39,171 nt of DNA from IMG/VR virus record IMGVR_UViG_3300037440_000281, positions 1 through 39,171 of that record; one strand, written 5' to 3'. The stretch comes from a virus (taxonomy: Duplodnaviria > Caudoviricetes). Both the position numbers and the translations under genes were made by a program. Of the stretch, positions 1 through 39,171 are shown in pieces. Position 1 is the stretch's first letter. The number at the start of each line of letters is the position of its first letter. The notes under the pieces were generated by a model. The model was not told where the DNA came from. It ran no database searches and saw nothing but the letters and a program-made list of their open reading frames with translations.

Positions 1-80
1 TGCTCTAAACGCCAACGCTTCATGTAGGCTCGATTCCTTGCTCTTTTCCGTTCAAGCAATTCTTCAGGCGTTAACTTCAT
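1..80 (-). CDS. Partial small basic protein (MKLTPEELLERKRARNRAYMKRWR...), runs off the window edge
   Basis: ATG at 80, 6 nt downstream of a promoter-like -10 box; frame open to the window edge. Confidence 0.55.
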   Translation of the reverse strand, partial: MKLTPEELLERKRARNRAYMKRWRLE

Positions 81-86
81 TAGTCA

Positions 87-114
87 AATTTGTCACACTT
101 CGGCCACAAGTCAA
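87..114 (-). promoter_or_regulatory. Sigma70-like promoter TTGACT-N16-CAAATT, probably leaderless
   Basis: Same layout as the promoters at 2768 and 24740; overlaps the palindrome GACAAATTTGAC. Confidence 0.5.
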
Positions 115-338
115 TCAGGCTCGCCACTTCTACGAGGCCAGTTGTCTGGACGCAACCGATACACCGCGCCGGCCGCTACTTCGTCATGCACCGCCTCGAA
201 TGCGTAGCCGCCACAGTAGAAGTTGACTTCCCAGCCTTTCTTGCGCTTGGCCGCGGCCAGCGCACTCAGATTAGCTCGGGTCGCGTCCTCGTTAATAACT
301 GACTTCATTCCGTCGTAAGAATATTTGACCAAGATCAT
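111..338 (-). CDS. Hypothetical early phage protein
   Basis: ATG 338 overlaps the upstream stop (ATGA coupling). Confidence 0.6.
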   Translation of the reverse strand: MILVKYSYDGMKSVINEDATRANLSALAAAKRKKGWEVNFYCGGYAFEAVHDEVAAGAVYRLRPDNWPRRSGEPD

Positions 339-505
339 ACTGGTTTGAATTTCGCGCCGCCGCGTTTGAGAATGACCATGCACGCGCCACAGATGACGAA
401 CGTCTTTTTTTCCTTCTCAGACCCGTTTACGCCGTAACGCTTCAGGATTTCGCCAGAACAGAAGTTCGTCCGCGCCTCGCACTTTAATTTGGTTTGCTTT
501 GGCAT
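335..505 (-). CDS. 56-aa Cys-containing protein (MPKQTKLKCEARTNFC...ICGACM), possible zinc finger; absent from the ORF track
   Basis: Translated by hand; coupled to the next gene. Confidence 0.6.
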   Translation of the reverse strand: MPKQTKLKCEARTNFCSGEILKRYGVNGSEKEKKTFVICGACMVILKRGGAKFKPV

Positions 506-508
506 AGT

Positions 509-688
509 TCAGTCTCCGTCTGTTCCGCCACTACCCCGTTCATCCTCTCCGTAGTCCAAAGCGGCCTGTAGCCGGTCCAGCGCTCTTTGCAGCCTACTCC
601 TGACGCCTTGGCCCAGTGACCGCAGCGCCAGCACTTCCTCGACCTCACGCTTGCCGTCGCTGACCAGTTTCATTTCGTCGCCGTTCAT
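509..688 (-). CDS. 59-aa hypothetical protein (MNGDEMKLVSDGK...)
   Basis: Translated by hand; ATGA overlap with the upstream gene. Confidence 0.5.
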   Translation of the reverse strand: MNGDEMKLVSDGKREVEEVLALRSLGQGVRSRLQRALDRLQAALDYGEDERGSGGTDGD

Positions 689-912
689 TCGACTTCCTGT
701 GCCGTCAGCTTGTAGTCATGACTCATCTGCCGATACTGCTTCGCCATATCAAGATAGAACGCCGCAGAATCAGCAGGCGTTTTGGACAATGGCGGCAGCG
801 CGTCGGTATGCAAGCTTGCCCGGCATGACATCGCGTGCGACCTCATCTCAAGACGGCAAGCCTTGGCCATCGCAAGAAGCTGTTCTCTCCGAAGTTCAGA
901 AAGCGATTTCAT
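685..912 (-). CDS. Hypothetical protein (MKSLSELRREQ...)
   Basis: ATGA coupling at both ends. Confidence 0.6.
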   Translation of the reverse strand: MKSLSELRREQLLAMAKACRLEMRSHAMSCRASLHTDALPPLSKTPADSAAFYLDMAKQYRQMSHDYKLTAQEVE

Positions 913-1115
913 AACGCACAGCAGATCAAGATTTGCTCCGCGCCGTAAACCATGTTGCTGCCGCACGCCTCACAGGTGTATTTCTCCGCGTCAGGCTCGC
1001 ACCCGTCAGCCTCCTGTCCGCACGACAAACAGAAGCCTACGTTCTCACAGTCACTCATGGCCCGCTCCACACCGGCCATCACGGTTTCGATAGTTAGATT
1101 CGGTGGTAGTTTCAT
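909..1115 (-). CDS. Zinc-ribbon protein
   Basis: GFCLSCG...EPDA..YTCEACG, two CxxC pairs. Confidence 0.75.
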   Translation of the reverse strand: MKLPPNLTIETVMAGVERAMSDCENVGFCLSCGQEADGCEPDAEKYTCEACGSNMVYGAEQILICCAL

Positions 1116-1127
1116 TTCTTTGAAGGT

Positions 1128-1198
1128 TGGCGCGGGCCGCTCGCACGACCCGCGCCTTGGTTGCCTGTCCGGTTTGAACAGAACAGTATCAGGCAACC
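1128..1198 (-). ncRNA. Two intergenic hairpins; the first loop shows CUGUUCUGUUCA, the second has a GCGA tetraloop
   Basis: 9-bp stem GGTTGCCTG/CAGGCAACC (1159-1198) and a 12-bp GC-rich stem. Confidence 0.5.
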
Positions 1199-1205
1199 GT
1201 AAGCA

Positions 1206-1499
1206 TTAGTTTCCAGTCATCTGAATCTGATTCTTGTCCACCAGCGTATAGCCTTTCAACTCCATGCACTGCCGAAACAGCCGCACCTGCTTCAACCCGA
1301 TGTCCAGCCCAGACCCGAATCCGGTCTGATACCCAGCCCCGGCGCCAGTGCTGTACTTCTCCGCTTCATACTGGCACTCCTTGAAGTCGTGTTCCGCCTC
1401 AGCCTGGGTTTTGCCGGGGTGATACCAGACACGGTTCGTCGTAGCGCAGCCGGTCAACACCAGCACCGTCAGCAGCATTATCATCGTTGCAATTTTCAT
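1206..1499 (-). CDS. Lipoprotein, possibly superinfection-exclusion type
   Basis: Signal peptide with lipobox LTGC; 'D..EC...A' and 'CM..KGY' motifs. Confidence 0.75.
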   Translation of the reverse strand: MKIATMIMLLTVLVLTGCATTNRVWYHPGKTQAEAEHDFKECQYEAEKYSTGAGAGYQTGFGSGLDIGLKQVRLFRQCMELKGYTLVDKNQIQMTGN

Positions 1500-1535
1500 T
1501 CTGTTTACCTTGGTTTGCTTTATTCGTTTCGCAGT

Positions 1536-2579
1536 TTAGTTCAGACCGAAGTCAGTCGGCTTCAGTTCGAGCACGTAGCTCCCGGCGCGTTCGAGTTCAA
1601 TCGCCCGGTCGTAGTCATCCGAATCTTCGGCAGTGCGAGTCACCGCATTTGCAAGACCCCACAACGACAGATCAGAGCCGCTGGCCAGATGCGTCAGGAC
1701 GCTCTTGGACTCGCCTTCGGTCAGTTCCAACTTCCGGGTAACGACCTCCACCGCGTCAACCGGATTGCCGACCTGCTTGTCAGCCGCCAGCCGCAGTTTC
1801 GCCACTGTCTCGTCAAACCGAAGCTGACTCAGTGAGGCATCCGTCACGTCGCAGACCTTGGCCCAGAATGCCTTGTCATCAAGTTGCCGGGTCTTGTCAC
1901 TGAACATCTCGAATGAATCGTCGCCGTCCACACTGCCCTCGCCAGCGCGGCCCACATGGTTCTTTCGCAGACTGCTGGCGCTTATCATTCCGTTCAGACA
2001 GGCCAGCCGGTAAATCAGCGGCTCGATTTTGATTGCACCGCAACCGACTTCCGAGTTCGTGATGACGATGCCCGCTTGAACCACGTCACCTTTCTTGACC
2101 TCGCCACTGACCCGCTCCGTCACGGCCTGAATGTAGAACCGGCGCTCTGTCATCTCGCACGATTTCACCACGCACCCAGACGCGGAGAGTTTCGGCAGAA
2201 TGACTTCGGCAAGATCGTAGTTGTCCAGCGGCCGATACCGTTCACTCAGGAAAGCACGGGCGACTTTGCCGCCGTTGTCCAGCGTGCGTACCAGACGCTT
2301 TTCTGGGTTGGCGTCAAACCAGTGGTTCACGTTCCGTGACAGAAGCGCCGGCGCCTCAGTCCTCATTCGCTCGGCGTACTTCGCCGGGATGCCAGTGCGA
2401 CCAGCGACTTGTTCCAGACACAGCTTCGTTGGTTTGAAGCTCCGTCCGATCTCGCCAACCGTAAACGTCCCGTCTTCCTCCAGACGCAACTTCCGGGTAT
2501 CGGCAACAAAATCCCGCTTGGACTTTGACTCGGTAAGGATTCGCTCTGCGAGGTCTGCTAATGGTGTTCCAATCTTCAT
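1536..2579 (-). CDS. DUF932/DUF945-family phage/plasmid protein
   Basis: RAFLSERYRPLDN, NSEVG.G, YRLACLNGMI and LWGLANAVT motifs. Confidence 0.85.
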   Translation of the reverse strand: MKIGTPLADLAERILTESKSKRDFVADTRKLRLEEDGTFTVGEIGRSFKPTKLCLEQVAGRTGIPAKYAERMRTEAPALLSRNVNHWFDANPEKRLVRTLDNGGKVARAFLSERYRPLDNYDLAEVILPKLSASGCVVKSCEMTERRFYIQAVTERVSGEVKKGDVVQAGIVITNSEVGCGAIKIEPLIYRLACLNGMISASSLRKNHVGRAGEGSVDGDDSFEMFSDKTRQLDDKAFWAKVCDVTDASLSQLRFDETVAKLRLAADKQVGNPVDAVEVVTRKLELTEGESKSVLTHLASGSDLSLWGLANAVTRTAEDSDDYDRAIELERAGSYVLELKPTDFGLN

Positions 2580-2761
2580 CTGTTCTTTTGTTCTGCTGGA
2601 TTCCCGCCAGCACGGTTTGTTTGAGACGAGTTCACCGTCGCCTCTGCGGTTTTGCTACCAGCAACCAACGGTCGCACCGTAGCCAAATTGAGTAATCTCA
2701 GAATCTCTAATGCGTCCTCATTGTTCGGGACTGAAGGCAGTTTCGATTCTGTTCTGTTCAT
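2576..2761 (-). CDS. Leaderless 61-aa ORF (MNRTES...), possibly a regulatory leader peptide
   Basis: ATG 6 nt after the -10 box; stop overlaps the DUF932 ATG. Confidence 0.5.
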   Translation of the reverse strand: MNRTESKLPSVPNNEDALEILRLLNLATVRPLVAGSKTAEATVNSSQTNRAGGNPAEQKNR

Positions 2762-2767
2762 GTGACA

Positions 2768-2795
2768 AACTTATCAGGTTATCGTTTCTTGTCAA
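2768..2795 (-). promoter_or_regulatory. Promoter TTGACA-N16-TAAGTT with TGn extension
   Basis: Consensus -35; overlaps the operator-like GACAAACTTATC. Confidence 0.65.
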
Positions 2796-3024
2796 CCATC
2801 AAATACCACTCGCGCCGGCCATACTCGGTCAGCGCGGCCTTGACCAGTTCCGCCGCCGTCTGGTCTGGCTCGCTGTTCAAATAAACCACCGTCAGTCCAG
2901 TCACCGCCAGTTGCCTGACTGCCGCGGGCCGACTCCAAAACGACCGTTGCCTGAATGCCTTGCGGAACTCAGCCAACTCGGTCAGCAGTTGGCCACGATC
3001 AAAGGCTGTAGTTCGTGCGCTCAT
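2779..3024 (-). CDS. Hypothetical protein
   Basis: ORF within the minus-strand gene chain. Confidence 0.55.
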   Translation of the reverse strand: MSARTTAFDRGQLLTELAEFRKAFRQRSFWSRPAAVRQLAVTGLTVVYLNSEPDQTAAELVKAALTEYGRREWYLMVDKKR

Positions 3025-3274
3025 TGGTCAGTCCCATTCGGCTGTAGGCCGTGTTGTAAGGTCGCATCCCGTCAGCCATCCGTTGTAGCGCCAGTTCCGA
3101 CATCCAACGATCTGAGTGCCGCTGGCAGATGCCGTGGCTGATGGCCAGACCCTTCAAGTCCGGGAACAAGCTCAAGATTGAATCACCGGGGAAGCACCAC
3201 ATGCAGACCGTCACGGTGTTGCCGACAATTTTGTATGGCTCGATTATGCTCACTGTTTGTTCTGTTCTGTTCAT
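2999..3274 (-). CDS. Small Cys/His protein (VCMWC...ISHGIC..H)
   Basis: CxxC plus SHGIC motif, common in small phage zinc-binding proteins; start uncertain. Confidence 0.65.
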   Translation of the reverse strand: MNRTEQTVSIIEPYKIVGNTVTVCMWCFPGDSILSLFPDLKGLAISHGICQRHSDRWMSELALQRMADGMRPYNTAYSRMGLTNERTNYSL

Positions 3275-3318
3275 GCCATCCATTTAGCCGCTTCCGTGCC
3301 ACCGGGGTTTTACCGGGT

Positions 3319-3525
3319 TTAGCCCAGTGGTTTGTCCGGTAGTGAGGCAATGGTGTCCACGTCCTTAGACAACCTGCGCCGCCGCTCAACCGCAATAGCC
3401 ACCTCTGCCGCACCTTTGGAATTGAACTCGGCTTTAATGACTGACCCGTTCTCCACTGCTCGCCAGACTTCCTCGCCGCCGTAGTTCTCAACCCATGCCT
3501 GATCTTTTATTTGGAGTGTTTTCAT
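3319..3525 (-). CDS. Hypothetical protein
   Basis: ATGA-coupled to the HNH-AP2 gene. Confidence 0.55.
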   Translation of the reverse strand: MKTLQIKDQAWVENYGGEEVWRAVENGSVIKAEFNSKGAAEVAIAVERRRRLSKDVDTIASLPDKPLG

Positions 3526-3953
3526 AAATAGCCAAGTTCCTTCCGCTTTTGTCTGGCAACTCTGATTGCATCACTTCGTTTCTTGAAAAGACCCAAGTAT
3601 ATGTTTTTGCCGTTGTAACCTGCGGTGGCTTGCCACCTACCGCATTTGTGGAGCGTCGTTCCTCTAGTCTTAGTGAATTGACGATGTTGTGAACTTTCTA
3701 CCGGGGTCAATAAACGGATGTTTCGACGCGTGCAATCCATTTTGTCAAAGTTCCTATGGTCGGACAGTTGCCACCGCGTCAGGACAATCCCAAGTTTTCG
3801 AGACAGAACAATCCGTTGTGCGAATTCACAAACTATCTTGCCTTTACCTTTAAGCCAGACGTTCCTTCGTGCATATCCCAACTTAGTCAGATACCATGTA
3901 GAGTCGTTTAGGTCTGAGTCCACCTTAGAAAATTTCGGATGACAGATTGGCAT
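3522..3953 (-). CDS. HNH-AP2 homing endonuclease-like protein
   Basis: DHRNFDKMDCTRRNIR (HNH_3-like, degenerate) followed by AP2-like RG...GRWQA......IYLGLF; visibly AT-richer than its flanks. Confidence 0.8.
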   Translation of the reverse strand: MPICHPKFSKVDSDLNDSTWYLTKLGYARRNVWLKGKGKIVCEFAQRIVLSRKLGIVLTRWQLSDHRNFDKMDCTRRNIRLLTPVESSQHRQFTKTRGTTLHKCGRWQATAGYNGKNIYLGLFKKRSDAIRVARQKRKELGYL

Positions 3954-4126
3954 TAGATGTCTATCGAAAGTTCCGCCAGTTTGTAGCCGAGCCGCCTTGC
4001 AATCCGTCTGGCCTGCCATAGCCGCTTCCGGCCAGTCTCGCGGGCATCCGGGTCAGCCTTCACTTGCAGATTCTTGCCCTCTGCAACCTGACTGCGCACG
4101 TAGTTAATGGATTCTGCTAGTGTCAT
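3953..4126 (-). CDS. 57-aa hypothetical protein (MTLAESINYVRSQ...); absent from the ORF track
   Basis: Translated by hand; ATGA and TAATG couplings. Confidence 0.6.
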   Translation of the reverse strand: MTLAESINYVRSQVAEGKNLQVKADPDARETGRKRLWQARRIARRLGYKLAELSIDI

Positions 4127-4317
4127 ATCACGACCTCAATCCAGCAGCCTGTCATCCAGCCCTGACGCTGTTGCTGCCGGTCAATCCACAGTTTACCAAG
4201 CTGGCCTTGAATCTCGCTGAACGAACACCATCGCCGATAGCCAGCGGCATCCTCCAGCCATGCGCCGCCCGGCAGTGCCCAAGTAAAATTGAATCGTTTG
4301 ATTGCAGCCCAGTTCAT
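4123..4317 (-). CDS. Hypothetical protein (MNWAAIKRF...)
   Basis: ATGA coupling at both ends. Confidence 0.55.
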   Translation of the reverse strand: MNWAAIKRFNFTWALPGGAWLEDAAGYRRWCSFSEIQGQLGKLWIDRQQQRQGWMTGCWIEVVI

Positions 4318-4475
4318 GCTTGCCTCATTTCCTTGGCCAGCCGAATGAGTTTCTGGCCACTGACGCACCCGGCAAGGCACCGCTCGATTTCTGCGTCACT
4401 CCAATCCTTCGCACCCTCAGCCGCCATGCGTGCGCGGATGGCCGGCCCATACCGCTCGATCAAGTCTTGATTCAT
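4314..4475 (-). CDS. 53-aa hypothetical protein (MNQDLIERYG...)
   Basis: Translated by hand; coupled at both ends. Confidence 0.55.
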   Translation of the reverse strand: MNQDLIERYGPAIRARMAAEGAKDWSDAEIERCLAGCVSGQKLIRLAKEMRQA

Positions 4476-4621
4476 TCTGATTTCCTTTCGTCAGCCTCCC
4501 GGTCAACCGCTTGGTCGTGCCAGCGGTCAGCCCGTTCCGCCTCGATCTCCTGCTGCCGGTCGGCGTCAGCCTCATTCTCCCACGGCATCGGCTCGCTGAA
4601 TCGGTCTAGGTTCGCTTTCAT
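4472..4621 (-). CDS. 49-aa acidic protein (MKANLDRF...)
   Basis: ATGA coupling; D/E-rich. Confidence 0.55.
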   Translation of the reverse strand: MKANLDRFSEPMPWENEADADRQQEIEAERADRWHDQAVDREADERKSE

Positions 4622-4743
4622 GGCCAGAGTCCTATGCAGATGCTCGCCCAGATCACGCAGTAAGAGATTAGTGCGACAACCCGGAGCTTCCAAGTCAGTT
4701 CCTCGAACCACTCGGCGGTGCGGTCTATGATGAATGTTTTCAT
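4618..4743 (-). CDS. 41-aa single-TM protein (MKTFIIDRTAEW...)
   Basis: First ATG after the promoter at 4770; hydrophobic C-terminal half. Confidence 0.55.
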   Translation of the reverse strand: MKTFIIDRTAEWFEELTWKLRVVALISYCVIWASICIGLWP

Positions 4744-4769
4744 GTTCTGTTCTGTTCTTACTACACCTT

Positions 4770-4797
4770 ACAGTAACAGGCCACGGCCTGCCGTCAA
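4770..4797 (-). promoter_or_regulatory. Early promoter TTGACG-N16-TACTGT (TGn), with a palindromic spacer
   Basis: Heads the small-gene operon; operator-like TACAAATTTGTC at 4809-4820. Confidence 0.6.
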
Positions 4798-5091
4798 CCT
4801 CATTTTCATACAAATTTGTCTCTGTAGTCTAACCAGTTGGAATGCCAGTGACGCCAGCTTCCATGCCACTTCTGGACCTCGCCAGCATGGCTGACCAATT
4901 ATCTCGCAGACCGCGTGCCACAATGACGGTCAACAGCGGAATTCTAGGCCTCTCACGTTCGATTTGCGGCGTTTTGAGCCAAAAATAATCTCTCATTTTT
5001 GCCAACAAATTTGATACAACCGCCTTGGTCAATATGTCCACAACCCCCGAAAATCGGACGCGCCTACGGGCCTCCAGACGCGATTGCGGGC

Positions 5092-5556
5092 CTATCGTTC
5101 CTTGTAGAAAATTGCGGTTTTTACAGCCCTAGCCGTAGCCGCAGTCAGTAAGTCATCCGGCTCACAGAAAAGCAGACGCCAACCCAGTCCCGCAGCAAGA
5201 TTCAGCTTTTCCCATTCTCGCTTGAGTAGCACTCCGCGCACATGACCACCCCGATTCCAGATGCCGCCTTGGACTTCCATCGCAACTCTTGAATCAAGCC
5301 AAGCCAGATCAAAACGAAACAGACGGCTTTCACAGAAGTAGAACTCAAAGCAAGGCTCTGGTATCTGGTAGCTCGCAAAGAACGCCTTAACGATCTCCAC
5401 GTTATACGCAAGATGCTTTGTGTCAGCCACAGGCTGCGTCAGTGGCTTGGCAGTTTGTGACTCTGGATTGTGTAGCTTTCTCTCACGTCCAGCAACTACA
5501 CGGCGAACCATGCCCTCAAAGTCTTTTCGATCTATGCCCATTAGTCGCCGTTCCAC
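5092..5556 (-). CDS. PD-(D/E)xK / Vsr-DUF559-like endonuclease
   Basis: EF.F...R.FRFDLAW...VAMEVQGGIW..GGHVRG...EK.N.A...GW. Confidence 0.8.
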   Translation of the reverse strand: MERRLMGIDRKDFEGMVRRVVAGRERKLHNPESQTAKPLTQPVADTKHLAYNVEIVKAFFASYQIPEPCFEFYFCESRLFRFDLAWLDSRVAMEVQGGIWNRGGHVRGVLLKREWEKLNLAAGLGWRLLFCEPDDLLTAATARAVKTAIFYKER

Positions 5557-5852
5557 TTCCTCGATTTGATGATTGAACTCAGGACCTCTACCTTTGCATG
5601 CAATGCACGTTCCGTTTCGATTCTGTCACCGATGCTCCGCAGTGCGTGTGATATGTTCGCCTCGCTAAATCCGTAGCGGTCAGCAATGACACACTGTTCC
5701 AAGTGAAGGCTGTCAATCAGCATCCGCCACATGACACTACGGATGACGAACCGCTTATCTTCCCGACCGCGTGACTTGATGTAATCCACAGGCACGCCAA
5801 AATGCTTGGCGCAAATGTCCTCAATCGTTTCGATCTTTTGGTCTGTTTTCAT
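5541..5852 (-). CDS. DnaA C-terminal-like HTH DNA-binding protein
   Basis: IEDICAKHFGV....IKSRGR....V.R...M...IA..YG....ISHA pattern resembling Bac_DnaA_C. Confidence 0.7.
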   Translation of the reverse strand: MKTDQKIETIEDICAKHFGVPVDYIKSRGREDKRFVIRSVMWRMLIDSLHLEQCVIADRYGFSEANISHALRSIGDRIETERALHAKVEVLSSIIKSRKWNGD

Positions 5853-6358
5853 TTCTGTTCTGGATACGGTTTATGCCAGTCGCCGCGGCCTGCAAGCCAG
5901 CCATACTTTCTTGCCTCGTCACGATTCGCATCGATCCACCGATGGCCTTCATCTGATACCCCCATGAATCCGCGCCGGTCGTAAAGCAACGGCCCAAGCC
6001 GGCCGCGTATGTGATGCGGGCATTGGGTTATCGGAACCCTCTTTCTGAAAATGGTAAGCATGACTGCGCATGATTGGCCTTCAACTTCCGACCACCATTG
6101 CCGTTTGACCCGGTTGTAAACCTTCAGCCTCTCCCGTTGCCGAATCGAAAGCGGCGATAGTCTCTTGAACGCCTTCGGTCCTAGCGATTTCGAGTATCGC
6201 TTTGTTGAACTTTTCCCGCGCCGCCCTGCGTTGCGGGAAATTGACTGCCTGCCTTTTGGCCAGTTCGTATTCAGCGGATGCGTTCCTGATTTTGTTGCGG
6301 ACGCGCCATCTCGAATCTGCACCCAGAGCGCCGGCTTTGTCTTTCGTTTCCATTTCAC
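5849..6358 (-). CDS. HNH-like (Ref/NinG-like) nuclease, degenerate; start uncertain
   Basis: HHIRGR...H.WID.N..EA...GWL. Confidence 0.6.
   Translation of the reverse strand: MKWKRKTKPALWVQIRDGASATKSGTHPLNTNWPKGRQSISRNAGRRGKSSTKRYSKSLGPKAFKRLSPLSIRQRERLKVYNRVKRQWWSEVEGQSCAVMLTIFRKRVPITQCPHHIRGRLGPLLYDRRGFMGVSDEGHRWIDANRDEARKYGWLAGRGDWHKPYPEQK
6081..6353 (-). CDS. Hypothetical helical protein overlapping the nuclease ORF
   Basis: ATG just after the upstream stop; natural-looking composition. Confidence 0.45.
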   Translation of the reverse strand: METKDKAGALGADSRWRVRNKIRNASAEYELAKRQAVNFPQRRAAREKFNKAILEIARTEGVQETIAAFDSATGEAEGLQPGQTAMVVGS

Positions 6359-6534
6359 GCCTTTTTGACCTTGTTGTATTCAGCAGTCAACCATTGACTG
6401 TCTGCGCGCCACTTCTGTTTGACGGCTTCCCACGAGGCGTCGGACTGCACCTGATTCTGGTTGTTGGCCGGATAGATGGCGTTCCTCATTTTTCGGAGTT
6501 CCTCGTCGGTGCAAGGCTTGGGTTCAGTGTTCAT
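6355..6534 (-). CDS. 59-aa hypothetical protein (MNTEPKPCTDEELR...)
   Basis: Translated by hand; ATGA-coupled to the methyltransferase. Confidence 0.6.
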   Translation of the reverse strand: MNTEPKPCTDEELRKMRNAIYPANNQNQVQSDASWEAVKQKWRADSQWLTAEYNKVKKA

Positions 6535-7832
6535 GGCTTGACCATACAGGTCACTTGCTCGAAATAAATCTTCACTGCGCCGGGGCGTTTCTCATGAAGC
6601 CTGCGAAAGAACGATTTTCTCTCGCGGACATCCGTGTGCTCGCCGCCTTCCAGCAGGAGATTGGTCCCGCGATTCTCGACCAGCATGGCGTGATGGATGC
6701 AGACGGTCTGGAAGCCGACGGACTCACAGAGGCGGCGCCAGTTACCGTTGAAGTCAACCTCCTGACCCTTGCGGACGAAGTTTTTGCAAATCCAAATCGC
6801 GTGACCTCCAGGCCGCAGCAGCAGGAAGGTCTGCTCGACGATCTGACGTGCCGACTCCCAAAAAGTATTAGGTGCGCTTCGCGTTGTATCTCCGCTGTGC
6901 TTGCAGCTTGGACTCTCGCTTGCATTCTGGTGAACACGCTGGAATTCCTGGGCCGATGTGCTTGAACCCAACTCCGCAGACCGGGCAAACAGTTCGCCGC
7001 TCCCTGTAACGTCGTGGCGTTTTTCCGTGACAGGATACGCACAGTGTTTCGAGATTTTCGATTGCGTTGTCCCAGACTCCACCTGTCTCGCTCTGGTCTT
7101 TTTTGTGATGGACTTGGAGCATGTGAGTTGATCCGCACTTGACGCACTTATGGCCGTCTCTTTTGAGCGCGGCTCGGCGCCGTATCCTTTGACGTTGATG
7201 CCGCCGACCGACGTGTATTGCTGAATGAACGGCGGACTCGATATGGCCGCGCTCAAGTCGCCCTCTTTCATGGCGCCGAGTTGGCCTTCGGATTCACCGT
7301 ATTTCATCTGATGTTTACCGTCCGCCTGACAACCGTTTCTGGTTTCTGATTTCCCCCATCGCTCTGGACGCTTCGCCTTATCCCAGTCAATCCCTGACTG
7401 GCTGCTGTTGATCGAATCGGCGTAAGGCGGACTGGCGATGCTCACGTCCGCCTCGCGCACCAGTTGCGCCAGCTTGCGCGAGTCGCCGTTGAGCCGGGTC
7501 CAGCGGGCGGCTTGAAACGCCGGCCACGCTCCGTAACGACGCTGCCACAGGGCCGCGTTCTCGCCCTGCAAATCGTAAAAAGCTTTTTCCAGTTCGCAGG
7601 AAACCACGTTGATACCTTTCAACAGACACGGCAGGGCGGTGGTGCCGATTCCGCCGAAAGGCTCAAGGCAAGTCTGGCCAGCGCGGAGCCAGCCTTGGTC
7701 GAGGCAATGCTGGACGATGCGGAAGATTAGAGCCTTTGATGCTTTTGCCGGGTGGCTGTAGGCTGCCGGAACAAGGTCGTCGCCCCAGCCTTCGCCATAG
7801 CAGTCAGTCCACTCAGATGTTTCGATATTCAT
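6531..7832 (-). CDS. DNA amino-methyltransferase (N4/N6-type) with a large internal insertion
   Basis: SHPAK, EPFGGIGTT (motif I), SPPY and a second SPPF (motif IV), LLRPGG. Confidence 0.85.
   Translation of the reverse strand: MNIETSEWTDCYGEGWGDDLVPAAYSHPAKASKALIFRIVQHCLDQGWLRAGQTCLEPFGGIGTTALPCLLKGINVVSCELEKAFYDLQGENAALWQRRYGAWPAFQAARWTRLNGDSRKLAQLVREADVSIASPPYADSINSSQSGIDWDKAKRPERWGKSETRNGCQADGKHQMKYGESEGQLGAMKEGDLSAAISSPPFIQQYTSVGGINVKGYGAEPRSKETAISASSADQLTCSKSITKKTRARQVESGTTQSKISKHCAYPVTEKRHDVTGSGELFARSAELGSSTSAQEFQRVHQNASESPSCKHSGDTTRSAPNTFWESARQIVEQTFLLLRPGGHAIWICKNFVRKGQEVDFNGNWRRLCESVGFQTVCIHHAMLVENRGTNLLLEGGEHTDVRERKSFFRRLHEKRPGAVKIYFEQVTCMVKP
6868..7182 (-). CDS. HNH endonuclease domain nested in an alternative frame of the methyltransferase; no canonical start upstream of the domain
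   Basis: Hand extension gives RRRAALKRDGHKCVKCGSTHMLQVHH...NAIENLETLCVSCH...CPVCG..F...ACSPEC. Confidence 0.75.
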   Translation of the reverse strand, partial: RRRAALKRDGHKCVKCGSTHMLQVHHKKDQSETGGVWDNAIENLETLCVSCHGKTPRRYRERRTVCPVCGVGFKHIGPGIPACSPECKRESKLQAQRRYNAKRT

Positions 7833-9541
7833 TCCAGTATCGGCTTGGCCGACATGACTTCGTTGTTACGGCCAGTCATCACGCCAGCCGTCCGCAACGC
7901 ACTCAAAGAATTCTTAAAAGACCCGCTCGCCTCGTAGCTCGTGAACCGGCATAGCTGTTCCATGTCCAGCCCGTCTGGATTGGACACCAGCGCCTGCAAG
8001 ATGGCTCGCTCACACTTTCCAAAGTGCGGAAAGTTCAGCCAGTAATTGATTCGCTCCGCGCCAGTCGGCAGTTCAGCAAATGGACCGTGCGCCCGGCCTT
8101 CAGCCGTAATCTGCATGACCGAATTGTTCTCACCGACTATCAAGCCGCCAGTCCGCAACGCACTAAGACAGTTCTTAAATGAACCCGACATCGTGTAGCC
8201 GGCCAGCAAAGCGACCTTGCCGATCGTACAGCCATGCTCGTAGCCAGCCAACACGCGCAGGATGGCCATCTCACACTTGCCAAGTTTGCCATTCGATTGA
8301 GTTGTAACTCGCGGAGGCACGGCGGGCCGCACGGTAACAGCCCGTTCTGACGGCACCTGCCGTGCCTCGATTTTCATAGGCAGCAATTTCGCCTTGAAAA
8401 ATTCAATGTCCGGCGCGAAGTGCCTTTGGACCTCGGCTAGTTGAACCGACTTCAAGACCGCGTCCTTTGCACACTCGACGATCTTGTTCAACGTGTTGAC
8501 CAGACTTGTCAACCGCTTCCGGTCGCCATTGGTCAGGGCTGACTTTACCTGAACCACAGGCTTGGCCGGCAGTGGTTGGGTTGACTTTACCTGCCGCTCC
8601 AGTTCCCGAATCCGCGCCTTCAGCAACTCAGGGTCGTTGGCTTTGGCCTGCTGAATAACCTTGGGGATGCTGTCAGAAAGCTTTGATACAAAGTCAGCCG
8701 TGTTAATTGGCTTGGCCGACTTTATCACAATCTCAGGAGTGCGCCGATCTGGATGAAACGAACGGCACATCGGAATTCTTTCCTTTGTAGGATGGTCAGG
8801 ACTTTGTCGGGTCCACACCCACGCCTCACCAGCCTTCAATCCCGGCAACGATTTTTCCACGGATTCAGCAGTTGCACGATCAAGCCGTTCTACCCACGTT
8901 CCGATTGCCTCGATAGCCTTGTTGCCGATCTGACAGCCAAGTACAAGCGTCGTGCATTGGTCCAAGACAGCCTTGTTCACTTCCTGACTACGCTGATTGA
9001 TTAGAGTGATGCCCACTGAATTGTTGCCGCCCATCCGAACCAGCTTCTCGACCTCTGCGTATGTCTCTCCGTCAATGACCCTCTGAGGTACGAACTCAGC
9101 AGCTTCCTCCAGAAAGACATGCACCGCGCCGCCTTCGTTCTCATAGTGGATGATTCGGATGGCCTGCTTGACGATCTTCCGCCAATCAGACTTGCTCAGA
9201 TTCTTGTCGTATAGATCAATGACCAGCGGGATACGTTCTCGCAGCGCCGCCCGCACAATCTCAGACACACTCTCAGGGGTCAAAGGTAGATCGGCGTGAC
9301 GGCCTCCTGCCACAACCACACTGTACCCTTTTCCATGTGAGTGGTCAGCAGGCACCTTCAGCCATCTCCATTTGCCTACTGCATCAAAGATGATTGGCTG
9401 AACATTGTTGTCCAGAAGTTGCTCGCAGATACCCTTCCCGGTAACGGTCTTGCCACAGTTCCGAATACCCAGCAACGCAGCCGCGCCAACGGCATACTCA
9501 GACACAGACAGCGTCACAGTTCCAATCGTGATGTGCTTCAT
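7829..9541 (-). CDS. HerA/FtsK-like (DUF87) ATPase with tandem C-terminal wHTH-like repeats
   Basis: GIRNCGKT Walker A, VFLEEA Walker B, R.GG..SVG...INQR; duplicated GKCE.AIL...SGSFKN.LSALRT.G. Confidence 0.8.
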   Translation of the reverse strand: MKHITIGTVTLSVSEYAVGAAALLGIRNCGKTVTGKGICEQLLDNNVQPIIFDAVGKWRWLKVPADHSHGKGYSVVVAGGRHADLPLTPESVSEIVRAALRERIPLVIDLYDKNLSKSDWRKIVKQAIRIIHYENEGGAVHVFLEEAAEFVPQRVIDGETYAEVEKLVRMGGNNSVGITLINQRSQEVNKAVLDQCTTLVLGCQIGNKAIEAIGTWVERLDRATAESVEKSLPGLKAGEAWVWTRQSPDHPTKERIPMCRSFHPDRRTPEIVIKSAKPINTADFVSKLSDSIPKVIQQAKANDPELLKARIRELERQVKSTQPLPAKPVVQVKSALTNGDRKRLTSLVNTLNKIVECAKDAVLKSVQLAEVQRHFAPDIEFFKAKLLPMKIEARQVPSERAVTVRPAVPPRVTTQSNGKLGKCEMAILRVLAGYEHGCTIGKVALLAGYTMSGSFKNCLSALRTGGLIVGENNSVMQITAEGRAHGPFAELPTGAERINYWLNFPHFGKCERAILQALVSNPDGLDMEQLCRFTSYEASGSFKNSLSALRTAGVMTGRNNEVMSAKPILE

Positions 9542-9825
9542 GCTTTTGCTTTAACGCTTTGGTCAATCTCAGAGAGCATATTGTCCAGCAAATACTCTCG
9601 CGCCCGGCGCATGTGCCAACACCAGTTACCGTGTTCCATTCTCTGACCACGTTTCAGCGCCGGGGCAACTACGAACTGATGTTGCTCGCAGGAACATGTC
9701 TTTTCTTGAACGTCCACCAGATGAACCACGTCCGGCCGTGAACGGCTGTGAACCATAAACCGCATCCGCTCACCCGGTATCGGCTCGATGATAGCCAGCG
9801 GACTAGGTTCAACGCGACGTGGCAT
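9538..9825 (-). CDS. SWIM zinc-finger protein
   Basis: V.SRS....H.VD....CSC...CWH. Confidence 0.75.
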   Translation of the reverse strand: MPRRVEPSPLAIIEPIPGERMRFMVHSRSRPDVVHLVDVQEKTCSCEQHQFVVAPALKRGQRMEHGNWCWHMRRAREYLLDNMLSEIDQSVKAKA

Positions 9826-9998
9826 TACTTTTGCGACTTTTCGCAATCGAACTTCAGTCCAGTTTCGATCTCTTGCGCTTCGCTGATGATTTCTCGGATG
9901 GCTTCTAGGTTGTCACTCGCGGGACCAGACGTGTCGGCATGGACCTCCCGAAGTGCTTCGATAGCCGCCTCTTTTTTTTGTATCAGTGGTTTTTTCAT
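9825..9998 (-). CDS. 57-aa hypothetical protein (MKKPLIQKKEAAIEAL...)
   Basis: Translated by hand; coupled at both ends. Confidence 0.55.
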   Translation of the reverse strand: MKKPLIQKKEAAIEALREVHADTSGPASDNLEAIREIISEAQEIETGLKFDCEKSQK

Positions 9999-10387
9999 AG
10001 ATTTTTCAGCAATTGCAATCGGACGTTCTTTCCAGTCGCTGCATTTTCATCCCGGCCTTTGTTGTCCAGAAACTGAAACGTCTCGACGAACATGAAATGC
10101 TTGTAGCGCTTCTGGCCAGTCTGTTTGTCATCCCACATGTCCAACTCCAGCCGGCCATTGAACAAGATCGCATGGCCCTTCCGAGTGTATTGCATGATGG
10201 TTTCGGCTGTCCGGCCAAACGCCTTGAAGTCCACGAACAAGACCTTTTCTTTTTTCTGGCCGTCATCGCCAGTCCACACCCGGTTGACGGCTATGCCGCC
10301 TTGCACGATGGCCGTGCCCTTCGGGGTGTAGCGCATCTCACAATCTCGCGTCAGAAAACCTACCAGCACCAAACAGTTAAAGTTCAT
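9995..10387 (-). CDS. ssb: Single-stranded DNA-binding protein lacking an acidic tail
   Basis: N...LVG.LTRD.E.RYTP.G.A....IAVNR...F.D..AFGRTAE....Y..KG....GRL..D.W. Confidence 0.92.
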   Translation of the reverse strand: MNFNCLVLVGFLTRDCEMRYTPKGTAIVQGGIAVNRVWTGDDGQKKEKVLFVDFKAFGRTAETIMQYTRKGHAILFNGRLELDMWDDKQTGQKRYKHFMFVETFQFLDNKGRDENAATGKNVRLQLLKNL

Positions 10388-10408
10388 TCCGTTCTGTTCT
10401 TTCGTTGG

Positions 10409-10930
10409 TTACTTGACGACCTCAGCCATCCAGATTCGCACGTTTCGATTATGCGCCCTGCCGATGGCGTTAAAGATCAACTTCAGATTGTCAGCGACAT
10501 TCTCGACGCGCTCAGGCTCGAAACCACTGCCAACCTCGATCTCGACCAAGTCGCTGCTGACTTCATTGTTCCACTTCAGTTTGAAGTCGCCATTGAAAAT
10601 TGAGTTGAGGGTTGTCTCAAGCAGACTGGTCCAGACCTTGACCGAATCAGGCTGACACGGCTTGTGCATGATGACACGGGCATCCTCGGTCGGTTCCTCG
10701 ACGATCAATTCAAAATCAGACAACGCAATTGCGCTTCCAACACCTTGAAGCGCACGATGAATTGAACCACTGGGCCCAACCAGCCGGCCTGTGTCAGACT
10801 TGACCGCTCGCAGGAACAACACGCTGCCAAAGCCAAGCTTCCGAAACCGACTATGCAGCTTGTTCGGATGCCCGACAATTAGCCTTGCAAGCTTCTCGAT
10901 CACATTTGAGGCGATTTCTTCTCTGTTCAT
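10409..10930 (-). CDS. KH-domain RNA-binding protein (KhpA-like N-terminal half)
   Basis: DTGRLVGPSGSIHRAL, a GxxG loop in KhpA-like context. Confidence 0.7.
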   Translation of the reverse strand: MNREEIASNVIEKLARLIVGHPNKLHSRFRKLGFGSVLFLRAVKSDTGRLVGPSGSIHRALQGVGSAIALSDFELIVEEPTEDARVIMHKPCQPDSVKVWTSLLETTLNSIFNGDFKLKWNNEVSSDLVEIEVGSGFEPERVENVADNLKLIFNAIGRAHNRNVRIWMAEVVK

Positions 10931-10966
10931 ATCTGCACACTACTTTGTCTTATACTCAGACGGTTG

Positions 10967-11200
10967 TCAATTTCCTTTGACTGCTTCCCGCTCAATCAAG
11001 TCAGCCGCGCCCCTCAGCAAGCGCACAATTTGAACGTTGTCCAAATCTTCAACCGTGTTCACGACCATAGGCACATTGTTGTTGCCATGACAGATATTCA
11101 CCAGCACGGCTGGAGTAGAACAAAGACCATCCTTCTCATTCCGTTTTTGCCACAGACGCAACCTTGTTTTGGTGATTTCAGCACACGCAAACGGAGTCAT
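10967..11200 (-). CDS. Hypothetical protein
   Basis: Coupled ORF. Confidence 0.6.
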   Translation of the reverse strand: MTPFACAEITKTRLRLWQKRNEKDGLCSTPAVLVNICHGNNNVPMVVNTVEDLDNVQIVRLLRGAADLIEREAVKGN

Positions 11201-11412
11201 AGTTTTTCCTTTTGACCAAGCCAGTCCGGCACCGTGACATGATGCTCAGGCCATTCATTGCAAACCGCGGGATATTTCCGGCTGTGATCTATCAAGCTTA
11301 CAGGGATACAAACCTCGTCAGCCTCGGTCGGATGCCGGGACTTTGGCAGACGCGAGTAAATCCTAGCCAGACCGCTGGGCGTGTCTTTGATATACCACAG
11401 TCGCGCAATCAT
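11197..11412 (-). CDS. Hypothetical protein (MIARLWYIKDT...VPDWL..KEKL)
   Basis: ATGA coupling. Confidence 0.6.
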   Translation of the reverse strand: MIARLWYIKDTPSGLARIYSRLPKSRHPTEADEVCIPVSLIDHSRKYPAVCNEWPEHHVTVPDWLGQKEKL

Positions 11413-12248
11413 ATCAGCGTCGTCTGAATCTCTCGCTTGATGTCCAGACCGATTGCCGGAAAGTCCTCCAGCCATCGCCCAGCGCAGCGTATTGCCAGCG
11501 ACCGGTCCAAGTTGCCTTTGAAAAAACATGGAGTTCCGTCGAGTACCGCCAGCACGTTCCGTAAATCACTTTCGGCTGGCTGGTAGTAAACACGACCATT
11601 CGACGCAGCGCCGATCACGGCCCACTTTAGCAAGCCTTTGAACTCAGCAAGAATCGGCGCGATGTCGAAACTCAAAGGCTCAATGGACATCCACGGCCAC
11701 TTTGCACCGCACCGGCTCAATCGCTCCAGACCAACACGCAACCATTGCGCCTGCTGTTCAGGCGTCAGCAGCTTGCCGAACATCTTGGTAGGCGGTGCGC
11801 TGATGCCACAAAGCAGATTGTCCAACTGTGCCAACTGCGCGAAGCCAGTCAGCCGAACCGGATTCTTGGTCAGCGTAAAGAACACATGCCACGGACACGC
11901 CTCGATTGTGGCCAAGACTTCGTTAATCCATGCAGACCTCACATCGTGTCCGAATAGGTCTGACATTGAGCACAGGAAAATTCCAGCCCGTGTCTTATGC
12001 CGACGCACCTCAGCTAATGCCTCTGGATGCCATGTAATCTTTTCAAACGCACCGACGCCATTCATTCTATCACGCAAAGTTTTTGCATAGCACTCCACAA
12101 GACCGCCGCCAATGTTCCACTCACAACCATGCTTACACCCCCGAACTGGATTGACTGTGTAGCCGGTGCCGACCCCAAGCACATGGGTCCATTCGATGCA
12201 CAAACTAGTTATCTTCCCATCCTTGTCGCGCTTCACCTGCGAGTTCAT
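11409..12248 (-). CDS. Phage Gp37/Gp68 (DUF5131) radical-SAM-like protein
   Basis: IEWT...NPVRGC..GC...CYA, IFLCSMSDLF, LTKNP.R, W.SIEPL, WAVIGA, FFKGNL. Confidence 0.88.
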   Translation of the reverse strand: MNSQVKRDKDGKITSLCIEWTHVLGVGTGYTVNPVRGCKHGCEWNIGGGLVECYAKTLRDRMNGVGAFEKITWHPEALAEVRRHKTRAGIFLCSMSDLFGHDVRSAWINEVLATIEACPWHVFFTLTKNPVRLTGFAQLAQLDNLLCGISAPPTKMFGKLLTPEQQAQWLRVGLERLSRCGAKWPWMSIEPLSFDIAPILAEFKGLLKWAVIGAASNGRVYYQPAESDLRNVLAVLDGTPCFFKGNLDRSLAIRCAGRWLEDFPAIGLDIKREIQTTLI

Positions 12249-12925
12249 ATATTCCTCCACAAGCTGCGCGTAACAATGCCTTGGATTGAAGTCTTCGATA
12301 CCTTGAACATTCTGACCAGCCTCTTTCTGTCTGGATTGAGCGAAAATTCTTCTCGTATCCGAGCAACTATTGCTTCGTCCAATTTGCTGCTTGGATGATC
12401 TGAACCGATTACTCGCTTGTGAAGTCCAGCATCCCATGCGTGTTTGGCATTCCCGCCGTATGTGCAGTATTCCAGATTCGTGAGTTGGTTGTGTCTCTTG
12501 TTGCCGTCCTTATGGTTGACCACAGACTTTATAGGCTGTTCGCCAATGAATGCCCACATCACAAGTCGGTGGATTCCTATGGTTTTCGGCTTGCCCTCTC
12601 TACTGAGTGAAACTTGCAGGTATCCATTACCGTCCAGTTGCGGTCTGAGAATTCTTTGCGACAGGCATTTTGGACTATTACTGACCCGCTTAACTCTGCC
12701 TTGGTCGCTGACTTCATAAAGCCCAGCAAATCCGGGAATTGATTTCCACAATTCAAGACCGCCGCCACACTCCGGTTGCTTTGAGGAACAACCGACAGGC
12801 GGGGATTCCACCGGAGCGGGCGACGAAAACTGAATGGTCAACTGTTCACTCAAAGCGATGCCAGCATAAAAGACCACCGCAAGAATGCAACCCAATTCAA
12901 GTTTCCAGATGTCTTGCCGGTTCAT
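12245..12925 (-). CDS. NUMOD4-HNH homing endonuclease with a C-terminal HTH; frame open back to an MNRQ stub
   Basis: WKSIPGFAGLYEVSDQGRVK (NUMOD4); HRLVM..F...VNHKDGNKRHNQLTNLE. Confidence 0.88.
   Translation of the reverse strand: MNRQDIWKLELGCILAVVFYAGIALSEQLTIQFSSPAPVESPPVGCSSKQPECGGGLELWKSIPGFAGLYEVSDQGRVKRVSNSPKCLSQRILRPQLDGNGYLQVSLSREGKPKTIGIHRLVMWAFIGEQPIKSVVNHKDGNKRHNQLTNLEYCTYGGNAKHAWDAGLHKRVIGSDHPSSKLDEAIVARIREEFSLNPDRKRLVRMFKVSKTSIQGIVTRSLWRNI
12760..12890 (-). promoter_or_regulatory. Promoter TTGCAT-N16-TATGCT plus target/anti-target hairpin leader
   Basis: GCTTTGAG near the 5' end is complementary to CTCAAAGC inside the stem GCTCCGGT/ACCGGAGT. Confidence 0.55.
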
Positions 12926-12934
12926 AAAGTAAAT

Positions 12935-13040
12935 CAGTCGGCGTTTGCCAAAAGCTGGCGCTCGGATTGATCCGATTTCGGAAACAGCAACAGAACCGTC
13001 CAACCTGCATCCGAAATTCTTTTGCCCAAGCCGCCGACTG
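12935..13040 (-). ncRNA. Candidate ~105-nt multi-stem intergenic RNA with GGUUCUGUUG in a loop
   Basis: Stems CAGTCGGCG/CGCCGACTG, ATTTCGGA/TCCGAAAT and TCGGA/TCCGA. Confidence 0.55.
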
Positions 13041-13045
13041 AAAAG

Positions 13046-13588
13046 TTAATCGCTCTTGAGCCGAAACATGGCTTGTGACTGAACCGGCAAGCGAATGACA
13101 GTCGTTGAATCTTCACGGTATGCCCATGCCGAAAACTCAGATTCGCTGTTGAACCGCATAGCGGTCAGGCTCTCGATCTTTTGACCAGATGCAACCGCTG
13201 TCCATGTCACGCCGTTCGTGGACATCTCCACCTGTGTAAACGGTTTGGTCGGCGCCGGCACCTTGGTATCGCACGTCGGACATGTCTTAGCATCTTTCGG
13301 CAACTTCGTTTCGCAGTCCTCGCAGCGAATTGGTGTACCGCAATTGGCGCAAAAGTTTGCATCTTTCTTGTTCGGATTCTGGCACGTCTCGCACTTCTCG
13401 CGGTCGGCCGCATTGCGGTCACATTTGTAGATCACGTAGGCAGCCGTTCCAATCACAACGACGGCGACCGCAGCAACGCACAGTGTCCACCACTGCGCCT
13501 TGACAGGTTCGTCTTGTTCAGCTTCGGCGGCTTGAATCGGTAGCGCCACAAGCAATGTGCACAGTAGAATGCTGATGATTTTTTTCAT
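13046..13588 (-). CDS. Membrane protein with a double zinc ribbon
   Basis: Signal peptide, TM helix, four CxxC, C-terminal VEMSTNGVTW. Confidence 0.75.
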   Translation of the reverse strand: MKKIISILLCTLLVALPIQAAEAEQDEPVKAQWWTLCVAAVAVVVIGTAAYVIYKCDRNAADREKCETCQNPNKKDANFCANCGTPIRCEDCETKLPKDAKTCPTCDTKVPAPTKPFTQVEMSTNGVTWTAVASGQKIESLTAMRFNSESEFSAWAYREDSTTVIRLPVQSQAMFRLKSD

Positions 13589-13599
13589 CCGTAGTCCTT

Positions 13600-13710
13600 T
13601 CACTTGAGAACCACTTCCCAAACGTAAACGTGCAATCCAGCCAAGATCACGACGCCCACGATTGAGACAATGGCCAGTATCTTCCACTGCTTGACTGTCC
13701 ATGTTTTCAT
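13600..13710 (-). CDS. 36-aa single-TM protein (MKTWTVKQWKILAIVSIVG...)
   Basis: Translated by hand; follows a GC-rich hairpin. Confidence 0.55.
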   Translation of the reverse strand: MKTWTVKQWKILAIVSIVGVVILAGLHVYVWEVVLK

Positions 13711-13764
13711 TTTGGTATCGGTTTGGCTGGCGCGGCCGATCACAGCCGCACCCAGCCGATTGAT

Positions 13765-14067
13765 TTACTCTTTGGCTTCGTCCTGGATTTTTCCCAGTGC
13801 CAGTTGGTTCGGGTCGTCAAACTCGTCAACCTTTTCGTCGGTGAACGATTTCGTAAACCGGATTGCCGTCTTGAGCTTCGGCGACGTTTCCGTGAAGTCC
13901 ATCGTCACCTTGAAGTTGATCGTGATAAGCTTTTCCTCCGAGTCCTCAAGAATCTCGACGGCTTCGTTGACGTGTTCCTTCCACAGCTTTTCAGACTGCT
14001 TCAGGAATGCTTCCTTCATTTCTTTCAGCACCTTGGGACTGATGCTGCCTTTTTTGGTTACGGCCAT
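13765..14067 (-). CDS. Hypothetical protein
   Basis: GAAGG upstream; C-terminal DPNQL motif. Confidence 0.7.
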   Translation of the reverse strand: MAVTKKGSISPKVLKEMKEAFLKQSEKLWKEHVNEAVEILEDSEEKLITINFKVTMDFTETSPKLKTAIRFTKSFTDEKVDEFDDPNQLALGKIQDEAKE

Positions 14068-14621
14068 AGTTCACCTTCTTTCTGTTGCTCCGCGGCCGGC
14101 GCTTGACTACTCGCCAAGCCCGACTGTCCGTCAGTCGCCCCCTTACACAGTGAGACGCTTTCGGAATCGCAGTCTGCCGGCTGCGGAAAATGTTCGTCAA
14201 GGACGGCTTGCACCCAGCGGATGATTCGCGCTGCGGAGCCAGTCGAGCCATCCCAGTCACCCGAGTAGTCCGGCCCTTTACCCCTGACCGGCGAATGAAA
14301 AGAGCACTGGCCGGTCGGCAGTGTTACGTACAACACCCACGGATAGTAAGGTTGCTCTGGGTCTTGTTTCCAGCCGAACAGAATGTTCAGTTCCGCGCCG
14401 TGCTTTTCGAGTACGTCACACAGGTTGGCCATGCTCCACTGCTTCTTGTCGTAGGCCACACCCTTGAACCTTCTCGAGTACTCTTTGGCACGGCCAGAAG
14501 CTTTCTGAGCACGAAAGATATTCAAAGCCACTACGCCCACCGGCCCGATGGACTGCAACCGCTCGTAGAGCGCCTTCGTGGCGCCACCGTCCGAGCCGTT
14601 GTAGATCGTCAAGGCGTTCAC
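14058..14621 (-). CDS. Conserved-looking phage protein (VLYV.LPTGQ.SFH...Y.G.WDG)
   Basis: Recognisable motif, function unknown. Confidence 0.75.
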   Translation of the reverse strand: MNALTIYNGSDGGATKALYERLQSIGPVGVVALNIFRAQKASGRAKEYSRRFKGVAYDKKQWSMANLCDVLEKHGAELNILFGWKQDPEQPYYPWVLYVTLPTGQCSFHSPVRGKGPDYSGDWDGSTGSAARIIRWVQAVLDEHFPQPADCDSESVSLCKGATDGQSGLASSQAPAAEQQKEGELWP

Positions 14622-14622
14622 G

Positions 14623-14982
14623 TTATTCGTCTCGCAAGAAGTTGTCTATCGGACCAACTTGTTTGGCTACTCCATAGATCAAATCACTCATGCAATCAGC
14701 ATCACGTTCCGATTGGTGTTTGAACCCAATCAGCATTCCAACCGTCCGCTCCACACACAGCTTCTGATCTTGCTTCGATGCAAACTCCGCTGACTTGGCA
14801 CGCACACGAATCATAAGGCCGTCTGGCATTTGCTCGACCTTCGCACAACTCCAAGTAGGAGACACTTCGCGCACGTACTCAACCGAATTTGGACTTTGCA
14901 ATGTGATTAGAGCCGCGATGTCATGCTTGCGCAGCACGGATTTGATTTCTTCGGCTGCCGCTTTTAGAACTGGGTCAGGCAT
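14623..14982 (-). CDS. Hypothetical phage protein
   Basis: ORF in the gene chain with 1-nt gaps. Confidence 0.7.
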   Translation of the reverse strand: MPDPVLKAAAEEIKSVLRKHDIAALITLQSPNSVEYVREVSPTWSCAKVEQMPDGLMIRVRAKSAEFASKQDQKLCVERTVGMLIGFKHQSERDADCMSDLIYGVAKQVGPIDNFLRDE

Positions 14983-14983
14983 T

Positions 14984-15649
14984 TCAATTCTTTCGGTTTA
15001 GTGGAGTGAAAACCGCTTGCAGAATCTTTTGTTTCAGCGCCGCCTTTTCGACGTGACTGTTGACCATCTCACGGCACACCGACCGCATGTTGTTCGCCCA
15101 ATCAGTCAGCGACTCGCCCTCGGCCATTGCCGTCCGGCTATCACGACCAATCACATACTCGCGCCACTCGCCAGTCAGCCGCATCAAACCCAGTTGAATC
15201 CACGTCGGCGTCCAGCCAATCACGGCCTTGTCCGCGTAGCACAGCTTCGACGGCTCCACCTTGTAACGCCTCGCCATGAATCGCGAGTGATAGAACGCAA
15301 AGCAATACCACGTCTTGCCATGCGGACACCGGCCCCAGATGAAGTCACACACCCGGCCAAGTAGCCGAGCCGGCCAAGCTGCAAGCGGGTCTTTGTGTCC
15401 GTAAAGATCGTAGCAGTCAAACAGCGTGCCCATGATTTCTGCACCAAGCCAGACGTGACCCTCACCTTCCGGCCCATCAAGGTTCGGTTTGCCGAAATAT
15501 CCAAGATCGTGAACGAAGAAAGCCACCCACAACCGCGGGTCGAATGGAAAGCCGTAGAGTTTCGTCCAGCACACCGCCAGCAGCAGCGGATGAAGGATGA
15601 ACTGATGATACCCGTAAAGCAGGCTGCGTGTTCCAATTGAGATTCTCAT
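14984..15649 (-). CDS. HD-like domain protein
   Basis: H..H, HDLGY, H, HSR and ADK putative metal ligands. Confidence 0.7.
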   Translation of the reverse strand: MRISIGTRSLLYGYHQFILHPLLLAVCWTKLYGFPFDPRLWVAFFVHDLGYFGKPNLDGPEGEGHVWLGAEIMGTLFDCYDLYGHKDPLAAWPARLLGRVCDFIWGRCPHGKTWYCFAFYHSRFMARRYKVEPSKLCYADKAVIGWTPTWIQLGLMRLTGEWREYVIGRDSRTAMAEGESLTDWANNMRSVCREMVNSHVEKAALKQKILQAVFTPLNRKN

Positions 15650-15694
15650 TTCTGTTCTTTCGTTCGCAATGTCTAAACGGTCGGCGGTCCCCTG

Positions 15695-16360
15695 TCAATC
15701 TTTTGTTCTCAAGGCGTAGTCGCCTGCTTGGATTTGCACAAGCTTGTTTTCGTCGCGTATCAGCCATGACGCAATTCGCGTGTCCAGTTTGCTCGCGATT
15801 TCCTCCAGCGGCATATTGGCCGTAACCACTGTCCACTTCCGGCCACGGGACCGCAACACCCGATCAAGTTTGGAGGCAAAGATTTTGTTCGGGTCGTAGT
15901 CAGCGCCAACGTCGTCAAGCACGGCCAGCGCTGGTTCCTCCATCGCTTCGGTCAAGTCCCATTGACCGCCCTTCATCTGGTCAGACACTTTCCGCAGATC
16001 AAACAGCTTGGCCGTGAACTTGTGAAGATGTCCGAACTGAATCATGTCTTTGACTTCCGTGCAAGTCCCCCAGCCGTCCAAACCTAGCTCGGCAAGAATC
16101 ATTCTTGCCAGCAGCGTCTTCCCGTTTCCGCTCACCCCGACAAAGCTCAAGCAGTAGCCTCCAGACCAAGCAGACTGCTTTACGTTTCTCACGAACAACT
16201 GCGCCGCAGCCAACGCTCGAACCAGACTCGGCTCGTAAGCGTCAAAAGTGCTAAAGCTTTTCTTTGATGCCGGCGTAGTCACTTGGACGGTTGAGGGTGC
16301 CCGCGTTTCGGTCGGCAACGATGCGACCACCTTTGGAATTATTTCGCTGATTGGTTTCAT
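15695..16360 (-). CDS. DnaC/IstB-like AAA+ helicase loader
   Basis: GVSGNGKT, LAVLDDVGA, WTVVTAN, RIASWL; directly follows the initiator gene. Confidence 0.85.
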   Translation of the reverse strand: MKPISEIIPKVVASLPTETRAPSTVQVTTPASKKSFSTFDAYEPSLVRALAAAQLFVRNVKQSAWSGGYCLSFVGVSGNGKTLLARMILAELGLDGWGTCTEVKDMIQFGHLHKFTAKLFDLRKVSDQMKGGQWDLTEAMEEPALAVLDDVGADYDPNKIFASKLDRVLRSRGRKWTVVTANMPLEEIASKLDTRIASWLIRDENKLVQIQAGDYALRTKD

Positions 16361-17132
16361 TGGATAGCTCCACTCGTATTTGGTTGAAAAAGTCTTTGAA
16401 GCCGTAGATTGTCGCGGCCTTCTTGCAGTTGGACGCAAACTGGTCGCTCCGCGCTCTAGTCCAAGCCGCCTTGGCAATCTCCAGCAGTTCGACGCGTGCG
16501 ACGTGAAGCTCAAGAAGTTCTGAGGTTGCCTTGGCGTCTCGACCATTGAATTTGAAATCGAAGCCAAAGAACTCCTTGAAGTTCTCCGTCCAGCCTTTGA
16601 TGAATAGGTGATGCTCGGAAGTCTCCTTGGTCACTGGCGGTGGCTCAACTCGCCTTTCCACCGCGCCAGCGGAAGAGTACTTATTCTTATCCTTATGCCT
16701 CTGCCTCTCCTTGGCGTTACTTGCGTTACCAAGCGTTACAACTGCGTTACATGTTCCTATGTGCTTCTTATTCAAGCGGAACCGCTTAACCCTTTCGTGA
16801 GTCTTTTTACGCCTTTGATCTTCACTGGCTATCTCTCGATAGTACTCATAGTTCACAATCAGCCATCCCCAGTCACGGTGACTTTCAAGACGCGCAATCC
16901 TAGCCCCGCCAGCTTCAGGATTCCGGCTCTTGCTGTCCGGCCGTTCAAGAGCGGCGATGCACGCTCTTACGATTTCCAAAGGGACATTTGTAAATCTGGC
17001 AATACCTTCGTGCGTCATGTCCACCACACCGTTTTGATCTGCCAACACGAGCATGTCCATGAAAACCAACCGCTCTTGCCAATTCTCCGCGATACTTGAT
17101 GAGTAGATTTGCTGGAAGATTTTAGCGTACAT
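16251..17132 (-). CDS. Phage replication initiator (replisome-organiser type)
   Basis: YAKIF..I..SSI...ML.LAD..G...PD..SR...G.RI...GW.IVNY..YR; low-complexity linker; upstream of the DnaC-like gene. Confidence 0.8.
   Translation of the reverse strand: MYAKIFQQIYSSSIAENWQERLVFMDMLVLADQNGVVDMTHEGIARFTNVPLEIVRACIAALERPDSKSRNPEAGGARIARLESHRDWGWLIVNYEYYREIASEDQRRKKTHERVKRFRLNKKHIGTCNAVVTLGNASNAKERQRHKDKNKYSSAGAVERRVEPPPVTKETSEHHLFIKGWTENFKEFFGFDFKFNGRDAKATSELLELHVARVELLEIAKAAWTRARSDQFASNCKKAATIYGFKDFFNQIRVELSNETNQRNNSKGGRIVADRNAGTLNRPSDYAGIKEKL
16681..16750. repeat. Probable origin iterons: 4x GCGTTAC plus an adjacent strand-asymmetric tract
   Basis: GCGTTAC at 16714, 16723, 16733 and 16744, inside the initiator gene. 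Confidence 0.65.
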
Positions 17133-17140
17133 GTTTTTGT

Positions 17141-17306
17141 GACAGACCAATACGAGGCTCGGCTTCAGAAGAAGGAACGCCGGCTGGCGCCGACTCACCC
17201 GGTTTGCACCGGCCTTCGCACGAACCCCGTATTGATCTGTCTGAGATTTTCACCATAGCGTTCTGAACCGCTTTGAGCATCCTACAAACAAAGCTCCACC
17301 CGTCAA
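17141..17306 (-). promoter_or_regulatory. Promoter TTGACG-N16-TAGGAT and a structured leader (21-bp stem) for the initiator gene
   Basis: Arms 17141-17161 and 17221-17241 pair with G-U; internal GCAA tetraloop hairpin. Confidence 0.65.
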
Positions 17307-17356
17307 CCAATACTTACCGGCACCGTTTGCCGACTTGTTCACAACCTGTCCACACC

Positions 17357-18991
17357 CTAGCTCACCAGTCCGGTCAAGAAACGGCTCGGTATGGCCGGCT
17401 CGTATTGGCGAGTGAACCGGTTCCGGCGCTTCAGTGCGTAGCTCAGGATGCACACATGCCGGGCGCGTGTGATGCCGACGTAGGCTAGGCGCTTTTCTTC
17501 GGCCTCGTCACCCTTGCGAGTCGGCAGAATGCCGTCCTCGAATGCCGGCATGAACACGACATCAAACTCCAGTCCCTTCGCACTGTGTACCGTTGAAACC
17601 ACAACGCCGGCTTTGTTCTCGATCTTGAAACTCGCGTGCGACACAGCGAACAACAGGTCTTGCACCGTGCCGTCCGTCAATTGACTGGCCAGATCCGCCA
17701 ACCGGCTGACTGATTCAGCACTCAACCCCATCCGAGCCAATCGTTCCAGTGCCACGTTCAGACTCATTTGGCCGGTCAATTGCAGCGCCACTTGGTTGAT
17801 GGATTTCAACTGCGCCAGTGACTGCCGCCGCACTTCATCGGCCACTTCACGTCCTTTGCTCAACAGCACAGCTTTGTACGCCAGCCAATCGTTCTCCGGG
17901 TCCGACAACAGCGCCACGAACGCCAGCGCCTTTGGCCAGTCCACCGGCATGGCAATGGACTGCCTCGCCACAGTCAGGCCCATGTTCTCCAGTCCAGTAG
18001 CCCACTCCGCTACCAGCGCATTGGTCCGAACCAACACAGCCACGGATGCAGGTTGTGCCTCACGTATCAGCTTGGCCACGTCCACTATCTCGCTCTCGCC
18101 AGTTTCTGAGTCGCGGATGGCCACGGCCCCCGGCTTGCCGCTGACCGAAACCATCTTCACCGTGCCGTTCAAGCGGTTGGCCGCTTTGACGACACATTCA
18201 TCCGACCTAAAGTTGCGCGTCAGGTAAACTTTTTGCACCGCTGGATTGTCCAGCATTGCCGTGAAGTGCGACACGTTGCCGCCACGGAACGAAAAGATGG
18301 CCTGATTCTGGTCCCCGACGTAAATCTTTTCCGAGCACGGCATGGCTTGGTAAATGGCCATGTCCAAGTCGCCTGAGTCCTGAACCTCGTCGCACAGGAG
18401 CACGTCATAAGGCCACTGGTCCGGTTTGATCTGCCGCAACACCGCCAGACCGCGATGCAGTATCATGTCGAACGTGACGAGGTTGTTCCGCTGAACTCTC
18501 TGGTAGAATGCGCCAGCAACCAACTGCGGCTTGCTCCAATGGCTGGCAGGCATAGGGTAACTCAACCAATCACGCACAGCAGCCTCTAGCGCGACCCCAG
18601 TGCCACTATAGCGGCTCTCCGTGGCCACTTCCTCAAGTAACTCCACCGCCTGTTGCTCAGACAGTATCCCGAACTTGGCCGGAAACCCAAACGCAGGACC
18701 GAATCGCATCAGCAACCGAACCATGAACGAATGGAGCGTACCCGCAAACCCCAGATACGAACCAGACTGAGCCGGCCAGCCCATGCGCTGGCGCACGCGT
18801 CGGTCTAGTTCATTCGCTGCCGCATTGGTAAATGAGACGCAGCAAATTCTGTTGGGGTGGACACCAGACTCAATCTTTCGCACGATTCGTTCGATGATAA
18901 CTCGCGTTTTTCCTGAACCTGCTGATGCAGTAACTAACAACATGTCAGCAGCGCAATTTACTGCGGCATTTTGTTCTGGTGATAAATTCAT
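17357..18991 (-). CDS. uvrD: UvrD/PcrA-like SF1 helicase
   Basis: ASAGSGKT, SFTNAAA.EL, GTLHS, DEVQD, VGDQNQAIF.FRG, NFRS, STVHSAKGLEFD, EEKRLAYVGITRAR. Confidence 0.93.
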   Translation of the reverse strand: MNLSPEQNAAVNCAADMLLVTASAGSGKTRVIIERIVRKIESGVHPNRICCVSFTNAAANELDRRVRQRMGWPAQSGSYLGFAGTLHSFMVRLLMRFGPAFGFPAKFGILSEQQAVELLEEVATESRYSGTGVALEAAVRDWLSYPMPASHWSKPQLVAGAFYQRVQRNNLVTFDMILHRGLAVLRQIKPDQWPYDVLLCDEVQDSGDLDMAIYQAMPCSEKIYVGDQNQAIFSFRGGNVSHFTAMLDNPAVQKVYLTRNFRSDECVVKAANRLNGTVKMVSVSGKPGAVAIRDSETGESEIVDVAKLIREAQPASVAVLVRTNALVAEWATGLENMGLTVARQSIAMPVDWPKALAFVALLSDPENDWLAYKAVLLSKGREVADEVRRQSLAQLKSINQVALQLTGQMSLNVALERLARMGLSAESVSRLADLASQLTDGTVQDLLFAVSHASFKIENKAGVVVSTVHSAKGLEFDVVFMPAFEDGILPTRKGDEAEEKRLAYVGITRARHVCILSYALKRRNRFTRQYEPAIPSRFLTGLVS

Positions 18992-19731
18992 GGAAGCCTC
19001 ACGAATCGCCGTCTTTTTACAATGTCGTAGATTTCATTCCGCGAGACGCCAAACTCCTTGGCCAGCATGTTTCCAGTTACGCGATGTGGCAGATACCGAA
19101 GTCTTATTTCCACTACCTGCTCATTTGTGAGAATCGCACGACAATGAGTCTCACAGAAATTCTTTTGAAGCCCGGTCTGCTTCGCATGTTCTAAGTTTTC
19201 AGCGCTAGTGACCCATTCAAGATTTTCGATTCTATCATCCGTTTTTACTCCAGACCTATGATTTACTTGAGGCTTGTTGGAAGGATTATGAATGAAGGCT
19301 GTCGCAACCATTCGTCCAACTAGCCTTTTGATAGGAACGCCACGCTTACATAGGCTCACAACACGATACCCGTGTCCGCCAATTGATGCTTTCAAATCAC
19401 GACCTTTGTGCCCTGCGTTTCCCCTGGATAGGGATCGGACATTGCCGAGATTGCTAACCTCGTACAGACCTTCGTAACCTATTATTTGACGCCATTCTTC
19501 GTTCACTGTCGCACCTGTTTGGAAGCCCTGCCGTCCCGGTGTGCAACAGTCCAGCATGAAGCCGGTTGTAGCCTTTCGGCGTTCCGAGACGGCAGGAGAT
19601 TTGTCGAACCTGTTGCACGATTTAAGACTACCAGCCCAGCACACACTGTCAATAAATACCGCCGCGCTGATAAGCACGACCGGGCCTTTGGCGGTCACGG
19701 CCTCCTGTTGTTCGGTAGTCAGTTCTTTCAT
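18988..19731 (-). CDS. NUMOD4-HNH homing endonuclease fused in frame to an orphaned UvrD N-terminus
   Basis: MKELTTEQQEAVTAKGPVVLISAA stub; EEWRQIIGYEGLYEVSNLG; QVNHRSGVKTDDRIENLEW. Confidence 0.88.
   Translation of the reverse strand: MKELTTEQQEAVTAKGPVVLISAAVFIDSVCWAGSLKSCNRFDKSPAVSERRKATTGFMLDCCTPGRQGFQTGATVNEEWRQIIGYEGLYEVSNLGNVRSLSRGNAGHKGRDLKASIGGHGYRVVSLCKRGVPIKRLVGRMVATAFIHNPSNKPQVNHRSGVKTDDRIENLEWVTSAENLEHAKQTGLQKNFCETHCRAILTNEQVVEIRLRYLPHRVTGNMLAKEFGVSRNEIYDIVKRRRFVRLP
19527..19652 (-). promoter_or_regulatory. Internal promoter TTGACA-N16-TAGTCT plus target/anti-target hairpin
   Basis: GTGCAACAG versus CTGTTGCAC; stem CCTGCCGTCTCGG/CCGGGACGGCAGG. Confidence 0.65.
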
Positions 19732-20705
19732 CGGCAGCATAATGGTTTCCCTTTGAAGTCAAACACGCCGTTCTGTTTCAGCAGGCCAAGCCGTATGGCT
19801 TTGCGAATGGCTGGCAGGCTTTGCTCTCGATCCCATTCGTATGGCGACGGCGCGTAATACTGACCGGGTAGAGGTTTATCAGGACAGTGTTTGTAAGTCG
19901 GCAGACTCGATGCCGTGAACATAACCCACGATTCATCCTCCATGCTTCCACCATAGGCGTAACGCCGATAGCGCGGCTCAGGCTTCAAGAGCAACCAGCC
20001 GTCTCCATGAATTCCGTCACGACTGGTCATGTAAACCTTGACCCCTTTGTAATCAAGCAACAGCCATTCGTGGTACGTCGGCAGATCGTCTGGCAGCAGG
20101 TAGAATTCTTGGATTTTATCCCATCCGCGCCGCCACGCGCCTTTGATTGCCGCACCCGTTCTACGGTCGCGATCGTACTGGTCGCACTCCAAATCCCGGA
20201 GCATGTCCGGGTTGGCAAGTATGGTTGATCTCGTGTGCTCGCGTTCGATAGCCCACAACTCCTTGTTCCAACCTTTGGCCGTGTAGCGTTTTGGATTCTC
20301 TCCGTAAATGGCAGTGAACTTGTCGGCGTATGGCGCAGCGCACTTCTTGCAGATGTGCCCGGAGATTTCATAGTGCCTGTCATACTTGGGAAGTTTGTCC
20401 ACGAATAGCACGTAATTGCCATTCATCGAACCGCTGCCGATTAGCGGGATGCTCAAGAATGGATACCGTATCACACGAAAGATTCCGGGTGGTTTGGCTG
20501 GACAGCAAGTGACTGTCAGTTCCGCCTTGCACAAGATGAAGTCGCTGACATCGCTAGGCATTACATCGCCATCGCCGCATAGTTGGCAGGTGCGAACAAT
20601 GTCCCGGTAACAACTTTCGCAAACATCCTTCCACTTGCCACGCTTGACCTCAGCGCCTAGAGAGTTGGATTCGTTAATCTTCTCACCGCATTCGTAGCAT
20701 TTCAT
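19728..20705 (-). CDS. Hypothetical protein with several CxxC motifs
   Basis: CYEC, CESC, CQLC, CKKC. Confidence 0.7.
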   Translation of the reverse strand: MKCYECGEKINESNSLGAEVKRGKWKDVCESCYRDIVRTCQLCGDGDVMPSDVSDFILCKAELTVTCCPAKPPGIFRVIRYPFLSIPLIGSGSMNGNYVLFVDKLPKYDRHYEISGHICKKCAAPYADKFTAIYGENPKRYTAKGWNKELWAIEREHTRSTILANPDMLRDLECDQYDRDRRTGAAIKGAWRRGWDKIQEFYLLPDDLPTYHEWLLLDYKGVKVYMTSRDGIHGDGWLLLKPEPRYRRYAYGGSMEDESWVMFTASSLPTYKHCPDKPLPGQYYAPSPYEWDREQSLPAIRKAIRLGLLKQNGVFDFKGKPLCCR

Positions 20706-20729
20706 AATTTCATTTCTGTTCTGTCTCCA

Positions 20730-21176
20730 TCATGTCACACCGGCGTCCTCTGGCAAATACAATATGTCTGTCGGTAGAGTTTTCACACTGCGCCGGACTG
20801 CTTCGTCCAGCAGTTCGTAGGATTCATGGTCAGTCAGCCAGCGCTCAGGCACGCAGCCCCACGGACACCGAAGCTTTTTGATGGTGCCCCAGATTCGGCA
20901 AATCAGCGGCCTCACTGCGTAGGACCTGCACCGGCCATCCAGCCCAAGATGCGGACACGTTCTGGATAGCCCAAGTGCGGCCACAGTCATCTTGACCTGA
21001 CCGGCCGAGTAATCTTCCCACGGTGACTTGATGCCCATGTAGCTGTCCAGAATCTTTGCTTCAATCACCGAGCATCCGATTGGCCCGCAACAGGAGTTAT
21101 GACGGTCAGTCCCGCAGTGACCCTTGCAGGCCACCTTTGGCACCCGATCGTACAGGTCTTGCAGCGGGTGACTCAT
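20730..21176 (-). CDS. YkgJ-like Cys-cluster (Fe-S/Zn) protein
   Basis: C..C...CCGP...CPHL..GRC.SYAVRPLICR. Confidence 0.82.
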   Translation of the reverse strand: MSHPLQDLYDRVPKVACKGHCGTDRHNSCCGPIGCSVIEAKILDSYMGIKSPWEDYSAGQVKMTVAALGLSRTCPHLGLDGRCRSYAVRPLICRIWGTIKKLRCPWGCVPERWLTDHESYELLDEAVRRSVKTLPTDILYLPEDAGVT

Positions 21177-21409
21177 ATCCTGATGAAAAGCCTTTCGTCC
21201 TCAATCAGCCAGATATAGCCAACACGCCACTTCGGAGTTTGCCCAGTGCTCATTCCGCGCAAGTCTCGCTCATTTGCAAACTCGATTCTTTGTTCTACAG
21301 CAAACTTCCGAGCCCGTTTTACAACGACACAAGCTGAAGATCCTGAGCCGATCTTAGCAGCATACAAAGGACGCCTTCCCCACCGTCCTACTGTTTGAAT
21401 TGCTATCAT
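21173..21409 (-). CDS. Hypothetical protein
   Basis: ATGA coupling at both ends. Confidence 0.55.
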   Translation of the reverse strand: MIAIQTVGRWGRRPLYAAKIGSGSSACVVVKRARKFAVEQRIEFANERDLRGMSTGQTPKWRVGYIWLIEDERLFIRI

Positions 21410-23307
21410 ACCTCTACCACACTGAACACGTCTTTGTGATGGTTGGAAAACTCCGCGTAGTCGTCGGTATGGCAATCCGTGACCAGCAATTGGTGAATGA
21501 CGCCAGCCTTTATTAGTTCCATTGCCCGCGTGACGAGCCGGTGCTTGTTCTGACGACTGATAATCAGATCGTCAATCAGAACCAGCTTTACCGGAGCGTC
21601 CTGAGCCAGTGCCGCCGCAATTCCCAGATACGTGACGGCCTTTTCTAGCCCACTGAAATCCCGATGCGAAATCCATTCATGGGTTGTTTCGTGGCGCCGA
21701 CCAATCTCGCCATGATTGAACTCGACCGCCGATGCCATCAGACCATCGGTCACTTGGTTGATGGTCTTGAGCAGCCGGCCAAACATCCGCTCGACCAGTT
21801 CCGACTGCGCCTCCGCTACCGACTCGCGCACGGCCTTGATGACAGTGAAGTAAGCCTCAGCCTTCGTCAGTTCGGCCAGACTCTGCACCCGTCGCGCTTC
21901 CTCCTGTTGAGCCGCGGCATGGCGTTTCTGCATGGCCGATAACCGCGCCACGTCCTCATTCAGTTCGCCAAGCAGCTTGAGCTTGGCTTCATCCGGCTCG
22001 ACCGCTGGCAACTCCGGCAGCAACTCAAGCGATTTCACGGCCATGTCACGCTTCGATTGCAGCGCCTCAGCCGTGCGCAGTTCGCTCCGCAATCTCGGAA
22101 GCACACTGAACCGTTGTGTGGCCAACCGCTCTTTGTCCTCCTGTTCCTTGACCTTCGCCGCCAACACCTTGACGGCATCACTCTCTCTGGTCAGTTGCTT
22201 GTCCAATTCACCAATGACGGTCTGGCAGGACAAAGCCGCATTCAGTGCCTCTGTGATTCGCTTCGCCGTCGCCGCGCATTCACGGCCTTTGTTGCCACAG
22301 CACAGACAGTTGTGGTCCAGTTCCTTTTCAGCCTTGCCGTTGAACTCGACCAGCCGCCATCGCTCGCCGTCAATCTTCGTGTCGAGTACGTTGGCCTCGT
22401 TCCGCAGCCGATTGACTTCCGTTACCATGTCCGGCAACCGGCTCTTGAAATCGGTTGCTTCAGTTTCAAGCGACTGGATTTCAGCCGTCAGCTTCTTGAT
22501 CGTATCGCTCTGGTCGGCCAGTTCAGTGTCCTTGGCCAGTTCAGCCCGCCGTGCCTGACGCTGCTTGTATTCTGACGCAAGCTGCGTTGACGCTGCTATC
22601 TCGGTCTTTACCTTGCCGACTTGTTCGGTTACTGCCGACAGTTCGCTGTCCACCGACCGCGTCGGCGTCTGGTTGCTGTCACCGATCTGCATTTGGACCT
22701 GTGCCTCAGAGAAGCCTTTCAGCCGCTCCACCGTCGCCTTAGCAGCGATAAACTTGTTGGCCATACTCGCTACCAATTGCTCTAGCCATTCCTGCACAGA
22801 CTGAGAGTTTTCGTGCCGTTCATGGTCGCTCTCGCTGATTTCTTTGCAGAGTGCTTCATGCTCCAGAATGATTTCTCTGGTCGGCGATTCAAACACGATT
22901 GCCTGAACCTTGCTCACTACCCAATCGCCAGACACGTCCTCTGACGAAACCAGTGACGAGATGTATTTCGCTCGCTCGACCTCTGACTTGTCCAAGTAGT
23001 ACAGCGGGTCCAGCAGAACCAGCGGCGTCTCAGGGAAGCCATCCGGCAGCTTGTGCGCGGCCTTCAGCGAATCATCCTTGCCTTGTTTCCACTCGCGAAC
23101 CAGCACCTTGCCGTTGTCCAGCGTGGCCGTCACCTTGAGCGGCGACTTCGCGGCCAACGGATTTTTGGCAGTCAACGCGATTCGCGCCGCCGTCAGGATG
23201 GTTGTTTTGGCCGTAGCATTTTCGCCGACTATGGCCGTGATGGGCGACAGCTTGTAGGTGCCGCTCTTGCCTTTGACGTTCTGTAGTTTCAGTTCAGTAA
23301 TGTTCAT
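21406..23307 (-). CDS. Rad50/SbcC/SMC-like ABC ATPase
   Basis: IVGENATAKT Walker A, coiled coil with central CLCC hook, FSGLEK signature, LVLIDD Walker B. Confidence 0.85.
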   Translation of the reverse strand: MNITELKLQNVKGKSGTYKLSPITAIVGENATAKTTILTAARIALTAKNPLAAKSPLKVTATLDNGKVLVREWKQGKDDSLKAAHKLPDGFPETPLVLLDPLYYLDKSEVERAKYISSLVSSEDVSGDWVVSKVQAIVFESPTREIILEHEALCKEISESDHERHENSQSVQEWLEQLVASMANKFIAAKATVERLKGFSEAQVQMQIGDSNQTPTRSVDSELSAVTEQVGKVKTEIAASTQLASEYKQRQARRAELAKDTELADQSDTIKKLTAEIQSLETEATDFKSRLPDMVTEVNRLRNEANVLDTKIDGERWRLVEFNGKAEKELDHNCLCCGNKGRECAATAKRITEALNAALSCQTVIGELDKQLTRESDAVKVLAAKVKEQEDKERLATQRFSVLPRLRSELRTAEALQSKRDMAVKSLELLPELPAVEPDEAKLKLLGELNEDVARLSAMQKRHAAAQQEEARRVQSLAELTKAEAYFTVIKAVRESVAEAQSELVERMFGRLLKTINQVTDGLMASAVEFNHGEIGRRHETTHEWISHRDFSGLEKAVTYLGIAAALAQDAPVKLVLIDDLIISRQNKHRLVTRAMELIKAGVIHQLLVTDCHTDDYAEFSNHHKDVFSVVEV

Positions 23308-23340
23308 ATCGTTTCTGTTTCTGTTTCTGTTTCAGTCCGT

Positions 23341-23607
23341 TCAACCTTCAGTTTCCACTTCCGCGATGCCTTCGTCCACAACAACCGCTTCGATTGAAGC
23401 AGGTATTTTGTCGTAGAGCCGACCGGCGCTGATGGTCCCAGGTTTGCGCGTCTTGTAGAACGCCGACACGTAGCCCTGCGGCACTCCGTTGAACATGACT
23501 CGGATTGACTCGTTGTCGTATTCGTTGGCCGGGTCTTTGGTCAGAGTGACCTTGTCGCCGATGTTGAGAATGCCGGGTTTTGTTGTGAGTGTGATTCGAT
23601 GTTTCAT
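23341..23607 (-). CDS. HIRAN-domain protein
   Basis: L.IGD.VTL.KDP.NEYD..SI.V.....GYV. Confidence 0.8.
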   Translation of the reverse strand: MKHRITLTTKPGILNIGDKVTLTKDPANEYDNESIRVMFNGVPQGYVSAFYKTRKPGTISAGRLYDKIPASIEAVVVDEGIAEVETEG

Positions 23608-23625
23608 TTTAGTTTGGTTGTTTCG

Positions 23626-23871
23626 TTACGACTCTGCCGTGATGACTAGAGCCTTTCTTGTTCGGACAGTTCCATCTGCTTTGAAGTCAGTCCCGCCATC
23701 TGCGTCCAGCATTTCATGCGTGTTCAGTGCCGCGTCAGTAACCGGCATGATACAGCACCCATCGCTTTCGAGCGGGTGCGTGCATTTCGATTTGTCCACG
23801 CACACAAGACGGCGTCCATGTCCTGCATTTTTTAGCAGTGTGAGTATCTTGAACAAACGGTTGATCGTCAT
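23626..23871 (-). CDS. Hypothetical protein
   Basis: Coupled ORF. Confidence 0.6.
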   Translation of the reverse strand: MTINRLFKILTLLKNAGHGRRLVCVDKSKCTHPLESDGCCIMPVTDAALNTHEMLDADGGTDFKADGTVRTRKALVITAES

Positions 23872-24677
23872 GTCGTTGGTTGAGTTGGCTTCGGGTTGTA
23901 ATCCATTGCGCCTTCGGGCAGGCCGTCCACGTAACCGCCGCGCTCCAAAGCGATGTTGATGCTGATGGCCATGCGCTCGATCTCGTCAGTCGTCAGTTGA
24001 ATCTTGTGCTTCCGGTCCACGTTCCCGGCGACATACATCGCCGCGTCGAAAGCAATTAGCAACGAGTTGGCCAGCTTCCCGGTGTACACCCGCGCCTTGC
24101 GGATGCACTCTTTTTGATCTTCAGGACTGCCGGGCGCGGGGCGTGCTTGCTGCTGGCGTGGCGGCGGTTGGCTTACCGGCTGCGCTGGCTGCGCTGGTGC
24201 GGCTGGCGCGTGTGCTGGTTGCGTCGGCTGCTGCGGATGTTGCGGATGAACTGGCGGCTGTGACTGTGACTGCGGCGCCGGTGCCACGTTGGCCGGCTGC
24301 GGCGCTTGCTCCGCACCAAACTGGCCAGTGTCCTGCGTCATGGTCGCTCTATCGTCAACGACAATCACAGTGCTGGTACGGCCGCGGTACTCCTCAGTCT
24401 GCTTGGACATTCCGAGCCACGGCTTCTTGTCACCGGGAACAGCTTGAAACACGACCATGATATTGGTCCATTCCTTCGTGAGTTGCGGCCGATTTTTCAG
24501 CTTCAGTTTGATCTCACCAGCGCCATCGGTAACGGTACAGTTCTGAAACGACCACGGGCCATGTTCGTTTGAACCGTCTTTGTATTCGGTGATTTTTTTG
24601 AACCTCACACGGCAGGATGGTATCGGGTCGCCGTCACGGAGTTGGAGGATTTCTGCTACGGACAGGATTTGACTCAT
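23868..24677 (-). CDS. OB-fold (RPA-like) ssDNA-binding protein with a P/Q/A linker
   Basis: V.FKKI.EY.......W..Q...VTDG.GEI.L.L OB-fold pattern. Confidence 0.6.
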   Translation of the reverse strand: MSQILSVAEILQLRDGDPIPSCRVRFKKITEYKDGSNEHGPWSFQNCTVTDGAGEIKLKLKNRPQLTKEWTNIMVVFQAVPGDKKPWLGMSKQTEEYRGRTSTVIVVDDRATMTQDTGQFGAEQAPQPANVAPAPQSQSQPPVHPQHPQQPTQPAHAPAAPAQPAQPVSQPPPRQQQARPAPGSPEDQKECIRKARVYTGKLANSLLIAFDAAMYVAGNVDRKHKIQLTTDEIERMAISINIALERGGYVDGLPEGAMDYNPKPTQPTT

Positions 24678-24739
24678 ATCTGTTCTTTCTTGGTTGCGGC
24701 ACTGCTTTTAATTCGTTCGCAGCGCCTACGTTACAGACA

Positions 24740-24767
24740 AATTTATCAGGCTAGAAAATCAGGTCAA
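24740..24767 (-). promoter_or_regulatory. Promoter TTGACC-N16-TAAATT heading the replication operon
   Basis: Overlaps GACAAATTTATC; A-tract upstream of the -35. Confidence 0.65.
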
Positions 24768-24774
24768 CCCTTTT

Positions 24775-24957
24775 TTACGGGACCAAGCAGCTTTCTGCGC
24801 CCGACATCTTGAATTTATGGACCTTCTGACAAGAATTGCAATATCGTTGATTCTGGTTTTCCTTGGTCGCCTCACAGACACAAATGGTGCTCATTCTGGC
24901 CTTGAATCGCCTGACGATTCGCTTGCTGCGGAGCATAAGTAAACCGTTGCAGTTCAA
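24775..24957 (-). CDS. Small Cys-rich protein; start uncertain
   Basis: CxC and CxxC. Confidence 0.4.
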   Translation of the reverse strand: MNCNGLLMLRSKRIVRRFKARMSTICVCEATKENQNQRYCNSCQKVHKFKMSGAESCLVP

Positions 24958-24964
24958 TCAAGAT

Positions 24965-25915
24965 TCACGTTGGGTGAATGAACCGAACGTGCGTCTCGCT
25001 GCCTTCGTCTAAGTCGGCATCCGCGAGTACCTTGAACGGGATTTGACTGGTCACGTCGGCCTGACCCAGTGGATTTGGCTGGCCTGACTGCGGAGCTACT
25101 CTCGGAAAGTCAAACTCCAGCAGCGTCCCGCTACCGGCGTTTAGAGTGGCCTTGAGCGCAACCTCACTGCCATCCCTCACCGCCTGTGGCAAATCACCCT
25201 CACTACCGAAGTACTCGTTGAATGCGCCAGTGATAACGGCAGGGCCCATGGAAGAAAATCGTCCAGCAACTCCATCACGACTCATTCGCGTTTTATCCCG
25301 CGGCAGATTGATTTCACAACTCAGTTCGATCATGCCGGTGACTGGCACTGCATCAATCGTCAGCACTGCATCCGACGCGACTATGCTGTTCAATGACTCG
25401 GTAGCAATTGTCCACACGGGGTCACTGTCAACCGACTGAACGCTGGCGCACATGAAGTCGCATGAAATGTTCGTGATGTTTTGACCTCGGGTCGTACATC
25501 TCAGTGAAGTAATCACGCAGCCGCTATACGTTTCCCACGGTCCAGATTCATAGGCGACGTAGAACTTCAATGACTCGATCACAAATGGTTGGCTACGCTT
25601 TGGCCTGAAAGTGTATGTGGTGTTTCCGGGGTCCTCGACCAAAACAGGGTCTTTGAGACAGAGAAGATTTGACAGCAAAAGCCGCAGAGCGTTACCCGGA
25701 CTCCCCTCAACATCCAATCGCCCGCCAAAGACGTAACCAGCACGCTTCTGACCCGTTTCCTGACGCCACACTGAAACCTTTGTCGTCCTCAAGACTGAGT
25801 CAAATGACGGCTCGAATTGACGGACGCCCGTCACTCGATAAATTGTGCCAGTCCCGGAACCCGCAAATGTTGACTCGGCTTGAACAGCAACCGTTGTGAG
25901 GATTTGCGATTTCAT
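24965..25915 (-). CDS. Phage tail-tube-like protein (Phage_tube_2-like)
   Basis: YSGC.ITSL, ITG.F..YF, LEFDFPRV...P.GQ.DV...IPF pattern. Confidence 0.65.
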   Translation of the reverse strand: MKSQILTTVAVQAESTFAGSGTGTIYRVTGVRQFEPSFDSVLRTTKVSVWRQETGQKRAGYVFGGRLDVEGSPGNALRLLLSNLLCLKDPVLVEDPGNTTYTFRPKRSQPFVIESLKFYVAYESGPWETYSGCVITSLRCTTRGQNITNISCDFMCASVQSVDSDPVWTIATESLNSIVASDAVLTIDAVPVTGMIELSCEINLPRDKTRMSRDGVAGRFSSMGPAVITGAFNEYFGSEGDLPQAVRDGSEVALKATLNAGSGTLLEFDFPRVAPQSGQPNPLGQADVTSQIPFKVLADADLDEGSETHVRFIHPT

Positions 25916-26065
25916 GTGTTTGCGCCGCTCCCTGAATTACGACTGGCGGCGCAGCCATTCACCCTTGCAGCCGTTTCCATGAAACGCCTTACTTACACCG
26001 CAGCGATGTCCACAAAAGACGTTTCTCCCGATTCAGGGTACGGTGCTTCAGTCCAGTGGACAAAT

Positions 26066-26266
26066 TTATCGGCCACTCGGCTGACTGGCGGGACCAGAAA
26101 AGATCGCTTCGGCTTTCGCGTCCAGTTCCGCCGATTCGGTGTCGGTCAACTCATGCGATTGTTGCGCCGCCTCGCGGAGCTTCTGATACACGGCCTTTGA
26201 CTTGGCAGCGGCATCAGCCGCCGCAGCAGCAATACCCAGCACTTCAAGCAAGAGAGCGAAATTCAT
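26066..26266 (-). CDS. Small protein coupled to the lipoprotein
   Basis: ATGA overlap. Confidence 0.65.
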   Translation of the reverse strand: MNFALLLEVLGIAAAAADAAAKSKAVYQKLREAAQQSHELTDTESAELDAKAEAIFSGPASQPSGR

Positions 26267-26757
26267 GGCGATGGTATGGTTGGGGTTGGTGGTTTTGTGA
26301 GCAGTATCCGGATGGAATTGATGAGCGACGTGATCGCGTTATTGGCCTGCAAGATTTCGTTTTCCGACTGATTGGATTGCAAACTCAGCAAGGCAGTTTG
26401 TGCCGCACTCAATGCCGCGGTCACTCTAGCAACATCGTCCATGTTTGGACCGCGCTTGGCTTTGTAGTCGGAAAGAATGACACGACTGGTTTTCCACGCC
26501 TTGGGGAACTCGGCACGATACTTGTCCACAGCCCGGCTGACTTCGGCTGGCAGGCTCAACCGGTTCTGGTATTCCCAGAGCGTCACTTGCTCGTAGATGT
26601 CCAGCGAGCTTCGTTGGATTCGCTCCGCGTTTACGACAACAGAATCTTGACCCTCAGCGATTGCGGCCGGCTTCAGGTTGTTGCAGCCGGTCAGTGGAAC
26701 GATGCAGACGGTAGGAAGCAGGACGGCCAAAGACAGGACCAGAAGGATTCGTTTCAT
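26263..26757 (-). CDS. Helical lipoprotein
   Basis: Signal peptide with LTGC lipobox. Confidence 0.75.
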   Translation of the reverse strand: MKRILLVLSLAVLLPTVCIVPLTGCNNLKPAAIAEGQDSVVVNAERIQRSSLDIYEQVTLWEYQNRLSLPAEVSRAVDKYRAEFPKAWKTSRVILSDYKAKRGPNMDDVARVTAALSAAQTALLSLQSNQSENEILQANNAITSLINSIRILLTKPPTPTIPSP

Positions 26758-26763
26758 GGCTGA

Positions 26764-26793
26764 ACACTACGCCCAGCACTGTGCTGGCGTCAA
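26764..26793 (-). promoter_or_regulatory. Leaderless promoter TTGACG-N18-TAGTGT with a palindromic spacer
   Basis: ATG 6 nt downstream; CCAGCAC-N-GTGCTGG in the spacer. Confidence 0.5.
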
Positions 26794-26852
26794 CCAAAGA
26801 AAATGCCGCGCCCACCTGAGCGCGGCATGAAGCAGTCAGGATTGAGCCAGTC

Positions 26853-27104
26853 TTATTGCTCTGGAACTGGCTTCAGTTCGGGTGCCGACGCTGACAGGCC
26901 AAGATTCTTTGCAGTAGCGCCGATGACTGACAACTTGATTATGTCAGAGATTTCCTCGACGCCTTCGCCAAGATCGGCGTCAGCTTTCACGATGATTTCT
27001 GTGTCACCGGGGTCGTCAGCACTTACCAGCAGAGCGCCGCGCCCGTCCTCGTCAACGACAACCTGTTCTGTTTCACGATCTCGGCTACGGTCGTCATGTC
27101 CCAT
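26853..27104 (-). CDS. Beta-rich Ig-like fragment (ADADLGEGV), possibly 5'-truncated
   Basis: DG..A.LVS...PG.T.I.VKADADLG.GV pattern. Confidence 0.55.
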   Translation of the reverse strand: MGHDDRSRDRETEQVVVDEDGRGALLVSADDPGDTEIIVKADADLGEGVEEISDIIKLSVIGATAKNLGLSASAPELKPVPEQ

Positions 27105-27135
27105 ATCAATGAGTCCTTTGTTGAAGTGAACCAGC

Positions 27136-27282
27136 TTACTTTGAGCCACGCCAGCCGCCAACCAGCACGAATAACCCAGTGACAACGGCCGCGAGGCCAA
27201 TAACCCACCTTGGTATTTCCATGCTGACCAGCATCGTGACTCCAAACAGAATCAGATAGATTCCGAGAATGATGTTTGTCAT
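27136..27282 (-). CDS. 48-aa two-TM protein (MTNIILGIYLILFG...); absent from the ORF track
   Basis: Translated by hand; two hydrophobic helices. Confidence 0.65.
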   Translation of the reverse strand: MTNIILGIYLILFGVTMLVSMEIPRWVIGLAAVVTGLFVLVGGWRGSK

Positions 27283-27324
27283 GACTGACACTAAGACTGG
27301 ATTGCAGATTCGCAACTATGGTTT

Positions 27325-27600
27325 TTACCTATCTACCTCAGTCGAGCGCCGTTTCAACCGATCAATTTCAAGCTGGAGGTCCATCAGCCGCTGCCACTGT
27401 TTGGATTGAACTATTTTCGAGTCGTACTCTGCCTTGTCCAACTGCCTGTGAAGTTCTGAGTTCATCAACTCAAGCTCCCCTTTGGTGGCAAACGCCTGAT
27501 AAAGAAAAATCAGCGCAGCGGCACTTAGACCAGTGCCGCCGCCGATGATTGCAGTCGCCTTTTGCTTTGGCGTAGCCTTCGATAGAAACTCGGTGTTCAA
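27325..27600 (-). CDS. TM plus coiled-coil protein
   Basis: TTG start overlapping the upstream stop. Confidence 0.6.
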   Translation of the reverse strand: MNTEFLSKATPKQKATAIIGGGTGLSAAALIFLYQAFATKGELELMNSELHRQLDKAEYDSKIVQSKQWQRLMDLQLEIDRLKRRSTEVDR

Positions 27601-28034
27601 GTTGACTTGTTTGATTCTTCGGTTTCTCCACCAGTAGTGGTCGTCAAGCCAGTGGTTGCCATTTCCTTGGTCTGACTTCCGATTTGATGAAACCAAGTCC
27701 CAGCAGCGCCCATCGCCAGACCAACACCGACGTTGCCAGTCCAGAACCCAATCTTGGCCGCAATGAAGTCAATCCCGACACCAATGAACGGCGCCAGCCA
27801 AGGCCACATCTGGTCAGGAATGAACCCGACGAACTTCCTGAACAGCATCACGAACACCGTCGTCACTGGCACGATGAACACCTTGACCCAACTGTATTTG
27901 GACAGAGTGTCCCGAATGGCCTCGTCTTTTGGTGTTATCTCATAGGCGTTCGTTTGGGCGAACAAGTCAAACGACACGATTAACGCTGCCGCAATTAAGA
28001 GCAGCCCGATCAAGTTTCGAGTTATGATTTTCAT
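27597..28034 (-). CDS. Holin-like membrane protein
   Basis: 3-4 TM segments; IP....P..A..IG...G.A.G.AG...HQ...Q. Confidence 0.6.
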   Translation of the reverse strand: MKIITRNLIGLLLIAAALIVSFDLFAQTNAYEITPKDEAIRDTLSKYSWVKVFIVPVTTVFVMLFRKFVGFIPDQMWPWLAPFIGVGIDFIAAKIGFWTGNVGVGLAMGAAGTWFHQIGSQTKEMATTGLTTTTGGETEESNKST

Positions 28035-28037
28035 GTT

Positions 28038-28412
28038 TTAGTTGATTCCTACCACGAATTTTGAACGCTTTGCCTTGCCAGTATTCCCCTTCCTGATCTC
28101 CAAGGCTTTCAATCTCAGATTCAGCCCGGCCAGTATGTCACACAGATCGTTGTGCGCCCAGATTGGATTAAGTTGCCTCAATGCAGCAATGGCAGTGCTC
28201 TGCGACTTCACAAGCTTATGGTCAACATCTCCCTCCCACGCTCGCTCGGCTTCTGCCAGCGTGTCAACCGTTCGTGTAGATGGCTGTATCTGGCACATTG
28301 GATTGGTGCATACGATCTGAAACATCTCTCTATGAAAAAGCTTTGGCCGCTTGCCACACCAACGACACGGTGAGTAACGTTTCTCGATTGACTTCTTTTT
28401 CCGGCCTTTCAC
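28038..28412 (-). CDS. Lar (restriction alleviation)-like zinc-finger protein
   Basis: PCRWCG..P...IVC...C......T..EA..AW. Confidence 0.55.
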   Translation of the reverse strand: MKGRKKKSIEKRYSPCRWCGKRPKLFHREMFQIVCTNPMCQIQPSTRTVDTLAEAERAWEGDVDHKLVKSQSTAIAALRQLNPIWAHNDLCDILAGLNLRLKALEIRKGNTGKAKRSKFVVGIN

Positions 28413-28750
28413 GGTTGGTTGGTAGCAAACAGAGACGGATTCGGTAGCAAAAAGTTTTTCGCTTCCAATGGCCGGCGTCCTGTTGGCACCGGCCTCCACT
28501 CCAGCACTGTCCGATTGGTTGACAGCATCACTGTGTTGGTCAGATAACCGGGTACGATTACGGTCGCTACGGCAATCTCTGTTCGCACCTTTTGATTGCC
28601 CGAAGGATGCAGAATCTCAGTAATGTTCGTGCTGAAACAGACATGCGCGATGACTGCTATGTCGCCCTTCTGAACCTCCACCTTGTTGCTGATCTCACCG
28701 CCAACCAGAACAATAGCCAACATCACAACGATGAATGCGGTGGATTTCAT
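28409..28750 (-). CDS. Secreted or membrane-anchored hypothetical protein
   Basis: Signal peptide; repeated STN/TN motifs. Confidence 0.6.
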   Translation of the reverse strand: MKSTAFIVVMLAIVLVGGEISNKVEVQKGDIAVIAHVCFSTNITEILHPSGNQKVRTEIAVATVIVPGYLTNTVMLSTNRTVLEWRPVPTGRRPLEAKNFLLPNPSLFATNQP

Positions 28751-29184
28751 ATTTGTGGGCCGATAACAGGCTTCAGCATAGCAGAAATGGTCAAAGAGTC
28801 CACGGGTTTTTGATACACCCTGAGTCCGAATCGCTCGCATTCGCGTATGATGCTGTCGTTCAGATGGCCGCTGACAATTATGATCTGCGTCTCTGGCCAC
28901 ATGCGACGAAGCGCCGCAGCCACGGCTATCCCGCTTCGACCGCCCGGCAAAGACAAGTCAATGAATGCCGCGGCGAACGGGATGGCGAGCTTTATCATGT
29001 GAATAGCTTCCTCAGCACTCCCGGCGATTTGTGGTTCAGCCCCGTTCCGCTGAATCACAGTAGCAATCAGTTCCGCATCTTGTTGATCGTTTTCGACAAC
29101 GAGAACACGTAGCGGCGGCGCAGACATCGAATGAACATGCTTCAAACCTTCAAGGTCTTGCATTATGGCGTCGTGTAATGTCAT
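28747..29184 (-). CDS. Stand-alone response-regulator receiver (CheY-like) protein
   Basis: RVLVVEND, FIDLSLPG.SG, IIIVSG, KP. Confidence 0.85.
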   Translation of the reverse strand: MTLHDAIMQDLEGLKHVHSMSAPPLRVLVVENDQQDAELIATVIQRNGAEPQIAGSAEEAIHMIKLAIPFAAAFIDLSLPGGRSGIAVAAALRRMWPETQIIIVSGHLNDSIIRECERFGLRVYQKPVDSLTISAMLKPVIGPQI

Positions 29185-29525
29185 AGCTTTCCTACTAGAT
29201 AGCTGACCAACGCGCCCACTGTTGCAGCAATTACGATCTCCAGCCAATGGGTAAAAGACCTGCCACGCCGAATTTCTTCAGCGTGTTTCTTTCGCACCTG
29301 CCGATTGAACACAACCACCCGCAGCCAGAGATATTCGAGAGCATGAACCGTTTTGCTGTCAGCAAGAATGAGCGGATGAAATCTGGCATCAAACTTCTTG
29401 AGTTCGTCCTCGCCGATTGAACCTTTGAAGTCCTCTCCAGATGGAAGCTCAATCGCCTTGACAACGAGTCGTCTTGCCACTTCCGGCTCAATATCTTCGT
29501 CGGGTAACTTGTAGTTGAAATCCAC
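29181..29525 (-). CDS. Hypothetical protein with a C-terminal TM helix
   Basis: Coupled to the receiver gene. Confidence 0.65.
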   Translation of the reverse strand: MDFNYKLPDEDIEPEVARRLVVKAIELPSGEDFKGSIGEDELKKFDARFHPLILADSKTVHALEYLWLRVVVFNRQVRKKHAEEIRRGRSFTHWLEIVIAATVGALVSYLVGKL

Positions 29526-29601
29526 TGATTCACTTTTGAACTTGAAAGGATGACTCAGCAGTCTCAGCGACTCCAGAGTTCACTTCCTCTCGGTGAATGG
29601 A

Positions 29602-29946
29602 TTACGGCCCCAGTCGAATTGATGCGTCGCTGCGGGGCAAGGGCGGCGTCCCAGCGACGTTGGAAAAAGAAGATTCGCCCCACCAGTTGCTAGAAGTGAG
29701 CACGAAGAACCGCTGATTCGCATCAATCGGCAAGCTGATCTGCGAATTGGTAGCAACCACTGTCCGGTATAACGGCCAGTTCGTTACCGAAAGGTTAATG
29801 TTGGTTGTTGAATACACCTTGAAGACAAGGTTCGTTGAGAGTTCGTTCGCAGGGTAGTTGAGCACCTGCAAGGTCAGGTTCGTGCGCAGCGGAGCAGCCA
29901 GAACAGCCGCTGCCATTAGCGTCAGAAATAAGAAGGTTCGTATCAT
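29602..29946 (-). CDS. Secreted beta-rich (Fn3-like) protein
   Basis: Signal peptide; YSTTN....NW, FFVLT.SN..GES.FSN. Confidence 0.7.
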   Translation of the reverse strand: MIRTFLFLTLMAAAVLAAPLRTNLTLQVLNYPANELSTNLVFKVYSTTNINLSVTNWPLYRTVVATNSQISLPIDANQRFFVLTSSNWWGESSFSNVAGTPPLPRSDASIRLGP

Positions 29947-30278
29947 GGTTTGATTTGGATTATTGGTGTTTTTGGTTTTTGCGCAGAAACAGTGTAGGTC
30001 AATTCGTCAGAGAAAACTGACTCTGTTCCCAAAGCATTGTAAGCAGTCGCTGCGAAGTGGTATGTCTGGCCAACCGTCATATTTGTATCAGTGGCCTGTA
30101 ACGCGCTGCCAACGTCAAGCTGATTGGTGTAGCTCCTTACGCCAACCCCGTAGTAAAGCTTGTATCCCGTCACTGTGCCATCTGGCGACGGATCCCACGC
30201 AACCGTTACCGTCGCGCCGATGACAGCACATGCCATTGCCACAAGCAGCAGTACCATCACGACCAGTTTATATCTCAT
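29943..30278 (-). CDS. Secreted fibronectin type III domain protein
   Basis: VTVAWDPS....GYKLYYG...YHFAATAYN..G.ES..S.E. Confidence 0.85.
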   Translation of the reverse strand: MRYKLVVMVLLLVAMACAVIGATVTVAWDPSPDGTVTGYKLYYGVGVRSYTNQLDVGSALQATDTNMTVGQTYHFAATAYNALGTESVFSDELTYTVSAQKPKTPIIQIKP

Positions 30279-30573
30279 ACCCATGCTGGTTGAAACGTCG
30301 TTTGATTGTACTCCAGACAGAATTTAGATCGCTCATTCGATTATGGCAACCGCCCTTGTCCGGGTGTTCGCGAACCAATTTTTCTCGGTAAAGCTGGCGA
30401 GCCTTTTCCAGCACTGCAAGATGATTGATTTTCCGCGTCCAGAACGATCCATTGCTACGCTGGCGCTTGACGTAGAGCAATGATCGTGGCACCCCCAGCG
30501 ATAGCAACTGGCTGATAGTGTATCCCTCTGTCCTGCGTTGGCCGCGTTGTTTTACTACGTTCATGCGAGTCAT
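30268..30573 (-). CDS. J-domain-like (HPD) protein
   Basis: YRE.....HPDKGG....M..LN..W..IK. Confidence 0.7.
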   Translation of the reverse strand: MTRMNVVKQRGQRRTEGYTISQLLSLGVPRSLLYVKRQRSNGSFWTRKINHLAVLEKARQLYREKLVREHPDKGGCHNRMSDLNSVWSTIKRRFNQHGYEI

Positions 30574-30620
30574 GCTGAAAGATATTTACGGTGTATCTTT
30601 GTATCTATTACAATCAAAGA

Positions 30621-30980
30621 ATGAAGCTTTGTAAAATCACCGGCTGTGGTAATTCTGCACATTGGAGGGACGATGGCAAACGCGGCATGTGTCACATGCA
30701 CTACGCAAGATGGCGGAGACATGGCAATCCTAACGTGTGCAAATATGCCAACGATGGAGAGGGTTGCGTCGTTAAAGGCTACAGGCGTCTCACAATCGGC
30801 GGGAAATACGTTTACGAACATCGCGCAGTGATGGAGCGGCATCTTGGAAGATCACTCAGCAAGAAGGAAATTGTTCATCACAAGAATGGAAATCCTCTGG
30901 ACAATAGAATTGAGAATCTTGAGTTGCTGATTAACCAAAGCCATCATGCACACCTACACGCAAAGCAGCGTCGGTCTTAA
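30621..30980 (+). CDS. HNH endonuclease (HNH_3-like), inverted relative to the operon
   Basis: C...GC...C..HY.RW.RHG.P; YEHR.VME..LGR.L...[17 protein letters not shown]. Confidence 0.9.
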
Positions 30981-31711
30981 GCGGCGCCTTTTATCAAACC
31001 CTTCTCGACCAAGGCAGCGCGGAGTTCGTTCAGCAGTGTTTGAATCGCGGCAAAGTTTGCGTCCACAGCAGCCTTGTCCACGGTGTCAGCACCAGTCACA
31101 TCGGCATCGAGTGACACCGCAGCTTGAGCGGCTCCGGCTCTTTGTGCGACCGCAGCGCTGCCGTGAAAGGCAATCTTTTGTCCGACCGCCGTCCCGATCT
31201 GGGTGCCAGTCCCCGTGCCGAGCACTACGTTTTTCGCGTCGGCAATCGTCAATGTCCCCCCGGCCTCGTCAATCACTGCCACAGTGACCGGCACCAGCCG
31301 CTGTGTCGCTGCATTCCACATCCAAAGCTTGCCGTCGTCACCGGCCAGCATCCGCACCCGCTTCGTCAGCCCGCGCATCAGATTGTCGTTGGCTACTTGA
31401 TCCGTGCGATACAGCTTGAACGACTGCGAGGCTACAGTGCCGCTCACGGTAACAGTAACAGTCGTTGAATTGGTAAACCCACCGGCTGCAATAACTCGTG
31501 TCGTGCCATCCGCAAACCGAATCGTCGCGCCTTCATCGTCTGCCGTGAACACCGCAGCCGAGGCCGTGACTACCGTCGTGGCCTGCGAGGCCGTCAACCC
31601 TTGTGACGGCGAGAACCACCCGTCTATGTTGTTCCAGTTGCCGTTAATTATTGAATTCAGCGACCCAGAACTTGTTGGATGGTTCTCAAGATTTGCGTTG
31701 TAAAGAATCAT
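30977..31711 (-). CDS. Fibre/decoration-like virion protein
   Basis: T/A/G-rich; C-terminal [15 protein letters not shown]; follows the tail protein gene. Confidence 0.6.
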
Positions 31712-34389
31712 AGGCTGAACTCCGCATAGTAATTCGACAGACGGTTTGTCTGCGTGAACACTCGAAAGACTACCGCACCTGCCAGCTTGTTGACAACCAA
31801 AGTTACTGTCCCCGGCACTTCCAAAGTCGGCGCCACGAACACCGAAGTATTCGGCATCGGTTCCTCACTCAACTGAACGCCAGCAGCGTCCAATTGCATG
31901 ACGGCATAGGTCTGATCTCGCAGCGTGCCAATCGGATTCCGAGCAGTGGTGTAGAACGGAATATCCGTTCCGACATCATGGTAAGTCGGACGCACCACGA
32001 TTGTCACCGTCGCCCCGCCGTCAGCGATGGACACCGGCTCGGGCAACAATGGCCGCTTCGCTGTGGCCAAAAATAGCGTATCGTTGTCGCCGTAGTGGAA
32101 TATCTGCGCGTTTACATAGACGCCCAATCCAAGGAAAGGAAAGCCGCTACGTTCTACAGGCTGCAATCGGAAAAAGATTTCTTCACCTTCACCACTCACC
32201 AGCGGGAATTGCTTGTTGGTCGGCCAGTTTCGGAAATAAACCACTTTCGCGTCAACCGGATGTTGCATGACGCGAGTGCCAAATGCTCCACGAATGATGT
32301 TCCGCATCCGATAGCGACCTAGCGTCACTTGTTCCAGCAAACCAACCTGCATGACTTCTTCCTCGATCAAAATGTAGTGAAGCCGAGCATCGCCCAAGGC
32401 CGTCAGATGGTCCGTGTCCTCGTCTATCAGCGTCACAGAATCCAGATCAATCTGGTTGAACTCAGCCGCGCTGAAGTCCACCTGAAACCCTGCCGCACTG
32501 CGATTCCAGTTTTCGTTGCCGGGCATCGCGTCAACCAACTCACCTACTTGCGCTATGACGCCGGCAAACCCCTCGAATCTATTGCCACTCGCAAACGCCA
32601 TGTGCGTGTAAGTCACTTCGTCAAAAGACCGCCAGACCCTCGCTGCGGCATGGCTGGCTCGCAGCCGATTCATGCCAACGATGATTGTGCCGCCGTTGTC
32701 GTTGAACACTTCAGGCACCTCGAACACGAACGCAAAGGCATTGGCATCCTCCAGTTCCAAGTCCGACAAGTAAACGTCGTCAGGGTCAACCGGCACAATC
32801 CGTTCCCAAGGATGGACGGTCGGAATGACCGGGTCCGATTCTTCGCCTTGAATCGGTGACAGCGTTTGATCTTCGACCGCGGTTACTTTGATCGAGTCGT
32901 CGTCAGAGCCGCCGTCCTGCACTTGCATGACCAGCCAATAGGACGTGACTACTTGCGACGTGAACTCGCCCCAGATAATCCGCACCACATCGCCCACGGC
33001 CACATGCGATTTGAACCGGTTCATTTCCCATTGCGCAGAGCGCCACGGGTAGGACAGTTCGGACAGCAGCCGCGCCGTTTGTTGGTAAGCCAGATTCCAG
33101 TTGTTGAACCCCGGCAACTGAATCCGCTGCGGTACGATTCTACCGTTTAGAATTTCCACGTTGCCAATGTCCTGAGCCGTCACGCTGTCCGGCCGTTCGC
33201 CGCGTTCACTCGAAGTGAACTCCGCACGCAGTTCATTCGTCGTGGCTTCCCAAAGCGGCACGCCAAGGGTCAACTGACTCAACTCAGAATCGCGCAACGT
33301 CAGAATGTTTGAGTGCGTCTCAGTGATGTCCAAGAGCGATTTCAGTTTGTAAACCTCGCCATCCCAAGTGAGCAACGTCCGGCAATGACTCTGGATGCCT
33401 TCCAGGAACGAGCCGATGTCATCTGACTGCTCGACTACCAGACCAAGCCCGATGTTCTTGGTTTCGTAGTACTCAGACGTGGCGATGAAACTGTCCTCGT
33501 CAATGATGTCGCTCGACAGACCACGGCCCCACACCTTGTTGGTCAGGACTTCGTAGTAGATCGCAGCCGGGTTTGCCAGATGATAGGACGGATTTCCACT
33601 GTCCGCACTGCCGCGTACTTTGATGCCGGTCACAGTCGAGCCATCGTCACGGATGCACCGGCACCGGCGCCGTACCATGAATTGATACGTCGCAATGGTT
33701 GGTTGAGTGCCGAGCGAGAAGCCGCGGCCGCCAGCCGACACGCCGAACAATGCCCAAGCGATGTTCTTGTAATCTATGCCAGTGCCCGCGTATGGGTCGG
33801 CGGCACCCAGCCGCACCTGCTCTGGTCCACCGCGATAAACCCGAACCACACCACCGTCAGGATGGTCGTCGTTGTCGTCAATGAATTCATCCTCAGCAGC
33901 CAGCGTGATTTCGATTGAATCGTCAACGTCGAACTCCACCCACGGGTCCGGCGCGTCAATCATCGGTCGCTCTCCCGGCATCCCAAACACCTGACCCACG
34001 GCGTCAATCTCGCCCATGCACAGGTCCATCTCCCATTTGTGGTAGTAGTTGAAGCCTATCCCTTGCTTTGGGCCGGGGTCCGATGCAGGCGTGAACAGTT
34101 CCTTGCTCGAAAAGAAATTCTTGTTTGACCGAATAAAGTTCGGCGTGACCCGAGCCGTGCCAAAGACAACCGCAAACGGCATCCCGGTAACAGCGGAAGC
34201 AATCTTCAAGTCTTGAACCGCGGCCATGTTCTGACTGTCCGCTTTTGGCTTGTAACTCATGCCAATGGCGCCGCCGGCCAATAGCAGGATGCCGGACACG
34301 ACAAGCTGTGGCTGGCCAAAGTACGCACCGCCGACAATCAGCACGGCGCCCAGCACCATCGAACCAATGGATGTCGTTTGGCCGCTCAT
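31708..34389 (-). CDS. Central tail/tip protein (Phage-tail_3, GTA-like)
   Basis: G.P...VFGT.RV.PN, LC.GEID, ANPA.I.YE.LT...WG.G, RGAFGT...H. Confidence 0.85.
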   Translation of the reverse strand: MSGQTTSIGSMVLGAVLIVGGAYFGQPQLVVSGILLLAGGAIGMSYKPKADSQNMAAVQDLKIASAVTGMPFAVVFGTARVTPNFIRSNKNFFSSKELFTPASDPGPKQGIGFNYYHKWEMDLCMGEIDAVGQVFGMPGERPMIDAPDPWVEFDVDDSIEITLAAEDEFIDDNDDHPDGGVVRVYRGGPEQVRLGAADPYAGTGIDYKNIAWALFGVSAGGRGFSLGTQPTIATYQFMVRRRCRCIRDDGSTVTGIKVRGSADSGNPSYHLANPAAIYYEVLTNKVWGRGLSSDIIDEDSFIATSEYYETKNIGLGLVVEQSDDIGSFLEGIQSHCRTLLTWDGEVYKLKSLLDITETHSNILTLRDSELSQLTLGVPLWEATTNELRAEFTSSERGERPDSVTAQDIGNVEILNGRIVPQRIQLPGFNNWNLAYQQTARLLSELSYPWRSAQWEMNRFKSHVAVGDVVRIIWGEFTSQVVTSYWLVMQVQDGGSDDDSIKVTAVEDQTLSPIQGEESDPVIPTVHPWERIVPVDPDDVYLSDLELEDANAFAFVFEVPEVFNDNGGTIIVGMNRLRASHAAARVWRSFDEVTYTHMAFASGNRFEGFAGVIAQVGELVDAMPGNENWNRSAAGFQVDFSAAEFNQIDLDSVTLIDEDTDHLTALGDARLHYILIEEEVMQVGLLEQVTLGRYRMRNIIRGAFGTRVMQHPVDAKVVYFRNWPTNKQFPLVSGEGEEIFFRLQPVERSGFPFLGLGVYVNAQIFHYGDNDTLFLATAKRPLLPEPVSIADGGATVTIVVRPTYHDVGTDIPFYTTARNPIGTLRDQTYAVMQLDAAGVQLSEEPMPNTSVFVAPTLEVPGTVTLVVNKLAGAVVFRVFTQTNRLSNYYAEFSL

Positions 34390-34838
34390 TTCCAGCCGAT
34401 CTCATGAAATCGCACCAGCAGCTTTGCTTTGTGCCGCCAATGTTGCCAGCGGCTTTTCGTAACGATGTGACCCCCCAGAGACTGGTAACAGTTCACTCCG
34501 TCCAAAAATCCACAGTGGCCATTCAGTTTCACGCCCTTTCGGAAAACGGCCACGTCGCCGAACTGCACTTCATGGCTCATGTCCAGCAATTCAACGTGGA
34601 AGTGTTTCTCCAATTCTGTTTCGATCAAATCTTCCGGCTCTGGTTCAGTCTCGAACTTGTACTCTGGAATTGGACGGCGTTCGTAGATGCCAGCCGCAAC
34701 CATGATTTCGTTCATGTAGTTGATGCAGTCAATCCCGGTCGGAAAGACGGCCATGTTCGGCTGATGCGCTACGCCGCGCCAGCGCTCCGCTTCGGCCAAG
34801 GCCAAAGCTTTCCGTTTCTCAGTCCAGATTTTGCTCAT
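34386..34838 (-). CDS. NlpC/P60 tail-associated peptidase
   Basis: EA..W.G..H.......GIDC, GDV..F, HCG. Confidence 0.85.
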   Translation of the reverse strand: MSKIWTEKRKALALAEAERWRGVAHQPNMAVFPTGIDCINYMNEIMVAAGIYERRPIPEYKFETEPEPEDLIETELEKHFHVELLDMSHEVQFGDVAVFRKGVKLNGHCGFLDGVNCYQSLGGHIVTKSRWQHWRHKAKLLVRFHEIGWK

Positions 34839-34840
34839 GA

Positions 34841-35758
34841 TTAAACCCCATGCACGGATGGGCTAGTTACTGGTATCCACGGCATACCGCCGTAGCGGTC
34901 TTTGTTGTCGAACACTTCATCGCACATTTTGAGCGTCCGATTGCAGCCGCGAACAACCTTCACGTCAATCCCAACGTCAATCGTCGTGCTCCACCAGCCA
35001 AGGTAAAGCCGGACACCAGCGCTGGCCGGCAAAACCTCAGTGGCCAGAATCGTGATGATATTCCCGGTCACAACCTCAATCAGTTTGCCAGCCTGAAACG
35101 TCTCAGCCGTGATGGCCTCGCCGTCCAACGTCAGGTCTGAGATGTCCACCGACCGACCGCGCAAAGCAACCGCGTCCAAAGTTGTTTCCAGCCGAAACGC
35201 TGCATCGTCAAGGTCCACTCCGCACGCCACACCGCCCAGCATGTGCTGGCAGCTTTTCTGCCGGAAGTATCTCGGAAACCGACCGTCTGACTGCATGATG
35301 AGCGATACCAGACTCAGATTGATCGCGCTCGCGCTGAACGACAGATACGTCACCACACCTTTGAAGATCGTGTAGGTGTCCGTGCCCCAAGTAATCGGTC
35401 CCGGCAATGACAGCTTGTTAACCCGGACAATGGTCACTTTGACCGTGCTCGGTGTCGTGTACAGAACGACCTCGCGCAACTGAGCGGCCCAGCCTGAATC
35501 ATTGATGCCAATGGCCATGTCAATTTGGTTCGAGCCAATCTCAGACCGTTGCTCCGGGGCTGTGTGTCTGATTTGAGCGCGTGTGAACGTCTGCGGGTCA
35601 GTCCCCTTAGCCACCGGCAAGCCTTCGACAATCACGTCCTCGTTGTAAGCCGCCAGATGAAACAAGTCAGCGCCATGCTCAATGATGTAGATGTAACATG
35701 CCGCTGTCTTGCGCTCAGCTTCAGCCGCCCGAAAGTCAACTGGTTGGTCTTTTGGCAT
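34841..35758 (-). CDS. DUF2163/BR0599 tail hub protein
   Basis: Q..C.H.LG...CGV, GC.RT...C...FDN..RYGG.PWIP. Confidence 0.88.
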   Translation of the reverse strand: MPKDQPVDFRAAEAERKTAACYIYIIEHGADLFHLAAYNEDVIVEGLPVAKGTDPQTFTRAQIRHTAPEQRSEIGSNQIDMAIGINDSGWAAQLREVVLYTTPSTVKVTIVRVNKLSLPGPITWGTDTYTIFKGVVTYLSFSASAINLSLVSLIMQSDGRFPRYFRQKSCQHMLGGVACGVDLDDAAFRLETTLDAVALRGRSVDISDLTLDGEAITAETFQAGKLIEVVTGNIITILATEVLPASAGVRLYLGWWSTTIDVGIDVKVVRGCNRTLKMCDEVFDNKDRYGGMPWIPVTSPSVHGV

Positions 35759-35760
35759 AA

Positions 35761-36492
35761 TCAGGCCAAGATGCAGTATTTGATTTCCGACAAATGGATG
35801 CTCGCTGCTGTGCCGCTCCAACAGCAATAGATGGCATTGAAAAATCCGTTCGTTGCTTCATCCACGGCCATCAGCGTGGCTGGAGTCGAACCCCCATAGC
35901 TCGTCACCGTAGCGTCCAAAAACCGTTCAATGTCTGCGAGTCCTGGCAGAACAAGAGCTTGGTCGAATCGGTCCTCGGGCAAGTCAATAAAACCCGGTCC
36001 AGTAGTGGCGTTCAATCCGGCAACTCCAAGCGTGAAGTTTGGCGACCCTTTCCAAACGTCAATAAACATCCCTTGTCTGACCGTATTCGGACTCGCGACC
36101 ACCCGAGTCATGTTTGAACTATTGCCTCCATCAGTGAACAGCAAAGGCGGTCGCCAAAGTCCACTTGACAGGGGGCTGACAGTATAACAGACCGGCGAAG
36201 TGGCATTGCGAACAGGAAGATTGAAATACCATCCCAATGTATGGTCGTAGGTCGTCACGCCGGGAGTAAGCAAACCGCCCGGCAAACCTGTCACCGGATT
36301 GGAGCAAACACCCAGAATAAATATCGCAGCCCCAAGTCCCGCTCCAGAATCATCAACCGCCAGACGGCAACCTATCCGTATTCGATTCCAGTCTGTTCCC
36401 TCTTGAATCTTTCCAGCCCATTGACTGTTATTCAAAACCATCCGCTTGTCGGTTTCTGACCCGAACACGGTTGTTGCAACGGTAGGATTCAT
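35761..36492 (-). CDS. Virion protein, paralog of 36489..37241
   Basis: Shared VL.N.QWA, WN..R.G.R.A..DSG and AVDE.T.G motifs. Confidence 0.7.
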   Translation of the reverse strand: MNPTVATTVFGSETDKRMVLNNSQWAGKIQEGTDWNRIRIGCRLAVDDSGAGLGAAIFILGVCSNPVTGLPGGLLTPGVTTYDHTLGWYFNLPVRNATSPVCYTVSPLSSGLWRPPLLFTDGGNSSNMTRVVASPNTVRQGMFIDVWKGSPNFTLGVAGLNATTGPGFIDLPEDRFDQALVLPGLADIERFLDATVTSYGGSTPATLMAVDEATNGFFNAIYCCWSGTAASIHLSEIKYCILA

Positions 36493-37241
36493 GACATCAC
36501 TTTGAAAAGCATCTCTGAAAACTCAAGGTCATTAGACGTGCGCTCCCAAGCGGCGCAGACATGAGTCAGCGTTCCGTCCGTTCCTTCGTCCACAGCCAAC
36601 GTGCCTCCGTTGGTCCAGATATAGGCGAGACTTGAGATGCCTAATTCCGACTCTATGAACTCGTCAGCGTCAGAAAACGGGGTTATCGCCATCGCTTCTT
36701 TCAATATGTCCAATGAACAATCCACCAGACCCGTAGTGCTTCCGCTGTTCACCCCGACAGCCTCGAATGAAAAACTAGGAGAGCCTTTGGTGATTTGAAG
36801 TATCATCGCCGTTCTAACGTTCTCAACGTCCGCTGACAGCAAACTCCCGGCAGCCATGTTATCCCCGTCAGTTACAGTCGCGCCAACCTTCTTTCCAACG
36901 CTGACCGTATGAGAATAACGCAATGGTCCAGTGGATCGAGCCATTGCCGGAAAAGAACCAGACGCCACGTTATAGATTCCAACGAAGTGAGATGTTAAAT
37001 TTCCCAAGGGTCCGTTTGTCATTTGTGCGTCAGGACTGGCCAGCATTCCAACATACCATTCCGGTCGGTTTTCAAATGAAAAGCCATAGATACCAATCCC
37101 GGAATCAGTGATTGCCCAACGCCAGCCCAGACGAAGCACGTTCCAACTCGAACCTAGCTCTGCGGCCCACTGGCCGTTAGACAGTACAAGCTTTCCGTCG
37201 CTCGCAGCGGCGATGGTTCGATGAAGAATATTTACAGACAT
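36489..37241 (-). CDS. Virion protein, paralog of 35761..36492
   Basis: Same shared motifs as 35761..36492. Confidence 0.7.
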   Translation of the reverse strand: MSVNILHRTIAAASDGKLVLSNGQWAAELGSSWNVLRLGWRWAITDSGIGIYGFSFENRPEWYVGMLASPDAQMTNGPLGNLTSHFVGIYNVASGSFPAMARSTGPLRYSHTVSVGKKVGATVTDGDNMAAGSLLSADVENVRTAMILQITKGSPSFSFEAVGVNSGSTTGLVDCSLDILKEAMAITPFSDADEFIESELGISSLAYIWTNGGTLAVDEGTDGTLTHVCAAWERTSNDLEFSEMLFKVMS

Positions 37242-37242
37242 A

Positions 37243-38130
37243 TCATGCAGCAAAAATGTTAGTGAACCCTGTCACGCTTGCTCCAACACCGCCAGAGTAA
37301 GACCCGTCAGGGTAGTCATCAAACTCATCTCCAAATGGGACAAGAAAAGGTCCAGTGGCCGCGACGTAGTTAATAAGTCCAGTGCCCGCAACGGGAAAAC
37401 CACCATTCGAGTAATCTCCATCCGCGTAGCAATCAAAGGTATTTCCTCCACCATTTGTGATGTCCACAACCGCACAAGGATTCGGGTCAAACAGTTCTGT
37501 TGGGTCGGTGAACACCAACTCAGTCATAGCCAAACTGCATTTAGCTGACTCAGGCCCGTTGAACTCCAGTTCCAACTCGTCATTCAGAAAGCGAACAAGG
37601 TAAAGCCAGCCGACAATGAAGCGGTCCAGATCAAAGTCGCGAGCGACTGCCGTTACCAATTCGAGAACTTCAGGGTCAGCGCCGCTGACAGAGTTGACCC
37701 GCGTCAAATGCAAGTCACCTTCATCGTGTAACAGAAAGATGTGATGACCAAGATTCTCAATAACCTGCAACGTCTCGCTTTCATCGGCCGCAAAGAGTTC
37801 GTCGTAGGCAATCGGCTCAATACTCAATTCAGTTTCGGTGTCCAGAATCGAAGCAGCCGGCTTTAGTTCTGGATGCCACGACAGCACAAAGAATTCACCC
37901 CACTTGCCGCGTTGATCGTAAAAGAAGTCGGTCAACTCCCGGATGTTCTCGCGGCCATGCAGCAGAAACTCGAAATAAAATGTGTGTTGTGCGTGTGCTC
38001 CGCGTATGAACCGAACCTCGGGCGCCACGGACATCTTGACCGAATCAAAAGCACGCATGGCCCGCAACCGCGGCGGCGCCGCAAAGTCAGGCATGATGGT
38101 CAGAACCGGGTATGTCGAGAGTGTCGGCAT
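37243..38130 (-). CDS. Distal-tail-like protein with a C-terminal extension
   Basis: PDF..., FF.D.RG.W..F.V.SW, VRF.NDELE; position in the tail module. Confidence 0.65.
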   Translation of the reverse strand: MPTLSTYPVLTIMPDFAAPPRLRAMRAFDSVKMSVAPEVRFIRGAHAQHTFYFEFLLHGRENIRELTDFFYDQRGKWGEFFVLSWHPELKPAASILDTETELSIEPIAYDELFAADESETLQVIENLGHHIFLLHDEGDLHLTRVNSVSGADPEVLELVTAVARDFDLDRFIVGWLYLVRFLNDELELEFNGPESAKCSLAMTELVFTDPTELFDPNPCAVVDITNGGGNTFDCYADGDYSNGGFPVAGTGLINYVAATGPFLVPFGDEFDDYPDGSYSGGVGASVTGFTNIFAA

Positions 38131-38753
38131 CAGCTTCCAACGAGTGTCGGTGAAAGACCAAGCTCTTGCACGTAGAGAATTTCCTCAGCCGCCTCCAGTC
38201 CAGCCATCCGACTGTCCAGCGAGTTTTCGTTTCGCTGGCCAATGATGCACGGATAAACCAGCGCCCCAGACGTGTATGACGGCACCGCGATGTCTGGAAA
38301 CACTGCATTGCCAGAGGCCAGCGTGATTGTGTCTGTGCCAATCGCTGTAATGACTCGAAACACAGATGCAAGCCCTGACTGTTCAAAAAAGGCGTATCCG
38401 CCCACCTGAAAAGCTGTCTTGGCAAGGCTTGCCACAGTCAAGGTCACTGTATCACTCAACACAGAATCAAGTGTCTCAGGCACGGTCCAGAGCGGGACAA
38501 CGATGGCACTGGCCATCTCTCTTAACGCCGCCATTCGCCGAGTCCCCCAGTCGAGCGTATTCATTCCTCTGATAGCGTAAGCAATCGAGTATAGCGGCCG
38601 TGAGCGCCGGCTGTTGCGCTGCTCAGTGTTGTTCTTGCTGACTTGAATAGCCGTTTCCCAAGTTTCCCAGTAACGCACCGGCTGGGACCAATCTGGTTGA
38701 TCGGTCACAAAGACATGGTCGGCTTCAAAAGTGTTCCGGTACATCAGCGTCAA
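38130..38753 (-). CDS. Distal-tail-like protein
   Basis: PDWS.PV...E.W.T.I..S....EQR...R.RP, VPLW. Confidence 0.7.
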   Translation of the reverse strand: MTLMYRNTFEADHVFVTDQPDWSQPVRYWETWETAIQVSKNNTEQRNSRRSRPLYSIAYAIRGMNTLDWGTRRMAALREMASAIVVPLWTVPETLDSVLSDTVTLTVASLAKTAFQVGGYAFFEQSGLASVFRVITAIGTDTITLASGNAVFPDIAVPSYTSGALVYPCIIGQRNENSLDSRMAGLEAAEEILYVQELGLSPTLVGS

Positions 38754-39171
38754 CCTCTGATTCCAAGTGCCACTTTCACTGACGACCGATTACGGCTGAT
38801 AACATTCAACACTGCATTTGGATTAGCCGCCAGTCGCTCGTCAATCATGCGCGGATCCGTCACATTGATGATTTCAGTTCGCTGCCTCTGACTGCCCATG
38901 CCACTGAGTAGAGCGCCAAACTGATCTTCGTTGAAGATAACCTCGCCACGGTGAGCGATTATTGGAACTTCATCGCCGGCCATGCCGCCTCCAGCATACC
39001 GCGATGCCGAGTCAAACCAAGTCGGGTCAGCCCCACGCAACGCGCCAGAGCCAGCCATGCCGCCTTCGTGTTGAGTCGAAGCAAAGATGCCACCGGTCAC
39101 TCCACCAGTGCCGCCAAAGGCCGACATCAAGCTTCGGACAATCAATTGCTGAATCATCACGCGAATCAAAT
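38750..39171 (-). CDS. Tape measure protein, C-terminal part
   Basis: H.GG..G, RYA.GG.AGDEVPIIAHRGE.I, INV.DP. Confidence 0.85.
   Translation of the reverse strand, partial: LIRVMIQQLIVRSLMSAFGGTGGVTGGIFASTQHEGGMAGSGALRGADPTWFDSASRYAGGGMAGDEVPIIAHRGEVIFNEDQFGALLSGMGSQRQRTEIINVTDPRMIDERLAANPNAVLNVISRNRSSVKVALGIRG

Follow-up and report, generated by a model that had tools for sequence, protein, structure and literature searches.

The closest described parallel to the system discussed here is the start-associated sequence (SAS) of cluster K mycobacteriophages, a private and asymmetric word located beside non-structural starts only, in one orientation and in 11–19 copies (PMC3203893, PMC11373665). 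As these papers present it, the SAS is a 13-mer with a Shine-Dalgarno core, placed 3–9 nt from the start, and one reversed copy lies away from starts in Anaya, Adephagia, Angelica and CrimD. It was described in 2011 and its role was still called unknown in 2024, and the sections of the two papers dealing with it give no RNA partner (PMC3203893, PMC11373665). C4 of P1/P7, according to the passages describing it, is an RNA released from a longer precursor; its loops pair in trans and occlude ribosome binding, and it has three stem-loops and two seeds (a′, b′), depends on RNase P processing and addresses one target operon (PMC5320573). The CI RNA of satellite phage P4, as its source summarises it, pairs with flanking seqA and seqC, resulting in transcription termination (PMC4825925).

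The DNA analysed here (the window, 39,171 nt from an uncultured phage) carries a short word, or tag, at the starts of non-structural genes and the complement of this tag in the loop of a hairpin (hairpin A), which together with the stem next to it forms what we call element A. Like the SAS, the tag is a private start word of non-structural genes only, with one reversed copy off starts; unlike the SAS, whose 13-bp consensus has its Shine-Dalgarno core at a fixed spacing, it enters the coding sequence at predicted leaderless starts. The likeness to C4, as far as the latter is described, would lie in a phage RNA processed out of a longer transcript (as we infer here) and in short loops directed against phage mRNA, whereas element A consists of two adjacent hairpins with one seed, about 14 targets over 24 kb and no Rfam match. 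With CI, on the same footing, it would share a processed RNA that is co-transcribed with some targets; it differs in that the targets are start regions of many operons over 24 kb, in that no leader of the seqA/seqC type was seen, and again in having no Rfam match. Element A is not a member of C4 or CI. The comparison with these two RNAs, drawn in an earlier sequence-only reading of this DNA, serves at most as a working analogy: the structure is different and the closer parallel, the SAS, went unnamed there. To our knowledge, the antisense RNAs described so far in phages (C4, CI, sar, OOP) control one gene or operon each. GcvB-type sRNAs are host RNAs, Hfq-dependent, with their own promoter and terminator and with degenerate targets. 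They resemble the present case in that a single G/U-rich seed faces C/A-rich elements near many start codons, the difference being that here the tag is near-exact and is placed by a phage in genes of its own.

The tag and the starts that carry it

Starts in the window were chosen by ORF tiling with an upstream stop; some small ORFs are doubtful, and all 72 genes of the tiling lie on the minus strand, 49 having non-structural and 23 late starts. The word AACAGA occurs inside −25..+20 of 14/49 non-structural starts against 0/23 late ones (Fisher p 0.002), and at 3.1% of random positions. The sequence-only reading had named 13 such starts, all of which carry the word within this interval, as does 505 in addition, and it had not seen the word at tail-gene starts. 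It had also suggested a comparison with shuffled sequence: shuffles of the window have a mean of 1.9 tagged starts and a maximum of 8, none of 2,000 reaching 14, and in 1,000 shuffles the best hexamer of any kind is found at 12 starts at most. With an automatic gene caller (both strands, at least 80 aa), AACAGA is present at 11/79 starts of the window and, by the same count, at 5/29 starts of a relative, L003. Its frequency in control sets is about 1% (5/577 starts of bacterial, 21/2,371 of DUF932 and 26/2,603 of zinc-finger loci), these generic sets taking the place of the starts of the host itself, and this low frequency bears out the tag as genuine and particular to the lineage of this phage. 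Just like in cluster K, an asymmetric private word lies beside non-structural starts only. In full, the tag is a GAACA repeat, GAACAGA(ACAG), with no Shine-Dalgarno core, occurring between −24 and +8 at variable position and partly inside the ORF; it is present at 10/17 starts with a gap of at least 10 nt in front of them, as opposed to 4/32 coupled starts.

Following the minus strand, on which all of these features lie, the tag precedes 24677 (24679..24686; RecT-like by a weak match), the first gene behind promoter 24767, and 23307 (an SbcC-like ATPase), where three AAACAG copies occupy 23311..23332. The start that had been placed at about 20713 does have the word, but the ORF that begins with this ATG is only 3 codons long; the gene concerned (325 aa, no assigned function) has its start at 20705, and the word lies at −15 of it (20714..20724). 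Further tags precede 15649 (15650..15658; 221 aa, no assigned function) and, as a variant at 14080..14089, 14067. At 10930, the KH-domain gene, the tag falls in codons 1–3 (10922..10929) and may be driven by the protein sequence, i.e., by a conserved MNR N-terminus, which also opens 6/19 homologues. It precedes 10387 (SSB; 10387..10400), lies on both sides of start 5852 (5842..5862; a weak DnaA-C helix-turn-helix match), and has three units before 4743 (4743..4758), the first gene behind promoter 4797, where it is an 11-nt complement of loop A. The two 12-nt complements of this loop are in codons 1–6 of 3274 (MNRTEQ; 3258..3273), where the tag is kept in L003, and in codons 1–5 of 2761 (MNRTE; 2747..2760). 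The remaining tags precede 2579 (2579..2586), which encodes a DUF932 protein, and 1499 (1499..1505), the gene directly upstream of hairpin A, absent from L003. In the window, the tag at −20 of 505 (519..525), which L003 keeps, is predicted to pair in cis (p unpaired 0.15); this predicted pairing, with 461–477, was set aside, the anti-word there not being kept in L003.

Three promoter-like sites were located on the same strand: 2768..2795 (TTGACA, 16 nt, TAAGTT; same layout at L003 1401), the predicted source of a transcript running through 2761, 2579, 1499 and hairpin A; 4770..4797 (TTGACG, 16 nt, TACTGT), before the tagged 4743; and 24740..24767 (TTGACC, 16 nt, TAAATT), heading the non-structural region. 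Start 2761 lies 6 nt behind its −10 box and is predicted to be leaderless, and in three starts located 6–7 nt behind such a box (2761 in the window; 1435 and 3705 in L003) the tag occupies codons 2–5. A tag within the first codons of predicted leaderless messages points to an action at the RNA level, and fits a ribosome block when paired.

Hairpin A, its neighbour and a relative

Hairpin A (1159..1198, minus strand, i.e., the coding strand) has a perfect 9-bp stem (1198–1190 with 1167–1159) and a 22-nt loop that contains the candidate seed. The anti-tag CUGUUCUGUUCA, at 1186–1175 in this loop, is the 12-nt complement of +1..+12 (from the UG of the AUG onward) at 2761 and 3274, which confirms the perfect 12-nt match reported from the letters alone; this site is strong. 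GTTCTGTTC occurs once on the coding strand, inside hairpin A, while its complement occurs 6 times, every copy at a start; the 9-mer anti-tag, present once on the coding strand, in loop A, thus corresponds to the one reversed SAS copy that K1 phages have away from starts. The 39-kb window has just two perfect stems of at least 9 bp with loops of 8–26 nt, and one of the two holds GTTCTGTTC. A seed-blind scan of loops against starts ranks hairpin A first, and only 10/20,000 shuffled loops match the starts as well as loop A does. Its predicted openness is moderate at the 5′ end (p unpaired 0.32–0.68) and high at the 3′ end (0.87–0.98).

The complementarity between loop and predicted targets extends over 7–12 nt inside −25..+20 of the tagged starts, with 8/14 targets matching by just 7–8 nt and duplex energies of −10 to −14 kcal/mol, values also attained at untagged starts, e.g., 11529 and 34389; where a start deviates from the tag, the change is wobble-compatible in 2/5 cases only. 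Moreover, two ORF-internal stretches (461–477 and 14383–14397) match at least as many starts as loop A, so that complementarity alone is not unique, and it is the hairpin context and its conservation that are.

Next to hairpin A lies a GNRA-capped stem (1129..1156, minus strand) of 12 G+C-rich bp with two G-U pairs and the loop GCGA (GAAA in L003), which has no U tract behind it and is predicted to be a 3′ protective or processing stem. The two conserved G-U pairs and the GNRA loops fold on the coding strand only (−43.9 vs −39.2 and −44.9 vs −36.7 kcal/mol), and because of them the coding strand is taken as the one folded. The intrinsic-terminator scan listed neither hairpin, the whole window gave no match to 4,227 Rfam families at E up to 1, and a tRNA/tmRNA scan had no matches. 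The possibility that the tag is the leader of a plus-strand gene at hairpin A was dismissed, as no start follows it in either phage.

One close relative was found, L003, the only one of 79 DUF932 loci of at least 4 kb (117 fetched) to have the anti-word; its contig is 21.2 kb long, of which the comparison covers all but 8.4 kb. At 2815–2844 of L003 the loop of hairpin A is kept, with the same loop repeat and an identical seed, on a 9-bp stem of unrelated sequence, and the GNRA hairpin is kept as well. Here too, the anti-tag word is unique on its strand and lies in one of two perfect hairpins. L003 has 7–14-nt complements at 7 starts and tags different, unrelated genes, namely a WGR-ligase gene, an HNH gene and one further ORF not seen in the window. 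A seed that stays the same while the sequence of its scaffold changes is what would be expected of a trans-acting sRNA, to judge from this one relative. 

Among the other loci searched, DNA pattern scans gave either no matches or 15, 35 and 21 matches, none of them related on inspection, and SSB matches in cultured phages did not exceed 47% identity. L142 and L161 were set aside as their protein matches are HNH genes only, and L166 as its repeat is inside a gene. In a set of 80 zinc-finger loci, the remaining high-ranking results of the seed-blind scan were not accepted as analogues: those of L265, L236, L197, L246 and L256 are self-complementary words, taken to be DNA operators, and the one of L263 is the ribosome-binding site of an opposite-strand gene. 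Related small-gene arrays (L206, L241, L256 and L200, in 20-kb views) commonly have repeated leader words, with no hairpin nearby that carries the anti-word. In two small-share sequencing runs, none of the listed pieces covers hairpin A or B.

A proposed antisense RNA and the alternatives

On balance, we lean slightly towards an antisense RNA, derived from a 3′ end, by which the early genes are repressed in translation. In all, 14 non-structural genes are tagged in their start regions, and behind the last early operon is encoded a predicted RNA with two hairpins, about 70 nt long, whose first loop holds the tag complement. Transcription would come from promoter 2795, and the RNA, for which no promoter of its own was seen, would be released by processing and would likely accumulate as a stable 3′ piece of the early-operon transcript. 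It would then likely pair over 7–12 nt within the ribosome footprint of tagged messages, in trans and with targets up to 23 kb away, and the paired tags would result in joint translational repression rather than activation. Since tagged genes are mostly operon heads, such silencing could also reach the coupled genes downstream. It would most likely provide a negative feedback that ends the early programme, or alternatively might keep up a quiet state or shut out kin, and the KhpA-like phage protein may help the pairing. If true, a single seed facing a standard tag on at least 12 operon heads would amount to a genome-wide RNA translational switch, and a short tag plus one hairpin would be a compact means of controlling many genes at once. 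The multi-target antisense system suggested by the sequence-only reading is thus supported in part, for hairpin A, with its private tag, the unique anti-tag in the loop and the conservation of this loop in L003, but not so far for a second hairpin, whose case is weak.

An RNA pairing with the tags might instead activate or license translation, e.g., as an adaptor bringing ribosomes or a protein to starts with no Shine-Dalgarno sequence. Shine-Dalgarno-like words are present at only 12/49 non-structural and 5/23 late starts (background 7%), one start has such a word together with the tag where about 3.4 would be expected, tags mark de novo starts, and the conserved GNRA stem could serve to dock the RNA on a partner. 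This exclusion is, however, partly trivial because both words compete for the same bases, and the tag covers or follows the AUG in 2761, 3274, 5852 and 10930, as well as in 581, 1435 and 3705 of L003, where a duplex over or just after the AUG would obstruct the ribosome, so that we consider activation unlikely. Alternatively, the tag could be the binding site of a protein, such as the KhpA-like one, and the hairpin a decoy showing the tag on an opposite-strand transcript, after the model of CsrB. A KH-domain gene is indeed found in the region, tagged at its own start, the tag is a 5-nt repeat and KH domains read about 5 nt, and the plus strand of hairpin A folds too, with GAACAGAACAG in its loop. 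On that strand, though, the neighbouring GNRA-side stem loses two pairs and the GNRA loop in both phages, the promoter scan lists no promoter-like site, and several copies of the tag would be expected in a decoy, which leaves this explanation rather improbable.

The pairing could also be real but local, with the hairpin folding back on 2761, 2579 and 1499 of its own transcript and the other tags being by-products of leader copying. This would agree with the best target (12 nt) heading the same predicted transcript and with the action of CI and C4, as described, within their own operons (PMC4825925, PMC5320573); yet other promoters precede targets that are just as good (4743, 3274 and 10387; in L003, 7385 and 9259 with 13 nt), and tags are also present at operon heads as distant as 24677 and 23307, so that we find it quite improbable that the effect ends there. 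We attach the same low probability to the tag being an initiation enhancer, A-rich and unstructured, that leader copying has spread, and whose complement in the hairpin would be due to chance or to a DNA-level element. Such phages often have private repeated leaders (PMC3203893), the tags are mostly predicted to be unpaired, and other complements sit in ORFs, but the loop is still there in L003, where its stem has been replaced entirely, the anti-word is unique on its strand and in one of two perfect hairpins in both phages, and the G-U pairs and GNRA loops are indicative of RNA.

Returning to repression by a 3′-derived RNA, a broader version of it can be put forward tentatively: an RNA-only master switch, in which a private tag at every early operon, including the first codons of leaderless genes, would be silenced as a set by one 3′-end hairpin RNA, possibly with a phage double-KH chaperone, the same design being the missing function of the cluster K SAS.

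Structure B, the KH protein and cluster K phages

Structure B (12934..13041, minus strand) is a predicted multibranch RNA with a 10-bp closing stem followed by a U-rich run, located before an HNH gene, and its fold has a z of −5.1. The earlier claim of a second hairpin at 12988–12997 was correct as to the complement, GGUUCUGUUG, which is present at 12997–12988 but is partly paired (p unpaired 0.15–0.92). It matches most targets by 6–8 nt only, the best match being 10 nt at the leader of 14067, and 284/20,000 shuffled loops equal loop B, compared with 10 for loop A. Set beside C4, the structure is multibranched with one weak seed, and it is a weak second candidate, known here from the window alone.

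The KhpA-like protein (10409..10930, minus strand; 173 aa) has an N-terminal KH domain and a second domain of similar secondary structure. It matches Pfam PF13083 at E 1.7e-4, below the curated cut-off, while the profile of its family matches KhpA (PDB 7xqc) at E 2.5e-7, GxxG loop included; in 20 sequences G52 is invariant and G55 nearly so. The single-sequence fold was poor (pLDDT 41) and the aligned model good (96.5), and a whole-chain Foldseek search gave no good match (TM at most 0.31). KH-protein loci were absent from the viral contigs and cultured phages searched. KhpA and KhpB are, as their source presents them, RNA-binding proteins (10.64898/2026.10.12.757534). The phage protein shares the KhpA-like N-terminal domain with its GxxG loop and differs in being a phage two-domain protein, and from its sequence it may be a candidate RNA chaperone, or else a rival binder, for the tag and hairpin.

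If the repression proposed above is true, it would give the cluster K start-associated sequences a concrete partner. An anti-SAS 8-mer was not found in the stretches of Pixie and TM4 examined. In Anaya (59870) and CrimD (58838), the reversed SAS lies between genes, in a hairpin loop that is open in the predicted fold and has another long stem next to it, which shifts the question from an uncultured phage to phages growing on M. smegmatis.

Tagged starts and a complementary hairpin loop

The window is a full 39,171-base viral record and a fragment of a tailed phage, whose 72 genes in our tiling all lie on the - strand. The part from 39169 down to 24965 holds tail and lysis genes. The non-structural region beyond it contains RecT-like (weak), SbcC-like, helicase, replication initiator (weak), DnaC-like, SSB, methylase-like and DUF932 genes and many small genes without assignment; none of the window genes was recognised as coding for a capsid protein, an integrase or a repressor. 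Three HNH endonuclease genes are present (12245-12925, 18988-19740 and 3522-3953, all -).

The word AACAGA (the tag) occurs within -25..+20 of 14 of the 49 non-structural starts and of none of the 23 late starts (Fisher p 0.002), in agreement with the sequence-only reading, which had placed it at many early and middle genes and at no tail gene. The comparison with shuffled sequence that this reading called for also shows enrichment: over 2,000 trials, shuffled windows give a mean of 1.9 tagged starts and never 14. No hexamer of any kind exceeded 12 starts across 1,000 shuffles, and the background at random positions is 3.1%. These starts were chosen by tiling, which includes some doubtful small ORFs; with an automatic gene caller, the tag is at 11 of 79 starts in the window and 5 of 29 in its relative L003. 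Control starts rarely carry AACAGA (5/577 in 21 bacterial loci, 21/2,371 in 116 DUF932 loci, 26/2,603 in 80 zinc-finger-gene loci), so the tag is not a generic A/C-rich signal in these sets, which are generic loci and may not match the host's starts. In full, the tag consists of GAACA repeated over 7-16 nt. It marks 10 of 17 starts preceded by a gap against 4 of 32 coupled starts (p 0.002), a bias to be expected in part, since sequence in gaps can vary freely. At 20702-20713 (-) a 3-codon ORF directly follows the tag and ends in a stop codon that overlaps the start of gene 20705 (325 aa).

The complement of the tag is displayed by hairpin A (1159-1198, -), a perfect 9-bp stem (1198-1190 / 1167-1159) around a 22-nt loop containing CUGUUCUGUUCA. 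Two nucleotides further on, a 12-bp stem is capped by a GCGA loop (1156-1129), and the whole region folds far better than its shuffles (z -4.6, 0/200). The word GTTCTGTTC has a single copy on the coding strand, and its complement has six, every one at a start; only two perfect stems of at least 9 bp with 8-26-nt loops exist in the 39 kb, one of them holding GTTCTGTTC. The intergenic, same-strand hairpin proposed earlier from the match at 1175-1186 is thus borne out. The sole other perfect 9-bp hairpin (26794-26828, -) lies in the gap upstream of gene 26757.

Loop A matches 15 non-structural and no late starts by at least 7 nt, which 10 of 20,000 shuffled loops equalled. Nevertheless, 22-nt windows within ORFs at 461-477 and 14383-14397 match as many starts or more, eight targets pair with loop A by only 7-8 nt, two untagged starts reach equal energies, and the seed is predicted to be only partly open in its 5' half, so that the case rests on the hairpin context and its conservation and not on complementarity alone. 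Inside ORF 505, a 10-nt anti-tag (461-477, -) is predicted to pair with a tag 50 nt upstream (519-525); it is not kept in L003.

Conservation in a related phage

Among 117 DUF932 loci fetched, 79 are of at least 4 kb, and one of these, L003, whose DUF932 protein is 89% identical, has both tag and anti-tag. Directly past its DUF932 gene, a perfect 9-bp stem unrelated in sequence to that of the window surrounds GUUCUGUUCUGUUC, and behind it the 12-bp stem recurs, here capped by GAAA (fold z -6.8); the anti-tag loop is thus kept in this relative, inside another stem. Gene 1499, which separates DUF932 from hairpin A in the window, is absent from L003. Of the two perfect hairpins in L003, one holds the anti-tag word, which has no other copy on the strand. 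Seven L003 starts carry 7-14-nt complements, among them the starts of a WGR-ligase gene, of an HNH gene and of another ORF not seen in the window. The WGR-ligase gene (L003 7385-8572), tagged at its start, fuses a WGR domain to an ATP-dependent ligase domain. Both phages also share a non-coding block at 78% identity (window 4969-5098, L003 7125-7254), where the contigs of run X1 break and one 60-nt piece is at double depth; it is possibly a genome end, a repeat or an origin.

When intergenic loops were compared with start windows without the seed being given, the window ranked first and L003 second among 56 locus-strands returning a match, and first and fifth among 82 loci. In the latter set the other high ranks went to palindromic words or to a ribosome-binding site on the opposite strand. 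Six loci (L248, L236, L246, L265, L197, L256) have repeated self-complementary words ahead of small genes, likely DNA operators. The seed is identical in the window and L003, and of five tag departures two are wobble-compatible. DNA pattern scans and further protein scans found no third relative; the tag/anti-tag pair is well supported at the sequence level, with this one relative.

In both phages it is on the coding strand only that the second stem forms two G-U pairs and carries a GNRA loop, and that strand folds better than the opposite one; together these fix the coding strand and make loop A antisense to the tag. Since it has no U tract and is absent from the terminator-scan list, the second stem would be a protective or processing stem.

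Mode of action

The tag, the anti-tag in an inverted repeat, the strand asymmetry and the conservation in one relative are observed, and from them we lean, by somewhat more than an even chance, towards an antisense RNA that represses translation by pairing with the tags. Transcription from promoter 2795 would pass through 2761, DUF932 and 1499, and a stable piece of ~70 nt would be released from the transcript. It would pair where the ribosome sits, covering the AUG of the best targets, so that operon heads lose translation and the build-up of the RNA shuts off the early programme. The same pairing could instead activate translation, which we consider unlikely, its placement over the AUG fitting repression more readily. 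A slightly less probable alternative is that the tag is a protein-binding site and the hairpin an opposite-strand decoy.

A scan for TTGAC-type promoters gave seven sites in the window and two in L003. Tagged genes lie behind both L003 sites and behind window sites 24767, 4797 and 2795; the gene behind 17306 is the replication initiator, which has no tag, and the remaining three sites show no relation to the tag. At window 2761, L003 1435 and L003 3705 the ATG is 6-7 nt past the -10 box, which predicts leaderless messages; at all three the tag occupies codons 2-5, and it is likewise inside the first codons at 3274 (kept in L003) and 10930. Because the tag enters the coding sequence where the leader is missing, action on RNA seems to explain it better than action on DNA. 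A 16-nt spacer is seen at window 24767, 2795, 4797 and 17306 and at L003 1401 and 3670, several with TG ahead of a TAA(A/G)TT box. The near-palindrome ACAAATTTG (window 93, 4810-4819, 5005, 24746, 26069) may be an operator or promoter part, and the untagged initiator gene has a ~140-nt leader with small inverted repeats behind its promoter-like site (17132-17306, -).

Pairing only in cis, and a tag that is an enhancer with its complement in the hairpin arising by chance, are the least probable readings, equally so. The former suits a hairpin lying in the inferred transcript of 2761, itself tagged, and sits poorly with equally good targets behind other promoters. As for the latter, a tag alone would be ordinary, because comparable phage arrays commonly repeat leader words while no anti-word hairpin is in view; the persistence of the loop in an unrelated stem speaks against chance. 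Five small-gene arrays (L206, L241, L244, L256, L200) have private leader words at up to 23 starts, with no antisense hairpin seen within the stretches fetched.

Known systems and neighbouring elements

The earlier parallel with P4 CI and P1 C4 serves as an analogy for the proposed working mode and fails for family membership. As the consulted portions of the papers describe, C4 loop seeds occlude ribosome binding (PMC5320573), as the hairpin A RNA is proposed to do, and CI is a processed RNA located in its target transcript (PMC4825925), a placement the proposed RNA would share. However, the window has no Rfam match, and its element uses one seed for many operons and lacks the flanking seqA/seqC layout of CI; it is therefore neither C4 nor CI. 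Phage RNAs in the sections seen of a review (PMC12197685) act on one phage target each or on targets in the host.

The nearest layout in the published text available to us is the start-associated sequence (SAS) known from cluster K mycobacteriophages. This private word stands at non-structural gene starts, with one reversed copy in four K1 phages (PMC3203893, whose Fig. S3 displays reversed sites and may be relevant to the novelty of the layout); its role was still called unknown in 2024, in the part seen of PMC11373665. Anaya (45.8/60.8 kb) has 16 sites in forward orientation and a single reversed one at 59870 (L273 44871-44883), in an intergenic hairpin loop adjoining a 16-bp stem, with its core unpaired at p 0.99-1.0 in local folds and less open in a 250-nt fold. 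CrimD (3.7 kb) has its reversed site at 58838 (L274 2836-2848), likewise in an open intergenic loop beside a 16-17-bp stem, and the two, being close kin, count as one case. No exact anti-SAS 8-mer is present in the Pixie (36/61 kb) or TM4 (33/53 kb) stretches. Both halves, tag and antisense hairpin, thus have known kin; no description of a start tag used across a phage together with an antisense hairpin was found in the mostly open-access literature, supplements aside, and the present finding makes the old question about SAS directly testable. Translation scarce in SD sequences is described for Bacteroidota and some Verrucomicrobiota (PMC10783764, seen in part).

Gene 10930-10409 (-) encodes a 173-aa protein that begins with a KhpA-like KH domain at its N-terminal side (Pfam E 1.7e-4, short of the cut-off; family profile against KhpA E 2.5e-7). 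A homologue search gave 23 matches among 1.84 billion representatives, the structure prediction is a confident two-domain model, and an Atlas cluster of mostly viral KH proteins resembles it (score 0.83, a lead only); no named member was seen in this family of ~20 homologues. KhpA and KhpB are described as global RNA-binding proteins in bacteria without Hfq and ProQ (10.64898/2026.10.12.757534, seen in part), and the phage protein could chaperone the pairing or itself bind the tag. The tag at 10930 may be driven by protein sequence, since MNR opens 6 of 19 homologues.

Structure B (12934-13041, -) is intergenic, folds well (z -5.1) and is closed by a 10-bp stem, then followed by a U-rich run and the HNH gene 12925. 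The second anti-tag hairpin claimed at 12988-12997 thus falls within a predicted structure, but its word GGUUCUGUUG is predicted to be partly paired, and its loop matches 10 starts by at least 7 nt, as 284 of 20,000 shuffles do; the one 10-nt match is to the 14067 leader, ~1 kb upstream, and no relative spans this element. It looks like a real structure and a weak candidate for a second regulator, and may instead control the adjoining HNH gene (12245-12925).
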